Part shown: one piece after another, positions 1-64,000 of the stretch
How positions within the stretch are numbered: the first letter of the stretch is position 1
How the letters are laid out: every line of letters begins with the position of its first letter
The notes under the pieces: generated by a model
The model's database searches: none
What the model was told of the DNA's origin: nothing
The model's input: the letters and a program-made list of their open reading frames with translations, nothing else
Position numbers and translations under genes: made by a program
From: a virus
Direction: 5' to 3' (one strand)
Length of the DNA: 64,000 bases
IMG/VR virus record: IMGVR_UViG_3300028388_001285
Coordinates: 17,998-81,997 of that record

Positions 1-2
1 CA

Positions 3-914
3 GTAACTGAGCTTAGAGATAGATTAGTGAAGTTGGAAGAAAGCGGTAGGTGGAAGATGTTAGAGAAGAACGTATCATTATACTTAGACCCGAAATCGAA
101 AGAATACAATGGTGTCAATTACAAGATTGATGTCAAGAATAGGTTAAACCCTATCAACAAATACCCTTGGAAAGAATCCGAAAGAGAGGGCTGCGTGACT
201 ATTTATGAGTTTCCAAAGCTTATAGATGACAGAGTTCCGGAAGGAGCCTATATAATTGGACATGACCCTTACGCAAATGATGACCCAAGTGGCGAATCGT
301 TAGCAGCTGTTTATGTGCTTAAGACCAAGAAGCATTTCAGCAAGCTCGGACATGACGAAATAGTAGCTACTTATGTGGCACGTCCATATGCTGGACGACA
401 TGTCGTAAACGAAACTATACTCAAGCTATCTCTGATGTATGGTAATGCGAAGATTTACTTCGAGAACGTTCGAGGAAATGTGAAAGAGTACTTCGAAAAG
501 ATTAAGAAATTACACCTTTTAGCCAAACAGCCCACAACAGTACTGTCTAAGAAGGCTTCATATATGCATGGTTCTGCGGTAGTATATGGGTATCCCATGT
601 CAAGTAGAGCGATGAAGATGGAGGCTATACAATATGTTAGGGACTGGTTATTGGAAGAAAGAGAGGTTGACGGCGATAGAATAGTATACAATCTAGATAG
701 AATCTGGGATAGAGCCTTGCTACAGGAACTCATAGCCTTTAATATGGACGGTAACTTTGACCGTGTTATGGCGCTAGCAGGCTGCATAGTTGGGTTGAAT
801 GAGACCCATAACCAATACGAGAAAGAATTAGTCTCAGAATCTAAAGTAGACCAAGTAGTAAGCTTTCTAGTCGACAACTCATATATATTTAACAACACGA
901 CTAGACCATGATAG
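3..914 (+). CDS. terL: Terminase large subunit, C-terminal nuclease portion (gene begins before the window)
   Basis: Frame is open from base 3. RNase H-like motifs YIIGHDPY, YFEN and GNFDRVMAL; lies directly upstream of the portal gene. Ends TGA-TAG (909-914), so with TGA=Trp the stop is TAG. Confidence 0.93.
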
Positions 915-3298
915 AAACATTATCATTTCCAAAACAAAGGCTGTCCTATAAGAAAAAGGTGAGGGATAACAATAAGTGGGCGAAGAATATGATTGACCAC
1001 TTGTTAATGAATTATACTGTAGACACTGGCGACGGCACATTTAGCGGTTCCAATACACACAGGAAAAGGATGTTAACCAACTACAAGTTATTCAACAACC
1101 AAATAGATCAAAAGGACTTTGAGCGCGAACTCAATCCTCTTGGAATTGAGGTAGGACAGTTTAAAGATAACATTGAGCCTTACAACAAGGCTTACAACAA
1201 AATCCAAGTATTACTTGGTGAAGAATTAAAACGCCCATTGAACTTTAGAACTGTTCTAGTGAACAGTGACGGTATTAAATCCAAGCAGATGCATAAGGAT
1301 ATGATGCTCAGGCAGTTCATAGAGGCGGATATACAGGCGACGATTCAACAGCTACAGACTGGGGAAGAGGTCGACCAAAGCCTATTTGAGGGAATAGTAC
1401 CCCCTGAGGAGTTGCAGAAATACATGTCAACTACGTACTTAGAAGCCAGAGAGCATAAAGCCAACCAGATATTGAAGTATATGATCAAGTCACTCTCTGT
1501 AAAGGAGTTGATGAATGATGCATTTAAACATGCGTTGATATCAGGTATAGAATGTATGTGGGTAGGAGTGGAGAATGGTGAACCAACAGTTCAAGTACTG
1601 AATCCACTAGGAGTATTTTGGCACAAATCCCCTGAAGTAAAGTATATACAGGATGGTTTGTATGCTGGGTATAGGACATTTATGACTGCTGGCGACATCT
1701 TAGATAAGTTCGGACAGTACCTTGATGACAAAGACTTGAAGAAATTCGAGAATAGTGTACAAGGTATACACGGAATGCGGGACGACTTGGTAGGTAAACA
1801 GATGAAATATCCCAATACTACTGTGTATGATACGTACATGAATACGTACTATAACGCTAATCATGACGAAGGATCGTATGGCAGAAGTAAAGGAGAGGAC
1901 TGGTTAGTAGCTCACGTGGAATGGATGAGCCAGAAGCGAGTAGGTTTCGTTACCTATAAGGATGAAGACGGTCTTCCTAAGGATACTATAGTCGGAGAGG
2001 ACTTTGTAGTACCACCACATGCTAAGAGAACAACCAAAAAAGGAGAGTTCGGCAAGAAAGAGACTGTGTGGGAGTTCGATGGCATCACCCTGAAGTGGGG
2101 TTGGATACCAGAACCTTGGACAGGCATACGTATAGGAGAGGATATATACTGTTGTATGGGCCCGAAGAAGTACGTGAAGCGAAGTATGGATAACCCATTT
2201 GATGTGCAATTAGGTTATTACGGACTCACTTTAAACAATATGAATGCAGACAGTGTATCTCTGATGGATCGTATGAGACCCTTCCAGTACCTGTACTTCA
2301 TCATAATGCACAAACTAAAGAAACTTATTGCTAGGGATAGAGGCAAGTTATTCCATTTCGATACTAGTATGGTTGATCCAAAGATTGGATTAGAAAAAAC
2401 TATGTACTACCTAGAGGAGATGGATATAGACTTCTTTAACCCATTGCATAACGCAGAACAAGCTGGCTCGGCACAACGAGCTAAGGTAACTACCGCCACA
2501 GACAGGTCTAATATGCAGCATATACTTAATTATATCAACCTGTTAGTAGCATTAGATGAGCAGATATCAGATGTAGCTGGAGTAACCAGGCAGCGTGAGG
2601 GGCAGATTCAACCCTCTGAAGCAGTCACTAACTCTCAGCAGACTATCATGCAATCATCTACTATCACTGAAGCAGCGTATTTCTTCCCGCATTTCAAAGT
2701 ATGGGAACGTGTATTGAATGCATTAGTGAATGTAACACAGAGTTGCTGGAAGAATAAGTCAATATTAAAACAGTTTGTATTAGATGATCTATCTATACAG
2801 GCTCTGAAGCTGTCACCAGACGAGCTGAAGAACGCTGATTTTGGAGTATTCATCTCTAACTCTTCCAGAGACAACGAAGTATTTGAAAATTTACGTGGAT
2901 TAGCCCAGCCGTTATTACAGAATGACAAAGCGAAGTTTACTGATATCATACGATTATTGAAATCGGAGTCTATCGGAGAACTGGAAAGTCAGATTGAACA
3001 GTCTGAGAAGAGTTCCATACAGCAGCAGATGCAGGAAATTCAAGCTCAGCAGGAGGCACAGAGAGAAGCTACACAAGCTCAAGTACAGTTACAACAGGCT
3101 GAATGGGAGCACGAGAAAGACTTGCAAGCACAGAAAGATAATGCTGCAATGGAACGTGAGATCATCAAGGCTACTTCTTGAGGCGGAGACGTCAATGAAA
3201 ACGAGGTTCCGGATGTATTGGAAATTGCTAAATTCCAGAACCAAAGCCGATGAAAGGGCAGCAGAAGCCATCTAATGGCGAAAAATAATCCGCTATAG
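908..3298 (+). CDS. Portal protein (crAss-like)
   Basis: N-terminal FPKQRLSYKKK, SLMDRMRPFQYLY and AGVTRQREGQI are typical of crAss-like portals. TGA 3179 is followed in frame by GGDVNENEVPDVLEIAKF; a second TGA at 3251; next TAG at 3296-3298. The exact C-terminus is uncertain. Confidence 0.9.
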
Positions 3299-3366
3299 AA
3301 AACAGCCGTACTTTCGTTTAGCATATCATTTTATTTTGATTATAGAATTTAAAATTCGACATTTGT

Positions 3367-4551
3367 ATGAGTGAGAATGTACAACACAACGTTTCACTAG
3401 AAGATCTTGTAGGCTTTCTGGATGGGGAACCAACCGAAACTACATACAGGTCTGCTAACTTAGGTGTTGACCCTACAGAGGGAGACCCCGCACCAGCGGC
3501 TGATCCCACACCTGTGGAACCAAAGGAGGACAAAGATCCTATTGAGCCGGTAGAACCTAAACCGGCTGAACCAACTCCTGAGAAAGATCCTGAACCAGTT
3601 GAACCCACCCCTACCGAACCCACTACCAAAGAACCTAAACCGGATGGTGATGCAGGCGATCCTGCCCCAACCGATGGCATTAACTACGAGGCATTGTTCT
3701 CGCTGCTAGATGACATGGGGGCTTTAAGTGTGGGAGAAGATTTCGAGTTTGACGGTACCCCTGAAGGTATACAGGAAGCTTTAAAAGCTACTGATACCAG
3801 TAAACAGGAGGTAATCGCCAAGCAAATATGGGAAGGTATCCCCGAAGATTTCAGGGATGCTGTATTATATGGTGTAAATCAAGGTGGAAGTTTTGAGGAT
3901 TACGTTAAAGCCACAATCCCAAAGACTCTGGATCAACTAGATTTAGATACCAAGGTGGATCAGCGTAAAGCGATAACACTATGGTACAAGGAAACCACAC
4001 AACATAGCGATGAAAAGATCGAACGACTTCTAGATAGATTGGAGGCTTCCGATGCATTAGCAGAGGCAGCCGCAGAATCAGTAGAAGAGTTAGAAGATAT
4101 CTACGCTAAGAGGAAAAAGGACGTAGCAGCTACTGCTGCAAAAGCCAGAGAAGCTCAGATCGAGGAACAGACGCGCTGGCAAAACGAAATAAAAGACAAG
4201 ATTCAGTCTGCTGACTTCTTACGAGGTCGGCGAAAGAATAAGATCGCAGGGTTTATGTTCAACCCTGTAACTGTCGGTGATTCAACCCTCACCGGATGAG
4301 CGCGAACTCTTACCCAGATTGACAAAAATCCCGAACATACTTTACAATTAGCTAACTTGCTATTTGACTATGATCCTAAAAAAGGTGTCAACTACGATAG
4401 GATTACAGAAGAATTGCATTCACAAGCAACTAAGAGCTTCAGAGAAAAACTGGACTCTGTAATTGATGCTAAGTCTAAGGTAACAGGAAAGGGTAGCGCA
4501 ACGTCCCAACCAGAATGGAACTGGGACATATTTATTAAACAAAATGATTAA
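3367..4551 (+). CDS. Putative capsid scaffolding protein (acidic, Pro/Glu-rich N-terminus)
   Basis: Sits between portal and MCP. ORFs 3367..4299 and 4357..4551 are one frame joined through TGA 4297 (LTG-W-ARTLTQIDKNPEH). Contains a PVEP/PEP low-complexity tract. Confidence 0.75.
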
Positions 4552-4582
4552 TACCAATTTTTAGAAACAATCGTATTTAAAC

Positions 4583-6055
4583 ATGGCAACGACTAGAAGT
4601 CAGTTTATTATTAAACATTACGAAGGTTTCGGTGGTAACTTTATTGATTCTCAATACTTAGGCGCTTCTTACGAGACTGGCAAACCTCACGTATTTGAAA
4701 ACACTCTTATGAAGATCTACTCTTCTAAGAATCGCTTCTTTACGGGTAAGTTGCTTCTTGGCATGACCGGAGCGAAATCATACGGTACTGAAGAAATCGA
4801 CACCGAAATTTATCGCTGGCGTCTGCAAGGAGCAGAGGAAAGGTATGCGCGTTCATTGGAACACATTGACGCTTCTAACACTACCCCTGGTCTTAACGGA
4901 ACAACTTTCAAGATCAAATTGGATCTTGATTACTATGCCAACCCAGATGTATTGATGCCAGAAGATAATGATTTCCCATTGGAGATCGTTGATGGCCCAG
5001 TACAAGATGGCGAAGGTTATATCTACACTGTTAGACTCCAAGGAGATGACCCAACAACCTTCCTGCCTACCTACTTGTTAGATGAAGGAAGAGAGTTCAA
5101 CAAGGTTTGGACAAGCGTACCCAGTGAATACAACGAACGGTTTGGTACCCAACAGTACCCTGCAAGCTTTATGCTTGAGAACCAAGTTGGAGCATTCGCT
5201 CAGAAATTCACTGTTACAGATAAAGCAATGAGAGACGACGGACGTCTCGGTATCAATTTCTTATACACTGATCCTCGTACTAACAAGGAAATGAGTGTAG
5301 AGAAATTCCTGCCTATGGCTGAAGCTAAGATGCACGACGAACTGTATATGGGCATGGAAGCTCAATTATGGTACGGACGTAAGCAGACTAAGCCAGGTCA
5401 CAAGGATTACTGGATCAAGACTGGTTCAGGATTAAGAGAACAATTAGCCGATTCATGGATCGAGTACTACAACTCAGTACTTACCGTTAATCGTCTGAAA
5501 GACTACCTGATGGATATCTTCTTCACACGGGAAGATGAGCCGAATAGAAAGGTAGTAGCTATGACTGGTACACTTGGATCTATCATGTTCCATGACATGT
5601 TAGCAGTTGAAGCTTCCTCTTTCCTGACTGTGGATACAAACTTTACACAACAGTTAAGTTCTAACCCACGTCACCTGTCTTTCGGTGCGCAATTTACGCA
5701 CTATCAAGGACCAGAAGGTATCGAGGTAACCTTGGTCAAGAACCCACTCTATGATTCACGGAAGTACTGCAAGCGTATGCACCCGCAGTATCCTGAATTC
5801 CCAATTGATTCCATGCGGATGACATTTTTGGACTTCGGATCACAAGAGAAAGCTGGTAACATTATGATGCTTAAGGTCAAAGACACTTACCGTTACGGTT
5901 ACGTAATGGGAACTGTTGGACCGAATGGCCCCGTTAAAGGTGGACAAGCTGGTGCTCTGATTGCAGGGTACGACATGTTTACTGAAGGCACCGCAGGTGT
6001 CTGCGTGAAAGATGTTACTCGTTGTGGTGAATTGATCTATGACGACCAATACTAG
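4583..6055 (+). CDS. Major capsid protein
   Basis: 490 aa after the scaffold, with crAss-like MCP motifs (YRWRLQG, KTGSGLREQL, SFGAQFTHYQGPEGIEVTLVKNPLYD). Confidence 0.88.
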   Translation: MATTRSQFIIKHYEGFGGNFIDSQYLGASYETGKPHVFENTLMKIYSSKNRFFTGKLLLGMTGAKSYGTEEIDTEIYRWRLQGAEERYARSLEHIDASNTTPGLNGTTFKIKLDLDYYANPDVLMPEDNDFPLEIVDGPVQDGEGYIYTVRLQGDDPTTFLPTYLLDEGREFNKVWTSVPSEYNERFGTQQYPASFMLENQVGAFAQKFTVTDKAMRDDGRLGINFLYTDPRTNKEMSVEKFLPMAEAKMHDELYMGMEAQLWYGRKQTKPGHKDYWIKTGSGLREQLADSWIEYYNSVLTVNRLKDYLMDIFFTREDEPNRKVVAMTGTLGSIMFHDMLAVEASSFLTVDTNFTQQLSSNPRHLSFGAQFTHYQGPEGIEVTLVKNPLYDSRKYCKRMHPQYPEFPIDSMRMTFLDFGSQEKAGNIMMLKVKDTYRYGYVMGTVGPNGPVKGGQAGALIAGYDMFTEGTAGVCVKDVTRCGELIYDDQY

Positions 6056-6059
6056 AAAA

Positions 6060-6155
6060 TAAGGAGTGCTAGGTCTAGCGACCGATTAGTGCTACCAGTG
6101 ATCGTATAGCTTGCGTTCGTTGTTAGTAGTAGTTATGGGGCTAGCCTAGTTCTTA
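6060..6155 (+). other. Candidate structured RNA in the MCP-PAS intergenic region
   Basis: Outer arms taaggagtgctaggtctagc (6060-6079) and gctagcctagttctta (6140-6155) pair. They enclose two hairpins: cgatta/tgatcg (6083-6104) and atagct/agttat (6106-6136). Confidence 0.45.
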
Positions 6156-6168
6156 CCAACCGAAAAAT

Positions 6169-6750
6169 ATGACCGGAATTGTTGAATTAGGATTAGCGAT
6201 TATATCCGGGGGTGTAATAACCGCCGTATTTAACTATTTCATCAGTAGGCAAAAAGTCAAATCTGATGTTTTCGCACAAGTAGTAGAGACCTGGAGACAA
6301 GATAATGAACGTCTTAGAGCCAAAGAAGCTATGCTAGTGCAGAAAATAGATGAGTTGAAGTCAGCCTTGGATGAGTTAAAGTTTAAGTTCCAGCTATTCC
6401 AAACGGCTCAAATGTCATTACCAGTACCTATGTGGATTAAGGATTTATCCGGAAGGATGTTAGCTTTGAACGATGCGTACGTGGAAATGATATTAGACTC
6501 AATGAACCTTGAGGTGTCCGACTATATAGGCAAGTTCGATAGGGATATATGGCCTAAAGAGGTTGCTGTTCACTTTAAGGAACACGACAATACTGTTAAG
6601 TTAACCGGTAAAGCTCAGATGTTCTCTGAGACCTTCAATCTTAATGGACAAGAAACTACTTGGAGGGTTATCAAATACCCAAGATTCTTCGACGGAAAGA
6701 TCGTCGGGATAGCTGGTATTGCGATACCGCCTCCCGATTTTTTATTTTAA
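6169..6750 (+). CDS. Membrane-anchored coiled-coil protein with C-terminal PAS (PAS_4-like) domain
   Basis: N-terminal hydrophobic helix (LGLAIISGGVITAVFNYF), a heptad coiled coil, then the PAS signature LPVPMWIKDLSGRMLALNDAY...YIGKFDRDIWPKEVAVHFKEHD...KYPRFFDGKIVGIAGIA. Confidence 0.8.
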   Translation: MTGIVELGLAIISGGVITAVFNYFISRQKVKSDVFAQVVETWRQDNERLRAKEAMLVQKIDELKSALDELKFKFQLFQTAQMSLPVPMWIKDLSGRMLALNDAYVEMILDSMNLEVSDYIGKFDRDIWPKEVAVHFKEHDNTVKLTGKAQMFSETFNLNGQETTWRVIKYPRFFDGKIVGIAGIAIPPPDFLF

Positions 6751-6809
6751 TACCTTATTTATAACAATAAGGGACTTCTAAACTAACAAGAAGTAAAAAT
6801 TTAGGAATT

Positions 6810-7656
6810 ATGGCAAGTGTAAGTAAAAAAGTATTTATCTATTCGATCCCTAGGGAAACCGCTACTAAGGTTTCTGAGTGGGTCAACTCTTCTTCTGGAA
6901 AGAAAATGCAGAAGACAAGATAAATTGGAATTAAAGTGGAACTTGGAGAAAGGTTACCTTACTAACAGACCCTGGAAGAAGGGCGACTCTATCCGTGAAG
7001 AAGATATGACCTACTTTCAACGTAAGTCATGGAAACTGAATGATGGTTCTACTATGTTAGACTTAGGAAACTTTGATGATGAAATGTTTTATTACATGGC
7101 ATTGGATTCTAAGTTTATCGCTAACTCTGAGAAGGAATGGAGAGGGCATAAATGGCCCAAAGCCACCCACTATATAGCAATTGAAAATGAAGCTGATGAG
7201 ATTAAGTACAGAAAGAGCCGAGTGAAGACGAAAGCTTTTGCTATGCTTGAGTCTGATGACTTAACTCCCAGCATGAAAGAAAAGTTCTGCGCTATACTTG
7301 GACTTATATCTTCGAATTCGAAGGTAACAGAGGAGCAGACCCACAATTTATTGTTTGATTGGATTGAACAATCTGACTATAGACCTGGTTCGAACATAGA
7401 TAAACTCACCGAATTAACTACTCTATTAGAAACTGCTACTGGCAGAGAGGATATCGAGGCTAGATATACGTTGAAACGTGCGATAGATAATCGTGTTGTA
7501 TTTGAAAAACAAGGTGGTTACACCTGGAACAAGGCGACAGGAGCTATTGTACTTGGAGATACGTATGCGGAAGCCATTGAGTTCTTCTTGAATCCGAAGA
7601 AGCAAGCTCTGGTAGAAGAGTTAGAAGAAGAAATAAAAGCTAAAACTATAGTATAA
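6810..7656 (+). CDS. Conserved crAss-like protein downstream of MCP, apparently frameshifted or internally deleted near 6915-6925
   Basis: ATG 6810 after an AT-rich leader gives MASVSKKVFIYSIPRETATKVSEW...KKMQKTR then TAA 6921. The gene body (QDKLELKWNLEKGYLTNRPW...) continues in another frame to 7656. Confidence 0.6.
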
Positions 7657-8375
7657 TGACTATACGTGAAATGGGTTATGATTTTGATCTGAAGATTGAC
7701 AAGGTAGCGTCCTTCTCAAAAGAAGATTTTAACGTAGCTGAGAAAGATTGGTTACTTAATGAGGCGCAGAATGTCTTTATCAAGACTCGATATGGAATGC
7801 ATAACTCGTATGGGTTTGGGTTCGAAGTAACTCAAAAACGTATAGATGATTTATCTAAGTTGGTTGTGAAGTTTCCTTTGCAGCCGGCGCTCGTACCTAC
7901 TCTGAACGAGGGCATCTATGAGGTATCCTTGTCTCAGCTAGCGTACGATTATATGTTTTTTATTAGGGGGCAAGCTCTGGTGGATAAAGAATGCTCAAAA
8001 TGGGCATCACTCAACCTGGTGCAACATGATGATCTGAATCATCTACTATGCGATCCCTTTAATGATCCGGATGAAAAGGAAGTCCCATTTAATTTCGGGC
8101 GTTCCACGTCTGTTGAAAATGCGGCTTCTATCTATATTTATCCTGGGCAGCTAACAATCTATGAGGTTAAGTTGGAGTACATTCAACACCCGCCCAGATT
8201 GAACTCTGGAGGCTATGTGTACATCGACAACATAACCTATCCTGAACAGGATTGCATGTTGGCTGAACATACTCATCCCGAAATTGTGGATATAGCTGTA
8301 GCTATAGCATCCGGTATAATAGAGCATCCTGATTATGTGAGTATAAAGAACATGAAATTAAAGGCTCACGAATAA
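7656..8375 (+). CDS. Tail ring/collar (head-tail connector) protein
   Basis: Motifs EKDWLLNEAQ, FEVTQKRIDDLSKLV and HPEIVDIAVAIA; crAss-like synteny. Confidence 0.7.
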   Translation: MTIREMGYDFDLKIDKVASFSKEDFNVAEKDWLLNEAQNVFIKTRYGMHNSYGFGFEVTQKRIDDLSKLVVKFPLQPALVPTLNEGIYEVSLSQLAYDYMFFIRGQALVDKECSKWASLNLVQHDDLNHLLCDPFNDPDEKEVPFNFGRSTSVENAASIYIYPGQLTIYEVKLEYIQHPPRLNSGGYVYIDNITYPEQDCMLAEHTHPEIVDIAVAIASGIIEHPDYVSIKNMKLKAHE

Positions 8376-8400
8376 TTAGAATAAATTAAATTAATTAATA

Positions 8401-9762
8401 ATGTATAATAGACAAAACAACAAACGCGCTGTAGAGACGTATTTGGTAGGTGCCGCAAATGGTACTTTCTACAATACTGCTGGAAATGGCAACCATATCA
8501 ATAACTCCACTACTGGAGCTTGTGTGTTAGCTGATGGAGCTATTGGCGTATTTGATGGAAGTGGTTGGGGTTCAGCTGGCCTTAATGTGGCTACTGTTGC
8601 TACTCCTACTGTAACAACTTCCCCTGTGATATATATTGCGCAAGGTACTGCCTATTCATCCAACCCTGCTCAGCATCCTGGTGCTAAATTCCCACTCTGG
8701 AACGAACCTTATGTACGTTCAGCGGATATCAATGGAAACAATTGGATTGTTGCTACTAAGCAAGACTACGTTGCTCCATTACACGAAGTATGGCTGGTTG
8801 GAGATGATTCCGGTACGGGAGTTATCACGGCTAGTGATGAGACTGAATATACAATTTCAGTAGCATATCGTGGACGTATCGCGGATGAGTTGTACTCAAG
8901 TGAAGCTGCTGCTCACTCTAAGTTCAGTGTAACCACCCCGAACTTTACTGCTCTGTCAACTGCTGAACCAGTGGATTGGCTGATCCAGAATTTAGTTTGG
9001 AACATCAACCGTAACTCACGGGCAATCGCTATGAATCGTACCCGTTTCCGGGGCAACGATCCTATCGTAGCTTTTGCAGTAAATACTTCTGGTACAGACG
9101 GTACCGACATTAGTGGATTGAATGCTGCTGGTGGAGAATTCCTGCCTGTAGTTAATACTACCTTTGGCACTCGTGGAATCAACACCACTATCGCTAACGT
9201 AGCTTCATTGAAAGCTGCTGCTGATGCAACCCCAATCCCAGCTGATTCTCATATTCTTACTGCTGATATTACTACTGCTGGTACTGCTACTGGCGGCGTA
9301 GCTGATGCTATCCTGATCATGGCACTTGACCGTGCTGAAGCTTGGGAAGATCGGATTCAACAGAAGAAGTACTACCTTGACGTAGCGCTGAGAACTGGGT
9401 TTGACTACAACTTAGTCAACCTGTCACGGGAAGTTGCTGGACGCGAAGGTGAAGGTCAAGGCGCTAAGCTTGATCGTATGTACAGAAATACTCACGGACA
9501 ACGTAAGTATAATCTGGATCACACCGAAGATCCTGTAACTGAATTTCCGTCACCATTTGTTACTACAACAAATTATGACCAATATATTCTCGAACATGTA
9601 GATGTCAATCAGATTGACACTTCTAACATTAGCGAATCACCGAAGAAAACAATCGTGTGTTTCCCAGCCGGCGATTCTCAGGGTACTGCATTTGAAAACT
9701 GCATTGCTAACTGGCTCGCAACTGCTCCTGCGGGAGCAAACGCTTGGAAAACGCATAGCTAG
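8401..9762 (+). CDS. Virion structural protein (auxiliary capsid-like position)
   Basis: 453 aa, Ala/Thr/Gly-rich, codon usage like the MCP, GEGQG motif near the C-terminus; synteny. Confidence 0.5.
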   Translation: MYNRQNNKRAVETYLVGAANGTFYNTAGNGNHINNSTTGACVLADGAIGVFDGSGWGSAGLNVATVATPTVTTSPVIYIAQGTAYSSNPAQHPGAKFPLWNEPYVRSADINGNNWIVATKQDYVAPLHEVWLVGDDSGTGVITASDETEYTISVAYRGRIADELYSSEAAAHSKFSVTTPNFTALSTAEPVDWLIQNLVWNINRNSRAIAMNRTRFRGNDPIVAFAVNTSGTDGTDISGLNAAGGEFLPVVNTTFGTRGINTTIANVASLKAAADATPIPADSHILTADITTAGTATGGVADAILIMALDRAEAWEDRIQQKKYYLDVALRTGFDYNLVNLSREVAGREGEGQGAKLDRMYRNTHGQRKYNLDHTEDPVTEFPSPFVTTTNYDQYILEHVDVNQIDTSNISESPKKTIVCFPAGDSQGTAFENCIANWLATAPAGANAWKTHS

Positions 9763-9774
9763 AAATTAGTAGTT

Positions 9775-10227
9775 ATGTCTTGTGAAATCAACGAATACTC
9801 TTCTCACGATTTCAATATTGTCAGCAAAGGCGACTGTGATCCTTGTCCAAGAGACACTGTTCTTGAGGTCAAGGATTCCGCCTTTGTAACTGACTTACAG
9901 GCATTCTATGCCCCTACTAGACTGTACTTTCCAGCTTCTAGTGTGCAAAGTCCTAAGGACGGAGCAATACTAATAGAACTGTACAAAGACGCGACAGTTT
10001 ACTGGAAATACCGATACGGGGACGATACTTGAATCCTCGTAGGTATAAAACGCGACGATGCGTATGAGTCTTTGGATGTCTCAGATCTAGACCACTGTTT
10101 TACAAAAGATGATGAGGGGGGTGACCCAGACGGAGATTTAGCTTGCTATATGTTGGAGATGATTACATGTGATTGTCACGTGTACTTGGAATACTCTTCA
10201 GATCTAGACTGCACCCTATTAACCTAA
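9775..10227 (+). CDS. Cys-rich hypothetical structural protein (150 aa, one TGA=Trp)
   Basis: Frame continues past TGA 10030 (YRYGDDT-W-ILVGIKRD) to TAA 10225-10227, just before the next ATG at 10232. Confidence 0.7.
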
Positions 10228-10231
10228 CCAA

Positions 10232-13200
10232 ATGGCCGGAATTAGAAAATACTTGTATATAACGGATATATCAGCTTGCGACTGAAAGTCGTGTAGTGCT
10301 GGAGCTCTGCGTATTAAACAGTTTACGTTTATAAACGATGAGACTGGAAGTAACGCACCTGCTGTAAGTGCGCCGAATACACTGCCTACATCTCCTGCTG
10401 ATGAGGCTGTCCTAATTGAAACTTGGGATGACATTACCCGTTACTGGGAATACAATTGCGGTACTGGTACATGGTCACATGTATTAGATATTGCGCTGGG
10501 TGCTACTACAACGTTTGTGGCGCTGACAGATACCCCTAGCTCCTTTACTGGAGAAGGGGATAAGTACGTTAAGGTGAATACTGGGGCAACTGCCTTAGAA
10601 TTCTCGAACATAACTGCATCTGAAGTTGTGTCAGTACCATATGGTGTATTAACTTCCACTAATGTGCAGGATGCTCTCAATGAGATACAGACAAACGTAG
10701 ATAGTTTAAGCACTAACTTTACTTTCATAGATCTAGACGATACTCCTGCAACCTATAATGGTTCTGCGGCTGATATAGTCAGAACTAATGTAACTAATAC
10801 CGGGTTGGAATTCCACACACTAACCAAGTCAGATCTTGGTTTGGGCAATGTAGAGAATACAGCATTGTCAACTTGGGCTGGAAGTACGAACATAACTACA
10901 GTAGGAACTATAGGAGCTGGTACATGGCAAGGTACAGCAATAGCTGATGCCTATGTATCTGGGGCTGCGTACTGGGATAGCAAGCAAGATGGATTAACCT
11001 TCGGCATTGCAGATACTAACACAGTAGTTATAAATGCTACAGATGTAGCTGCTTTAGACTATGCACAGTTCACTGTACAAGGTCTGAGAGGTAGGGATAC
11101 ATCTGAAGTCAAACAAGATCTCAGCCTAGAGAATGTAGCTAACGTAGATATAACTACGGTAACTGACGTATCTAGTTATGGCTGGGTACTAGATGAAGAC
11201 GCAATGTCTTCAGACGACGACACAAAAGTTCCAACACAACAATCAGTTAAGGCGTATGTGGACGCAGCTGTAGTTGGAATATATACACACAAGGGAAGCT
11301 ACGATGCTGCAACTAACACACCTGACTTAGATACTAGCCCAAGCGGAATCTCTAAAGGCGATGCTTATACAGTATCTGTTGCAGGTACATTTTTCACAGA
11401 AGCTGTAGAAATAGGTGATGTATTAATAGCAGATCAAGACTCCCCCACACTTCTTAGTCACTGGACTAGGATAAACAAGAACATTGACGTAGCCACTACA
11501 ACCTCAGCAGGTATTGTAGAGTTAGCTACTGATGGAGAAGTCGCTGCCAACGTAGCTGTACAGGGTAATGACTCACGATTAAGTGATGCTAGAACTCCAG
11601 TAGCGCATACACATAGCACGAGCGATATCACTAGTGGTACGTTCGACAATGCTAGAATTGCGGAAAGTAATGTAACGCAACACGTAGCGGCTATAGATCA
11701 CGGCTCCCTAGCTGGAGTCAGTGACGATGACCATACTATGTACACTAGAGCTGATGGTACTAGGGACTTTAGTGCAACAGTGAGCTACGCCTCACACCCT
11801 ACCTTCACCTCTGATACCGAACTGGTAGATAAGAAATATGTAGACGACGAGGTAATAGCTTCTGGAGGCTACAATGACGAAAGCGCGCAGGATGCCATAG
11901 GCACTATACTGTTAGATAGTTCCGAAATTGACTTTACGTATGATGACGGTACTCCAAGTATAACTGCAACATTAGTGAACAGTAGTATCGACGAAACCAA
12001 GTTAGATGTAAGTGTGAATGCTAGTTTAGATTTAGCCGACACTTCACTACAATCTGGTGACAATATTTCTGTACTAACTAATGATTCAGGGTACTTAACC
12101 GGTAACGAGAGTATTACTCTGACCGGAGACCTCAGCGGGACTGGCACCACCTCAATTAATGCGAGCCTTGCTGCTGACACAGTAGGTGTTAGTGAATTGA
12201 ATACCACTGGTACCCCAGACGGAACGAAGTTCCTTAGGGACGATATGACCTGGGTTACAGTAAGTACTTCCGAGAGTAATGACTTGGCAACTGACGGTGT
12301 GACCGGAATAGCTGACGATCAACTAGTGGTAGGTACTGCGAGTGGTACAGCCGCTTATAAAACATTAACTTCAGGAATACTAACTTATGACACTACGACA
12401 AATAATTTTACGTCTATTACTGATAGCAGTTCTAATTGGGACGCTGCCTATACTCATGTTAGTAATAATGGTACTGACCATGCTTACATTGACCAAGACG
12501 TCACTAGTACTGGTACTCCTACTTTTGCTTCTGTTGACGTAGGAAACACGGGACTCACAGTAGGTACTTCTGTACCATTCTCTGATTCAAGTGGAACGTT
12601 GACGTTACAGAATGTGGATGCAATCGACGCAACCACCGAGAGTACATTAGAAGCGGCCCTAGATCATAATAGTCTGCAAGGTTTAACTACAGGAGATCCA
12701 CACACGCAGTATTCATTAGTAGATGGTTCAAGAGATTATACTGCTAAGGTAGCTTATTCCGCACACCCCACATTCACAGCTGACACTGAAATAGTGGACA
12801 AGAAGTATGTGGACGACGCTATAACAGCCGGTGGAGGATACACCGATGAAGATGCACAAGATGCAGTTGCTACTGCACTTACTGATACTAGTGAGATAGC
12901 TTGGACATATGCCGACATAGCTGGTGAGATCACAGCCGACATTGTAGCTGGCAGTATAGATGAGACTAAACTCGACACTAGTGTGAACGCTAGTTTAGAT
13001 TTAGCGGACTCAGCCCTACAGTCGGGAGATAGTGTATCTGATCTAACCAATGATGCTGGGTATTTACTATCTACGGACATAGACACATTAGCGGAATTGA
13101 ACGCTATTGTAGGTGACGCTACACTAATTGACACTACTGATAGTAGGTTGTCAGATGCTAGAACACCTACGGCACACAACCACACAGCGTCAGAGATTAC

Positions 13201-16200
13201 TGATTTTGATACTGAGGTATCGAATAATACTAGTGTGGCTGCCAACACTGCTAAAGAGACTAACGTTACCACAAACTTAGGCTACACACCCAGTCCTACC
13301 GATGGTACTGTTACATCAAGTGACGGTACTGATGCGACGCTTACATTAGCAACGGGTGTGAATGCTGGGCTTTTAGCCCCCGCAGACTTTACTGTATTAT
13401 CTAATACATCTGGTACCAACACTGGAGACCAAGTTGTACCAAGTGACCTTACTGACTTTACTGAGCAGACTGCCTGGAGTGTATTTTACTCCGACGGTGC
13501 TGGAGATGTAACGGAGTTAGCTTTGGGAGCATCTGGCACTGTGTTGCAATCAAACGGCGCAGCTGCCGCACCTACATTTGAAACAACTTCTTCTGTAGAA
13601 GCACTCTCTGATTTAACTGACATAGACGGTCTGAATTACACTGCTGGTAACCTACTGGTAGCTGATGGTACTGACAGCTATGATTCTGGTAAATTGGAAA
13701 CAACAAGCTTAGGTACAGATATATCAGACATGTTTGGCATTGTAGATGGAATGGCATTCGATAAACCATCCCTCAGCATTGCTGATGTAGCTGGCGATCT
13801 AGTATTAAGTGTCACCAACATTGCTGGAGGTGATATGGAATTCTGGATTGGTGGAGAGAAGTCGGTTTTGGATTGCGATCCTACCGCAGCTACAGTTACC
13901 CTCACTGAGGGCACTGACGCTAACACACCTGCTACTAACTACATATATGTAACTAACTCTGGAGGGACTGCGACACTTCAAGCAAGTACAACGTTACCTA
14001 CAGGGGCATTTGCATGGATAGGAAAAGTTGTAGTACCAGACTCAGTCACATGGGGAACTACTGGAGCCTATGCGTTCCAGAGATACACGGAAGCCTTTAT
14101 AAATAGTTCTAGGGGTGCTCTCTCACACGAGCGTGAGAAACTACGGGCCTTAGGTGCTGTATACATTAATGGTGTAAATCAGACACTGACTATAGATACT
14201 GTAGCTTCACCAGATAGTGTACATCTAGAAACTACTACGGGCACAATTTACCAACTACACCGACAAACTTTTCCAGCGTTTACTACTGGACCGTATTACT
14301 ATGGTAATGGTACCAATATATACGAACAGATCAGTGACCTCAATGGGGTTTTGGAATTGGTAGATGGTACAGCCATTGCCGATAACGATAGATATAACTT
14401 AGTCGTATGAGGAGCAGTTAACATAACCACTGGAGAAAGTAAGTTGTTTGTAAACACACCAACTGGTGTCTATTCTTCGGATGCCAATGCAATAGCTGAC
14501 GCAAACAATACAGCAGATTACAGTGTACCAGACGATATGCGATCCGTAGCATTCTTGGTAGCTAGACTAGTGTTGCGGTACGATGCGCAGGGAGGCGGAG
14601 AGTTTAGCGCACTAGGTGACGGAACCTATTCATTGCTGGGCGTACCTGTAGGAGTCAGATCGGGAGGATCTGGAGCTGTAGCTTCTAGTGAATTTTCTGA
14701 CTCACAGTTTAGATTATTCTCTGATACGGATAGTACTGCTCAGATAGCTTTAGATGCAGGTAATGTTACTACTGGAAATGTTCGTACCATAACAATGGCG
14801 GACACCGATGTAGACTTAGCCAATTTGCCTACAGCTGCTGAGAAGACTATACTGGGTAACACTTCAGGAAGTAATACCGGAGACCAAACTACTATAGTAG
14901 GGATCACTGGAACCAAGGCAGAATTTGATGCTGCTGTTACAGACGGCAATTTCTTGTATGTAGGCGATGCTCCAACGGCGCACACTCATACAGCATCAGA
15001 GGTAACAGACTTCGACACTGAAGTAAGTAACAATACAGATGTAGCGGCTAACACATCTGCAAGACACACACAACATACAGATACTGGAACTACCAGCCAA
15101 ACGTTCACACTACACAGCGGAGATGCTTCTCCCGTGAAAGTGAAGAACTCTAGCGGTGAGTTACAGGTAAGAAATAATGCCGATAGTGCTTACGCTGATC
15201 TGCGAGTAGCTAACCTCACTGTAGAGGGCACTACTACCACGATTAACTCAGAGACGCTTACTATCGACGACAATATAATTGTACTCAACAATAATGAAGC
15301 TGGCACTCCTTCGGAGAATGCTGGCGTAGAAGTCGAACGTGGTACTTCAACAAACGCTTCCTTAATATGGGACGAAAGCTCCGATGTATGGAAAGCTGGA
15401 GAGTCCGGCTCTGAAACTGAGATCTCATTGCTTGGACACTCACACTCAATCACTGATGTCACTGGGACTAAGGCACAATTTGATTCAGCCTTATCTGACG
15501 GTTCGTTCGCCTATTCTGGGGACGCTCCGACAGCGCACGTACATGCTGCTTCAGATGTAACATCTGGAACATTCCATAACGATAGGATATCGCAGAGCAG
15601 TGTACTGCAACATGAAGGAGGAATCAACCATGATAATTTGTTTGGATTTTCTAACGATGAACACGTTGCACACAGTACTGTCAGTATTGCCACACAGCAT
15701 TCATTGACAGGCGGCGGCACTATAGCTGCCACTAGAACATTAAATCTAGTCAATGATGCAGCCTCACCAGGCAACAGTAAGTTGTACGGTACAGATGGTA
15801 GTGGCACGAAAGGGTGGTATGATCAACCTATTGCTGGAACAGTTGATGGCAGTGGAGCTGCTGGACAAGTAGCATACTGGTCAGACACTGACACTTTAAC
15901 TAGTAATGCTATACTAAGCTTAAACCCAGGTGGTAATCAAGTAACAATAAATGACGGGGTGTTAAGCCTTGAGGAGCGAGCTGCTGCTATAACTAGCTCT
16001 GCTGGTTACGGGCAGATATGGGTAAAGAATGACAGCCCAAATAACTTGTACTTCACTGGCGATGACGGTGTGGATATAAAGTTGAATTTAGTAGTTGGTA
16101 CTGATGTTCAGGCATACAGCTCTAACCTAGATTCATGGGCAGCAGTAAACGAATCATCTTATTACAACTCTACGGAGACAGACAGTGCGATAAGTACTGC

Positions 16201-18184
16201 TGTAGGAGATTACACTCTGACTACTGACTTGGCATCCACAGCTAACGCTAAAGGGGCTAGTCTAATAGGAATAGAAGATAGTGGGACATTGTTTGCTGCC
16301 ACTAATGTAGAAGCAGCTTTAGCCGAGCTTGCTGGAGCAAGTTATGTAGACGCTACTAATGGTGCGGCCAATCGCATAGCTGTATTCACTGATGTGGATA
16401 CAGTAAATGGTGATGCTGACTTTACCTGGAATGGTACTACGCTAGTAGTTAACGGACAGAGTACGATACAGCAATATAACAATGGAGCTAATAGTGTGTT
16501 TACATATAAAGCTGGAGGACAAGATCTCAACAGCTTTAGAATGGTTACTGATTTAGATAGTTCGGCTAATCTTGAATCCGTCAAATTTACCACATATACG
16601 ACCTCTGCGGCTGCTGATGCAGGACAGTTTATTTTTGAGGTGGATGAAACACAGAAGCTTGTTATTGACAGTGGAGGAATAGAAGTTACAGGAACTATTA
16701 CTGGAGATTTAACCGGTAACGTAACTGGGAATGTCTCAGGAACAGCTGCTACTGTAACAGCGGCAGCCCAACCTAACATTACAACACTTGGGACATTGAC
16801 CTCATTGACGGTAGACACTATAAACATAGACAGTAATAACATAACTGGCTTAAGTGGAAATCTCAACATTACTCCAGCAGCGGGAGGAAGCATCACTTTA
16901 GATAATACAATAGACATTGATGCCGGTGTAGTTACCGGAGCCACGTCAATTACTTCTACCAGTTTTGTTGGAGACTTGACTGGAAATGCTGATACCGTAA
17001 CAACTAATGCGAATCTTACTGGCGAAGTTACCTCTACAGGTAACGCAGCAGTAATAGATTCTACTGCTATATCTAATAAGACTCTAGTGACTGCCGCTAC
17101 TGGCGACATGTTTTTAATTACCGATGCATCTGATTCTGGAAACTTAAAGCGAGTTAATGCCATTGATTTTCTAGGTACAGGTACTGTTACCGCTACTGAC
17201 GGAGCAGATAATCGGATTGCAGTGTTCACTAACTCTTCAAATATTGAAGGTGACGCAGGACTTACTTGGGATGGAGTAGGTAATAAGTTCATTGTTGAAG
17301 GTGATATCCTTATAAATTCTGACGGAGGAAGTCCAAGTTTATCTCTCAAAGAAGACACAACTAATAATGTCGGTCTATATACCACATTCAATTCAGGCAA
17401 TCTAGAGAGAGCTTATATCAACACTAAAAGTGATGGCGGAGCTGACTACGGTAGATTTGAAATCTATGTAAAAGACACTCTAACACTCACACTAGATGAC
17501 GATGGCGCAGATTTAGAAGGAAGTTTGTTCCTTAAAGAGCAGGCAGCCGCTGCCACTGATGTCACAGGTTACGGACAACTCTGAGCTAAGACTGATGGAT
17601 CATTATGGTTCACTGATGATGTGGGAACCTCTACAGATCTACTTGCTGCCGCATCTGGAATGGCAAGCTTTACTGTTACCGCTGACAGCGGGACAAACCA
17701 GACAATAACTAACGCACAAACATTAGACATAGCTGGAGGTACTAATATCACAACTACTGTTGCGGATACCGACACTGTGACCATCAATTTAGATAGTCAC
17801 AATCATACTATGTCAGAACTTAGTGATCGCACTGAGTACATAATGATAAATGAATTCCTCGCAAGTACTACTATCGAGGATGGAGACGGTGAGGTAGCTT
17901 CAATGATACCCGTCGACTTAAACAATTACTATATTATCTCTATGGAAGCTAAAGCTGTTTCAGCTACCGGCTCGGACGCTACTACTGTAACGGTCGAGAA
18001 GAATGGTACGGCAATAACTGGGTTAACTGTGACACTTAATACAGGCAACTCTTGGTACGCTTCCGATACGCCTACTAGCTCGACGCAAGTGGCAACTGGA
18101 GATATACTTAGACTTTCAATTTCCTCTACCACTGGGACCGCCACAGGTTTAGTTGGAGTAATTAAACTGAGGAAAACATCTTAA
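10232..18184 (+). CDS. Giant tail fibre protein (~2650 aa; TGA=Trp at 10283, 14408, 17582)
   Basis: ATG 10232 and ORFs 10517..14410, 14444..17584 and 17621..18184 are one frame separated only by TGA. Fibre motifs include HxH repeats, DLGLGNVEN, VPTQQSVKAYVD and AGVEVERGTSTN; T/D/S/G-rich. Confidence 0.85.
11696..13066 (+). repeat. Diverged internal duplication (~135 aa, two copies) in the tail fibre
   Basis: Copies at ~11696-12097 and ~12662-13066 share HPTFTxDTExVDKKYVDD, AQDA, SIDETKLDxSVNASLDLAD and LTNDxGYL. Confidence 0.85.
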
Positions 18185-18206
18185 AATTAAATAAAATAAT
18201 ATAATC

Positions 18207-19907
18207 ATGCCTCAATTTTTTGTAGACGCAAATAGAACTGCTTTTGACGCGAAGAAAAGAACTTTGCCAACGGAGATTTATTTGCCAGTAAATTTAGGAC
18301 GTGCGACGGCAAAAGATACTACCGATTCTGTCGGTTCGTTTTTGGGTGCAACTCCCTCTGACTCAGTTAACTTGTGGGAATGGATTGAATACAAAAGTGC
18401 AGCTGACCCTGTAACTGATGTAGCAGATCTTAGAACCCTATCTGGAACTTCTGACGGAGATTCAACACTTGGTACCTTCACCGGATCAACTGTTGCTGAT
18501 GGAGAAACGATTAAGGGAGCTATCCAAGATTTGGAAACTGCTTTCGAAGCGCTTACTGCGCCATCGTATTACGCAGATGTAGTATCTACTACTAATGTAA
18601 CTTTGTCTGGGGAACAGACTATTGACGGAGTATTAACTTCTGCCAGTAGAGTTCTCTTAACAGGGCAAACAGATACCTCTGAGAATGGAGTGTACACAAC
18701 TGCTGCTGGAGCATGGACTAGAATTCCAGAATTAAACAGTGCTGGCGAGTTTACTAAAGGTAAACTTATCTCAGTACTTAGTGGAACAACTTACTCTGAC
18801 ACTGTTTGGATGAACCAAGCGGCTGTCGAAACCCTTGAAACAAGTGGTATTACCATATCCCCACTTAGCGCTACTGCTATAGTACTTGATACTACACCAC
18901 AGCTTGGTGGAATGCTTGACGTAAACGGACAAGCTATTGGAGATGGAACTAACGAACTTATAGTATTTTCTGAAACTGGCTCAGCCGTGAATGAAATTAC
19001 TATTACTAACGCAGCTACTGCTGGTGCTCCTAGCATTACAGCTAGTGGTGATGATACCAATATTGCTCTTAACCTTGACGGTAAAGGTACTGGAGATGTT
19101 ACCATCTCTGATTCTAACCTTGCTGTTACTGGCAACATTACTGTTACTGGTACTGTAGATACCAGAGATATCGCAGATGATGGTGACGCTATAGACAACT
19201 TAGTCACCTTGAGTGGTGTAGCTAAAGATGCAACTAGTGTTGGAACAATTGACGAAGGTGCTATTATCTCTGACACTACTATAGTAGGAGCTCTTGGAGA
19301 ACTTTCCGTAGACCTCGACGCTATGCGTATTCTCAGTGGGGTTGCTGCTGAAGCTGTTGATTTAGGAGCTATCGCTGGCGGCAATGTCGTCACTGATAAC
19401 AGTACTATACTCACGGCAATCACTGAGCTCGACGTAGATCTTACGGCATTACAAACTGCTGTTGGAATTAATGCAGAAGCTACTCACTTGGGAGTATTCT
19501 CAGGTACAACTATTAGCGATAATCAGACTGCTAAGGCTGCGATTCAAGCTTTAGAGACTGCTCTCGAAGTAGAAGAAAATACTGGCTACATCAGCCTTAC
19601 TAAGGTAGGAGCTGTTGCTGATGGTAATCACGACTTGTTCGTAATCCCAGCCGCACTGAATGGTTTAGACATCAAACGTGTCGATGTAGCTGCTGCTTCT
19701 GGTGCAGGTACTTGTGATGTACAACTCACCTCTGGTGGTGATAATGTACTCACATCTGCTCTAAGTATTAGCGGAACAACTGCTGCTTCATCTACTGGTA
19801 TAGCAGATGGAGGACTCGCAACTGGTGAACTCTTGATTGCAGTTATAAGTAGTTATTCAGCTACCCTGACCGACATGGCAATAACTGTAACATACGGACC
19901 TGCGTAA
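18207..19907 (+). CDS. Second tail fibre/spike protein
   Basis: LSGEQTIDGV...RVLLTGQTDTSENGVY and DTTPQLGGMLDVNG fibre modules; LGxFxGxTIxDxxTxKxAIQxLETA repeats. Confidence 0.75.
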   Translation: MPQFFVDANRTAFDAKKRTLPTEIYLPVNLGRATAKDTTDSVGSFLGATPSDSVNLWEWIEYKSAADPVTDVADLRTLSGTSDGDSTLGTFTGSTVADGETIKGAIQDLETAFEALTAPSYYADVVSTTNVTLSGEQTIDGVLTSASRVLLTGQTDTSENGVYTTAAGAWTRIPELNSAGEFTKGKLISVLSGTTYSDTVWMNQAAVETLETSGITISPLSATAIVLDTTPQLGGMLDVNGQAIGDGTNELIVFSETGSAVNEITITNAATAGAPSITASGDDTNIALNLDGKGTGDVTISDSNLAVTGNITVTGTVDTRDIADDGDAIDNLVTLSGVAKDATSVGTIDEGAIISDTTIVGALGELSVDLDAMRILSGVAAEAVDLGAIAGGNVVTDNSTILTAITELDVDLTALQTAVGINAEATHLGVFSGTTISDNQTAKAAIQALETALEVEENTGYISLTKVGAVADGNHDLFVIPAALNGLDIKRVDVAAASGAGTCDVQLTSGGDNVLTSALSISGTTAASSTGIADGGLATGELLIAVISSYSATLTDMAITVTYGPA

Positions 19908-19917
19908 AAAACTAACA

Positions 19918-20436
19918 ATGAAATATCTACTGTCTTTACTACTGATGTTAACTATGATCATGAGCTTAAATGCTCAACGCAATGATTATAGACTATGATT
20001 TACACAACTAAGTGTACAAGCACCGATATGTATTGACGGAAGAACTGAAGCATACAAAGAGTTTGGGCACAGTCCTAACTTTGAGTGGGAGGCTGGATAC
20101 GAATGGCACTTGGATGCCGGATGAATCGCTCCAGTCACCCAACTCACGTATGCAGTTGACCGAGATATATTCAAGCATAAGTCTAGAAGTTACCTCCGAT
20201 TAAAGCAGGGGTTTGACTTCTTACCTGATGAAGATAGTGATCTCATAGTATTCTTACCTATTCGGAATATCAGGTTAACTGGATGGAAGTTCTGGAAAGG
20301 AGAATACAATTCCCCATTTCTTACCGAGATGCGCTGGAGGTACAACGACGATTGAAAATTTAGACTGGCTTGGGAATTCTATAAGGATACCTTTCTTGTA
20401 AGAGCCGGAGTCACAATAAACATATACAAATGGTAA
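19918..20436 (+). CDS. Signal-peptide-bearing, outer-membrane beta-barrel-like protein (172 aa; absent from the ORF track)
   Basis: MKYLLSLLLMLTMIMSLNA-Q signal peptide; TGA=Trp at 19996, 20122 and 20353; alternating amphipathic strands; ends VRAGVTINIYKW-TAA. It fills the gap between its neighbours exactly. Confidence 0.7.
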
Positions 20437-20909
20437 TTACAACTGCAAGTGATTGTGGCAGTCTAACTGTTACGTCACCATTGTTTGTAGATTCACAAGA
20501 GCCCACATATACACTTGAATACAAGTCTTGTGGTGACACAGAGTTTACTACGATGGATATAACGTTCGGTACTGGGATACCGCAATATACCATTACCCCA
20601 ACTATGCTTGGACAAACGGATGAGATTTGTGACGGTATCTACTGTTTCAAACTCACTGCTACTTATACTGACGAATCCATAGCTGTGGAGTATGCTCAGG
20701 AGTTTGTAGATTGTGTTGCCAAGTGTAATATAGTAGACATTATGATGGAGACTTTGAGCTCGGATGTTCGTCAATGGTACGAAGCCGTGCATGACTCCAC
20801 TGAATGTTTCTACTGTGATTGCGAAAAGACTTGTGACCTATACCAAATCTATTTAGATATAGTGGCCAATTCAGAGGCCAACCTAAGTAATCCCTGCACG
20901 AAATGCTAA
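20430..20909 (+). CDS. Cys-rich tail-associated protein (possible tail hub)
   Basis: 159 aa; DGIYCFKL motif and CxxCxC cluster; located in the tail module. Confidence 0.45.
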   Translation: MVITTASDCGSLTVTSPLFVDSQEPTYTLEYKSCGDTEFTTMDITFGTGIPQYTITPTMLGQTDEICDGIYCFKLTATYTDESIAVEYAQEFVDCVAKCNIVDIMMETLSSDVRQWYEAVHDSTECFYCDCEKTCDLYQIYLDIVANSEANLSNPCTKC

Positions 20910-21211
20910 CCTATAAATGCGTTGCAACGCACCTGCGACATAAAGGCGTTCTAGAAAAGAAGTACGGCTTGCACTGCAAGACTGGGGACTGCTATGCGTC
21001 TATCGCAACAGAGTATAGAAATATATACTTTATTAGAAATAACTCTAGCTGTTTAGATACGGATTCATGCATTCCTACCAAACCTTTAAGTTGTACAGGA
21101 ACTCCCATCTGTCCAAGTATACTCAGTAATTGTGAACTCACATTAACTGATATTACACCGATAGATACAAACTGCACCGTATTTGGGATAGTACAAAACC
21201 CTACAGTATAA
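20903..21211 (+). CDS. Cys-rich hypothetical tail-associated protein
   Basis: 102 aa, overlapping both neighbours. Confidence 0.5.
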   Translation: MLTYKCVATHLRHKGVLEKKYGLHCKTGDCYASIATEYRNIYFIRNNSSCLDTDSCIPTKPLSCTGTPICPSILSNCELTLTDITPIDTNCTVFGIVQNPTV

Positions 21212-22701
21212 TGATAACAGTAACTATAAATTTAAGTATAACTGGAGGGACAGCCCCTTTTAAGTACTGGGTAACACACACTTGTCCAGACGCTGTTGTG
21301 ATAACGAATCCTACTGGCACATCTACTACTGATACTATAGATGTGACCGTACAGTTTCCGAACACGACAGTTCTAACTAATTGTGCTAACCTGTTTACTC
21401 TTAGAGTGGAAGACGCTTTAGGATGTATTGGAGAGTGGAGTATCGGATTTCATAATCCATGTGTAGATTTTTCTTTAGGCACTGTACAAAATTCTGCTCC
21501 ATATACCTACTGGGTTAGCCCTACAGGTAACAATGGACCAGTGACGTACTCATGGTCAATACCTTCATTCATGGAGTTCTTGAACAGTACCAGTACAGAT
21601 GACGTAATACATCTTAAGATTAAGGATAATTACTCACCTCCTGCTGGGGGTATATCTGGAACTATCACTGTCTTTGGTACCGATGAGGTAGGGTGTACAG
21701 CAACTGCTACTACTGTAGTCAGTGTATGTAAACCTACAGCATTTGAACAAGAGTACTCAGCTTACTGTACTGGTAACGGGGAAGACCCATTCTACATAGT
21801 AGAGTGGTTGCCGATCTGAGATCCAGCAATCTCTCCTTGTGAGGAGGGTCAGTGGGCTACAGTAAATGGCGTAAGCGATTCCATCAAGGATTGGTATAGA
21901 GTGGATACAGGGGTACAAGAAACCTCTATTAGCACTGAGTTAATATTTGACGGGAAGATACAAGCTAGACCATTCTTCAGTCAAGATTTAAGCTTAACAG
22001 ATCCAGTGACGTACAAGGCAGTTTACACAGTAACTACTTTGAACGGTGTTGTGACTGACCCTACTACTCTACTACTCACAGTATATCCATGTGAAGAGGG
22101 AGGAAGACCTATGGGCATTACTTTAAATGCACAGGCTAACTGCCTTGGAGATGATATAGAACTTGACTTAGAGGACATAGTACACTCTAGCAGTAGTACT
22201 ATTGACTGGACCACATTCAACATAATCACTGACGCAGCTGTTGCAGGAGCTACAACCTCTTGGGATGGTGTAACCAGAACGCTGACTTACAGCCCTGGTG
22301 TACTAGCTGGAGTAGATAAAGTTGAATGGGAAGTAGCTGATGCAAACGGTATATTCTCAGGAAAGATAAACATTTACTTTGATTTGGACTGTCCGGCTGT
22401 GATTACAGCCACTGACGACACGGCATGTGTAGTCTGCGGAACTACTACAAGTATAGACGTACTTGCAAATGACGTAGGAGACTTTGACCCACTGTCGTTA
22501 CAGATAGCTCAGTTCCCACAATATGGAGCTGCTACCGTAATCAATAACGAAATAGTTTACACCATCCCAGCCAATGTAGCTGGAACGGATGTAATCAAAT
22601 ACCAAGTTAAGAATAGAAATCATACCGGGGTATCTAACCTCGGAACCTTAGACATAGAAATAGTATGCGCTGGTTCAGATAACTCTACTTTAGCTTGCTA
22701 A
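21211..22701 (+). CDS. Ig-like/cadherin-like (Big_9-type) multidomain fibre protein, one TGA=Trp
   Basis: ORFs 21211..21819 and 21901..22701 are joined in frame through TGA 21817. Motifs ITGGTAPFKY and ATDD...TSIDVLAND...PQYG...IVYT...GTDVIKYQV. Confidence 0.75.
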
Positions 22702-22729
22702 TTTAAATAAACCTATAATATAATATAAA

Positions 22730-23305
22730 ATGGCTTGTACATTTAATTTATTTGATAGACTTACTGGTACACCGCAGACTGGGGGAACTTGGTCAAAAGA
22801 TGGTGGTAACCCACAAGACGTTGTGTTGACTGGAGCTCACTTAGGAACTTTCGATCCTTCAGGGCTAGTCCTGGGAACTTACACGTTTACCTATTCTGTA
22901 GGTGCCGTGCCTTGCGACGATACAGCTGATGTTGTAGTAACCGTTAACGCGACCGCAGTGGCTGGTGATGACGTATCCAAGACTTATTGTACCACTGATA
23001 CCACACAATACAACCTGTATAATTTGATTACAGGTAGTCCGGATTCGGACGGTGATTGGCAAGCTGGCACATCTGGTGTAACTTCAGCTGGTTATGACGA
23101 TAACAGTACTTCAACTGTTACTGACGATACGTTCCAACCTAGCTTAGTGGCAGAAGGTACCTACGTGTTCATCTATAACGTGAATCATGGTGATGGTAAT
23201 ACACCTCCTGGTTGCGATAGTTGTACCGACAGCTCTACTTTAACTATTAACGTAGTTGCAACTGGTGACGCAGGTGGAAACGGCGTAGCTACTGCTTGTA
23301 ACTAA
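22730..23305 (+). CDS. Ig-like repeat protein resembling Bacteroidota surface-adhesin repeats
   Basis: Two repeats of NLFxxLTGxPxxGGxW...FxPS...GTYxFxYxV...C.D...V.V.V...AG.D/N. Confidence 0.7.
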   Translation: MACTFNLFDRLTGTPQTGGTWSKDGGNPQDVVLTGAHLGTFDPSGLVLGTYTFTYSVGAVPCDDTADVVVTVNATAVAGDDVSKTYCTTDTTQYNLYNLITGSPDSDGDWQAGTSGVTSAGYDDNSTSTVTDDTFQPSLVAEGTYVFIYNVNHGDGNTPPGCDSCTDSSTLTINVVATGDAGGNGVATACN

Positions 23306-23321
23306 TAACTAACTACAACAC

Positions 23322-23726
23322 ATGGCTTCTACTAGATTTTTATTTGATCATTTAACTGGAAGCCCTGACAGCACTGGATCATGGACTCTGGTCTCAGGGC
23401 CGGGTAGTGATGCAGACCTAAAAGTAAATGGTACCCCGCAGACTATCACTTATGGTAACTCTGTGGGTACTAACTACTTTGTTAACATAGGGTTTGACTC
23501 TACTATAGGAACTGCAACTGGTGTGTACGTATTTAGATATACTACTGGTGTATCTCCTTGTGAGGATACTGCTGATGTGACGATTACTGTATCTGCACCA
23601 CCGACTTTTGATGTATCTGAGGATATATGCCTATGCCATTCAGGTACAGATGTAACGGAAGATATATGTAATTGTCAGGTAGTGGATGTTGGTACAAATA
23701 CAGCAGATACGATATGTTTCACATAA
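23322..23726 (+). CDS. Ig-like repeat protein, paralogue of 22730..23305
   Basis: FLFDHLTGSPDSTGSW...GVYVFRYTTGVSPCEDTADVTITV, followed by a Cys-rich C-terminal tail. Confidence 0.7.
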   Translation: MASTRFLFDHLTGSPDSTGSWTLVSGPGSDADLKVNGTPQTITYGNSVGTNYFVNIGFDSTIGTATGVYVFRYTTGVSPCEDTADVTITVSAPPTFDVSEDICLCHSGTDVTEDICNCQVVDVGTNTADTICFT

Positions 23727-23736
23727 ATAAACAATT

Positions 23737-24450
23737 ATGGCTGACTTTCTTTTAAAAGATTTTGACATACTTAATGGTGGAGACGGTACTCCATCTGTAG
23801 TAGATCCAGGAGGAGCTTGGAGATTAACCGCAGCCCCCGAAGATTACAATGGATACATTCGTTTCGATACTCCACCTAATGGAGATCAGGCGGTAGCCGT
23901 TGGGCAATTACTACCCGGAGACGATGATCCCAAGATCTTGTTCACAACTGGCAGAGGTAAATTCGTTCTGACGTATGAACTTTCTGGAGAATGTGATCAG
24001 ACCGACGACTACACGATGTGATACATGGAAAATGATTACTTTGTCCATGCCAAGGATATAGGCGTTATAGCAAATGGCGACACTTTTGATAGCAAGGTTT
24101 TGTCTTGTTACCACCGATCCGATAATCCTGGATTACCGTCTACTAGCAGCGTCAATGATGAGGACTGCTGGTTCACATTCACGACACCCTCTTCTGGGGG
24201 ATTCATTGGACAAAGTTTGAGTATTGACAGTATAAATACTGACGAGCTGGAGAACCCACAAATTCGTATTTACTCTGATTACGATACCGAGATTAATGAA
24301 ACCTCTGTTATTACAACCTCTTCGCAGCAACGTAGAGAATACACAGGAGTAAACAAATGGACTACAAATACTCAGTATTGGGTATGGGTGTCTAATCTAA
24401 ACACTAGTAGTCCTGGAGGGGAATTTAGATTTACATTTCAATGGTACTAG
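23737..24450 (+). CDS. Ig-like paralogue with C-terminal beta-sandwich domain, one TGA=Trp
   Basis: ORFs 23737..24021 and 24025..24450 are in frame through TGA 24019. DPGGAW N-terminal motif; DCWFTFT...QYWVWV domain. Confidence 0.7.
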
Positions 24451-24453
24451 AAC

Positions 24454-25788
24454 ATGGCAACAATTAATTTAAAAACAAAACACGAAGAACTTGTAGGAGG
24501 TTCTGTGGACCCAGGAGGTACTTGGACAATCACCGATCACGATGGTGGGTTCCCAGTCTCCATAACTGTAGATGGATCATCAAGCTCTTATGCGGACAAT
24601 GATACAATAGGATCAGATGACAACCCCGAAGTTGCTTTTGCTTCTAGAGGAGTCTATGAGTTTACGTACTCAGTATCAGCTGGGTGTGTAGCGGCTTCGG
24701 CCACAATGACTATTACAGTGCAGGGTCCAGCAGCGAGTATCACTGACGATACATCTAGCTGTACATACGAGATCTCTTTAACTAATCCTACCAGTGGAAC
24801 TAATCTCACAGCAGATTTGTCTGTGGCGAACAACTCCTCTGATATAACATTAGAGATGCGTAAAACTATCGACCGAACTTGCTCACCAGTAGCAGGTTGG
24901 ACTGAAGTAAACATCTTAGATGAGACGCTAACAGCCACAGGACAGCTGTGGTCGGGCGTTCGACAGGCAGATGGAGCCTTCCTATACGACGGAGATTATA
25001 TAACGACTCTGCGCATTTATAGGAGTTATCCAAACAACTTCATGCTAGTCAATCTTAATCCTACTACCTCTCCATACCTTACAGGTGTGTGCGGTACAGT
25101 GGATGCCAATGATTTACTGTATGATGGTAGCTCCCCAAATACATTCGCTACCGCAGTTAAATGCGTGATAAAGAATGCTATACACGGTTACTGGGGCTTA
25201 ACCGAAAATACGAACTATAACATAGAGGTACTAGCATCTGGAGCTTCAGGCTCTGGCAGCATCAGTATACGATTCAAAGCTAAGAACAACCCTACTACAA
25301 GCCCAGCTTGGGTAGGTATTGACAGTTTGAATATACTCATGAAGTACTACTCTAATGGTACACTTACAGATAGTTATTATACAAATGGATTTACAGCAGC
25401 AGCTGTAGTGAATTCCTATGTCATCTCTGACAGTACTCCTTGTGGAGTGTTAGGAGGCACTTGGACTCCAGCTGCAATTCCTTTCTTGGATGAAAACCAT
25501 TTGACCTATAACTCAATTGTGCCGACAGTTACGACACTAACGTACTCCCCGTACGGAAGCCCTACTACATCCGTGAACTGCTCAGTGACTCACTTAGACG
25601 CTGACGATACACAAAGTTGTAGTCAAGGCAGGACATATCAGTGGGAAATAGATACTGGAGGCGGCTATGTCTCGCAAGGTAGCACCACTGAGGTTATAGA
25701 TGTTACGACTGCGGGTGACTATCGCGTCACGATCAGTTGCTTAGATCAAGGGTGCAGCAATGTTTCTGCGCCTGTGACAGTGACGTAA
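24454..25788 (+). CDS. Ig-like paralogue with C-terminal Ig domain; possible fibre tip or receptor-binding protein
   Basis: DPGGTW...GVYEFTYSVSAGC N-terminal domain; C-terminal TYQW...GDYRVTIS...GCS...VTVT. Confidence 0.65.
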   Translation: MATINLKTKHEELVGGSVDPGGTWTITDHDGGFPVSITVDGSSSSYADNDTIGSDDNPEVAFASRGVYEFTYSVSAGCVAASATMTITVQGPAASITDDTSSCTYEISLTNPTSGTNLTADLSVANNSSDITLEMRKTIDRTCSPVAGWTEVNILDETLTATGQLWSGVRQADGAFLYDGDYITTLRIYRSYPNNFMLVNLNPTTSPYLTGVCGTVDANDLLYDGSSPNTFATAVKCVIKNAIHGYWGLTENTNYNIEVLASGASGSGSISIRFKAKNNPTTSPAWVGIDSLNILMKYYSNGTLTDSYYTNGFTAAAVVNSYVISDSTPCGVLGGTWTPAAIPFLDENHLTYNSIVPTVTTLTYSPYGSPTTSVNCSVTHLDADDTQSCSQGRTYQWEIDTGGGYVSQGSTTEVIDVTTAGDYRVTISCLDQGCSNVSAPVTVT

Positions 25789-25817
25789 TATAACACCACA
25801 CATATAAAAGTTAAAGA

Positions 25818-25850
25818 GGGGAGTAGGCGTAAAGCCACACTCCCTTTTTT
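25818..25850 (+). terminator. Intrinsic terminator after the fibre cluster
   Basis: gggagtaggc-gtaaa-gccacactccc hairpin followed by a T-run. Confidence 0.7.
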
Positions 25851-25893
25851 GTTATTAGCGTACTGGAAAATATTTAATTATAATAACTATATT

Positions 25894-26652
25894 ATGGCTA
25901 CAAGATTAGAACACATTTACGCGATACAAAATCAGTATCACAGAGGGTCTAAGCCTGACGATGCTAAGTACCCTTCCAACCGATTAGTGGAACATTTTCT
26001 AAACACTATGAGGGCGTTGCTGGTTAAACGTAAACAAGACAAGCACTACACTATATCGCCAATGACATATCAGACTGTGTGCATACCTCTAGAGGTTTCT
26101 TCCTATGAGGAGTGCAGCTGTTTGGATGAGGAGATTCTACCGCTGTTGGAGGATTGTACTTTACTGAAGTCTAAATGTCCACTACCGTCCGAGATAACAT
26201 CTAGGTGGGGTACATCAATAGACGTCAAGTATTTGAATGGTAATCCAGTCCCACGCACTAGTATGACCTCTAACAAATATGCTCCCTACTCGTTAGCAGG
26301 AGCTGGACAAGTCGAAGGTTGGTTTATAGGAGACAACTCATACTTATATGTAATCAACTCAAGCATGTTACAAGTGGTACTCGCCAGAGCTTTATGGGAG
26401 AACCCAGCAGACCTAGATGGCTACTGCGACTGTAATGAAATCACCATAGGAGGTGGTAGTAACGGTAGCGGAAGCACTACATGCCATGACTCACTTACAG
26501 AGGAATACCCGATTGACGCTGAGTTAGTCGAACCTCTATACAGTATGGTTATGGATAAGTTGTATAGGTCACAAGCACTTCCCATCGACAACATGAACGA
26601 TGGAAGAGAAGTTGAACACCTAAATGCATTAGATCCTAATGAAAGACAATAA
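25894..26652 (+). CDS. Tail ring protein
   Basis: Likely start MATRLEHIY (ATG 25894). Motifs SNRLVEHFLNTMRALL, YQTVCIPLE, LWENP and EYPIDAELV resemble crAss-like ring proteins. Confidence 0.7.
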   Translation: MATRLEHIYAIQNQYHRGSKPDDAKYPSNRLVEHFLNTMRALLVKRKQDKHYTISPMTYQTVCIPLEVSSYEECSCLDEEILPLLEDCTLLKSKCPLPSEITSRWGTSIDVKYLNGNPVPRTSMTSNKYAPYSLAGAGQVEGWFIGDNSYLYVINSSMLQVVLARALWENPADLDGYCDCNEITIGGGSNGSGSTTCHDSLTEEYPIDAELVEPLYSMVMDKLYRSQALPIDNMNDGREVEHLNALDPNERQ

Positions 26653-27091
26653 GAGATCTTATACTCTACAAGACATCTACGAACAGTACGACAACCCCCA
26701 CGACCTAGACAAAGCAGACTATATAAAAATATGCAGGGCATTTAATTACTACCTAGTCCGATCACTTATCGAGACTGGGTATGCTTATAAATTACCCCAC
26801 ACACTAGGCACAATTTCCATACGTAAACGTAAGGGAGGTGGAGGACTACTGAACTTTAAACATTATAATGAGACTGGTGAGAAGGTTTATTTAAAGAACA
26901 AACACTCTGAGGGATACTACTGTAAGTGGATTTGAAATAAGTCCAGACCCCAGTGTGTACTCAGAGATCCACAGTTGTATTCTTTCAAAGCTACTAGAAC
27001 TAATAATAGGGCTTTAGCTAAGGCTGTAAAAGGCAAGAACACAATGAAAAAATATTTTACTTATGACAAGAATCCGGTATACATCAATTAA
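26639..27091 (+). CDS. IHF/HU-like DNA-binding protein (crAss-type), one TGA=Trp
   Basis: YKLPHTLGTISIRKRK and NKHSEGYYCKWI-W-NK...LYSFKATRTNNRALAKAVK; reads through TGA 26933 to TAA 27089-27091. Confidence 0.75.
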
Positions 27092-27980
27092 ATCGGTTCT
27101 ATACGATTTGTCTACGCTTGTTCCAGAGAACGAATGGAATGACTTAAAGTTTACGGAGTGAGCTATTAAAGCCCTACGTAAGTTGAAGTCTGAAGTTAAA
27201 TTAGAAGAGGCCGTAGCTATTAGGAATCTAGTAGAACACAAAGCGCAGCTGCCTAACGATCTAACGTATCTTACGCAAGTTGCCTACCGACCAGAGTTAC
27301 CATCTGATGAGATAGAGGAACTCACACGAATCATGAATCTCCAAGGGGAAGAGTGGAACACAGCGGTAACAGACCATATGTTTAATCCTAGCGGACTTCC
27401 AGAGAAAGCCGTACGATCATTATATGCGTCTGGTTTGAACAAGTGGTACCCAATGCGAGCTTCTAGTTCTCCATTTATGTCTGGAATACTTATTACTGGC
27501 ACTCCTTACAACAGCGTAGATTGGACAACTCCTAACTTGCAGGGGGATCACGAATACATAGTCGATTCAAGCATGTGCTTAACGTCGACGCTCTCTGATG
27601 CGGTGTTAGCTATATCGTATATGAGATACCCCGTAAAAGCTAATGGGGACACACTTATACCCGACGATGAGGATTTGAAAGAAGCAATAGTACACTACTG
27701 TCTGTATAGATACTGGTTGACTAGAAGTTTCTTACGTGAACCAAACGCCGACAAAGAAAGAGACTATCATCTGTCACGGTACGAGGTGTTAATGGCCAAG
27801 GCTGGCGGAGAATTAAACTTACCTACTTTAGATGAATTAGAAAACCTCAAGAACCTGACTAACCGATTAGTTCCTAGATCTAATCAGTACGACAACTTCT
27901 TTAGTAAGTTGAACAACAGGGAATCTGCTGACACCATGTCACACTGAGGTAATCATGATACTAACAATTATGCCAACTAA
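27063..27980 (+). CDS. Tail tubular/ring protein (P22 gp4-like), TGA=Trp at 27159 and 27945
   Basis: ATG 27063 gives MTRIRYTSIKSVL...FTE-W-AIKAL, in frame with 27183..27947. Motifs LIPDD and PTLDELENLKN. Ends TAA 27978-27980. Confidence 0.75.
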
Positions 27981-30900
27981 ATTTAACAGTTCGAATACAT
28001 TTCAGGCTGGTATGAACAAGGATGTTAATCCTAAGTTTCAACCTAAGGGAACCTATCGGTTCGCTCTGAACGCTGTGTTAGAGGTTAAGGAAGGTTTGCA
28101 AGGTAGTATACTTAATGAGATTGGTAACACATTCTGCCAAGTGATTCACGATGAATCAGGCGCTACTATAGTAGGACATGTACTGACTGATACTAGAGAC
28201 ATAGTATTGTTCCTAGCATTCCATTCTGGTAACTCTGCGATAGCAACTTGGAACCCTGATACATGTGAGTACACGGAGTTGCTGAAAGGTAACTGCTTAA
28301 ACTTTAGTACTAAGCATCCAGTGTTCGCACAGTTTAGAATACGAGGTGGTTGTGACAGGGTAATATACTTCACGGATAAACACAATCCATATAGAGTATT
28401 TAACTTAGACCAACTCAACAGATATAAAGATTCTGACGGGGATGTAGATTGTGATAGATTACTTTACTCTAGGAACGTAGAACGCCCTTGCATTAATGTT
28501 GATAGAATCAACGAAGGTGGCGGACTCCTACCCATAGGGGCTTATCAGGTAGCTGTTCAATACTTGGACGAAGAACTTAACCCGACTAATTATTTTTATA
28601 TTACTGATGCACTTTACCTTGCAGATGAATCACTGAACTCTCTCAATGAAGAGATAGATGGTGGATTCAATATCGTAGACCCAGACGCAAATATACTCGG
28701 CGGAGTACCTTTAGCTAACAAATCAATTACGTGGTCGCTGTCTGATCTAGACACCAACTTCTCGTATTACAAGTTAGCTATATTGGTTTCTGAATCTGCT
28801 ACAGGAAGTCTCAGTTCTGCCTATGAAACAGACGAGCAGACTATATCTGGTACAGAGGATTTCTACACGCTAAGTAACTTAGAGGATATCAACTTTACTT
28901 CTATAGACAACGTCATTGTGGATCGTCCTGCGATAAACAAAGTAACTGACCATGCACAGTTGGATAACAGATTGTGGTTGGCAGGTACAATGAATGACGG
29001 ATACGATTGGGCAAAGGTGCAGCAAGCAGCTAACACTATCACTTCTAAGTGGACTACGGATACAGTTCCAACGAGGGAGACCAAACGGTTTCCAGAGTAC
29101 CAAGTTAAGTTGCGTAACTACATGCGTGATGAAGTTTATGCATTCTCTATATGGGGAGTGTTTGCTAATGGTACAAGAACTCCAGCTTTCCATATCCCTG
29201 GAAGGGAGACGATGGTTAACCCAGGAATAGGTGATGAGACTGATAATTACAGAACATCGGTACCAGCAGGAGCGAATTGGGATACTTATCCAGTAACTAT
29301 TGGAGGCTTGAATGCTTACAATAAAAGTAACAGCATAGCTTCACTAGAGGATGTGAAACACTTAGGTTACGAGGCTTCTGACATAGGAGAGACTATTGAT
29401 CGTTGGAGAATATACAACACTGCTACGTACGATGACTTTGAGAGGACTGAAGGGGAGATGGCATACTACGAGTGTAACACTAGGTACCCTGACCTGAAAG
29501 ACTGTAGCGGGGATTTCATATTCCCAACTACGACAATAGACGGTGAAATCGTACCGGCAAATGTACGTCATCACAAGTTTCCTGATACTAAGACTAGTCC
29601 ATTATTTAGAGCTGGTGACTTAGATGCGCTAGCTTGTTTAGGTATCAAATTTGATCTGTCACAGTTCTTGGCGGACGTAGGAGATATTGAGGTTGAAGGT
29701 TGAGTTATCGGTGTAGCAAGACGTAACGCTACAAACAGAACTATATTTGACAAAGGATTACTGTTTGCTGGACAAACTTCAGACAAAGACCTTGGAGGCG
29801 ACACTCCACGTATAGGCAAAGATGATGTGATCTTCACAGGTTGGTTAGCTGACAGGGCTGTTGGACATAACCTAACACATACACCTAAAAGTGCTTGGTA
29901 CTTCTCACCTAAAGAAACACACGCACGACCAGCAATTGCAGGTTCGTACGTAAAACTGGAACGTTTACACCCATCAAATATCGGTTACATACAAAGTGAC
30001 ATACGATACTGGTTCGGTACTCTTGGTACCTCATTAACCCCAGTGTTTGATTTTGGTGGTCGTGGACAATTCTTACCACTAGACACGTACACCTACATGG
30101 ATCGAGTGGAATTTTACACGGTGGAAATTATCGACGGACCACCGCTTGGTAGTAGTAACCCATGAGGGGTAACACAAACTAGCGCCTCAGGTACTAAAAT
30201 ACGTACCCATATTTACTCTAGACATATGCTGAACCTAGAGTTTGAAGAAGACTATAGGTATCACCAGTTTAGTACCGACATACAGGCAACTAGTGGAGTA
30301 CGTAATGACGCTTGTTATGTAAGTATTAAGACTAACAACGAAGTGTACCCCGATCTAGAATCTGTTATATATCATCCAGTATCTAATTGTTATTACACCA
30401 ATGGCACTACTGTCTACGGTGGTGACACATTTATAGGTAGATATCATACGACCACAAAAAGCACGTTAGATAAAGGCCCTGATGAAAAAGACTTGGGGGA
30501 TAGAAGTTTGATTGCTGCGTATGTTGAATCAGAACTTAACCATGAGTACAGGCATGACGGTATCTTAGAGGATTGGCAGTCCACTTGGAAAGGTGAACTG
30601 GTTTACAATAATCAGAATAACAATGAAACTATCCGGGAGTACTTAAGCCCGGAGATTGACTTTTCTGATATCGAAGCAGACAGAAACCCAGCTGATTACT
30701 TTGGATACAATAAAGATTTCCAGAAGTTGAACAACGAGAAGCCTAACTTCCCATTGTCAGACTCGTATGATTACTGTGATGCTTGTCCAAACAAATATCC
30801 ATATAGAATCATGTACTCTGAGAAATCATTCCAAGAAGAATTGGTAGATAATTATTTAATTGTAAAGGCTAACAACTACAGAGATTTAGATGGAGACTCC

Positions 30901-32262
30901 GGACCAATTACCAGACTCTTCACCGACAAGGATAACCTATTCGCACTATCCACTAAAGCTTTATGGACTGTACCTACTAGGCCACAGACGTTGCAAACAT
31001 CTGAGGGTACTATATATGTAGGTACAGGAGATGCGTTGGCACTACCGCCAAAGCGTGTAGTTTATCCTGGGTTTGCTTACGGAGGCACTAAGGATATATT
31101 GTCACTAGTCAGTACAGAGTATGGGAGTGTATGGGCAGATAGTCTAACAGGTAAGGTATTTCATTGGCGAGGACAATTGGAAGAGATCTCTTCTAATGGT
31201 ATGCGTAACTGGTTTGAAGAGAATACTAAGTCTAAGATAAAGGAACAGATGTTTGCTTTCTCTTTGGAGAACAACATACCAAGCGTACCAACTGATTTAT
31301 ATGGTGTAGGTCTAGTGGGCACGTATGATCCTAGATATCGAAGATACATATTAAGTTTCCGTGACTACGAGATACTTGACATGGAGAACTTCGAAGGTGG
31401 TGTGGAAGGATTTGAATCATTAACCTCTTACAATCCTAGTAAGCTATACTTTGACCTAACTGCGGGAGACTTCTTTAGGGTTAAGTACATTGCTGCTACT
31501 GGTTGGTACAAATTACCTATACCGTATTTGGATAGAAACACATTCCGTAACAGATCTTGGACGGTGTCATATTCATTTCCACACAAGGCTTGGGTGAGCT
31601 TTCACTCATACTTACCAGCATACATGTTCAATGATGAAGATACATTCTATACTGGATTACATAATAGTCTGTGGATGTTCACACATAACTACGGGGAACA
31701 TCAGAAATACTATGGAAAGAAGTACGACCATATACTAGACTTTATCGTGAATGAGCAACCAATACTGGATAAGACTTATAGTAGCCTTAAAGTAATAAGT
31801 GATATCAGTCGGTATGATGAGGAACACGAGAACTATATAGAGTCTCTGCTAGAGTTCTTCACATATGGTATGTTCTACAACTCCAACCAAACTAGTGGTA
31901 AGCAACAGATATTTAGGAAGGACGGTTCAAGTCCATTCTTGTCTACATATGATAACCAGAATCAAATGGTACTGGCAGAGAAAGTAGATGAGCACTGGAA
32001 TATATCTGGGTTTAGGGATCTAGGTATAGGACATAACTCCTACCCAATATGGACAAACGCTTGGGATGAAGTACAGTCTGACTATTATATAGATAAGGTA
32101 CCTAACCCGGAAGCCATTGAGACAGACAAGAGTCTGTTTAATCACGGCAGGTTTAGGGATGCTTGGCTAGGCGTACGACTATACCATGATGGTGAAGTAC
32201 AAGGTAACTACAGAATAAACACTGACCTAATTAATACACTACAAAGAATATCTTATAGGTAA
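27970..32262 (+). CDS. Tail stabilisation/muzzle protein (P22 gp10-like), ~1430 aa, TGA=Trp at 29701 and 30163
   Basis: Motifs NTFQAGMNKD, CLNFSTKHPV, YMRDEVYAF, YPYRIMYSEKS, SWTVSYS and WVSFHSYLP. Three track ORFs are in one frame. Confidence 0.88.
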
Positions 32263-35200
32263 TGGCAAAGCAAAAAGAAGAATTAGAATATAACTTGGGT
32301 GGAGATATAGGTACTGGACTGAGCGCTGCTGCACCTATGATGAGCGCGATTCCTGGGTGGGGAGCTATAGCTGGTATGGGCATGAGTGCCCTAGGTGGAT
32401 TCCTACAGAGTCGGCAGAACGATGCTCCAGCCACGTATCAACAAACCCAGTCCAACACTAATCCATATGGGTATGTAAAGGGCGGAACTATTAAGGAAGT
32501 AATTCCAGGCATAGCTCAGGTAAAGGCTGACACCTCAGCCGAGAACAGAGATGGAGCGCCCGATTCCGTGCAGGTGAATATGGGTGGTACTACGATTGAA
32601 CTTGCTGGAGACGAAGTAGTATTACTAAATGAAAAAAATAAAGGAGGCAGCCTAGGCGATAAGTTACAAGGAGGGTTCGTACTCTCCAACGCATTAACTA
32701 TCCCAGGTACCGACAAGACATTTGCATCAGCAGCTGAAGCCCCTCTGAATATGCTGAAGAATGACGAGAACCCAGCTCTCGCAAGGCAGATGCTACAGAA
32801 CCTGGCCGATCTAAACCAGAAGGAATTAATCAAATCTAATAATAGTTCTGAATATAAATCTGGCGGCAAGCTAACTAACCCTCCTAACAATGACCCAGAG
32901 TACACGATACATGCGTTAGCTCCGGGACAGTCTACTAAAGAGTTTGCTAGGGACGCCTTAGAACGCTATGGGGTAACTGACGCAGAGGCTGTTAAAGCCT
33001 TGGAAGATGATTTACAGGAAAGTAATCAGTTCGAGCCTTGGCAAATGGCAAATAGGTTGAGTCGTAATTATAGGAAGTCACAACAGAGAATCAAGGTGCC
33101 TAAAGACATGACTAAGTATGTCACGATGTTTGATTATCTGAAGGATGAAAAATATGTGGGTGGGAAAGATCTACCTTTCTGGAATCTAGATGATACACGA
33201 AAGTTCTACACTAAAAATAAACCACTGCGCAAGCCTAAAGGAGCTAGAGCTATTATGCCCGGAATGTCTACTAGTAAGTACCATGTACCAGCTAACCCTG
33301 CTAAGGGTATACCAGCATACGGTAATATGGACGAGTTTCCTGAAGAGGCGCTGCGCGGACACATTGACAAAGTACTGGGCAACTACAAAAAGAAATTCAA
33401 AAGACACGGCAAGTCGGATAAATTGTGGAACACAGACCAGGTGATAGCGGGATTGAAGGCGTTACATGATGATACCGGCTACGTGGCTCCAGTGGATCTT
33501 CTCTTCGCACAGATGCGTAAGGAAGGTGCGTTTAATCCTAGTGACGGAGGACGTAGTAAGTATACTAATCCAATGAATGTAGGAGAGACAGACAGTAAGA
33601 CTATCTACAAATTTAAAACTCCCGAAGCTGGTTTTTATGCCTGGGGAAGGTTACTGTATTCAGACTATCTGTCACACAGAACACGGGAAGACTTATATAG
33701 CAAAAAAGAAGCCTTCAAGAATCATGGAGACAATAGGTACGCTACTAGCCCCTACTACGAAGTAGGTGGATATGATGAGAAGAATAGATACCACATAGGG
33801 GTTAAACAGGCTGTGGACCAATATCGTAAGATGATGGTAGAAGATCCTGAGGCAGCGAAAGCTGGGAAAGCACAGAAGAAAATTAATACATACAGTTTAA
33901 AGGAAGGTGATACTCCGTACGAGATAGCAGATAAACTTGGGTTAGACCGAGACGCTTTTCTAGAGTTGAATCGGTTAGCCAGTAATAAGGAAGAGGCAAA
34001 GAGTACTGGACTAATAGATCCTAGCACTTTACCTGTAGGCTACGAGTTGATTTATGAAGATGACTTACCTAAAGCACAAGTAAAAATCTCACCTAAAGCA
34101 CAAGTAAGAATGACGAAAGCAAAACCAGAAAGAGAGGGGTCTGTACCTTCTAACCTTAAGTACTTCATGCCAGCAGGTATGGTACTGGGTAGAAAAGAAG
34201 GTGGTTACATTGGATATAACAATGGCGGACCAATTGAGCACGATGACCCGCGCATGGGCGATATAATGCAGCACGTTGTCACAGCGTTAGATATTGAAGA
34301 TCCAGCTAGTCAAGAAGATTTCCTGAATGACATGGCTAGCCGATACGCTAATATGTGGAATGAAGGGCAGTTTAACAATTGGGACACTTTTTTGGACTAT
34401 GTCAGTAAACCTAAGGATATGGCTACTGCGCAAGGATTCTTGAATGGAGTACCTGGACCACCCCCAAGTAGAGCCGGATTAGCTCAGGCTCTTGCAGGAC
34501 TATACGGTAATACATCTGCTGCCCCTGTGGCTCAGACATCCGCTGCTCCAGCACCAGTTACAACACCGGCGGCTACAGCTAGAACTACACCTGCTGCCAC
34601 AACTACTCCTGCACCAACATCATTTAATCCTAGTACACCATTTAACCCGCTGGTACGAACAGCACCGCAAATAACATCCCCAGCCTTGGCAGCCTCCAGA
34701 ACAGCTGCTGGCACAGCGGCAGTGAACAATGTAGGTAACATGAATATCACGCCTAGTCCAGTAGCCACACCGAACAAATTCGGAAGGTTCATGGAGAACT
34801 TAGGTGGAGCATTCAAAGGTGGAGGCGCTGGTACAGCACTACAGATTGCTGGAGCCCTTGGACAAGGTGCTATGGCATTGTTCAGTAATCAGGGAGAGCA
34901 AGCTGCACATACTGTACCTAATAGGTATAGAGAACAGCAGTACAATCCGGCGTCACAACTGCTAGCCAACCAACGAAGCTTTAGTGGTGCCTTGGATATG
35001 GCACGCAATAGTGCATCTGGGTTTGGACAGTTGATGAGTAGAGGTCAGCAAAGCTACGCTAACAAAATGGCGGCTGATAGAACTACACTGGACAGAGCAC
35101 AGCTGATGAACAATAGGTACCAACAACAATACGACCGATCAACACACGCTTTAGCAAATCAAAATGCTAATAGAATGTGGAAAACTGATCAGGTTAATAA

Positions 35201-35375
35201 GATGGCAAAAGGACAGCGCATGGGCAACTTAGCCACAGCGTTTGGTCAGACACCGATAAATTTGGGACAAGCTATGAACCGACAGGCTGCTAATCAAGAG
35301 GCTGTTAGATGGTACATGCAAGCTATTGACCCAGCATTGGCCGCGTCGATTAAGAAACAAATGAACGTAAGATAA
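32262..35375 (+). CDS. Cargo/ejection protein with lysozyme-fold (GH73-like) domain and LysM domain
   Basis: AQMRKEG...NPMNVG...FKTPEAGF...YATSPYY at ~33480-33760; LysM-like YSLKEGDTPYEIADKLGL...LPVGYEL at ~33890-34055; recurring YxxGG motifs; Ala/Pro/Thr linker. Confidence 0.7.
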   Translation: MAKQKEELEYNLGGDIGTGLSAAAPMMSAIPGWGAIAGMGMSALGGFLQSRQNDAPATYQQTQSNTNPYGYVKGGTIKEVIPGIAQVKADTSAENRDGAPDSVQVNMGGTTIELAGDEVVLLNEKNKGGSLGDKLQGGFVLSNALTIPGTDKTFASAAEAPLNMLKNDENPALARQMLQNLADLNQKELIKSNNSSEYKSGGKLTNPPNNDPEYTIHALAPGQSTKEFARDALERYGVTDAEAVKALEDDLQESNQFEPWQMANRLSRNYRKSQQRIKVPKDMTKYVTMFDYLKDEKYVGGKDLPFWNLDDTRKFYTKNKPLRKPKGARAIMPGMSTSKYHVPANPAKGIPAYGNMDEFPEEALRGHIDKVLGNYKKKFKRHGKSDKLWNTDQVIAGLKALHDDTGYVAPVDLLFAQMRKEGAFNPSDGGRSKYTNPMNVGETDSKTIYKFKTPEAGFYAWGRLLYSDYLSHRTREDLYSKKEAFKNHGDNRYATSPYYEVGGYDEKNRYHIGVKQAVDQYRKMMVEDPEAAKAGKAQKKINTYSLKEGDTPYEIADKLGLDRDAFLELNRLASNKEEAKSTGLIDPSTLPVGYELIYEDDLPKAQVKISPKAQVRMTKAKPEREGSVPSNLKYFMPAGMVLGRKEGGYIGYNNGGPIEHDDPRMGDIMQHVVTALDIEDPASQEDFLNDMASRYANMWNEGQFNNWDTFLDYVSKPKDMATAQGFLNGVPGPPPSRAGLAQALAGLYGNTSAAPVAQTSAAPAPVTTPAATARTTPAATTTPAPTSFNPSTPFNPLVRTAPQITSPALAASRTAAGTAAVNNVGNMNITPSPVATPNKFGRFMENLGGAFKGGGAGTALQIAGALGQGAMALFSNQGEQAAHTVPNRYREQQYNPASQLLANQRSFSGALDMARNSASGFGQLMSRGQQSYANKMAADRTTLDRAQLMNNRYQQQYDRSTHALANQNANRMWKTDQVNKMAKGQRMGNLATAFGQTPINLGQAMNRQAANQEAVRWYMQAIDPALAASIKKQMNVR

Positions 35376-37183
35376 TGGCAAAGTATCAATATTTTAAACT
35401 ACAGGCTCCACAATTTCAGCTAGAAGAGACTCCGATACAACCAATGCTACAAGCACTTGGGTACAGACAAAAGAGATTCGATGCCGCTTATGAACTAGCT
35501 GGAGACTTAGAGGACCAATACATTGACGCCCTCCCTAAAGATAGGGCTAGGGCTGACGCAATACAAGGTGGCTGGCGTAAAGAGATTGACGACATGGTCA
35601 AAAAGTATGATGGTGATTACTCTCAGATGTATAAAGATTTGGGGGGATTGAAGCGTCGTATGACTAGAGAACTCACGCCGGGAGGTGAGGGTTACGAGAT
35701 AGGACAATCTAAGGCACGCATGAAGGCAGCCTATGAAGCTGGTAAGAAGCAATTAGCTGGCGAGAAGATCACAGGTGACATGCTTAATAACTGGTACAGG
35801 TACACTATGGATAGCTACGGAGGCGTACAGAAAGATCCTACTACTGGAGCTTGGACTGGCATACAGCCAGAAGACATAGGAAACTATGTAGATCCGTATG
35901 AACTTGGACTAGAAGCTGTTAAAGAACTTGTCCCAGATACATGGGAATACTCACGCACAGACGCTAGCGGCATGTACTTCTACGATAAGAGTGGTAAGGA
36001 GAAATATTTATCACAGGATAGAATCCGAGAAGCTGTTTCCAATAGATTGTCCAGCGATGAACGCTACTGGAATATGTTACAGCAGGAAGCTAAGTGGACT
36101 GGACGTCCAATGTCATCTGTAATGAATAGATTCCAAACCGATGTTACAGCATTCGATCCATTCGCCTACTCACAGACAGAGAGTGGTAGTGGTATGAGAG
36201 CAGACAGCGCAGCTATATATGCTGACAAGAAAGCTATGTTAGAGAATTGGAGACCAGATAGTAGGCCAATACAACCAGCAACTCCAGCTTTCAACAACGC
36301 TATGAATATGCCTGACTTTGGTTACACTACAGAGACTGAGGGATACGATCCCGAATTAACGGCTGAGTACTTCGGACACGGCATTAAGCAGAAAGGCACA
36401 GCTGATGACCAACTAAAAGCTTATTATGAAAAGCTAGAGGGACCATTCAAATCAGCATTCTACAAGACTATGCGGGGCGCTAAGGCAACTGAGCAAAGAG
36501 CTGCTTACGAAAGAGGAGACATGAGTCAAGAAGATTACTATGGATTCGTACAAACTAAATGGAAACAAATTGCTGATAGGGTTGGAAATTACAATAATAC
36601 ATTGTATAAGTATCCTAACGAGTACAAGAACGATGACCTAGATAATTGGGCAGCTATGGCTCAGAATGCTCAGTGAAGAGACATGACTGGTAAGAAGGTT
36701 AAGGTACCGAAAGAAGTTGGGGCATTAAAGAATACTGGAACTTCTAGAGCCACTAAGCTAGGGTGGTATCCACAAGGACCGATAGCAACTGGACAAGTGT
36801 TTGGTGAAATGGTCATTGATCCTAACAATCCAAAGAAACAATACATCGTAAGTAGAAGTGACAAGGTATCTGGTAACATGAAAGGTATAAATGAGTTGAG
36901 ATCTCCTTACTATACGGGCAAACCTAGTGGGAAAGTACCAGCTCGTATCAAATACCAAGGTATAGATGTAGGTGTGCTAGCTAGCACTAGATTAGACAAT
37001 AACCTTAATTTTGTTGTAGACTTATATGATCCAGCTAATCCTGGCGAGGTCATAGACACCATAGAGGATGAAATGTCAGTAGGAGACTTCATGGACAACA
37101 TGAATGTAGAGGCTGTAAAGAACGTTGTAGGAAATTCAGGTTTAGGTAGTAAAGCACTATTATTCGGAGAAGAGTTAGATTAA
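35375..37183 (+). CDS. Cargo/ejection protein, one TGA=Trp
   Basis: ORFs 35375..36676 and 36683..37183 are joined through TGA 36674; lies between the cargo gene and the vRNAP gene. Confidence 0.65.
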
Positions 37184-37193
37184 ATAAATAATT

Positions 37194-40100
37194 ATGCCAG
37201 AAATAAAAGATGTCGTAAGGGCCATTCTGCACCAAAAGGCGCAGCAGGGTTTTCTTGCTGGAAATCCTTCTGTAAGCAGAGAGGGTTTTGTAAATCTAGA
37301 TAAATTTGGGAAATATGACAAGACGCTCACACCTGGAACATGGGAGAACGTCAGAAACTTGTCCCCAAGAATGGCTCAGGAGTACCACAGAGGTACAGAG
37401 CAGCCATGAAACCACAAATATGCAAGGGGGATTGCCAACTTTGTCACAGGTACTGCTTCTAAGGTTGGAGCCACTGTAGGTTTTGCAGCCGGAGCTCTCG
37501 GAGCGCTAGCAACCGGAGAGTTAAGTACGGTCTACGATAATGCTGTAGTGGACGCCTTTACGAAGGCTGAAGCGGCTATGGAGATACCTATTTACGTAAA
37601 AAGACAGTATGCTGAAGGCAACCTTATACATAAGATGGGTACCACTGAGTTCTGAGCTAAGGACTTAGGAGAAGGTCTTGAATTCTTGGCCAGTATGTTT
37701 ATACCAACTTACGGTATAGGACTTGCAGGTAAGGGTTTACAGGCTGTAGCTAAATCTGCTAAAGTGGCTAAGGGATTGGCTCGCGGAGAGCGCGTGCTTA
37801 CTACTGTACTGAACAGTACAGTTGAGGCAGGGTTTGAAGCCAAACATGCTAACGATGAGATTAGAGACCAGCTAGCTAGGCAGAGGGGGTACATATCATA
37901 TGATTTATTACCACCTGATATACAACAGGAGATCTCGGTTTTAGCGGGACAAGCTGCTGCTAGAACTTTCTGGGGCAATATGATTGGTCTGATGTTACCC
38001 AACTATCTGGAGTCTGGTTGGGCTAGGAGTATTATGGGGTTTGACAAAGCAGGTTCCAATGTACGACAAGCCATACGTAAGAAAGCACTATCCCCTGACG
38101 ATATAGTTAAGGCTAAGTCCAAGTGGAAAGCAGCTACTAAGGGTCTGGTGTCCGAGGGTCTTTGGGAGGAGAACTTTCAAGAAGCTGTAGGACAGTTTGA
38201 AGCTAGATTAGCGGAAGGTAAGATCGAAAGAGAAGACTACGCTAAAGAATTAGTACGTAACCTCAGCAACAATGCATGGGGTTTTGCTCGTGCAGTACCT
38301 AACTTACCGTTCGCACCGTTTGGTGTAGACTTCGGTATAGCTGCTAAGGCTGGCACTGAGCAAGATGCTGGTGCCACTGCTATCGCACTCGGAGCTATCA
38401 TAGGTTCTGGAATGAGTACTGTGTCGCAAGCGATGGACAACGCTAGACTGCGAGAATCAGCTGAGCGTGAGAACTCACTTTGAGGTGACCTAGTGAAGTT
38501 CAAGGAAACATTAGACAAGATACTGGTTGACGATCAGAAATCTATATATAAAACTTTCGGAACTGAGACCGACGAAGAAGGTAACGAGACTCCTATCTAT
38601 GTTAATCCTAAGACTGGAGCTACCGAGATTGACCCAGATAAATTACGTAATCTAGCTCTGGCTAACACTGTAGACTTAAACTTCTTTGATGAAGCTGTGT
38701 TTGCAGATGTTAACAACGATGAGTTGTGGGCCACATTCAACGATAAGATGGCGGCAGCCTCATATGGGTGGTACTTAGGATCATCCGGGATATCTAAAGA
38801 AGATGCACAAGACTTACTTGAAGGTAGAGAAGATGCCAATGAGATACTGTCACTCATGGACTCGTTTGAAGAAGCGGAGAGGGACTCCCAGACTTCCGAC
38901 GATATTCGTGGTGAGCAGGTCGACAAGAAATTTAAACGGTTCTTGCATAGGATCAATTACTTCCTTAATGCTCGTGGCAAGATGCTGGACGAGATGTATA
39001 GTAAGAACCCTGAGGTTATCGGTCCTATGGTGGAAGATAATCAGGCAGCTTTACAGAAGGTAACTAACGCTAGCTCTAGGAAAGCTTTGAAGAGTGAGTT
39101 TGTAGAAGCTGTAGGTGGTATAGATACTCTCAATAGAGAGGTTAAAGAACTAGAGACTGAGTTTGAAGCTGTTAAGAAGACTGACCCAGCTAAGGCTGAT
39201 GAGATAGCTAGGAAGATAAGTACTAAGAACTATCTAATGTCAGAGAGAATGCACGTAGACGGCTACGATGCAAACTTACAAGGTATAGATGCGGAGAACA
39301 ACAAGGCGCTTGTAGATGAGTACTTTAGGTCTAAGCATAACAACCCTACTACCTTAGGTATGAACCCATCAATGGCGGTAAGCTACCAGTCATTACGGGA
39401 TCGTAAGTACTATAGGTTAGGTAAAGCTTACATGGCCGCTAAGGATATCAACGACATAGCTGATGAATTTTTAGAGGAAAGAGATATTGATGACTTGAGT
39501 GTAGGTATTGAAGCGCTCAGAGGATCTGCTAAATATTTTAATGGTGAGAACTCTGATGTAACTGCTGCTACCGAAAAGATAAATACAGCGTTAGATGAAG
39601 AAATAGACAAGATAAACATAGGACTTCAGGAAGTAAACGAAGCCATGTATAATTTGGCCGGTGAAAACCTGGGTGCTGAAGAGACGAAGTTAGTAGCTAC
39701 GCATCTGAAGGATACACAGAGTCAGTTACAAACACAGATGGGTCGTATTAAGTTGTTACGCGAGGAGATGTCCTCAGCGCATGAAGCTATTAATGCTACT
39801 GACGATGAGTACGCTGCATGGAATACTGAGGATGGTCTGAAGATGGAACACTTCCGTAACCTGACTAAGAAGATATGGGCATTAGATAGCTTAGCTCTGG
39901 AATCATTCGATAACCTTGCTAAGACTATGCAGTTCATGCAACTGTTGTTAGGAATAGAAGCTGCCTTCGAGGATAGAACTGACATCAGCGATGACCTAAA
40001 GGCAGATGTAGCTGCTGAAATACTACAGCTTAAGGAGATACTTAAAGCTTACAGAGAAGCGGCTGAAAAGAATATGCAATCCAGAGCCTCGAAACAGGTG

Positions 40101-43100
40101 AGAGCTTTGCGGGAGTTAGGACAAGTAATGAATGAGGCTACTCTGAAACTTGAAGCTCCAAGACAATTATTGCTAGATGTATTTGGTAATGATGCTATCA
40201 GGGAGTTCGAGAAGCAATTTGGAGACGAACCTTCTTTCGAACAGTTCGAGGTATTGATGTCCCTGTTCTCAGAGAGAGCTAGTGATGGGCAAAAGCAGAA
40301 GATGCGTGAAGCATTGCTGCGCACAGGACAGTCGACGGTTTCAGCATTGTCTACTCTCAGTAAGGGATTAGCTGATCCCATGAATCCTACGGATAGGGGG
40401 AGTAAGATACTAACAAATTACCTTGCGAATCCCATTAAATATGCGTCCGCAATTGTGATGCCACTACTTGGAGGAGGACTGTTCACACCAGAGAATACTA
40501 TATTCTGGGAGTATAGGGAGAACAAAGACATAGCAGAATTTAAACACCAACTTGAAAGTATATCTTACGCAGGTTTATCAGTAGACAAAGCTAGTAAGCT
40601 GAAAGCATTCTTCGATGCACATACATTAATGCGTGGATTACAGTTGGCTGGGGAGTTTCTCAGCGCTGAGAAAGCTAACACTGCTAGGATACTTGAGGAA
40701 GAGGTGAAACTGCATAAGGTATTGTCTAAGGACAAGGCTCCTGAAGACGTTATAGCACCTACTCCACAGCAGTATGTAGCTTACCAAGAGGCCATACGAT
40801 TCTTATTCAAACCATTAGCGTCCAAGTGGGCGAGTAATACATTCTATCTTGAAGGTTTCCCTGGGTCTGGCAAGACTAAGGTAGCTGCTAGAAGGATAGT
40901 TGACTTGTGGAAAAGTTTGGAACATATCACAGACAGTCAGATTTATACGGCTGGTAACACTGTGGCGTCATCAAAGATTATCCACGAGGCTGTTAAGGGT
41001 ACCGAAGGAGGTGCCACTACTATTGAGGATCTGTTAGCTGCCGACTTAACTAACACCAAGTTAGTCATAATTGATGAGGCTCCAGCTTTAGAGAGAAGTG
41101 TAGCGTTAGCTTTAACGAAGAAGTTAAATGCTGCTAAGGTGAAGACTATAATCCTGGGCGACCCTGCACAGGTTACAGTAGATGCACACCCGTTTTTATT
41201 AAACGAAAAGTACATCAGAATAACTATGTCAGATCCACTGACTGCCAGTTATCGTACTAACATACCAGCCATCTATGATTTCTTCATCAACTTTAAAAAC
41301 ACTTCAGCGGTACACAGACAGTTAGCTGCTACTAGTAACATGTCGCTAGGGGATGTGATTAAACCGCACTCAAATGCTCTCGGTGTTGTAGGAGATACTG
41401 AGAGAAGTACGATGCTTAGGGCAATTGCTAGACCTAGCAGCAGATCGAAGTTACTTATAGTAGCCAATAAAGATCAGAAGCAGCGATACCTCAATGAGTA
41501 CTTCAAAGATCCTGAGTACAATATATCTGATGTAGAAGTATTAACTTACGATCAGGCTAATGGTATACAGGCTGATGAGGTGTACATAGATATGCCCACA
41601 ACTGCATTGGACATCAAAGGCAATAACTTCAAACCTATTGGATACAACAAGGCTATGTATACTGCTGCAAGTAGGCCGGTTAAGTTCTTGTTCGTGTTAG
41701 GCTCATTAGTACAGACACAGGTAGACAGTATGTTAGACTCTACCGTGCAAACTGCTGCTAGTGAACTGCTTCAAAATGTGGAGCAGTATGAGGGTATATT
41801 AACTGCTAAGGGTAATGCACATGCAGCCCTAACAAATGAGGCTGTAGATGGTACGTTGTTCGATGACATTGATGAAGTGTTTGATGCAGCGAAGACTACC
41901 GACAAGGAAACTACAGACGATGATATAGAGATTGCTAGACAAGAGCGAGGTAGCCCGGATCAGGAACTGCCTGAGGAACCAGAAGATGTTGGTGCTATAG
42001 AGAAAGAAGATCTAACTGAAGAACCAGTTGAACCTACTAAGTTGCCTAGAGTGACTTCAGAGGTAATCGAATATGACTTCAAGTTCCCACAGAACTCTAA
42101 CATTAAAGTTGACAATTTAGTAGCCACAGGCTCACAGTTTAAAATAGTAGCTGCTGTTTCCAGATCACCTAAGAAATTTCCGGTAGCACACTACGTAGTG
42201 GCTCCAACTATAGGTGACCCTAATAGATATGTGGTAGTAGCTATGTTAGGTAACGATGATTACCAATCCGGTGAGATGGGAATGTGGCTGAAACGTGAGG
42301 AAAATAAATTCAAGGCTGATCCGAATAGAGGGCCAGTTGAAAGTTCCACACGTATCAGAATGGATGAAGATGGATTTGATTGGGGGCCAGACCTCGACAG
42401 AGCTGTTATAGGAGAAGGTACGTTAAGTAATGTACAAAAGTTACAGTATGTATATGACCGTAGTGCTGAGACAAGCATGGAGTCTGACATACACAAGTAC
42501 TTGGATACGTTCTTCCCAAATGATGACACTTATCGTACTGGTAAGAAATTAAACTGGGCAGCGTTGAACCCATACATTAAGTACAAGATATTTACATCTG
42601 ACTTTGGACCTGATGCTGCATCTAAAGTGCCTAAGGGACAATTTGTGCCTAGACCTGGTGTACCATATGCGGTGCTTCAGTTACCGATGCCTAACAGCGA
42701 GAAGAAACATTCTCCACAATACATAAGACAGCAGCGCCGTAAGGTTAGGATGGATCATCCGTATATAAAGACTCTTCGTGAGTTGTACGATAACATCATC
42801 ATACTTGAGGCTGGACTAGGACTTGAGTACGGTACGGAGGAGTTCAATAAACTCATCAAGGCGAACGCAACTAGATTTGAGCTTGGACCCAAAGAGAATG
42901 GGTTCCCAGTGAAGTTGCAAGATAACCCTGCGATGCCTAAGGAACTTGAGGATCTAACTGCGGAGCAGATTAATGCTCTGGACAGCTTAGTCAAGTTACT
43001 ATATGGGGCTGAATATTCTAGAGTTGTTGTAGAGACTAAAGCTGAAGCAAACGCTTTCACAAAGTCTGGGGATGGTAGATTCTATATAGACAAGGAATAT

Positions 43101-46100
43101 ACTGGTAATGGTTATGCGTTCATGGAACGTGTGGCGGAAGATTCCTCTATCGCTCAACCTGAGCCATACAGACAATGGCAGATGAGGGGTGGTGTAGGCG
43201 AAGCTTCAACAGCATTCAACGCCATAGCTGTAGCTAATGGTAAGATTGAAGGACTTAATATTAAGGTTAAGAAGCGTAAGAAGACTAGTATAGGAACTGT
43301 TGAGTTCTACGTTGGTAAGTCATTACTAGCGTTCACAGAGAACACTCGTAGATTCATGGCTGCCATGCGTGGTAGGTACGAGGATACGCGGAAAGAGGCT
43401 AGTGACTTCCTAGGCGAAGCTTTACCTGAGAAGTTTCCCAGAGATTGGGAGACAGCTATGAAGGTATTAGCTAAAGTATATGATGATAGTAATGGTTTGT
43501 ACGGTGTTGATCGTGCAGATATTATGAGGGCACAGAAGGAACTAATTGCTAAACCAGTCACTACAGACTTGTTGGCACAGATCGTCACGCCTACTAGTGA
43601 AAGACACCCAAGCTTAGAATTACCTATCTATCGAAAAAGTTTCGGACACGACAAGACAAATACAGGGTTTAATGACCTTGGAAGTAACTTAAATAACAAA
43701 GACAATAGAGCTAGGATCGCTGAACAGGTGCACGGTAACCTTTCTAGAGTGATACCTACAGTAGTTACGGGCAGAATAAAGAATACAGTTACCGTGACTG
43801 AGCAACAGGTACCAGTTAAAGCACCTAAGAAAGTCAAGACACAATCTCAATTCAATAAGCTAACTGTGGACCAACAGTACAGTAAGATAGTCGGACTGCA
43901 TAAGCAAGGACGGGTAGATGATGAAGTGCTGCAATGGGCTGCCGAAGCTAAAGAAGATAATGATAAAACCTCGCTTGAAAAGATATGGGAGCTTGGTAAC
44001 ATGACAGATACTATGCGGTCTATCAGTACAGATACTACACATGTATCTAAAGAAGAGGCAACCAAAATATTAGGTCGATTAGACTTAGAGCATAGGACAT
44101 ACGAACTATCTGAATTAGTGGATAAGTTGACGCAATTCATGTCACCATTTCATAGGAAGTTGATGTGGGCACTGACACACGCAATAGATAGTTTAAGTAA
44201 ATCTGGTATCACTGTAGATTTAGCACACGTAGCTAAGGGAGACTACGCACATGCACTTGGACTTAGATTCCCTGACGGAAGGATTGGACTATATACTGGT
44301 AGGATATTCCAGACAACTAAGAAATACACTGGGTTCAAGTTGGGCAGGGTACTGGCTCATGAGTTAATACATGCTATTACATCCGATAAATTATATCGGT
44401 TTGAGACTGCGGAAGAAGAGTTCACTGGACGCGAGCGCGAGATACTACAACAGTTATTCGATATATTCACGTACGTTAAATCCCTTAAAGGTGTACGTGG
44501 AGATATGGATAATTTGCGAGAGTTTGTTGCGGAGGTATTTGCCAGCGAGAGGCTTGCAAGAGATCTATCTAGAATAGAATTACCACCCGAACTGAGGTAC
44601 AAAACTAACTCTAGGGGCATCCTAGATACTGTTAAGAACCTCATCACTAACTTGCTAAGAATAGTGATGAAACCATTCTTACGTACTAGGTCAGCAACGG
44701 AAGCTGTAATCAATTTAGCCGGAGAACTTATAGACATGCAGCATAGAGCTGGTGTATACGATGACCCTAAGAAGGGGCATCATGCACTGTCACTGGATGA
44801 CCCAGACGGGTTCCAGTATATCAAGACTAACTTTGGTGGAGTCGAAGGTTATAGGATAGCCAAGAACTTTATCCTAGAGAGGTTGGCATACTATAAGATG
44901 ACTGATGATGACTCCGGTAGAGAGAAGAGTGTTGGGTACTTTATACCAGTTGATGATGCTGGATTCGTAGCCTCTAAAGAGGAGATCTACTATCAGATAC
45001 ATTCTGATATCAATTCACATATAGCATTCAATAGAATGTTAGCTAAGAACTTGGTACGAGATATTGCTATGGATGAAGCTGCGATAGAGTCAGCCACCAA
45101 CGTACGTCAAGAGAGGCTAGCCAAGATTGCTAAGGAGATATCTGAAGCTAAGTTAAAAAGGGTGCAGGACGCAATACCTGCTTTCGAGACCCTGATGCGT
45201 AACAATAGAGTGACACATCGTCCAGTCTACTTTGAAGTTATGAAGACTATCTTCCCTAACTGGTCGATAGGAAAAGAGACTCAGTTGGACAAGTACAGGT
45301 ACGACACTAATGAAAACTTAATACGTGAGATGATGTCTGTGGAGGGTGTAAACCTTAAGGAGCAGATCATCGACAACGAGTACCAGAATAATGTACATAA
45401 GTTAAGCGATTCAGTAAAGGACTTCTTGTCAATAGTACAGTACACTACTAGTGATAATAAGATTGTAACAGTTAATCCAAGCTACGCTTATGTACGGGCA
45501 TTGCAACTATTCCGCAAGTTAGACTTCAATACTATTGTAGATTTACAAGACTTTGAAGATAGGAGAAAAGAAATAGAGAAGACTGAAATCATAAATGATG
45601 CTACTACCTCTATACTGGATAAGTTAGCTGACTTATTACAAGATGCTACGTACACTTATAACATGCCTAAGTATGTCAATGTGATTATACATAGACCTAT
45701 AGGGGCTTTAACAGACGAGTATTACCTAATACTGTCTAATACGGAGGAAGTAACTAACGTAGTACTTCTTGAAGAAGCTAAGGAGATAGCAAAGAATGAC
45801 CCTGATTTCAGAATTGTAAAGAGCAGTTCTTATATACTCAGAGATTTATATGAGGAGGCAAACATGCCTATCACTCCTAAGCAGTTCAACAAACTATATG
45901 ACAGAGCACTAGCTAGGAATACATTAGCTGAGCTACACACATTGTTCTCATCTCAGAAGGAGACCGAGTTAATGATTGCTTCTAAAGGTCTCGACAAGAA
46001 TGGTAAAAAGAAGATACGATACATCAAAGCTAAGGACTTAGGTGTTAATGTATCTGTACGTAGGCACATAGCTGATGAGTTAACTGAGCTGAACGAGGAC

Positions 46101-49100
46101 TTAAAAAGTAAAGGTGGGTTAAAGAACTTTTGGAACAGTCGCGTAGGAATAGAGATGGATGGACTGCTCACTGGAAACAGACAAGAGAAACTAAAAGGTA
46201 TATACAAGTTCTACTCGATGATGGGACTCGGGCATCTAATCCGAGAGCATAATGTGAAGTACGCTGTAAGATCAATAGATGGTACAGCGAAGACTATCAT
46301 AGAGCTTATGACCGACATATCAAATACCTTAGCAGATACCCGTAAGACTAAGTTGTTAGTGGACGGTGAACCTCAGGTGGATGATAGGGGTAAAACTATA
46401 TACACTAAGACCTCACGTACAATGGAGGATGCATTAGCTAACAATAACGGACGTATCTTACGACTGTCCAACATTGTCAGTAGGAATACTGAACTAGCTA
46501 GAGCCACATCAGTTAGAGATGGTGCAGGTAAGACTCTGTATAAATATAATAACTCACACTATTTGTATGATCTGTTCGATGCTATGATTAGCAAGAGAAG
46601 GGACAAACATGAGTTTAGAGACAAGGGATTACCACAGTTCTTGAAGTCTGAATACTTCTCACATAATATATTTGTGAATGGGTTGAACTCATTACACACT
46701 AACCTGCTATACCATGATGTGTTCAGAAATGAGAATGTAGGATCGACTAAGGTATACGGAAAGGAGACTGCTAAACACCGAGCCATACGAGAATTCGTAG
46801 CGGGCTTTGTGGCCACACTGGATGCCAGTGGTAAGGCTAGAAGATATAACCAATTCTTCTACCCACCCTCTGACAGAAGTAAGGTGTTCTCAGCGGAAGT
46901 ATCCGCACTGACACCGGACGAGATTAAGGAAGGGTTGTTGAAGATCATACAACAGTTCAAGGCTAGACCTGTAGTCGGACACGTTAAGAATTATAACAGA
47001 AAAGCTTATACTAATCTGCGACTACTTGAATCAGCTGTTCAGGAACTAGGCGGTGACATCAGCAGTATCTCTGAGAAGAAACTAGTGAACAAGATGTTCG
47101 ATAAGTTAGGAGAGGAAGCTGTTAAAGCTGCTAAAGAATTTATTGCTAATGAGGTAGACATCCCCGGTGATTTCCATAAAGTCATGAGCGACTTACGTAA
47201 AGGCAAGAAGTTTATCGTAGACGTCAAGTCTGCTTTTAAGTTTCATGATAAGGAGTTTGCTGGAAGTAGTCCAATACAAGATTACAAAAAGTTACCAGAT
47301 GGTAGCAGAGCATACGATGTAAAGGTAGAACAGATACTACCACTAGTAGATGCGTTCGTTAAGAATAACTATGTCAATGGATTCTTTTTGAATCAGTTAG
47401 CTGTAGGAGACTCAGCATACTACAAGCAGTGGGAGGATGATATCGTTAAACGTATGGCTGGACCGACTGCCTCTGGGCAGATTGGCTTAGTTCATCCTGA
47501 CTTTGGTATGCGCGAGAATTATAAAGTACTGGTACTAGGAGATGCAGAGTTAACTCCTGAGAATATTAGAAAGTTCTTGGAGAGATTCTTGAAACCTGAG
47601 GATGTAGAGGAAGTCATAGAAGCCTTCAGTAAAGGTAATATAGACTGGACAGATGCACAAGGATTCATAACTCCTAGGAGAGCGCAGGAATTACGTAAAG
47701 GATTTGGTAGAGCCTACAAGGTAGGACGTGTAGTCAAACCTGTACACTTCGAGATACGTACTGATTGGGTACCTCTAATGAACTTTGGGGAAGAATCTGC
47801 CGCAAGTGCCCTGATGAACCCTGCCCTTCAAAAACAATTAGAAGGAAAGAATTTTAGGATATCTCCTGTAGATCCCACTGTAATTGAGGAAGGTATCCCC
47901 ATCCCAACTTACACCAAGTACTCAGCTGTTGAGTTGAGTGACGACTTAGCTGATATTGATACTGGTAGATTTAAGAGATCACTAGGTATTATACGCCAGC
48001 GTATGGAAGAGTTAGGAGTAGATGAGGTTATTTTTGGTTCAGGTATAAAAGTAGGAGCACCTAAAAACACTATAGATGTTGAAGCTTTTGTACGTGGGGA
48101 TAAGGTAGAGCAGAACAACATACTCACCCTTTCAAACAGGGACATGAGATTACAGCTGAACCCTTGGCACGATCCAGATAGCCACGTAAGTATATACACA
48201 CAGTTGATGTACTTTATAGGTATCTTAGGAGAGAATGATGCTGATGCTGGTGCTGTATATGACTCACTAGCTAGTGTAATTAAAGAAGGAACAGATTTAG
48301 CAGACGAAACATTAGATGATGGCTCAGGATTTAGAGCCGCAGTAATGAGTGCGCTGGAAGGTAGGGGTAATGAACGTGCCCTGCAACTGGTAGAGTCAGG
48401 ACTATCTTTTGACAACCCGATACTACAGAAGAAAGCTTTGGTAGCATTAGTTAACATGATTGAGAAGCTTACTATCAGGGTGAAATTCCCCGGAGGTAAG
48501 ATGGTCCTTCAATCTGCTTACGGTATACAGAAGTATGGTGTTAAAAAGCTGGAGTCTGGTGCTAAGCATAGAGGCGAGGAGCTCACGTATGGTGAGGATG
48601 AGAACGGTAGGCTATATGCTGAAGTAATCATGCCTAAGTCAGTGTTGACTAAGAAACAGATTGACGCGATTAATAAAGGTAAACCTCTCTTTGCATTCCA
48701 CGATGCGTTTGGATTTAGAATTCCATCCACTGAATTACACTCAGCTGTACCATTAAAGATAGTAGGTACATACGATGACTATGGAACCAATGTTATCATT
48801 GCTCCGAAGGAACTTGTACCACTGCACGGATCAGACTTTGACGTGGATTCACTCTTCATAGTATGGAGAGACAGTGCTAAGAATAACGTAGAGGTATTAA
48901 ATACTGACAAGCCACTCAAGGCACAGGATGTGATAGATGGCAAGTTCACTAATAGAACGTTGGTAGCTGAGGGAGATTACATAGGCTACGCTGGTGGTGA
49001 ATTAGACCCTGAGTTTTTACCTAAGCTCGACAGGATAGAAGAGGAGTTGAAATCATTGCGTACCAGATGGGCTAGAATAAATAACGAGCCTAAGGAATAC

Positions 49101-52100
49101 GCTAGATTACGTGCGAGAATTAGCAAGGACTTACGCAAGGTAAGAGAACTACGCATTAAATACCACAAGAATGTTATCACTGAGCACATGCTTAAGATCA
49201 TGACTGATCCTAAGAACCGCAAGCGGATGCTCACACCTATATCTACTGAGGAGTTTGGCAACACGCTGGATGAGTTAGGATTAGGTGGTAAGGAACACCT
49301 TGACTTGAACCTGTACACAGATAAGAGCAAGGCATTTAACTTAGTACGAGATGGTCAACAACTAGTTGGTATCTTTGCCAACAACATCAAGTCTCTAGCT
49401 TACATGGTTAGAGCTGGAAGTACTGTTGATAGACCGGTTACTAAAGAGAAGACTCACTTTGATTACACTACTATAGACGGTGTTACACGTACCTTTGATA
49501 GAATTAGAGAGTACGATGTAACTGACCCAACTAAGCAGATGTGGCAGAGGTTAGATGCTATGGTTAATGCGGCGATAGATAACATCAAAGAACTTAAACT
49601 GCCTAGAGCTAGTATCAATGTAGAGAATGGTAATACTTTCAGTGCCTTACTCGGATTAGGTATGCCTATACGAGACGCTGTGATGCTGTTCAATCAGCCA
49701 GTGACGCTGGAACTGAATAAAGCTAAATACTCTGACCCAGTTATGGCTAGGAGTGTACTGGCTAAAGCCATAGCTCTAGAGAAGAAGTCTAGAGGCATAG
49801 AGGAAGCTGAACCTATTACTCCAAGTGCTGACATCTTAGAGAATTATCTAAGTGAAGATCTTGATATTGAGGGTATGTCTAATGAGGAGCTTCTGCAACA
49901 GGAGGCTATACTAGACATATTCAAAAAGGCTAGCATGTTAGGGGAGAACTTACGAGGTATGTCCTCATTCTTATCTATAGTACGACAGTATCCTGTTGAC
50001 GCAGCTGGAATTGACGCTGTAACGGATGACTTCAACGAGATATTTGGAGAGTACGAGGACGCTAAAGCACCTATAGATATACGAGGTGGATTCTATTATG
50101 ACATCCCCAACTTCTTCAAGGTCAACCCACACATTGCTGCTACATATGAGGGGTACTTGATGATACGTAAGTACATGGACACACAGTTTGCAGTACACTC
50201 ACAGGAGTTCAGGGACTTCGCTAAGGACATGAAGAATCTTAAGATAAAACTTAACCGAGGTTGGGAAGATAGTTCTAGTGCAGCTAACAAAGCATTGATT
50301 CGTGAAGAGTTAGTCAAGTACTTGATGGCAGATATACTGGTAGACAAAGTAGTTGATACTGAACCTTTCTTAATATTCGGATTCAAGGATAGAGCTAGGA
50401 CTCTGTTTGGTTCGAGTGCATTCTCACATAGGTTTGTGAAGAAGGTACAGGCAGCCAAGAAAGCAGATTACCTTAGGGCTAGAAAGGATTCAAGCTATAA
50501 GCCTAATTCATTCCTATTCCACCTCAGTGTAGACAGAAACTTCTGGACAGGTATGCTGAGCCTTAGGTTCTCTAAAGGATCTAACTTAACTATAGATGAG
50601 GTAGAGGAGCTGGAGCAAGACTTCATTTCATTAAAGAACTTACTCTTCGAAGAGGGGAAACGTAATTACTCTGCTGAGTATACCAATGATCTCTCACTGA
50701 TACCTCAAGGGTACTCAGAGTTTCAATTAGAGTTTGTAGATTATGCAGTCCTGAATTATGGACTTGGATATTCCTCAGCTAACTACTCTAACATACTGCC
50801 TACGTCTATCTATAAAGAATTAGATGCCGACATAAAGCAAAGGTTAGAACATTTCCGTAGGAGTGAAGACTTACGGGCAGATATAAAGGAACACTTCGAG
50901 GTGTCACTAGCTACTATGTATGCGGATAAGTTACCGTATGTACCTAGTAGAATTAAGGCTTCTAAACAAGGGGTCACACAGTTTACAAACAAAGAAGGTG
51001 TGTCTGAATCAGAGCCATTATACTCTGGTAAGAAGATTATAGATGGTAACCCAGTACATTTTGACAGGTTATATGAGAAGGTCAGTAAAGACGATGCCTC
51101 ATACATGTCATCTTATATCAAGTCTGGTATGGGAGACAGAGCCGAGGCGTTCATAAAAGTATATACTAGTGAGGACGGACACTCACATGCGTATCAAAGA
51201 ACTGGTGTCATGCTGGATAAATCCTATGAGGTGTATGAAAGTATTGATGAGCCTTATCTGATAATGGATTACTTCTCACCTAGACAACGTACTATTAAGG
51301 TACAGGACATCAACGAAGATAAGATAGATACACACCACAACATGGCTGGTTATGAAGGTGAAGAGATTCACTTGGTAACTAACTCTGATGTGACTAGAGT
51401 CAATCGTAGAACTGTAGTGGTACAGAAAGCTACCCAACACAAGGGTGGTGGTACTACATTAGAAGTAACTACTGCTTTACCTGATCCATTCGTTGAGTCA
51501 GAGACAGACTTAGATGCGTTTGATATGGAGATACCACACACTGAGGAGTCTGGACCGGGCATTCCTGATGCATTTACTGCTAATCGTAATGAAACTTTAC
51601 GTGCAGATATAGAAGCGTGGAGTGCTGCTGCTAGATTAAATGAGACCGAAGAACGGTACGAGATATCTGGTAACAACTACGGACGTGTAAGTAATGTGCT
51701 TAATGCTTTCAGAGATATAGAACCTGGAGCTAAGTGGTTCGAGAAGCAAGCTCAAAACAGATTTAAAGGTTACCCAGAAGGTACTAAGCTTCACACTGAG
51801 GAAGGTACCATGACTGAGGAGGAATACTTAGAGGCTCTGAAAGTGAAGGATGTCAAAGGTAGAACACGCGGTAAGATCATCCACAATATCATACAGACAT
51901 TCATCAAAGAGTTTTACAATGAAGATGCAACTGAGTTGTATGCAGAAAGGGCTAGACTATTAAATGAAGGTAACTACCAACCTTGGGAGTTCAACTGGCT
52001 AATTAAATTAGTACCGTCTATTATAAAACGGTCTGGTATTAATGTCTTTGATAAGATATTAGCGGAAGAGAACCGCGATCATGTCATGTCGGAGGTAGTT

Positions 52101-55100
52101 GTTGCTAGTGACATATTAGATATAGCGGGTACTATTGACATGTTAATACAGCATGGTGATGGGACTTATTCTATCGTAGACTTCAAGACTGGTATTGCAT
52201 TTGGGGCTGAGTCACCGCATAAACTCAAGTATTACAATGGTATCAACAGTGACATCCATACCTCACCTAGAGACATGGCTAAGTTACAGATAGCGTTGTA
52301 TGCATTCATTATGAAGGCACAGCATCCAGAGATCAAGTTTAGAAACCTAGAGGTGAGTTGGATACCTTCAGCTAACTTCAGCACAATGGTAGATCACAAA
52401 CGCCATGTGGATATGGAAGATTACTTACATATTATTAAGCAATGGTTACAGCGTGATCCTAAGATGGCTGAGACATGGGTTAAGATACAGAACTTAGATC
52501 ATTTCAAACAGTTGTTTGACCCGACTACATACAATGCTAGTTATTCTAAATCTATATCGGAGGACTTGAGTGAAGATGGTAAGACTCCAGAGCAGTTGAT
52601 CCAAATAAAAACTCAGAGACTTAAAGAGTTGACCTTATACAAGGTAGATGAGGAAACACCGGACGATGATGTGGCTAGAGCTAAGAAGGTAGAAGCCATT
52701 AAATTAGTACAGGAATTGGTGGAACTAAAAGGTGACAAGAACACCAACTATGATGGCTGGAAGGCTGACATAGGAGAGTTAAGTACTTACCTTGGTAACA
52801 TCAATGACATCAATCACCCGTACATTAGATTATACGGTACTGAGTTTGAGAAGGCCAAGCAACGTGCAGACAAGAGATTTGACACGTACTACAAAGGGTT
52901 CCTCGCTAGGATGCGACCTGTATATAAGTCGTACCAGAAGCGTAAAAAAATACCTACTCCTTGGGAGAAGTTACCTTTCATAAAGGGTAGCCTCAACCTC
53001 AACAAGTACACTGATATATTTGAGCCAGCGTTAAAGCAGAAGAAGCAAGGGGACGTAAGTATACCTAGCTTCAACAACACTGACGCTGACTGGTCTGCTG
53101 CACAAACTAAGTACAGACTTTCAGACAAGGAGATCAGTGAGTACAAAGCACTCGTCAAGTACTTGCAGGACTCATACGAGGGTTTCTTTGTGGACAGTAA
53201 GTCGAAGTATGGTACGGCAGTATGGAACCAAGTAGCTACAACACGTAAGATAAAGGGTGTAGAAGAGTTTGTCACTAATGGTGAACTGTTCAATGGCATG
53301 AAAGGGGGCGACAAGTTCAGTGTGAATGCCCGTACAAGCCCATTTAAGTACTCTAGAGAGACGTTCATGCCTATGATATACCGATCAGCTTGGGAGATTG
53401 TAGAAAAGGAAGGAGCGGCCTCTAAAGAGCACAGAGATCACCTCTACCATAAGTACTTGAAGATGTTCTACGAGGACACATTCGACCAATGGTATAACTC
53501 AGAAGAGGCGTTGCCGTTGAAGTATCTACCAAATGATTACGTACTGGCTAGTGGAAACTACTCTATAAATCTTGAACAGCAGTTTGATCTATTCATGCGG
53601 TCTATGATATACAAGGAAGAACTTGACGATGTGTATGCATTCGGTAAGGGACTCCAGTATTTATTTGACCCGCAAATAGAGGATTCAAAAGCATGGAAGA
53701 GAGCTAAGCACTTTATGAAACTTAACATAGAGATGCAGCTTAAGGGTAGAAGGCAGAAGGATATACAGCTGTTCGGTAGGAGACGTAAGGACATCATCAA
53801 GATGGGTAGAACATTCAAGCAAGGAGCAGCCGCGCCTATTATGTGGTTGAAACCTATTACAGGTACAGTGAACGGTATCTTTGCATTTATGGTTAATATA
53901 AAGGAGGCCATGAAGGGCTCAATTATAAAGGATGCAGCTAAACTATTTCCAGGCTTGAAATTAAATACCGATATTGCAGACTTCACCGTGTCCGATCTAG
54001 CGTGGTCCATCAAAGAGTATTTCAAGATGCAGTTCGCGGCGGCCACTGGTGGTTTGAAGCGTAATAAGATGTTCTTAATGGCTAAGAAGCTACAGTATCT
54101 CCCCGACAACTATAAGTGGGCGAGTGATTCGTCACACCTGTTGACTACGAAGAACAAATTCTTCTCACAGCGGACATTATATATGTTCCACACGATACCA
54201 GAGGAAGCAGTAGCATTCATGGTCATGGGAGCACAGCTTAGGAACATGAAAGTGAGTAAGGATCATAAAACACACGCGGGTACATCTCTTTGGAATATGT
54301 ACGACGTTGTGAAGAAAGCTAATGACGATGGAACCGAATATCACGATGTACAGTGGAAACGTCATAAAGACGGTCCAGATAAAGGTAGACCAGTTGTTAG
54401 AGGCAAGATAAATTTAAGTAAAGACGAAGCAAAAGAAAGATGGGAAGATGTGACTGAACTCAGTTCTTTGGAAGCCCAACGTCTAAAGTACGTTTACCAG
54501 AGAATGCATGGTGGGTACAGGGAAGACGAAAGAATAACGTTAGAGTACTATCTATTAGGGGAATTATTTATACAGTATCGGAAGTTTCTGCCTACAATCC
54601 TGAAGAATGGTATGATGTCAAAAGGTAAGCTGGATAGTCTAGGCCACTATGTTACCACTGGTAAGAAGGATGGCGTAGAGACTATGGAGTGGACAGCAGA
54701 AGTAATGGAAGGTAGATGGCTAGTAGTAACTAAGATGTTACTAGCAGCACTAGGTATAAAAGGTAAGTTCGATAATCCTTCGAACGCATATCAGAGGGTA
54801 ATGAATCGTGTGCTACCTCATAAGAGGGAAGATTACATGTGGAGAAATCTGGAACCTAGACAGAAAGAAGCTATGATTGACTTTGCAGTCACTATGGCTA
54901 CATGAGGTGCTATCTTTGCAGGTTACTACGCTATGTTTGGGATGCAGGGAGACGATGATCCAATACGTAAGTTGTATGCACGTATTATGAATGACTACTC
55001 ACAGCAGTATAATGTGTGGGAGATCAGTAAGAATATGATGAACAACTTATCACCTGTATCATTCAGGAAAGGATACAAAGCTATGGATGCTACATCAACA

Positions 55101-55295
55101 TTGTTAATGTCAGTGATAATGGCTGAAGTATTTAATGACCCCGATGCACTAACAGCGTTAGGTAATTATAGAGGAATAGCTGAAACGCAGAGGTCAATAC
55201 CTTTGATCTCTTCTTACAGAGACTTAGAAGTTTTCCTAAGAAAGACGGAAGACTCTACGCTTCAGGATTACTTACTCTTCAGAGGTTTCAACTAG
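37194..55295 (+). CDS. Giant virion RNA polymerase polyprotein (~6033 aa; TGA=Trp at 37407, 37653, 38481, 54903)
   Basis: Single frame to TAG 55293. SF1 helicase-like P-loop GFPGSGKT (40854) with IIDEA and ILGDPAQ; zincin HELIH (44358); two-barrel RNAP motifs DAQGF (47652), RIPST and GSDFDVD (DFDVD at 48834); PD-(D/E)xK IAGTIDML...IVDFKTG (~52120-52195). Confidence 0.92.
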
Positions 55296-55907
55296 GTTTG
55301 TAATAAGATCCCAGCACCCGGATGATTTACGAAAGAGTACACCAAGTGGTGTCCAATTTTGAAAGTCATTGTATTCAGAACTGTTTGATGGTCCTAATAC
55401 ACCGGCTTTAAAACTAGAATACTTTATAAGTACAAATTCGTATTGCAGTGGATGAATTGTACCAGGTTTATACATCAGAACTTTACCTTGTTTGATGGTT
55501 CTCTTATCTAAATTTAATAGATATTGAAATCCTTGGGCAAGTTTGACATTATTGATTTGGTCCATTACTTCGGGCAGGTACTTATACATAACTTTAAACT
55601 TGTCGTTCTTCATAACAACAGGATTTAAAGTTGCTTTGCGCAATGGTAACACAAACCAATCACCTTTTCGTATCCAATTGTGTACAATATTCCGAGTACC
55701 GTTTAGATTACTCCAGGTAATACAGAAGACACCTTCTTCTTGCATATCGTTAGTAGATACATCATCTACAAACTGAAAGTCAGGATGTTCTAATATATCG
55801 GAAGGTCTAAAAAATTGCACCGCTATTACTGCGTTATAATTATTCAGTTTTGGTACATACTTGTAACTTCTAACGAAGTTTGGGTTGTTGTTTGGAAGAT
55901 ATTCCAT
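55272..55907 (-). CDS. Hypothetical protein
   Basis: 211-aa ORF with an AT-rich leader; its stop overlaps the 3' end of the vRNAP gene convergently. Confidence 0.6.
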   Translation of the reverse strand: MEYLPNNNPNFVRSYKYVPKLNNYNAVIAVQFFRPSDILEHPDFQFVDDVSTNDMQEEGVFCITWSNLNGTRNIVHNWIRKGDWFVLPLRKATLNPVVMKNDKFKVMYKYLPEVMDQINNVKLAQGFQYLLNLDKRTIKQGKVLMYKPGTIHPLQYEFVLIKYSSFKAGVLGPSNSSEYNDFQNWTPLGVLFRKSSGCWDLITNLVETSEE

Positions 55908-55935
55908 CTTAATAATTTAAAGTTAAAAAATACGT

Positions 55936-55961
55936 GGAGCCGATTACGGCTCCCCTTTTTT
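55936..55961 (+). terminator. Intrinsic terminator-like hairpin, possibly bidirectional
   Basis: ggagccg-atta-cggctcc followed by a T-run; A-run upstream. Confidence 0.6.
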
Positions 55962-55963
55962 GT

Positions 55964-56098
55964 TTAGGTACCTCGTCTTCGTCCGGGACCTATCTTACCT
56001 TTCTTCAATCTTCGTAAGGAGATACGTCTGAACAGACTGAGGTCTTTTGCGTGCTTTCTTACACGCTTGATCAAATTTGACGTTTTTACCTTTTTCAT
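55964..56098 (-). CDS. Small, very basic peptide (44 aa)
   Basis: MKKVKTSNLIKRVRKHAKDLSLFRRISLRRLKKGKIGPGRRRGT-TAA, lying between two hairpins. Confidence 0.5.
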   Translation of the reverse strand: MKKVKTSNLIKRVRKHAKDLSLFRRISLRRLKKGKIGPGRRRGT

Positions 56099-56127
56099 AG
56101 GGTAAAAGTTTTAAAGGTTAAATAATA

Positions 56128-56161
56128 GGGAGAGAACTGTAATGGTTCCCTCCCTTTTTTT
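56128..56161 (+). terminator. Intrinsic terminator-like hairpin
   Basis: gggagagaac-tgtaatg-gttccctccc followed by a T-run. Confidence 0.6.
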
Positions 56162-56194
56162 GTTGGGAATTTCCTCGGACTATACTTCCTTGAT

Positions 56195-56779
56195 CTATTT
56201 TCCTTTCTTCAAGGTGACCCCGAATCCGAAACCTTGCTTTGGACTTGCTGCAAATAGAGTGGCAATTATGTACCTATCGTACTCCTTTTTTCCAATCTTG
56301 ACATAGGGTATATTGATTATAGCCTTGTCTGATTGGATAATGGATTCTTGCAGATAACGTAATCTAACAGCCAGAATCACCTTTTCTCGTGCTTTCATAT
56401 TGTCAGCTATTTTCAAGCAGTTAGTCAACACTTTTCGGTAAGCTTCGGATTTGTCTCTGTAGCCGTAACGTTTCAACAGCCATTTTATCCGTTCTTCCAA
56501 TGTAGTAAGTGGTTCTGGTTCTACTACTGTTGATTGCTTTACCAAAGGTAGTCTAGTTTCAAGTTTCGAAGGCTTACAATAGTCACGCCAGCCCCTGGTG
56601 TGAGATAAAAGCTTATGTACCTTCTCGTGGATGTGAAACATCCAGAAAAAGGTAAGTACAAAGCCTACAATACACACAATGATCCAGTTTGACTCGCCAG
56701 TACAGGTGTTACCCATATACTTTGCTGTCACAAGAAGTGTGTCTAGATTCTCAATAGAATCTCCAAATAGATTTCCCAT
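56195..56779 (-). CDS. Hypothetical membrane-anchored protein
   Basis: One hydrophobic helix (WIIVCIVGFVLTFFWMF); basic C-terminal part. Confidence 0.6.
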   Translation of the reverse strand: MGNLFGDSIENLDTLLVTAKYMGNTCTGESNWIIVCIVGFVLTFFWMFHIHEKVHKLLSHTRGWRDYCKPSKLETRLPLVKQSTVVEPEPLTTLEERIKWLLKRYGYRDKSEAYRKVLTNCLKIADNMKAREKVILAVRLRYLQESIIQSDKAIINIPYVKIGKKEYDRYIIATLFAASPKQGFGFGVTLKKGK

Positions 56780-56806
56780 AAATATGAATTAAAAGATTAA
56801 AAAATC

Positions 56807-57091
56807 TTAGAAATATGGCTCCTGTTCGTCTCAGTAATCATCGTCTTCATGGTAATAAAACTCAGGATCTTGGGACTCTTCCATGAATTCACACCAATCA
56901 GTGATCTTTAGGTATTTGTTATTTCCTCCAAATTCAAACCCTCAAGCCCTGTAGAATTCATGTGGTGTCATTTTCTCTATATCAGAAAATAAACTAAGTT
57001 CTGCAAGTTCCTGTAGCTGTTCTATATCCATATTCGAAACCATTTCTTCAGCTAACGTTGAAGTAGCTTCAAATTTAGTGTACTCTTTCAT
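56807..57091 (-). CDS. Acidic hypothetical protein (94 aa, two TGA=Trp; absent from the track)
   Basis: The ATG overlaps the upstream TAA (TAATG). Reads MKEYTKFEATSTLAEE...FYRA-W-GFE...DDDY-W-DEQEPYF-TAA, with TGAs at 56942-56944 and 56831-56833. Confidence 0.65.
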
Positions 57092-57393
57092 TATCCATAG
57101 TTTTTATTATGATTAGTTCCGCTAAAGAACCAAGGACGATCAAGTAAAGTGCGTACTAAAGAGGACGTACTATGTTTGATGTCTAATAAATGGCTTCGCA
57201 TCTTATACATATGTCCAGAGATATCCATCTCCATATAGATATTATCTAATCTAGACTCAATATTCCACCATGCAATACCAAAAATCATTGCAGCCCCCAA
57301 ATACATCAAAGATAGAATTAACACAAGATCCTTAACATTATCTTGTAATTGTTCTACCTGTTCAGGTATTAATTGTACGTAAATTGTATCCAT
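57091..57393 (-). CDS. Small membrane protein
   Basis: One TM helix (LVLILSLMYLGAAMIFGIAWW). Confidence 0.6.
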   Translation of the reverse strand: MDTIYVQLIPEQVEQLQDNVKDLVLILSLMYLGAAMIFGIAWWNIESRLDNIYMEMDISGHMYKMRSHLLDIKHSTSSLVRTLLDRPWFFSGTNHNKNYG

Positions 57394-57394
57394 A

Positions 57395-57685
57395 TTATTT
57401 AGTTGTTATAGTTGCTTCGATAAAATCTAACAATGTAGATATTTCATTCTTGACTTCTTGTAACTTATTAAATTCATCCTTAATAAGTTTGTCATAGTCC
57501 TTCCCAACTGCCTTAGAACATGGGTCTTTCGCAGGGGCTAATGCCTTGTCTGTTAAATCTGAACGAAGTCTACTGAGAATTCCCCGTAATCTAGAGTCTA
57601 AATTTAAACCTGTTCTCCGAGTCATTCCAGCGCTATATGCCAATTCAATTGCTCCTAATGCTTTGAGTATATTATTATTATTCAT
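57395..57685 (-). CDS. Hypothetical protein
   Basis: Part of a tightly packed operon-like run. Confidence 0.6.
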   Translation of the reverse strand: MNNNNILKALGAIELAYSAGMTRRTGLNLDSRLRGILSRLRSDLTDKALAPAKDPCSKAVGKDYDKLIKDEFNKLQEVKNEISTLLDFIEATITTK

Positions 57686-57944
57686 TGTCGTTATTATATT
57701 TAGTAGTTAATAATTTGCCCGTAGGCGTTGTTAAGAAATAGTCATAATCCTCTGGAAATATCCACTGTATAAATGGAAGTATCCTAGAATTATTATGAAA
57801 GGGGTCCAGTCCGGACCCCCTTATTTTATCTGCTCTAGTAGGAGCTAGTTCATACAATGTATTAAACATTGCTTGCCCTAATCTCCACTGCTTATGCTTA
57901 AGTAAATTTAATATTACCTCAGCAAGAAATATTCTAAAGTGCAT
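57678..57944 (-). CDS. Hypothetical phage protein
   Basis: WRLGQAMFNTL...DPFH pattern of small phage proteins. Confidence 0.65.
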   Translation of the reverse strand: MHFRIFLAEVILNLLKHKQWRLGQAMFNTLYELAPTRADKIRGSGLDPFHNNSRILPFIQWIFPEDYDYFLTTPTGKLLTTKYNNDNE

Positions 57945-57945
57945 G

Positions 57946-58179
57946 TTATGCTTTCTTTATCAATGCTGTCAACTCAATCAATTTCTTGGAAACTGCTTCA
58001 AGTTGATCCATAGCGAGTTTAAATGACTGTTCGGACGTTTCTTCTCCTCGGTGTACTTTTATAAAGTGCTCCTCTAATGCTCCTAAAGCATCTCGAACTA
58101 ATTGCTGGGCACTATTCATGCCATAACTTGAAAATTTTAACGTTGATATTGTACCAAGTATTTGTATTGTATTTGTCAT
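57946..58179 (-). CDS. Hypothetical protein
   Basis: 77-aa ORF downstream of a terminator. Confidence 0.55.
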   Translation of the reverse strand: MTNTIQILGTISTLKFSSYGMNSAQQLVRDALGALEEHFIKVHRGEETSEQSFKLAMDQLEAVSKKLIELTALIKKA

Positions 58180-58200
58180 GTCTTTTGATTTTGATGTAAT

Positions 58201-58233
58201 AAAAAAGCCTGACTCTCTTACGAAAGCCAGACT
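58201..58233 (-). terminator. Intrinsic terminator
   Basis: Minus strand reads agtctggctttc-gtaa-gagagtcaggct followed by TTTTTT. Confidence 0.75.
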
Positions 58234-58255
58234 TCTACCTTATTTGATTAACTAA

Positions 58256-58558
58256 TTATTTCTTGTCGAGAGTAATCTCTACCATGCCATCAGGGTATGA
58301 TAACTTGTAGTATTTGATTACTCCTTTTTTCATTTCAGCAGCCTGTTCATTAGGCTTGTCTAAAGATTTCAGGTACCTGACACCTAGTTCATTGATACCT
58401 AAAAATCTTAGTGCGTAACGTTTAATCCCACCAGATTTATTAATCCTCCGTATCAACCCCAAGTCTTGCTTAGAAAGATGTAGCATGTCTAACATCTCCG
58501 CTTTTGTTAAGGGTCGTCCACTGATTCTACGTCGTAGCCAATCATGTTCTTTGCCCAA
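58256..58558 (-). CDS. Hypothetical basic protein
   Basis: 100-aa ORF. Confidence 0.55.
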   Translation of the reverse strand: MGKEHDWLRRRISGRPLTKAEMLDMLHLSKQDLGLIRRINKSGGIKRYALRFLGINELGVRYLKSLDKPNEQAAEMKKGVIKYYKLSYPDGMVEITLDKK

Positions 58559-58583
58559 TATAATGGCAGCCCGATGGATCGCA

Positions 58584-59153
58584 CTAGATCCTGTGGGTTG
58601 TGGCTTTTTTCGGAATGAATTCTTTATCCCAGTTCAGAAGTTTACGAGTCTTTTTCTCATCATACATAAATATTTCATTATACTTCTCAGGCTTACTTCA
58701 TACTTCAGCTCCTGAAGGTAATGTTGTGTTTAATGTGTCTTCCCAGTACTCCTTTAATTCAGGATCTTTGGAAAGAATTTGATAGTTAGTTGAATTCTTA
58801 TCTCTAAAGTTTAGTCGTACATATTTCTTATCTATCTTTGAATACTTACCCTCTAAGAAAGGTTTAATTACTGTTACATAATCTTTCTTAGGTAATTCAA
58901 ATACTACCATGATATGTTCATCATATGGTTCATAGCAGTCCACAAATTGATCGTGGGCTTCCATCTTATCCATAATATTATCAGGTAGCTTTGCTAATTC
59001 GAACAATAAGAACATATGTTTACCTCATTCATCTAAGTTGCCTTCATTTCAGACTACATCTCCGATGAACGAAGTTACTAACCCATAGTCCAGAACATAA
59101 TCCAGATCTTTTAGTAATGGGAATAGAAAGGATAAGCTTTTTTGTATATACAT
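58584..59153 (-). CDS. Conserved hypothetical phage protein (~189 aa, three TGA=Trp)
   Basis: ATG 59153 abuts the upstream TAA. Reads MYIQKSLSFLFPLL...FLEGKYSKIDKKY...GAEV-W-SKP; TGAs at 59049, 59025 and 58698; ends at TAG 58584-58586. Confidence 0.7.
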
Positions 59154-60167
59154 TTATTCAAATAGGTCAAGTTCGATGTCCCCATGTTGTTCATATATAT
59201 TACGTGGGAACTCTCATTTATCTGTTTTAATATGCCACTTCAAATCATCTATTAGTTGATCAATGCCTTTAACTGTTGTTCTACCTCCTCTCAGTGTACC
59301 TCCGCTGAGCCCCGCTCTTATATCATTATCGGAACATGAATACACTATGGCAGGGGCAGGATTTGGTCTAGTTTCTACGACCAAAAACTTAAAGGGCTTC
59401 ATGGAAAAATTATTTGAAATAGCTTCACTAATAGCGCTTTCTTCATTAGTATATATTGGTAACAATTCTAACCCTTTTGTATAAAAAGCGGCTTGTCTGT
59501 AGTATCCAAATTGTTGAAAGCTCTTAGGAAATGAATATGCACTTTTACCTGTAGACTTTAAGTCTCATGGTTGGATAGATTGTTCATTGTAATCTATTGT
59601 AACTCCATCCATAAAACCTTTACATAACATGTCCTTGTATTCGAACTGAAGTTCTAGCTGGTAAAAATGTTTTACGTCTTTTGATTTAGTAAAGTACTTT
59701 CCAGTAAATGGAGAGTTCATTACTGCGGCAGCAGATTCAACAGCTATTTGATATTCATCTTGTGATAGTATATCCCTATCGTTCACTTCGCATTTTTCTT
59801 TGTAGAAGTTCTTAGCTGTATCGCTGCTCCAAAATATATTAATAACTCTTTTTAGGTTGATTTTATACCCAGCTATATTGTAAGCATCTCTGTACTTAGC
59901 AATTGCTGATGTGGCCGTTAGTCCACAAGGTAACGCTTCGGTAAATTTACCTAGCAATCCTTGAGGTCTTTCGGATTTAGTTACTACAAATAGATTATCC
60001 CACTGATCAGGAGTAGTTAAAATACAATCAATCGCACTACCAATTCTGAAGTATTTAGTATCTATTACTTCTTTATCTCCATCCATTCATTTACGTGCGA
60101 ATAATGGGTTATCTATTAATGTTGACAACAGGCTATTAGATATCCTGTATTTTAGGTAATCACTCAT
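59154..60167 (-). CDS. PD-(D/E)xK exonuclease (RecE/ExoVIII-like), ~337 aa, three TGA=Trp
   Basis: Motifs ISNSLLS, IGSAIDCILT, CKGFMDGV, IQP-W-DLKST, YYRQAAFY and FKFLVVE; TGAs at 60087, 59565 and 59214. Confidence 0.85.
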
Positions 60168-60574
60168 TCTTTTATTAGTTCTATGGTTCGTTTTATTTCG
60201 GTCTTATTACTTGGCATGAATAAATATCATTGTTTATCATTGTCGTTACACCATTTCTTAAATAGTTTTCATTTAAGCCTAGCTTGCGGTGTAAAAAATC
60301 CTTTAGTCTCTATCACTCAAGGCTCATCAATACCAACAAAGTCTGGTTTATATTTCACAGCACTCTGTTTTTTTCTTTGTGGCTTGTAAGTCTTGGTTTT
60401 AGAACCAATCTTTTCTCAGCTAGGTAACTCATATATAAATCCGTCGAGTAAGATTATTTCGAAGGGCTCATATTCAAACTTGAGCCCTTCTTCAGTTAAT
60501 AGATTATAACAATACCGTTCTAATTTAGAACGAAATCGTTCGACGGGTATATTTCCGTACTTATTTTCTTTCAT
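60152..60574 (-). CDS. T7 endonuclease I-like Holliday-junction resolvase (absent from the track)
   Basis: Motifs FRSKLE, FEYEP, YKPDF, VIETKG and LK-W-KLFK. Internal TGAs at 60416, 60317, 60269 and 60227, plus one at 60164 before TAA 60152-60154. Confidence 0.85.
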
Positions 60575-60615
60575 GCCTATAAAATAGGTAATTTAACCTC
60601 AAATTCCTAATAGAA

Positions 60616-62007
60616 CTACTCCAGAAGTTTTATTCTGAGGGCATGTTTCTTTAATAATTTTTTCCAATAAGGCTTAGCTTCCTCTTTTGAGAGATGTTCG
60701 ATTGCTGTCACCTTTCCATTGATAAACGTGTAACGTTTTCTTGAAAATAATGGTACATACTCTCCGCTAAAGGCTTTAGTTCTTTCTAAGCTTGAGGCTG
60801 ATGTATCGTAATGAAACGAATTATAGTACTTCAAATCCTCCATCGGACTTAAGGCACCTACCCATAGCGGGCCAGCGTTATGCCCACTGAGATCTAACAC
60901 GGTCATATTCTTGTAGATTTCTTCGGAAGTGTTTTCCATTAAAGAAGTAGCAGCTACTCCATTCTTAAGTAGTACTCCCTTATGGAACCACAGTTGATAC
61001 AATGGAATATTCTCTTTAAGTGGTGTTCCGCTGATATCCACAAGCTCTCCGTCTCTTTCACTGTAAAAGATACCATGTTCATCGACAATTACCTTATCAT
61101 GGAGTCTAGTCCCCCTTATGCGGTAATGCCCCCAACCATAACTAATCATAAATGCATTAGCAGGGTTAGTAAATCCAGCATCTTTGTAAACGCTGATTTC
61201 CTTAGTGACTTTCTGATTATCTATATTTACCGGAGTTAATCGGCTCATAGAGTAAACAGATTCAACGTAAGAATTTTCAATTCGAAGTAACTCGTTTTTA
61301 GGGAGTTGTTTTACGTATGGAGAGACTGATATCTTTGCAACAGGATCTCGCATTAGATTAGCAAGCAATTCTATAGCTTCTTTATCATCTCCTATCCAGA
61401 TACCGGCAGTACGGTTATTTTCGTCATAGTAAGACAGCTGATATTTAGGGGGAGTTGGGATAGTACTAAAACCATCAAACATCCATAATACACCAGGGTT
61501 GGCGGTATATACCCACCCTATGTCACAGACTCCGTTAAAATCCTCTAGAATGTGCTTAAGCCTGCCTGTAGCGACGTGTTCAGCAATTATGGTAGAATCA
61601 TGCCCAGGGTCTGAAAAGTCTTCAGCATTGAAGATACTACCGTTATGGTAGAACACAACTTCTTTATCACCATCGTAAATAAGTGGCTGAGTATAGTCTG
61701 GATCTTCACTCATACTAAAGCCTTGTCGATAGTGTGCTATGACAGTTTCTTTTTCTCCGGGGAATGTCTTGGGAACAGTAATATGTTTGGTAAGTAATTC
61801 AGTAAAATCCTTGGCAGGGTACATAAACTTATCATCCTCTGCTGGATTCGCATGACGACTACCGTAAATTTTACGATAGTTTCCTAACGAATCAATTACT
61901 ACCAATCCAACACCGTCAAGATCCACATCCACTTTATCGTGGGCTAATAATAGAAATTTCAGGTACGTGGGGTTTAAACCCACGCCCTGATGCATTATTG
62001 ATCTCAT
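60616..62007 (-). CDS. Class II glutamine amidotransferase (Ntn)-like protein, degenerate
   Basis: DGVG, IAHYR, HNGSIFN and DS motifs are present; there is no N-terminal Cys nucleophile. Confidence 0.65.
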   Translation of the reverse strand: MRSIMHQGVGLNPTYLKFLLLAHDKVDVDLDGVGLVVIDSLGNYRKIYGSRHANPAEDDKFMYPAKDFTELLTKHITVPKTFPGEKETVIAHYRQGFSMSEDPDYTQPLIYDGDKEVVFYHNGSIFNAEDFSDPGHDSTIIAEHVATGRLKHILEDFNGVCDIGWVYTANPGVLWMFDGFSTIPTPPKYQLSYYDENNRTAGIWIGDDKEAIELLANLMRDPVAKISVSPYVKQLPKNELLRIENSYVESVYSMSRLTPVNIDNQKVTKEISVYKDAGFTNPANAFMISYGWGHYRIRGTRLHDKVIVDEHGIFYSERDGELVDISGTPLKENIPLYQLWFHKGVLLKNGVAATSLMENTSEEIYKNMTVLDLSGHNAGPLWVGALSPMEDLKYYNSFHYDTSASSLERTKAFSGEYVPLFSRKRYTFINGKVTAIEHLSKEEAKPYWKKLLKKHALRIKLLE

Positions 62008-62912
62008 GCGTGATTTTTTAAGAAATGTGCTTGATTAGAAAGCATTGCTTTACGTTTGATTATCACGGGCAAAGCTCTCTTAATATTGGCTGCGGCATCT
62101 ATCGTGTGTGGGTTATCGAGCGAGATATCACACCCCGGAATACAATCCAGGAATGAAAACTCCTTCTTATACTCGTTGTAACCTACGAAAATAGTTCCAA
62201 GATCAATATCAAGTTCCATCAAACACTGGAGTAGCAGATCCATCACACTATTCCATTCGGTTGGTAAAATAAATTTCTCAACGTAATCAAATTCACCTTC
62301 TTCAGTGAATTGAATGGATGCCGAGTAAATATCTCCATTGTCTCTGTAGACAGTCGGAGTTTTATACTTCCCGCCTTTCTTCTCGTACAAGTTACAGTAC
62401 TTCACTTCCACTCCACGTAACCAAGGTGAGGCTACAATGAAAAATTCATCTGTAGTCATAAAAGCTTTTTCTACGAAGAAGGAATTCCAGTTTCCCTTCC
62501 TTTGTAACTCAGTAACTACTTGTAAGAAATCATCCATATTCATACAGTTGATATCTTCCTGGGTAGTAGCTGCTGATTGTTTTCGAACACTCACCGCACA
62601 ATTAGGGGCAAAATGTTGCATGTATTTATCCAACATAATCTTATTCCCCTGAATAAAATTGGAAAGTGGTGTATGATTTCCCGGAACAGGAAGTCCAGTA
62701 CTTTCCCATAAGTCTCTGACATGCAGCCTGTCCTTTGACATACGAACCGCTAATGGGTCGTTTATTTGTAGTGCAGGACGATTATCAAAAGAACGTGCTC
62801 CACTACCAAGCGAAATATTAGCTCGGAAAGGTAGCTCAGACATGTCTAAAAATAATCGTCTAATATCAGGGCTAAGCCCACAAAAGGTAGGCTTAAAAGT
62901 TCTCTTTCCCAT
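61995..62912 (-). CDS. ATP-grasp (RimK-like) protein, divergent
   Basis: INDPLAVRMSKDRL, GLPVP, FFVEK...EF and LDIDLGTI motifs; adjacent to the amidotransferase. TGA 62004 reads through to TAA 61995-61997. Confidence 0.55.
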
Positions 62913-62925
62913 AATAATATTTTAA

Positions 62926-63918
62926 TTACCAGATAATTGGTTCTTTCTCCAGTTCTTTCTCAAGAACATCGTTGACCATATTGAAACAGTCAATTGCATT
63001 AAACGCCGGAAATTTGTCCGCACATAATGTTTTATTCGCACCTAAAGGTGACGGGTGAGAAGATACAATAAACCTCGAAGAAAGGTCTATGTATTCGATG
63101 TTGTCGGTTATACCAACATCTAACATCTCATCTTCTTTGATTTTCGGCAAATTACGAGTAATTGCGTTAAGAGCATGACCGCCCCATACAACAAAAACTA
63201 TATCATCCCTTTCTAATAGCCTTTTTATTACAGCATCAGTAAAGGGTTTCCATAGTTTGGAATGAGATCCAGCTTTACCTTTTTCTACAGTCAAAGCCGT
63301 ATTTAAAAGTAACACTCCCTGTTTTGGCAAATGTCCAAGCCATGAATAAACTCCTGAGTAACAACCTGGCTTTGTGCTATCGAAACAACGTTTATTAGCC
63401 TCTATGTCTAAGTCATTCCAGTCTTTAACAGTAGTACCTAATTCAGGCATTATCTTTTTAAAGATACTTTTTAATGATGGACTAATACGTACCATACGGT
63501 ACGCTCCTGACACTTTCTTTGAATCCTCAAAGAAATGGTTATCAAAAGCTAATCCAGTAGCTGAACCATCATGATAAGGATCTTCTTGTACTCTCACACG
63601 ATAATCTCTGTCATCAAATACTAACACCTCATCTCTTGCAAACCATTTTTCTTTTCTAATACTTAACTCTATACCTGGTGAGTTTCTTATATCTGTATAC
63701 TCAAAGTCTGTACTTAATGCTAGATTAAAATCGTCATAAGCATTTGTAGCATTATTAAAATCGAATGTACTCTGCTTATTTTCATCCTTATTATTTTGGT
63801 ATTGATAACCAAACTTTACAAAGATTTCTTTTGCTTTTATTTCTCGGTTTTTGAATTTCGCTACATCTTCGTCAATGTTCACTACTTTGTCAAATAAAAA
63901 TAATTCTGTTTGTTTCAT
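62926..63918 (-). CDS. ung: Uracil-DNA glycosylase (family 1) with N-terminal extension
   Basis: Motifs DPYH, ATGLAF, SPSL, QGVLLLNTALTVEKGKAGSH, WG and HPSPL. Confidence 0.92.
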   Translation of the reverse strand: MKQTELFLFDKVVNIDEDVAKFKNREIKAKEIFVKFGYQYQNNKDENKQSTFDFNNATNAYDDFNLALSTDFEYTDIRNSPGIELSIRKEKWFARDEVLVFDDRDYRVRVQEDPYHDGSATGLAFDNHFFEDSKKVSGAYRMVRISPSLKSIFKKIMPELGTTVKDWNDLDIEANKRCFDSTKPGCYSGVYSWLGHLPKQGVLLLNTALTVEKGKAGSHSKLWKPFTDAVIKRLLERDDIVFVVWGGHALNAITRNLPKIKEDEMLDVGITDNIEYIDLSSRFIVSSHPSPLGANKTLCADKFPAFNAIDCFNMVNDVLEKELEKEPIIW

Positions 63919-64000
63919 AATTTAGTTTTGTTCTGTTAATCCCGTACTGCACCTAACAACGTGTATAGTGCATTTTCGTGCCTCAAACGACACCATACAC

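Follow-up and report, generated by a model that had tools for sequence, protein, structure and literature searches.

A divergent crAss-like phage that very probably reads TGA as tryptophan and carries a five-arm tRNA(UCA)

Introduction

TGA is the main Trp codon of Mycoplasma and Spiroplasma, which use code 4. Among crAss-like phages, genomes with TGA-to-Trp recoding (code 4) are known (Yutin et al. 2021, PMC7886860; Borges et al. 2021, 10.1101/2021.08.26.457843). The TGA-recoded Jade phages have a "code change module" consisting of a suppressor tRNA, TrpRS and RF1 (Borges et al., 10.1101/2021.08.26.457843). The identity set of bacterial tRNA-Trp comprises G73, A1-U72 and C34, C35 and A36, and the thrS operator, which is bound by ThrRS, is an anticodon-arm mimic recognised through identity rules (PMC9976931).

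Here we describe another case of this published recoding. The phage is a divergent crAss-like (Crassvirales-type) phage which very probably reads TGA as Trp, with TAA and TAG as the only reliable stops.

Results

The phage and its closest complete relative

The window, i.e., the whole 64-kb stretch of DNA that was analysed, is the right part of the 82-kb record IMGVR_UViG_3300028388_001285, which is incomplete (~81% complete, some 19-25 kb of the genome being absent). The portal, major capsid protein and TerL are all crAss-type (phrog_6547, phrog_11589 and phrog_6681, respectively) and the structural genes are syntenic, which places the phage with the Crassvirales. Nearly all tblastn matches were crAss-like records. 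The identity of the portal to those of catalogued crAss phages is only ~30%, indicating a divergent lineage. The closest complete relative, G001 (106.6 kb, terminal repeats), has a capsid identity of 76% and uses the standard code, terminating 29 of its 95 ORFs (31%) with TGA; no tRNA was found in it. IMG/VR look-ups with the exonuclease and with the protein encoded at 60616-62007 returned no close relatives.

Distribution of in-frame TGA codons

With ORFs delimited by TAA and TAG only, 38 ORFs were obtained in the window, containing 39 in-frame TGAs. Two of these (21133 and 21148) fall 5' of the likely start at 21211, so that 37 were kept, spread over 18 ORFs; the + strand has 23 of them and the - strand 14 (Table 1). 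An earlier note on this DNA had put the number at no fewer than 33 on both strands, which agrees with this count. TGA makes up 12.5% of the Trp codons, about one in eight. Genes are interrupted by TGA only, never by TAA or TAG.

TGA is present in packaging and virion genes of the + strand. It is much commoner in a recombination block of three - strand genes, where it accounts for 65% of the Trp codons. Virion genes and the opposite-strand exonuclease and resolvase genes are thus both affected, as had been claimed earlier for virion and DNA-metabolism genes. The GC content of the TGA-rich block is lower. TGA is absent from the major capsid gene and from many more late genes, and the genes flanking the tRNA described below (genome positions 8.4-15.8 kb) are TGA-free. 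Some - strand ORFs of the left arm are rich in TGA (e.g., genome 12230-13912); they lie on the strand opposite GroEL, as antisense frames, and were left out. A count of "internal" TGAs in stop-to-stop ORFs was not used, since antisense shadow ORFs swamp its signal (86 in G001).

About nine TGAs lie in ORFs without a homologue in the compared sets, where the evidence is frame continuity. Four or five TGAs lie close to the end of their ORF (909, 27945, 60166, 62006 and perhaps 56833); these may equally be old stops with a nearby TAA or TAG as backup, and may still terminate. TGA 62006 could be either an old stop or a Trp codon.

Table 1. ORFs with in-frame TGA codons, in window coordinates
Feature	Position	Strand	In-frame TGAs	Remark
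TerL, 3' part	3..914	+		phrog_6681; gene start 1374 nt before window
TerL TGA	909	+		TAG directly after
Portal	908..3298	+	3179, 3251	Codons 758 and 782 of 796
Scaffold-like gene	3367..4551	+	4297	Codon 311 of 394
Small ORF	9775..10227	+	10030	Frame continuity only
Fibre-like ORF, 2650 aa	10232..18184	+	10283, 14408, 17582
172-aa ORF	19918..20436	+	19996, 20122, 20353	Frame continuity only
496-aa ORF	21211..22701	+	21817	Length fits G001 orthologue (496 vs ~497)
237-aa ORF	23737..24450	+	24019	Frame continuity only
150-aa ORF	26639..27091	+	26933	phrog_12177 match covers site
305-aa ORF	27063..27980	+	27159, 27945
Virion structural protein (PHROGs), 1435 aa	27955..32262	+	29701, 30163
602-aa ORF	35375..37183	+	36674	G001 column W (TGG)
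Giant ORF, 6033 aa	37194..55295	+	37407, 37653, 38481, 54903
94-aa ORF	56807..57091	-	56944, 56833	Frame continuity only
189-aa ORF	58584..59153	-	59051, 59027, 58700	G001 columns W, Y, W
PD-(D/E)XK exonuclease	59154..60167	-	60089, 59567, 59216	phrog_412 covers two sites
Holliday-junction resolvase-like	60152..60574	-	60418, 60319, 60271, 60229, 60166	phrog_190 covers four
305-aa ORF	61995..62912	-	62006	ATGA overlap; TAA two codons on

Read-through of TGA

Homology runs across at least 24 TGA sites, and the PHROG profiles of the portal, exonuclease and resolvase extend over TGAs. In the portal, the phrog_6547 match reaches residue 780, homologues extend beyond both TGAs and the G001 orthologue ends at ~804. 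The 83 residues 3' of the TGA in the scaffold-like gene are kept in five relatives, which have F, L, F, F and F in the TGA column. Published crAss phages read on through the TGA sites of the exonuclease and resolvase.

The lengths obtained under code 4 match those of G001 (394 vs ~395, 1435 vs 1435, 496 vs ~497, 337 vs ~339 and 6033 vs ~6022 aligned). The counterpart of the giant ORF in G001 is a single uninterrupted ORF of 6680 aa under code 11, and the C-termini coincide; between two of its TGAs, the giant ORF has a stretch of 5473 codons with 49 TGG and no TGA. Its PHROGs search gave one weak, unrelated match (exonuclease family), leaving the earlier label "vRNAP" without PHROGs support, and for 27955-32262, formerly labelled "muzzle", PHROGs gives "virion structural protein". 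The G001 orthologue of the latter terminates with TGA, and the gene here with TAA. TGA 27945 lies ~5 codons past the TGA stop of the G001 orthologue and has the appearance of an old stop. Old TGA stops are either swapped for TAA or backed by a nearby stop.

Coding density, which the earlier note had named as a check, gave the same picture. The greedy ORF coverage rose from 0.865 under code 11 to 0.937 under code 4 (7 points), far more than in G001 (0.909 to 0.915). A cruder coverage test, in which each stop was recoded in turn, was not discriminating, as recoding TAA raised the coverage too.

TGA could still be an ordinary stop if same-frame neighbours, pseudogenes or assembly errors produced the appearance of read-through. 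Some TGAs do lie in ATGA stop/start overlaps (909 and 62006) or 1-10 codons from a TAA or TAG. However, Trp is as common at the sites crossed by homology as at TGG columns (see below), the orthologue lengths agree with read-through only, and TGA is the only one of the three stops found within genes. We consider it extremely improbable. As judged from these comparisons, TGA is read through.

The residue at TGA

In an alignment with G001 in which the TGAs of the queries were masked as X, Trp was found at 8 of 21 TGA columns, compared with 59 of 147 TGG columns. Since Trp makes up ~1.4% of residues, the binomial probability of 8 in 21 is below 1e-8. In a Codetta-like likelihood calculation over 22 X-masked TGA columns, the kind of check the earlier note had named, Trp was the maximum-likelihood residue, ahead of Tyr by 6.3 nats, Ser by ~30, Cys by ~29 and Gly by ~44.

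Individual columns are consistent with this result. The column of TGA 26933 is Trp (TGG) in all 79 IMG/VR relatives, TGA 27159 is Trp in 7 of 12 relatives, and the column of TGA 29701 is Phe, Tyr or Trp in 51 of 71. Upstream of the window, TerL has four further TGAs at codons 39, 74, 80 and 86, which correspond in G001 to Trp, Leu, Trp and Trp. In the giant ORF, 37653 and 38481 are Trp in G001. In the resolvase-like gene, where TGA accounts for five of the six Trp codons, 60319 and 60271 are Trp in G001, and 60271 is Trp in cr7_1 as well. The TGA columns of the exonuclease are Trp, Phe, Ile, Met or Tyr in G001, cr7_1, cr111_1, cr108_1 and crAss001.

The motifs pointed out earlier were all recovered. 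In the fibre-like ORF, GYGQIW with TGG lies at ~16004 and GYGQLW with TGA at 17582, the latter aligning to a TGG Trp of G001 and to the TGG of the internal repeat, and YNLVV-TGA-G was located at 14408; for 10283 and 14408 the basis is frame continuity. The contexts FTE-W-AIKAL, EF-W-AKD and LK-W-KLFK all align to TGG-encoded Trp of G001. On sequence grounds, Trp is the best-fitting reading of TGA.

A tRNA(UCA) with five arms

The earlier note had placed a suppressor tRNA-Trp(UCA), an RF2-countering factor, or both, outside the window. ARAGORN located the tRNA there, on the + strand (genome 10731-10824; 7173-7266 nt ahead of the first window base), beside a tmRNA-like gene and GroEL. It has the expected UCA anticodon, but it is not an ordinary tRNA-Trp: it has five arms, with a body and variable region of class II length and an extra arm. 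The extra arm consists of a 5-bp helix and a 7-nt loop with an invariant U-CCA-A, which is the Trp anticodon loop, and is joined by long single-stranded linkers. CCA occurs in this loop only, the decoding anticodon being UCA. The tRNA has G73, a mark of bacterial Trp identity, and G1.U72 as its first pair.

Searches for an RF-1/RF-2 domain and for TrpRS (class Ib synthetase search) gave no match in the ~81%-complete 82 kb. Further decoders or genes for release factors may lie in the part of the genome that the record lacks.

The tRNA belongs to a family of 27 distinct versions in phage contigs, 22 of which have A1-U72 as the first pair. The family structure has five covarying helices, with 94.9% of cells paired and a covariation score of 0.709, compared with 0.19 for shuffled alignments. 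The single-sequence fold is no more stable than shuffles (z -1.2), so it is the covariation across the family that supports the structure. The five-arm architecture is solid. A pattern search in genomes of 185,579 prokaryote species gave nine hits, of which 6-7 are the five-arm tRNA, all on MAG contigs. In a relative, L103, a tRNA of this type occupies the corresponding location 5' of GroEL and TerL, and codons 74 and 80 of the L103 TerL are in-frame stops. Local gains in coding density were observed in ~8 of 29 tRNA-bearing loci (L100, L115, L116, L148, L157, L158, L169 and L180), which suggests TGA recoding in those loci.

The shape of the tRNA raises the question of whether TGA might be Ser, Sec, Cys or Gly, inserted through a class II or Sec-type tRNA that SerRS could charge. 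ARAGORN and Rfam both label the tRNA Sec-like, and the E. coli SerRS determinants include a long arm plus G73 (PMC9976931). Against the tRNA-Sec model RF01852, however, it reaches 36.2 bits where the gathering score is 47, and its acceptor/T helix is 7/5 rather than 8/5 or 9/4, both of which argue against tRNA-Sec. The invariant Trp anticodon loop of the extra arm is not needed for recognition by SerRS. In addition, the TGA columns reject Ser, Trp is ahead of Ser, Cys and Gly by the margins given above, and one TGA falls on an invariant Trp. We regard insertion of another residue as very unlikely.

Another account would be that the host, too, uses code 4, in which case the phage just matches its host and there is no phage-driven switch. 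This would fit the failure to find release-factor and synthetase genes in the record, but not a phage with its own tRNA(UCA), a TGA share of just one eighth of the Trp codons, or the frequent TGA stops of the closest complete relative. The chance that it is correct seems slight.

Discussion

Proposed decoding of TGA

In the favoured reading, TGA would most likely be decoded as Trp by the phage tRNA(UCA), which host TrpRS would charge with Trp, and host RF2 would still compete at every TGA. Since a long variable region and G73 are features of SerRS substrates too, and the nearest Rfam family is tRNA-Sec, the charging with Trp is what we infer rather than observe. We tentatively propose, with somewhat less than even confidence, that the extra arm acts as a decoy Trp anticodon arm uncoupling charging identity from decoding. 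TrpRS, which needs C34-C35-A36, would then read the U-CCA-A loop of the fifth arm plus G73, leaving the UCA arm to the ribosome. A literature search, which most subscription journals lay outside, found no publication on a CCA-loop arm. An amber-suppressor analogue with a Gln-anticodon decoy arm was also looked for: hits of a first pattern were D loops of ordinary tRNAs, and a stricter pattern gave three hits, of which the one inspected was an ordinary tRNA-Gln.

Recoding of this kind could also have regulation as its main role, in addition to the Trp reading. RF2 would cut at early TGAs until the tRNA accumulates, and TerL, the recombination genes and others would be full-length only late. Such regulation was proposed by Borges et al. 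(10.1101/2021.08.26.457843). TerL has four TGAs in its first 86 codons, with two positions common to L103; within the first 100 codons TGA is over-represented relative to TGG (within-gene permutation, P 0.007); and the genes around the tRNA are without TGA. However, TGA shows no preference for the first Trp position of a gene (P 0.5), it is missing from the major capsid gene and many other late genes, and mutation bias may suffice, given the lower GC of the TGA-rich block. A timing role is possible but on balance doubtful.

Significance

Code 11 fragments TerL, the portal, the 6033-aa gene, the exonuclease and the resolvase and hides several genes, so code 4 is required for this phage. Together with the standard-code G001, it forms a natural pair for studying the onset of a code switch. 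Recoding is a known habit of crAss-like phages. The tRNA is less ordinary and is the part with the wider reach. If the decoy role is true, it would explain how suppressor tRNAs are charged in recoded phages without their own synthetase, would answer the open question of Borges et al. of what makes host synthetases work for phage suppressors, and would offer a ready-made design for opal-suppressor engineering.

Comparison with known systems

As in Mycoplasma and Spiroplasma, UGA would be read as Trp through a tRNA with a UCA anticodon. There the code is cellular and genome-wide, whereas here it is phage-borne and TGA is the minority Trp codon.

The tRNA resembles class II tRNAs, tRNA-Sec and allo-tRNAs (Mukai et al. 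2016, PMC5389517) in G73 and in the long arm that separates the anticodon arm from the T arm, and some of them in the UCA anticodon. The differences are its 7/5 helix, which is not 8/5, 9/4, 8/4 or 9/3, the 5-bp extra arm with the invariant U-CCA-A and, in most members of its family, the Trp-type acceptor (A1-U72, G73). A hairpin copying a cognate anticodon loop is shared with the thrS operator, in which the role suggested here for the extra arm may, by analogy, have a precedent. The operator is an mRNA mimic regulating translation, whereas the mimic here lies within a decoding tRNA and its binding by TrpRS is putative.

Like the Jade module, the suppressor tRNA lies among TGA-free genes, 5' of recoded genes. 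Unlike in that module, TrpRS and RF1 were not found in the 82-kb record, and the tRNA is adjoined by a tmRNA-like gene and GroEL. With the known code-4 crAss-like phages, the phage shares TGAs in TerL, portal and conserved genes, the alignment of TGA to Trp, a phage-encoded suppressor tRNA and a close relative on the standard code. It differs from them in its divergent lineage, in its five-arm tRNA, and in recoding that reaches beyond the late genes and is densest in the exonuclease/resolvase block.

Genome and relatives

The virus record contains 81,997 nt without a terminal repeat, of which the window covers bases 17998-81997, and its completeness was estimated by CheckV as ~81%. In tblastn searches against catalogued phages, the proteins matched almost only crAss-like records, with ~30% identity for the portal and 21-25% for the exonuclease. 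Because nearly all matches were crAss-like and of low identity, the phage represents a divergent lineage of the crAss type. Among complete genomes, the closest relative found is the IMG/VR contig G001, a standard-code genome of 106,629 nt with direct terminal repeats and 76% capsid identity. In another relative (L006:5860-8099), the homologue of the capsid gene is split, with residues 1-260 and 258-485 lying ~780 nt apart, which looks like the insertion of an intron or homing element.

Features of the window and of the region upstream (window coordinates unless marked genome)
Feature	Position	Strand	Basis or remark
Portal	908-3298		PHROG profile
Major capsid protein	4583-6055		PHROG profile
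Virion structural protein	27955-32262		PHROG profile
PD-(D/E)XK exonuclease	59154-60167		PHROG profile
Resolvase-like nuclease	60152-60574		PHROG profile
TerL	3-914 + 1374 nt upstream		crosses left window edge
tmRNA-like gene	genome 11897-12222	+	~5.8-6.1 kb before window base 1; 1.1 kb downstream of tRNA(UCA)
GroEL	genome 12762-14438	+	phrog_5725, E 9e-153; between tRNA/tmRNA and TerL

Read-through and the amino acid at TGA

When window ORFs were bounded by TAA or TAG alone, 39 in-frame TGAs were counted, two of which precede the probable start at 21211. The remaining 37 were spread over 18 of the 38 ORFs, 23 on the plus strand and 14 on the minus strand, in agreement with an earlier estimate of at least 33 on both strands. 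The motifs quoted in the earlier note were also all found where it had placed them. The window ORFs contain 260 TGG codons, and the TGA share of Trp codons is 12.5%.

PHROG profile matches crossed TGAs in the portal, the exonuclease, the resolvase and two unnamed families, and the exonuclease and resolvase homologues in cr7_1, cr111_1, cr108_1 and crAss001 run on through the minus-strand TGA sites. In the scaffold-like gene, 83 residues 3' of the TGA at 4297 are kept in five relatives, and the four N-terminal TGAs of TerL, just outside the window, are embedded in well-conserved sequence. Protein lengths with TGA as Trp (code 4) were 394, 496, 1435 and 337 aa, compared with ~395, ~497, 1435 and ~339 aa for the G001 orthologues. 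An ORF of 6033 aa with four TGAs (37194-55295) falls into four pieces with TGA as stop (code 11), and its G001 counterpart (85863-105902) is a single uninterrupted ORF of 6680 aa. For this giant ORF, previously labelled vRNAP, PHROGs gave one weak, unrelated match to an exonuclease family and nothing for that label. The ORF coverage increased by 7 points from code 11 to code 4 (0.865 to 0.937), with no real gain in G001 (0.909 to 0.915). Judged by these comparisons, TGA is read through.

In order to avoid circularity, TGA was masked as X before alignment. In the alignment to G001, Trp was found at 8 of 21 TGA columns (38%) and at 59 of 147 TGG columns (40%), against a background of ~1.4% of residues. 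A Codetta-like likelihood over 22 columns, for which these same alignments supplied the substitution profiles, ranked Trp top, with Tyr 6.3 nats lower and Ser and Cys ~30 lower. Among IMG/VR relatives, the column of TGA 26933 is Trp, encoded by TGG, in 79 of 79, and that of TGA 29701 is Phe, Tyr or Trp in 51 of 71. These results supported the proposed TGA-to-Trp reassignment and showed that TGA is a sense codon here, its comparative signature being that of Trp.

Distribution of TGA and traces of the code switch

In three adjacent minus-strand genes at 58584-60574 (one unknown, the exonuclease and the resolvase), 11 of the 17 Trp codons are TGA, compared with 26 of 280 (9%) elsewhere (Fisher P 2e-7). 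The capsid gene has no TGA, and over a run of 5473 codons the giant gene uses TGG 49 times and TGA not once (P 0.0015 if use were uniform). Since the G+C of the TGA-rich block is lower (0.36-0.37 vs 0.41-0.45), mutation bias may explain part of the uneven use; the block could also be expressed later or have been acquired from a phage with heavier recoding. The first 100 codons are somewhat enriched in TGA across the window (within-gene permutation P 0.007), and the first Trp codon of the window genes showed no TGA preference. TerL has four TGAs in its first 86 codons and then none before its last codon (762). The TerL of contig L103 (L103:1-1854, minus strand; 45% identical) also carries in-frame stops, two of which, at 74 and 80, are at codons that are TGA here too. 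Given this uneven distribution across genes, the recoding is not limited to late virion genes, a less usual pattern with precedent: a Zeta-group polymerase with TGAs was reported by Yutin et al. (PMC7886860).

No in-frame TGA was found in G001 in any alignment made, and 29 of its 95 ORFs end in TGA. Traces of the code switch are visible at gene ends. The 1435-aa gene terminates with TAA here and with TGA in G001, and the gene at 27063-27980 has a TGA roughly at the TGA stop of its G001 orthologue and a TAA ten codons further. In TerL, the last codon is TGA and is directly followed by TAG. By sequence, the near-terminal TGAs at 909, 27945, 60166 and 62006 are compatible with both Trp and an old stop.

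A two-armed tRNA(UCA)

No tRNA was found within the window. The sole tRNA of the whole record, at genome 10731-10824 on the plus strand and 7.2 kb before window base 1, has the anticodon UCA. The earlier note had proposed a suppressor tRNA(UCA) and/or an RF2-countering factor outside the window; the tRNA is present, and neither a release factor nor a TrpRS gene was found in the ~81%-complete record. The nearest Rfam family is tRNA-Sec (36.2 bits, under the threshold of 47), but unlike tRNA-Sec the phage tRNA has a 7/5 acceptor/T arrangement. The 23 nt between the anticodon and T arms form a 5-bp helix whose loop, G-U-C-C-A-A-A, is the anticodon loop of tRNA-Trp, and a single-sequence fold gave the same five arms. 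The phage was thus shown to encode a structurally sound tRNA(UCA).

To define the family, IMG/VR was scanned for a UCA anticodon loop followed by a standard T loop at class-II distance, with no CCA loop required. Among the 95 stretches obtained, 29 proved to be tRNAs whose anticodon stem is genuine, and all 29 have U-C-C-A-A in the extra-arm loop. When 27 distinct phage sequences were aligned, covariation was seen in all five helices, with 94.9% of cells paired, a covariation score of 0.709 vs 0.19 in shuffles, and compensatory changes at all five extra-arm pairs; RNAalifold on its own recovered the same five-arm structure. G73 hardly varies, and the pair A1-U72 occurs in 22 of the 27. The bacterial Trp identity marks are the discriminator G73, the first pair and the CCA anticodon (PMC9976931), and these are the family's G73, first pair and CCA loop.

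The present tRNA and that at L169:5242-5338 both have the 4 nt UAGA, an unusual linker, between acceptor stem and D stem. Their acceptor stems are non-Trp-like, and most family members have a tRNA-Trp acceptor of the AGGGGC type; therefore, at least two different tRNA bodies bear the two-armed design. The IMG/VR scan pattern with the CCA loop added gave nine matches in 185,579 prokaryote species (one genome each), all on MAG contigs, of which 6-7 are two-armed tRNA(UCA). The design is thus carried essentially by phages. Phages also have tRNA(UCA) of the ordinary short-arm type, with at least 15 among the first 120 matches listed.

The tRNA lies next to GroEL in contigs L103, L105 and L158 as well, all with two-armed tRNAs, and in L103 it has the matching position upstream of GroEL and TerL. 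G001 has GroEL and TerL, and the tRNA is absent. The tmRNA-like gene scored 45.7 bits with Rfam RF00023, just below the gathering score of 47 (E 1.8e-15), and was also called by ARAGORN; this putative tmRNA might aid recycling of ribosomes that have run past UGA stops of the host.

Proposed decoding and comparison with known systems

The phage tRNA(UCA) would decode TGA after charging by the host TrpRS. Host RF2 would still compete, and each TGA would therefore be partly a stop until the tRNA was abundant. We hypothesize that the extra arm offers the CCA anticodon loop needed by TrpRS and leaves the UCA arm to the ribosome. Anticodon-arm mimics in mRNAs, which are bound by synthetases, are a precedent for such a decoy (PMC9976931). 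A pattern search for a Gln decoy analogue in amber suppressors gave nothing usable, and no description of the CCA-loop arm was found in a full-text literature search.

TGA-to-Trp and TAG-to-Gln recoding have been reported in crAss-like phages, together with suppressor tRNAs and fast code switches among relatives (PMC7886860), and the same features in many gut phages (preprint 10.1101/2021.08.26.457843). The preprint detected suppressors in only ~35% of code-4 genomes and left unresolved how they are charged. The TGA-to-Trp observation is confirmed here, and recoding as such was already known in this group. The present system departs from the published cases in the architecture of its decoder, which makes the charging question directly testable.

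Follow-up and report, generated by a model that had tools for sequence, protein, structure and literature searches.

The timing of lysis sets phage fitness. Antiholins and lysis inhibitors, such as RI and RIII of phage T4, which act on holin T, and S107 of phage lambda, are accessory proteins that bind the holin and retime lysis on a signal. T4 RI senses in the periplasm and T4 RIII is soluble; we know of no PAS domain or small-molecule input in RI, RIII, or S107. In phage VP882, the PAS input of VqmA controls the switch to lysis. A study that probed ten residues of VqmA as its DPO site found F67 and K101 to be essential (10.1101/2019.12.19.881847).

Here we analyze a gene that follows the major capsid gene of a crAss-like phage. 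An earlier note, made from the DNA letters and their translations, had described its product, P0001, as a stand-alone sensor with a transmembrane (TM) helix, a coiled coil, and a PAS domain, and had proposed that it is either a lysis timer or a decoy for host histidine kinases. In the literature on PAS proteins in phage lysis, we found no study of the P0001 family, its homologs in phages phi14:2 and MA9V-2 included.

A PAS gene in the late block of a crAss-like phage

The DNA analyzed (the window; 64,000 nucleotides) spans bases 17,998 to 81,997 of an 81,997-bp IMG/VR virus record, whose completeness CheckV puts at ~81%. Pfam and PHROGs scans identify the source as a crAss-like phage that encodes a terminase, a portal, and a crAss-type major capsid protein, and the window also carries genes for tail ring proteins 1, 2, and 3/4 and for the muzzle protein. 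The capsid protein is 32% identical to the major capsid protein of Flavobacterium phage FpV4. A blastn search of window positions 4583 to 8400 against a phage collection returned no match.

The PAS open reading frame (ORF) begins 113 nt after the capsid stop codon (Table 1). It is open from the first ATG downstream of a stop, resembles its neighbors in composition (GC, 0.40; GC3, 0.43), and is a genuine gene. The hairpin predicted in the spacer between the two genes has no U-tract, and the spacer contains no terminator-like or promoter-like site above chance; the simplest reading is therefore that the capsid and PAS genes share a late transcript. The genes of the PAS-containing block of phi14:2 belong to leftward middle/late transcription units (bioRxiv 10.1101/2020.03.07.982082).

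The gene 3' of the PAS gene is a single ORF of ~330 aa in three relatives (L034, L035, and L037; see below). In the window it consists of a 37-aa ORF (6810 to 6923) and a 243-aa ORF with a TTG start (6925 to 7656) in a different frame, with ~55 middle residues gone; a deletion with a frameshift, an assembly error, or deliberate shortening may account for this split. The muzzle profile is also spread over two ORFs, with profile positions 3 to 250 in 27955 to 29703 and positions 925 to 1220 in 30226 to 32262, and a 112-aa ORF (29827 to 30165) lies between them. At the end of the late block, positions 38493 to 54905 (plus strand) form a single ORF of 5,470 aa at the place where crAss-like phages encode the virion RNA polymerase and cargo proteins. 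If real, this ORF would be an unusually large fusion.

Table 1. Features of the PAS locus and other membrane protein genes of the record (window positions unless stated otherwise)
Feature	Position	Strand	Evidence or remark
Major capsid protein gene, crAss-type	4583..6055	+	PHROG 11589, major head protein, E = 1.6e-78; left flank of insertion site
Long imperfect RNA hairpin in the capsid-PAS spacer	6064..6154	+	MFE -38.8 kcal/mol, z = -2.96; none of 200 shuffled sequences folds as stably
Gene for the 193-aa TM/coiled-coil/PAS protein (P0001)	6169..6750	+	ORF and translation; PAS_4, E = 1.6e-9; >100 homologous clusters of like architecture
N-terminal TM helix, ~residues 3-26	6175..6246	+	Kyte-Doolittle 19-mer score 2.0; predicted N-out/C-in
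Juxtamembrane and putative coiled-coil helix, predicted cytoplasmic, residues 27-82	6247..6414	+	AlphaFold2; conserved motif D-N-x-x-L-R at 45-50
PAS domain, residues 83-186	6415..6726	+	Pfam, AlphaFold2, Foldseek against the PDB, column counts, VqmA PAS profile match
Right-flank late gene, conserved	6810..7656	+	Single ORF in relatives, split here; tblastn synteny and frame translations
Other TM proteins of the record	record 8400-9221 (273 aa); window 56195-56779 (194 aa) and 57091-57393 (100 aa)	latter two -	

P0001 joins a membrane helix and a long helix to a complete PAS fold

The Pfam family PAS_4 (PF08448) matches residues 83 to 185 of P0001 with 38.4 bits, against a cut-off of 23.1. No kinase, helix-turn-helix (HTH), or other output family is matched in Pfam even at E ≤ 10, and HisKA, HATPase_c, HAMP, GGDEF, and receiver domains are all absent. 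AlphaFold2 (AF2) was uninformative without an alignment (pLDDT, 53); the model used instead was built on an alignment of 76 homologs and has a pLDDT of 92.3 and a pTM of 0.74. It shows an unbroken helix from residue 2 to residue 82, with pLDDT values of 85 to 97 across residues 41 to 70, followed by a PAS core at residues 88 to 186. Strands at 88 to 92, 96 to 100, 150 to 158, 161 to 174, and 177 to 186, with helices between them, form the five-stranded antiparallel sheet of this core. The protein ends 7 residues past the core and has no C-terminal HTH. The long helix is most likely a dimeric coiled coil.

A Foldseek comparison of the model with the PDB gave 375 matches at E ≤ 0.001, and among the matches listed there are PAS or LOV domains only. 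The top matches are BvgS (6zj8; best, E = 1.1e-6), NifL (2gj3), and VqmA (6ugl and 7dwm). Together with the Pfam match and the hydrophobic N-terminal helix, these results bear out the description in the earlier note of a TM helix, a coiled coil, and a PAS fold at the C terminus with no output domain.

To place the protein in the membrane, we compared 98 sequences of the family. Their hydrophobic helix has its median start at residue 7, behind an N-terminal tail with a median length of 6 residues and a net acidic charge. Lysine and arginine average 0.3 before the helix and 3.3 in the 15 residues after it, and they are more numerous after the helix than before it in 93 of the 98 members. P0001 is thus predicted to be a single-pass protein of the inner membrane; under the positive-inside rule, its short N terminus lies outside (periplasmic) and its coiled coil and PAS domain lie in the cytoplasm, so that any signal sensed would be intracellular. 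This predicted topology fits a regulator better than a classical holin. A reading as an i-spanin (Rz-like, with an N-in topology and a periplasmic coiled coil) was rejected, as the charge bias runs in the opposite direction in those 93 members.

The P0001 family is confined to viruses

With P0001 as the query, an exhaustive HMMER search retrieved 7,241 representatives at a cut-off of E ≤ 0.001; 1,009 of them, some of which are multi-PAS proteins of cells, also pass E ≤ 1e-10. Among the 150 best matches, about 100 are proteins of 187 to 250 aa that align end to end at 30 to 45% identity; the rest are long cellular multi-PAS proteins matched in their PAS repeats only. Two long cellular matches carry the source name "PAS domain S-box-containing protein." The TM/long-helix/PAS architecture is common to more than 100 sequence clusters of 190- to 215-aa proteins. 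In the ESM Atlas, ten look-alike clusters hold 67 to 1,142 members each. Eight of these clusters are recorded as 99 to 100% viral; a ninth lacks recorded taxa, and the tenth is labeled Bacteroidota. Viral members of the Atlas clusters number about 2,000. When 185,579 prokaryote species, represented by one genome each, were scanned by motif, no true family member appeared; the only matches were two weak ones to unrelated PAS proteins.

These searches show that the family is confined to viruses and, where the host is known, to phages of Flavobacteriia/Bacteroidota. The earlier note had left room for the homologs being fragments of host kinases; the HMMER, ESM Atlas, and prokaryote genome results reveal a virus-only, phage-conserved family of full-length proteins, which excludes that identity for P0001. 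Its view that PAS domains are unusual in virion operons does not hold for this type of protein, which forms a large viral family and is not rare in phage late operons. Searches for a PAS-less short form of the N-terminal half and for longer fused forms of the family found none, both weak negatives. Two family-bearing IMG/VR records, L009 (100% complete) and L040 (97% complete), are classed as proviruses, and the family thus also occurs in temperate phages.

In the 76-sequence alignment (A1), P85, W89, and N101 of the PAS domain are invariant, and P87, K91, D124, W128, D140, E154, K169, G180, and G183 are conserved in at least 90% of sequences. P0001 is homologous over its full length, carries all invariant residues, and has the family motifs PxPxW.KD, N, DYIG..D...W, KYPR, and GIxGIA. 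Conservation extends to the N-terminal half. The TM helix has a pair of small residues at positions 13 and 14 (Ser-Gly in P0001 and Gly-Gly in the family consensus), with Gly or Ser at position 13 in 56 of 76 sequences and Gly at position 14 in 54; in the juxtamembrane motif, N46 is found in 54, L49 in 57, and R50 in 49 of the 76.

A few members (P0004, P0103, and P0149) reach ~270 aa through a C-terminal helical extension. That of P0004 corresponds to a precomputed Pfam assignment, PF19964 (EAD11, effector-associated adaptor domain), and those of P0103 and P0149 are similar; such an extension hints at recruitment of another protein. A Foldseek search of BFVD also returned two helix-plus-PAS proteins of similar size, S0A2B2 and R9ZZL0, from Cellulophaga phages phi18:3/phi19:1 (E = 8e-9/2e-8), which the sequence searches, including tblastn, had missed. 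The GenBank label of the phi14:2 homolog, g078, is "PAS fold protein."

The PAS domain has a putative ligand pocket

In a PDB comparison with the family profile, the PAS domain of Vibrio cholerae VqmA ranks first among the true PAS matches (E = 1.3e-4). Alignment of the family with VqmA of phage VP882 by hhalign gives a probability of 80% and an E value of 1.4e-5 over 82 columns. Four of the ten DPO-site residues, VqmA K23, Y36, F67, and D71, align with family residues K91, Y104, F136, and D140. These positions are conserved in 73, 66, 65 (as an aromatic), and 71 of 76 sequences, respectively. For VqmA K101, the hhalign result contains no aligned lysine, and family K169 does not align with it. 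The comparison supports a putative ligand-binding pocket of the VqmA/BvgS type and provides no evidence for DPO itself. The PAS domain is probably ligand-binding.

The PAS gene is an optional cassette among close relatives

We compared the locus with six close relatives (L005 and L034 to L038), whose capsid proteins are 67 to 78% identical to that of the window. Only L005 carries a PAS gene at the same post-capsid site. In four of the six (L034, L035, L037, and L038), the capsid gene leads to the next conserved gene through 320 to 460 bp without a PAS gene; L036 ends inside its capsid gene, which leaves the insertion site unreadable. The PAS proteins of the window and L005 are 38% identical and the flanking genes 57 to 78%, indicating a cassette that is exchanged or fast-evolving. 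Alignment of the post-capsid spacers of the relatives, aimed at locating the insertion borders, revealed no conserved sequence. The PAS gene is thus shown to be an optional accessory gene in late (structural or lysis) operons.

In L005, the PAS gene yields an intact protein provided that two TGA codons, both at conserved tryptophan positions, are translated as tryptophan. That the frame is kept across these codons points to selection on the protein. Late genes of two relatives, the PAS gene of L005 (1910 to 2500) and, in L038, the gene that follows the PAS gene elsewhere (6435 to 6760), have in-frame TGA codons where tryptophan is conserved, which suggests TGA-to-Trp recoding in these phages; the window itself is open under table 11. 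The major capsid gene of L038 is broken by ~780 bp (4780 to 5557); the insert contains an HNH-like, Cys-rich ORF of 150 aa and may be an intron or homing element.

Homologs are linked to lysis genes in some lineages

To examine the genomic context of the family, we compared 21 non-redundant loci from two cultured phages, IMG/VR contigs, and metagenome contigs. Apart from the syntenic L005, they have essentially the PAS gene alone in common. In phi14:2, g078 lies directly upstream of the GH19 endolysin g077, which has no signal sequence, and overlaps its start by 4 nt; a TM protein follows. In MA9V-2, an unrelated 218-kb phage, the order is GH108, a PG_binding_3 lipoprotein, PAS, a TM protein, and a protein with a lipobox and a C-terminal TM segment (u-spanin-like). 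On the uncultured contig L010, the PAS gene is followed by two lipoproteins, a TM protein, and an Amidase_3 protein, the last of these four genes after PAS. In L006 and L018, a DUF5675 protein is encoded 2 to 4 genes downstream; DUF5675 has no sequence relative in the PDB and was therefore not counted as an endolysin in the stricter statistic.

Whole records were scanned for six endolysin families. In three of the five records with a recognizable endolysin, no more than 2.5 kb separates it from the PAS gene (expected, 0.8; P ~ 0.02). The adjacency is marginal (P = 0.07) when the null is limited to late regions and DUF5675 is counted. In two largely complete genomes, L040 (G009; 97% complete) and L041 (G010), the sole recognizable endolysin, of the M15_4 family, is ~13 kb from the PAS gene, and the six-family scan recognized none in the complete provirus L009 or in L042. 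A small TM protein is encoded within two genes of the PAS gene at ~10 of the 21 loci, against ~25% under the null (P ~ 0.02). The PAS gene directly follows the capsid gene in three lineages (the window, L005, and the non-crAss L007) and precedes a 1127-aa tail gene in L009.

The suggestion in the earlier note that homologs might lie next to endolysins thus holds for phi14:2, MA9V-2, and L010 and fails for the two genomes with a distant endolysin, as it does for the window phage. The link between the PAS family and lysis genes is real but partial. In phi14:2, virion tandem mass spectrometry (MS/MS) notes exist for g074, g080, g081, g083, and g085 and none for g078; since most of its virion-protein neighbors have such a note, the g078-type PAS protein is probably not a virion part.

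In the window, the neighbors of the PAS gene are capsid and tail-ring genes rather than lysis genes. No endolysin was found in the 82-kb record by tblastn with GH19, GH108, PG_binding_3, and Amidase_3 queries, by a Pfam scan for DUF5675, Amidase_3, Peptidase_M15_4, Phage_lysozyme, Amidase_2, and GH108, by Pfam/PHROG scans of ~40 ORFs, or by phmmer searches of the PDB with four candidates. Because the record is ~81% complete, a missing match does not show that the phage lacks an endolysin; the gene may be encoded in the fifth of the genome that the record does not cover, or its sequence may have diverged beyond recognition. Of just four credible membrane proteins in the whole record (G000), the PAS protein alone is encoded in the late block.

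A possible regulator of lysis timing

We tentatively read P0001, at somewhat less than an even chance, as a ligand-sensing regulator of lysis timing that would couple an intracellular cue to a membrane step, by analogy with antiholins and on account of the position of the gene in a minority of lineages. In the proposed mechanism, an intracellular small molecule would bind to the PAS domain, in a pocket homologous to the VqmA pocket, and the signal would travel via the rigid helix to the membrane helix. There, the conserved small-residue face would pack against the phage holin or another small membrane protein, and membrane permeabilization, hence host lysis, would be delayed or advanced. Such a protein would be the functional equivalent of an antiholin or holin modulator that takes a chemical input from the cytoplasm. 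In the window phage, where the gene stands alone behind the capsid gene, the PAS protein would act in trans on lysis genes that are unrecognized or lie in the missing ~19% of the genome. The lysis timer of the earlier note is accordingly kept in part: lysis genes lie near homologs in some lineages, none lies near the window gene, and the predicted topology suits a regulator more than a classical holin.

The wider form of this proposal is that virus-only, membrane-tethered PAS receptors of Flavobacteriia phages, probably thousands of them, use a VqmA-like pocket to read an intracellular small molecule and shift the moment at which the holin triggers. We offer it as a conjecture that has perhaps a little over a third of our confidence. 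If it is true, many environmental Bacteroidota phages gauge the condition of their host before they lyse it, through a chemically gated lysis clock that has no described counterpart in the phages studied so far. Cultivable systems for this idea are Cellulophaga baltica with phi14:2 and Chryseobacterium indologenes with MA9V. Whether or not the function is another, the family is among the largest uncharacterized virus-confined sensor families.

Possible too, though on the unlikely side, is that P0001 is a sensor anchored in the membrane that serves a different late or conflict function, such as superinfection exclusion, anti-defense, or a link between the state of the cell and assembly or packaging. 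The frequent location of the gene inside structural modules (post-capsid in the window, L005, and L007 and before a tail gene in L009) would suit such a role, as would its optional, cassette-like distribution, which is typical of accessory "moron" genes. EAD11 is typical of conflict systems, and some members carry this adaptor domain at the C terminus; it is found, however, in only ~3 of ~100 clusters, and no defense or anti-defense neighbor was recognized. The lack of a virion MS/MS signal for phi14:2 g078 also weighs against this explanation.

Interference with host signaling is improbable. Here P0001 would be a membrane-tethered decoy that heterodimerizes with host multi-PAS histidine kinases, or a sponge for a signaling ligand of the host. 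PAS domains commonly dimerize, and the PAS domain with its preceding helix resembles "PAS domain S-box" repeats at 27 to 32% identity, in up to 10 matched stretches; models of Bacteroidota multi-PAS proteins give TM-scores of 0.72 to 0.77 over residues 8 to 191. This identity to cellular PAS units is nevertheless lower than that within the family, which has its own invariant residues and its own TM and juxtamembrane motifs, and late expression would leave little time for rewiring host regulation. Direct support for the host-kinase decoy of the earlier note is limited to the ~30% identity to multi-PAS host proteins.

We think it quite doubtful that P0001 is itself the holin, a single-TM hole-former whose oligomerization would be gated by the cytoplasmic PAS domain. 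In favor, the product of this late gene is small, with a single TM helix followed by a hydrophilic part predicted to be cytoplasmic; it is the sole TM protein in the late block of the 82-kb record, and its phi14:2 homolog is encoded directly upstream of a signal-less endolysin. However, every lysis-linked locus encodes another small TM protein as a candidate holin, and the close relatives in which the gene is absent must still lyse. The TM helix is only moderately hydrophobic, and the folded cytoplasmic part takes up ~165 of 193 residues, unlike in known holins. No holin family is matched (Pfam at E ≤ 10 and PHROGs returned PAS families and a PHROG of unknown function only), and the neighbors in the window are not an endolysin.

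A decaying or functionless insert is very hard to credit: the gene is optional among relatives and the gene just downstream looks damaged in the window phage, but the ORF is intact with all family-invariant residues, its composition is like that of its neighbors, and the recoded relative L005 keeps the frame.

Comparison with known systems

The closest described relatives of P0001 are phi14:2 g078 (YP_008242302) and MA9V-2 gene 249, which belong to the same family and have the same order of TM segment, helix, and PAS domain (tblastn E = 1e-19 and 2e-8). Like the window phage, phi14:2 is crAss-like, and its host is flavobacterial. The phi14:2 and MA9V-2 genes lie in lysis clusters, whereas the window copy follows the capsid gene, and identity is only ~28%.

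Bacterial membrane PAS sensors, including BvgS (6zj8), Aer, and the multi-PAS hybrid histidine kinases of Bacteroidota, have the helix-PAS unit in common with P0001. Unlike them, P0001 has no HisKA/HATPase, HAMP, GGDEF, or receiver domain, and its family is virus-only.

VqmA (V. cholerae, 6ugl/6ide/6kju; VP882 VqmA_Phage, 7dwm) is the closest solved PAS protein by sequence profile and is also among the top Foldseek matches. It has the motifs P-x-P...K-D, N, G-x-x-D, and F...D in common with the P0001 family, including the four DPO-site residues. VqmA is a soluble protein whose output is an HTH DNA-binding domain, whereas P0001 has no HTH and carries an N-terminal membrane helix. To antiholins, P0001 has no likeness in sequence or fold; what would be alike is the proposed working principle.

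Follow-up and report, generated by a model that had tools for sequence, protein, structure and literature searches.

The window, a stretch of 64,000 nucleotides, belongs to an uncultured crAss-like phage, as indicated by its matches to the Crass_capsid major capsid family (E 1.8e-80) and to crAss_MUZ (muzzle), and the capsid proteins of its relatives are 67-78% identical. Within its Crassvirales tail module, among capsid, fibre, ring and muzzle genes, lie five neighbouring genes on the plus strand that are read with a code in which TGA encodes Trp and that share a PKD/cadherin-like repeat of ~80 residues as their building unit. The five proteins gave no match against PHROGs, and it is from gene position alone that we assume them to belong to the virion.

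The first gene (21211..22701; 496 residues with code 4), whose product we call the base protein, had been taken as one gene in a sequence-only reading of this DNA, which holds provided that Trp is assigned to the in-frame TGA at 21817-21819. It is of a donor-only type: other Ig-like domains, with a Big_9 domain near the C-terminus (Pfam, E 9.7e-11), are followed by an orphan first-strand tail, CAGSDNSTLAC (22666..22698, residues 486-496), and the protein ends in ...VCAGSDNSTLAC. Directly upstream are encoded two small, conserved, Cys-rich proteins (20430-20909 and 20903-21211). The next gene (22730..23305, 191 residues) encodes the connector, which starts with MACTFNLFDRLTGTPQTGGTW and in which residues 1-73 form a domain 1 devoid of its first strand, residues 75-178 a complete domain 2 and residues 179-191 an orphan first-strand tail (23261..23302, ...ATGDAGGNGVATACN) finishing in AGGNGVATACN. 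The internal first strand of domain 2, provided in cis (22955..22990, AVAGDDVSKTYC), represents the uncut junction and reads AGDDVSKTYC followed by TTDTTQYNLYNLITGSPDSDGDW.

The third gene (23322..23726, 134 residues) would specify a second connector or adaptor. Its product begins with MASTRFLFDHLTGSPDSTGSW, and its first domain, again without the first strand, is 45% identical to domain 1 of the connector and precedes a Cys-rich C-terminal region in which the translation reveals three tandem strand-like motifs of 13-16 residues each (23607..23723; DVSEDICLC, DVTEDICNC and the terminal TNTADTICFT), the last being the only one to score like a canonical first strand in coupling energy. The two remaining genes encode acceptor-only proteins that are candidate tips. 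The former (23737..24450, 237 residues) is a single gene once the TGA at 24019-24021 is read as Trp, thereby uniting 23737-24021 and 24025-24450, and has a strand-less head domain (DFDILNGG...DPGGAW) joined to an unrelated beta-rich C-terminal domain, with only weak family matches. The latter (24454..25788, 444 residues) displays ...DPGGTW near its N-terminus, in a strand-less head covering profile positions 50-112, and then more Ig-like domains. All the motifs quoted in the earlier reading were found in place.

A repeat shared with bacterial adhesins

Using the 191-residue connector as query, phmmer retrieved 943 representative proteins at E <= 0.001, including 130 at E <= 1e-30. The best matches are proteins of 1-4 k residues with up to 29 matched stretches (top E 1e-163), and phage and bacterial repeats are 33-48% identical per repeat. 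The similarity is significant and carries the signature AG.D.....C / LF..L.G.PD.GG.W / Y.Y.V...C..D.A.V.V, which places the phage repeats in the family of the PKD-like arrays found in T9SS adhesins of Bacteroidota (SprB/CHU-type cargo); the K319L-like PKD match in Pfam is weak. Given that this is an adhesin repeat of Bacteroidota, the phage probably infects a member of that phylum, in which type V pili also occur. In the bacterial adhesins, as many as ~30 repeats follow one another on a single chain that also has a signal peptide and a T9SS sorting domain, the latter being borne by the homologues sampled. In contrast, the five phage proteins show no CHU_C or Por_Secre_tail match in Pfam, their translated N-termini run directly into the domain with no sign of a signal peptide, and they are cut within the repeat. 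The closest solved tandem arrangement is the grappling hook GhpA of Aureispira (PDB 9fly), which compares with the connector model at a Foldseek TM of 0.46 (20% identity) and a VIA-align Z of 5.9 (14% identity).

Gene borders within the domain and their conservation

Direct-coupling analysis of 1757 repeats allowed us to locate the gene borders relative to the fold. Of the 100 strongest couplings, 21 link the A strand (AG.D.....C) to the downstream domain and none links it to the upstream one, and in repeat arrays the AG of this strand couples with core positions of the downstream domain. Furthermore, the offset between A and G strand couplings is constant (67-70 columns), which implies a parallel register of both strands. 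The AlphaFold2 model of the connector (pLDDT 86.9, 54-row alignment) gives the same picture: solved Ig, PKD and cadherin domains align as a whole to residues 74/75-177/178, these alignments cover the strand E82-87 that opens domain 2, and hence domain 1 is without the strand and the tail without a domain. In the monomer model this tail is a coil of lower pLDDT, as judged from the secondary-structure line and the pLDDT values. Together, the couplings and this confident model assign the strand to the domain that follows it: what the heads are missing is their first strand, and each tail is an orphan copy of that strand. The four strand-less heads and three orphan tails proposed earlier are thus borne out by couplings and structural alignments alike.

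The break itself falls ~12 residues within the structural domain, away from its border. Donor tails stop where the profile has the Cys of the strand (position 40 or 122), or one residue further in a single case (123), the base tail CAGSDNSTLAC aligning with positions 26-40, and acceptors start at about positions 37-42 when matches are extrapolated back to residue 1, the profile match of the 23737 head being too weak for its start to be placed. At the first junction, the motifs described by the sequence-only reading are present, with the correction that the connector head retains a Cys (MAC), and a Cys therefore stands on both sides of this junction.

This break point is conserved. The eight orthologues of the connector (41-54% identity) all keep it, together with the head MAC (MTC in one) and the tail AG.....T.CN, which are the most conserved segments of the protein; tail pairwise identity reaches 0.55 versus 0.48 overall, and M1, C3, C62, C87, C162, C165, A181, G182, T188, C190 and N191 are invariant. 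Likewise, the base protein has four full-length relatives in other phages (24-30% identity) with the same break point, all ending in C-AG-x-D-x5-C plus 0-1 residue. In the base-family alignment the last 13 columns average 0.46, the best 13-column windows reaching 0.56 and the overall value being 0.26, and the tail thus lies in the best-conserved part. For the 23322 product, a word-based search returned no orthologue. The donor and acceptor layout is common to this phage and to two other crAss-like genomes. In one of them (G001), an acceptor-only tip comes after the base tail, and a MAC-head protein is encoded elsewhere; the other (G005) encodes, in this order, the base, the tip, a 207-residue connector with head and tail, and a 745-residue MAC-head protein. 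The earlier reading had called for such a check of the split point, and had considered that variable break points among homologues would speak against it; with the break point conserved, that objection falls away.

The gene borders could also be something other than protein ends, with frameshifting, read-through or ribosome hopping fusing the ORFs into a long adhesin-like protein. Each gene is indeed in the +1 frame relative to the previous one (21211 to 22730 to 23322 to 23737), and at the first junction the ATG GCT TGT lying 28 nt after GCT TGC TAA makes a take-off and landing pair conceivable. However, no matching codons occur at the other junctions, TAA closes the target frames between stop and next ATG (22721-22723 and 23310-23312), and the connector gene terminates with a double TAA TAA. 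Moreover, each of the downstream genes opens with an ATG-Ala start of its own, preceded by an A-rich leader, and starts and ends are kept in the 41-54% identical orthologues, which are called as separate proteins. We consider such a fusion very improbable.

A proposed strand complementation between neighbouring proteins

Since the gene borders lie directly after the A strand, the upstream protein has a free C-terminal A strand and the first domain of the downstream protein has an empty A position beside its G strand. The reading that we favour, and regard as somewhat probable in view of sequence and models, is that the former fills the latter: the free strand of one protein would slot in alongside the G strand of the following protein's first domain, in parallel orientation, giving non-covalent plug-and-socket joints by strand complementation in trans. 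The products of the five genes would then make up a single virion fibre, thin and bead-like, of adhesin-type Ig-like domains, with the likely order base (21211), connector (22730), adaptor (23322) and alternative tips (23737 and 24454), in which the conserved base tail could act as a universal partner allowing tips to be exchanged between phages. In bacterial arrays, strand and domain reside on one chain, which provides a Rosetta-stone argument for the association of the split parts. While the split topology and its conservation are shown, we infer that the subunits bind one another and in what order, as well as any disulfide lock, which would form after release from the cell. Coupling energies lend weak support by favouring pairs in gene order, although they are poorly calibrated, the cognate donor being best in 40% of columns versus 25% by chance. 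According to the literature, crAss001 virions have disulfides, their fibres being unresolved (PMC10172136).

The same features could belong to independent Ig-like proteins, serving in decoration, adhesion or mucus binding, whose heads are stable without the A strand and whose conserved tails bind another virion component or simply carry a Cys for a covalent link. Domain 1 of the connector is modelled at pLDDT 83-94 without its strand, so the heads may be stable alone; the couplings place the A strand at the sheet edge, where it is dispensable in some Ig-like folds, and the Cys-rich products of 20430-20909 and 20903-21211 offer possible alternative partners. Against this, the tails still bear the A-strand signature in its canonical form, with the invariant AG that couples to the downstream core; neighbouring genes encode donor and acceptor types in the same layout in three genomes; and fused homologues put the strand exactly on the element missing from the heads. 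Independent proteins therefore appear unlikely to us, while still deserving attention.

The connector, having both head and tail, might instead polymerise head to tail, as in the full model of the earlier reading, into a true pilus-like, disulfide-locked shaft with no set length, primed by the base protein and capped by the 23322 product. Its tail scores +8.4 on its own head and +7.3 on that of 23322 (coupling energies with the poor calibration given above), and the invariant extra cysteines (C162-x-x-C165) and the duplicated junction cysteines (C3 and C190) could pair in trans. Yet G001 has no two-domain connector with head and tail, its sole profile match there being a 320-residue MAC-head protein without donor tail, and its base is followed directly by the tip, which indicates that the system can do without a polymer. 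In addition, the phage assembles in a reducing cytoplasm, and the six cysteines of the connector are also consistent with fully intramolecular pairing in three bonds; in the base relatives, the count varies (14, 15, 19 and 20). We judge a homopolymeric shaft to be quite unlikely.

In a broader version of the complementation reading, which we put forward as speculative and rather doubtful, crAss-like phages of aquatic Bacteroidota would build a pilus-like host-recognition chain from separate Ig modules with C-terminal donor strands, stapled by disulfides after release. Such a chain would have the polarity of a type V pilus with no need for a protease; the disulfides would take the place of those that link domains in the single-chain host adhesins, the invariant CxxC by the duplicated junction Cys might take part in locking, and the conserved base tail would serve universally as a plug, so that tips could be swapped between phages.

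Related systems and possible significance for host recognition

The arrangement was initially likened to chaperone-usher and type V pili. As in chaperone-usher pili (Fim, Pap, Caf1), an incomplete Ig-like subunit would be completed by a neighbour's strand within a base, shaft, adaptor and tip logic. However, the polarity is wrong for this analogy: the subunits of those pili lack their C-terminal G strand, for which an N-terminal extension stands in with antiparallel pairing, whereas the phage heads lack their N-terminal A strand, the donor is C-terminal and pairing would be parallel. Furthermore, chaperone-usher pili need a periplasmic chaperone and an usher, and there are no PapD- or PapC-like genes among the Pfam matches of the neighbouring genes. 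The type V comparison (FimA/Mfa1, Bacteroidota) fares better as an analogy: there, a C-terminal donor strand fills the N-terminal strand site of the next subunit in parallel, and sequence and models suggest the same polarity here, with the missing strand N-terminal and parallel to G and the spare strand C-terminal. Type V pilins are nevertheless lipoproteins with a double transthyretin-like fold, whose N-terminal strand is made and then cut by a protease, strand exchange being described as protease-mediated in PMC13655056 (citing Shibata et al. 2020). In the phage proteins, by contrast, the strand is missing from the gene itself, the context would be that of a virion and the fold is PKD/cadherin-like; it matches Ig, PKD and cadherin domains, and thus is not the transthyretin-like double sandwich. 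Family searches detected no pilin match among the phage proteins.

Among phages, completion of an Ig-like domain by another protein is already known, and the earlier claim that the arrangement has no precedent was therefore too strong. Indeed, in the Tuc2009 baseplate, a C-terminal extension of BppU completes the Ig-like (titin-like) beta-sheet of BppA (PMC4742702), and a C-terminal extension would, according to sequence and models, play a similar part here. In Tuc2009, however, a two-strand hairpin enters a C-terminal acceptor domain at a single joint, whereas here a single first strand would enter an N-terminal domain, such joints would recur along the chain of genes and the repeat family is unrelated. 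Similarly, in the Pseudomonas podophage A1002, a tail protein supplies strands missing from the domain of another and fibres dock by beta-sheet augmentation (PMC13730344). Its split nozzle and chain-like fibres involve beta-propeller blades and a rope protein on which dimers are carried, unlike the Ig-like domains that would be chained head to tail in the phage studied here.

Tail fibres decide the host range of crassviruses and are the least resolved part of their sole structural atlas (PMC10172136). If the strand-and-socket joint is true, tips could be exchangeable as cassettes, which would explain the conserved base and variable downstream genes of the three genomes and would provide a rule for predicting fibre genes that assemble together and for engineering the host range of phage-host pairs kept in the laboratory. 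It would also mean that a cell-surface adhesin repeat of the host has been taken over by the phage, where what was one chain has become an assembly of several subunits.

Genome setting of the split Ig-like genes

The window belongs to an 82-kb IMG/VR virus record which, judging from its capsid and muzzle genes, is that of a crAss-like phage: the product of 4583-6055 has a hit (E 1.8e-80) to the Crassvirus major capsid family, and the 1435-aa product of 27955-32262, after which a 5470-aa giant ORF is located, matches the muzzle protein. All genes were called with code 4 (TGA=Trp), under which the ORF listing merges many fragments into long genes, among them 10232-18184, a fibre gene of 2650 aa; many other genes of the window likewise contain in-frame TGA codons that this code reads as Trp. 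No tRNA was found within the window itself.

Five split-Ig genes have large fibre genes (10232-18184, 18207-19907) on one side and the ring and muzzle genes on the other. They comprise a base (21211-22701, 496 aa, one TGA), a connector (22730-23305, 191 aa), an adaptor (23322-23726, 134 aa) and two tip candidates (23737-24450, 237 aa, one TGA; 24454-25788, 444 aa). In the base gene, code 4 unites 21211-21819 and 21901-22701 across the TGA at 21817-21819; in the first tip candidate, it joins the 23737 ORF of the sequence-only reading (23737-24021, TGA at 24019-24021) with the ORF at 24025-24450. The junction motifs quoted in that reading were all found in the translations where it had placed them. 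Furthermore, the connector begins with MAC, which means that the tail before the junction (...STLAC) and the connector head after it each have the junction Cys.

In the series 21211, 22730, 23322 and 23737, each further gene is in the +1 frame relative to its predecessor (junctions 22699-22732, 23303-23324 and 23724-23739), and all four downstream genes share an ATG GCT (Met-Ala) start, the first junction reading GCT TGC TAA, then ATG GCT TGT. Fusion of the ORFs by recoding was rejected, since the frames that it would have to enter are closed and a double stop, TAA TAA, terminates 22730.

Two small overlapping genes adjoin the base gene upstream and encode very Cys-rich products (20430-20909, 12 Cys in 159 aa; 20903-21211, 9 Cys in 102 aa). 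Genes alike in size, Cys content and N- and C-terminal motifs occupy the same position in another crAss-like genome, G001 (L020:1521-2015 and 1996-2358), and a second one, G005, carries a counterpart of the first (L021:2680-3201). No family match was obtained for either protein of the window, and the pair might possibly anchor the base protein or act as its partners. Between the fibre genes, 19918-20436 is a 172-aa ORF with three TGA codons under code 4.

A repeat of bacterial adhesins and the ownership of its first strand

When the 191-aa connector was used as query in an exhaustive phmmer search, 943 representative proteins matched at E <= 0.001; the top ones are 1-4 k residues long and show up to 29 matched stretches each. 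The loci fetched from metagenomes are bacterial genes, the metagenome scan gave bacterial adhesin genes only, and the sampled homologues bear CHU_C or Por_Secre_tail sorting domains. Because of these homologues, their loci and their sorting domains, the unit is, by homology, assigned to a ~80-residue PKD-like repeat of Bacteroidota T9SS adhesins, for which Pfam and NCBIfam hold no dedicated model. On length and N-terminal sequence alone, the genes that follow the adhesin loci are read as putatively PorP/SprF-like and OmpA-like. In the phage proteins a sorting domain is missing and the domain begins at the N-terminus; with neither signal peptide nor sorting domain, a phage-encoded T9SS cargo was rejected. 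DNA and protein searches of the GenBank phage collection gave no match, pattern scans of viral contigs no close connector relatives, and PHROGs and NCBIfam nothing for the five proteins; an Atlas search with 24454 gave weak Ig_7 leads only, and a BFVD search only generic Ig-like phage proteins.

The meaning of the split depends on which domain owns the strand AG.D.....C, since genes ending with the last strand of an upstream domain would merely end at domain borders. Two independent lines, couplings and a structure model, say that it belongs to the downstream domain. Mean-field direct-coupling analysis was run on 1757 repeat windows cut from 146 homologues, and among the 100 strongest couplings 21 connect the strand with the downstream domain and none with the upstream one. 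Its couplings with the G strand, the last strand of the repeat domain, keep a constant offset of 67-70 columns, which implies parallel pairing, and other couplings place it antiparallel to the LF..L.G segment. AlphaFold2 modelled the 191-aa protein at pLDDT 86.9 when given 54 aligned rows, made up of orthologues and of two-repeat windows in register, and at 37.6 with no alignment. Model residues 74/75-177/178, strand 76-87 included, are matched by single domains of solved Ig, PKD, cadherin and NCAM structures; hence residues 1-73 form a domain devoid of its first strand (the acceptor head), and residues 179-191, a coil of lower confidence in the monomer model, a first strand devoid of its domain (the donor tail). 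In the profile alignment, the last Cys of every donor sits at the Cys position of the strand, and the first residue of every placed acceptor falls from about 3 positions before to 2 after it; the head of 23737 matches the profile too weakly to be placed. The couplings and the model thereby support the structural part of the sequence-only reading, in which gene boundaries cut the repeat within a domain.

Conservation of the break point and layout in related phages

In eight connector orthologues, 186-223 aa long and 41-54% identical, M1, C3, the four internal Cys, A181, G182, T188, C190 and N191 are all retained, and conservation peaks in the head (0.58) and the tail (0.55) of a protein that scores 0.48 overall. 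Likewise, base-protein relatives of 24-30% identity end in CAGSDAFIELCN, CAGQDTNITICE, CAGADSEIATCE and CAGDNTTILTCS, and the best-conserved 13-column windows of their alignment lie in the C-terminal end (up to 0.56 vs 0.26 overall). The break point, whose constancy in relatives had been proposed as a check, is thus kept at 24-54% identity, on which ground recent pseudogenisation or fragmentation was rejected.

The two other genomes were reached via capsid and base proteins. In G001 (106.6 kb, complete), a base with a tail precedes an acceptor-only protein of 244 aa, and a protein of 320 aa with a MAC head is found further on. The order in G005 (110 kb) is base with a tail, acceptor-only protein of 230 aa, connector orthologue of 207 aa (MAC head, AG...CNTP tail) and, lastly, a MAC-head protein of 745 aa. 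As read from these gene products, the donor/acceptor layout is the same as in the phage of the window, with three predicted classes: donor-only (base), donor-plus-acceptor (connectors) and acceptor-only (tips). An acceptor comes directly after each donor; between genomes, the tips are dissimilar and the base and its tail similar. The 320-aa (L020:14908-15870) and 745-aa (L023, minus strand, 9400-11637) tips both have a Cys placed two residues from the C-terminus (...GGICI and ...DGCL), and the AG.D signature is absent from these termini.

Word-based search gave no orthologue of the adaptor. This protein ends in three tandem Cys motifs of 13-16 residues (23607-23723; DVSEDICLC, DVTEDICNC and TNTADTICFT), which could either serve as three donor strands at a branch point or form a small cap knotted by disulfides.

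The predicted joint, its cysteines and known counterparts

No other part of its protein is as constrained as the orphan strand, which has kept the canonical signature together with the AG whose couplings reach core positions in the usual partner domain; because of this, it most probably continues to pack on a domain of this kind. Domains without the strand are found only as heads of neighbouring gene products. Self-complementation is unlikely: in 22730 the tail leaves the two-domain rod of the model at its distal end, through a 4-residue linker, and the base protein itself contains no repeat that lacks the strand. The single-chain bacterial arrays serve as fused homologues in a Rosetta-stone argument. 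On these grounds we give somewhat better than even odds to a joint in trans, in which the C-terminal strand of one protein would complete the strand-less head of the neighbouring gene's product. A coupling-energy score separates held-out strand-domain pairs on one chain (in cis) from non-cognate ones with an AUC of 0.71 and, on the phage proteins, favours the true cis pair (+11.7), the connector tail on its own head (+8.4) and on the adaptor head (+7.3), and the last adaptor tail on the two tips (+10.5 and +6.7); because its calibration is weak (cognate donor best in 40% of columns vs 25% by chance), these values are a hint only.

In the parallel register, the Cys of the strand and the Cys of the G strand lie at opposite ends of the domain. 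Linker-region couplings (columns 40/41 with 109, 25 with 92/94) suggest that, in the bacterial arrays (P0006-P0155), the first-strand Cys may bond the G-strand Cys of the next repeat rather than that of the same repeat. Co-loss of both Cys (4/19 vs 47/1684, Fisher p 0.002) fits such bonding and is suggestive only, the events being few and related. We found no description of disulfide stapling between consecutive T9SS adhesin repeats. If the arrays are so bonded, inter-chain disulfides would be a natural feature of a split junction. Disulfides are known from a crassvirus virion (PMC10172136). A purely intramolecular pairing of the six connector Cys is possible too, and Cys parity was rejected as a sign of inter-chain bonds, being inconsistent among base relatives. 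A C-x-x-C motif (23213-23224, C162-x-x-C165), invariant in 9/9 connector-family members and foreign to the canonical adhesin repeat, is found together with the two copies of the junction Cys, C3 and C190, and could pair with them.

The proposed likeness to chaperone-usher pili does not hold as regards polarity, which here is predicted to be that of a C-terminal donor and an N-terminal strand site with parallel pairing. Type V pili of Bacteroidota have the same polarity as the proposed joint, but involve a protease, a lipoprotein precursor and a fold that the phage proteins do not share (PMC13655056). Among phages, a BppU hairpin completes the Ig-like domain of BppA in Tuc2009 (PMC4742702), and A1002 has a split nozzle with sheet-augmented fibre docking (PMC13730344); our full-text literature search for strand complementation in phage virions returned nothing relevant. 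With the structural part of the reading supported, and binding, polymer and lock proposed, the predicted joint would represent a variation on a type of joint that is already known.
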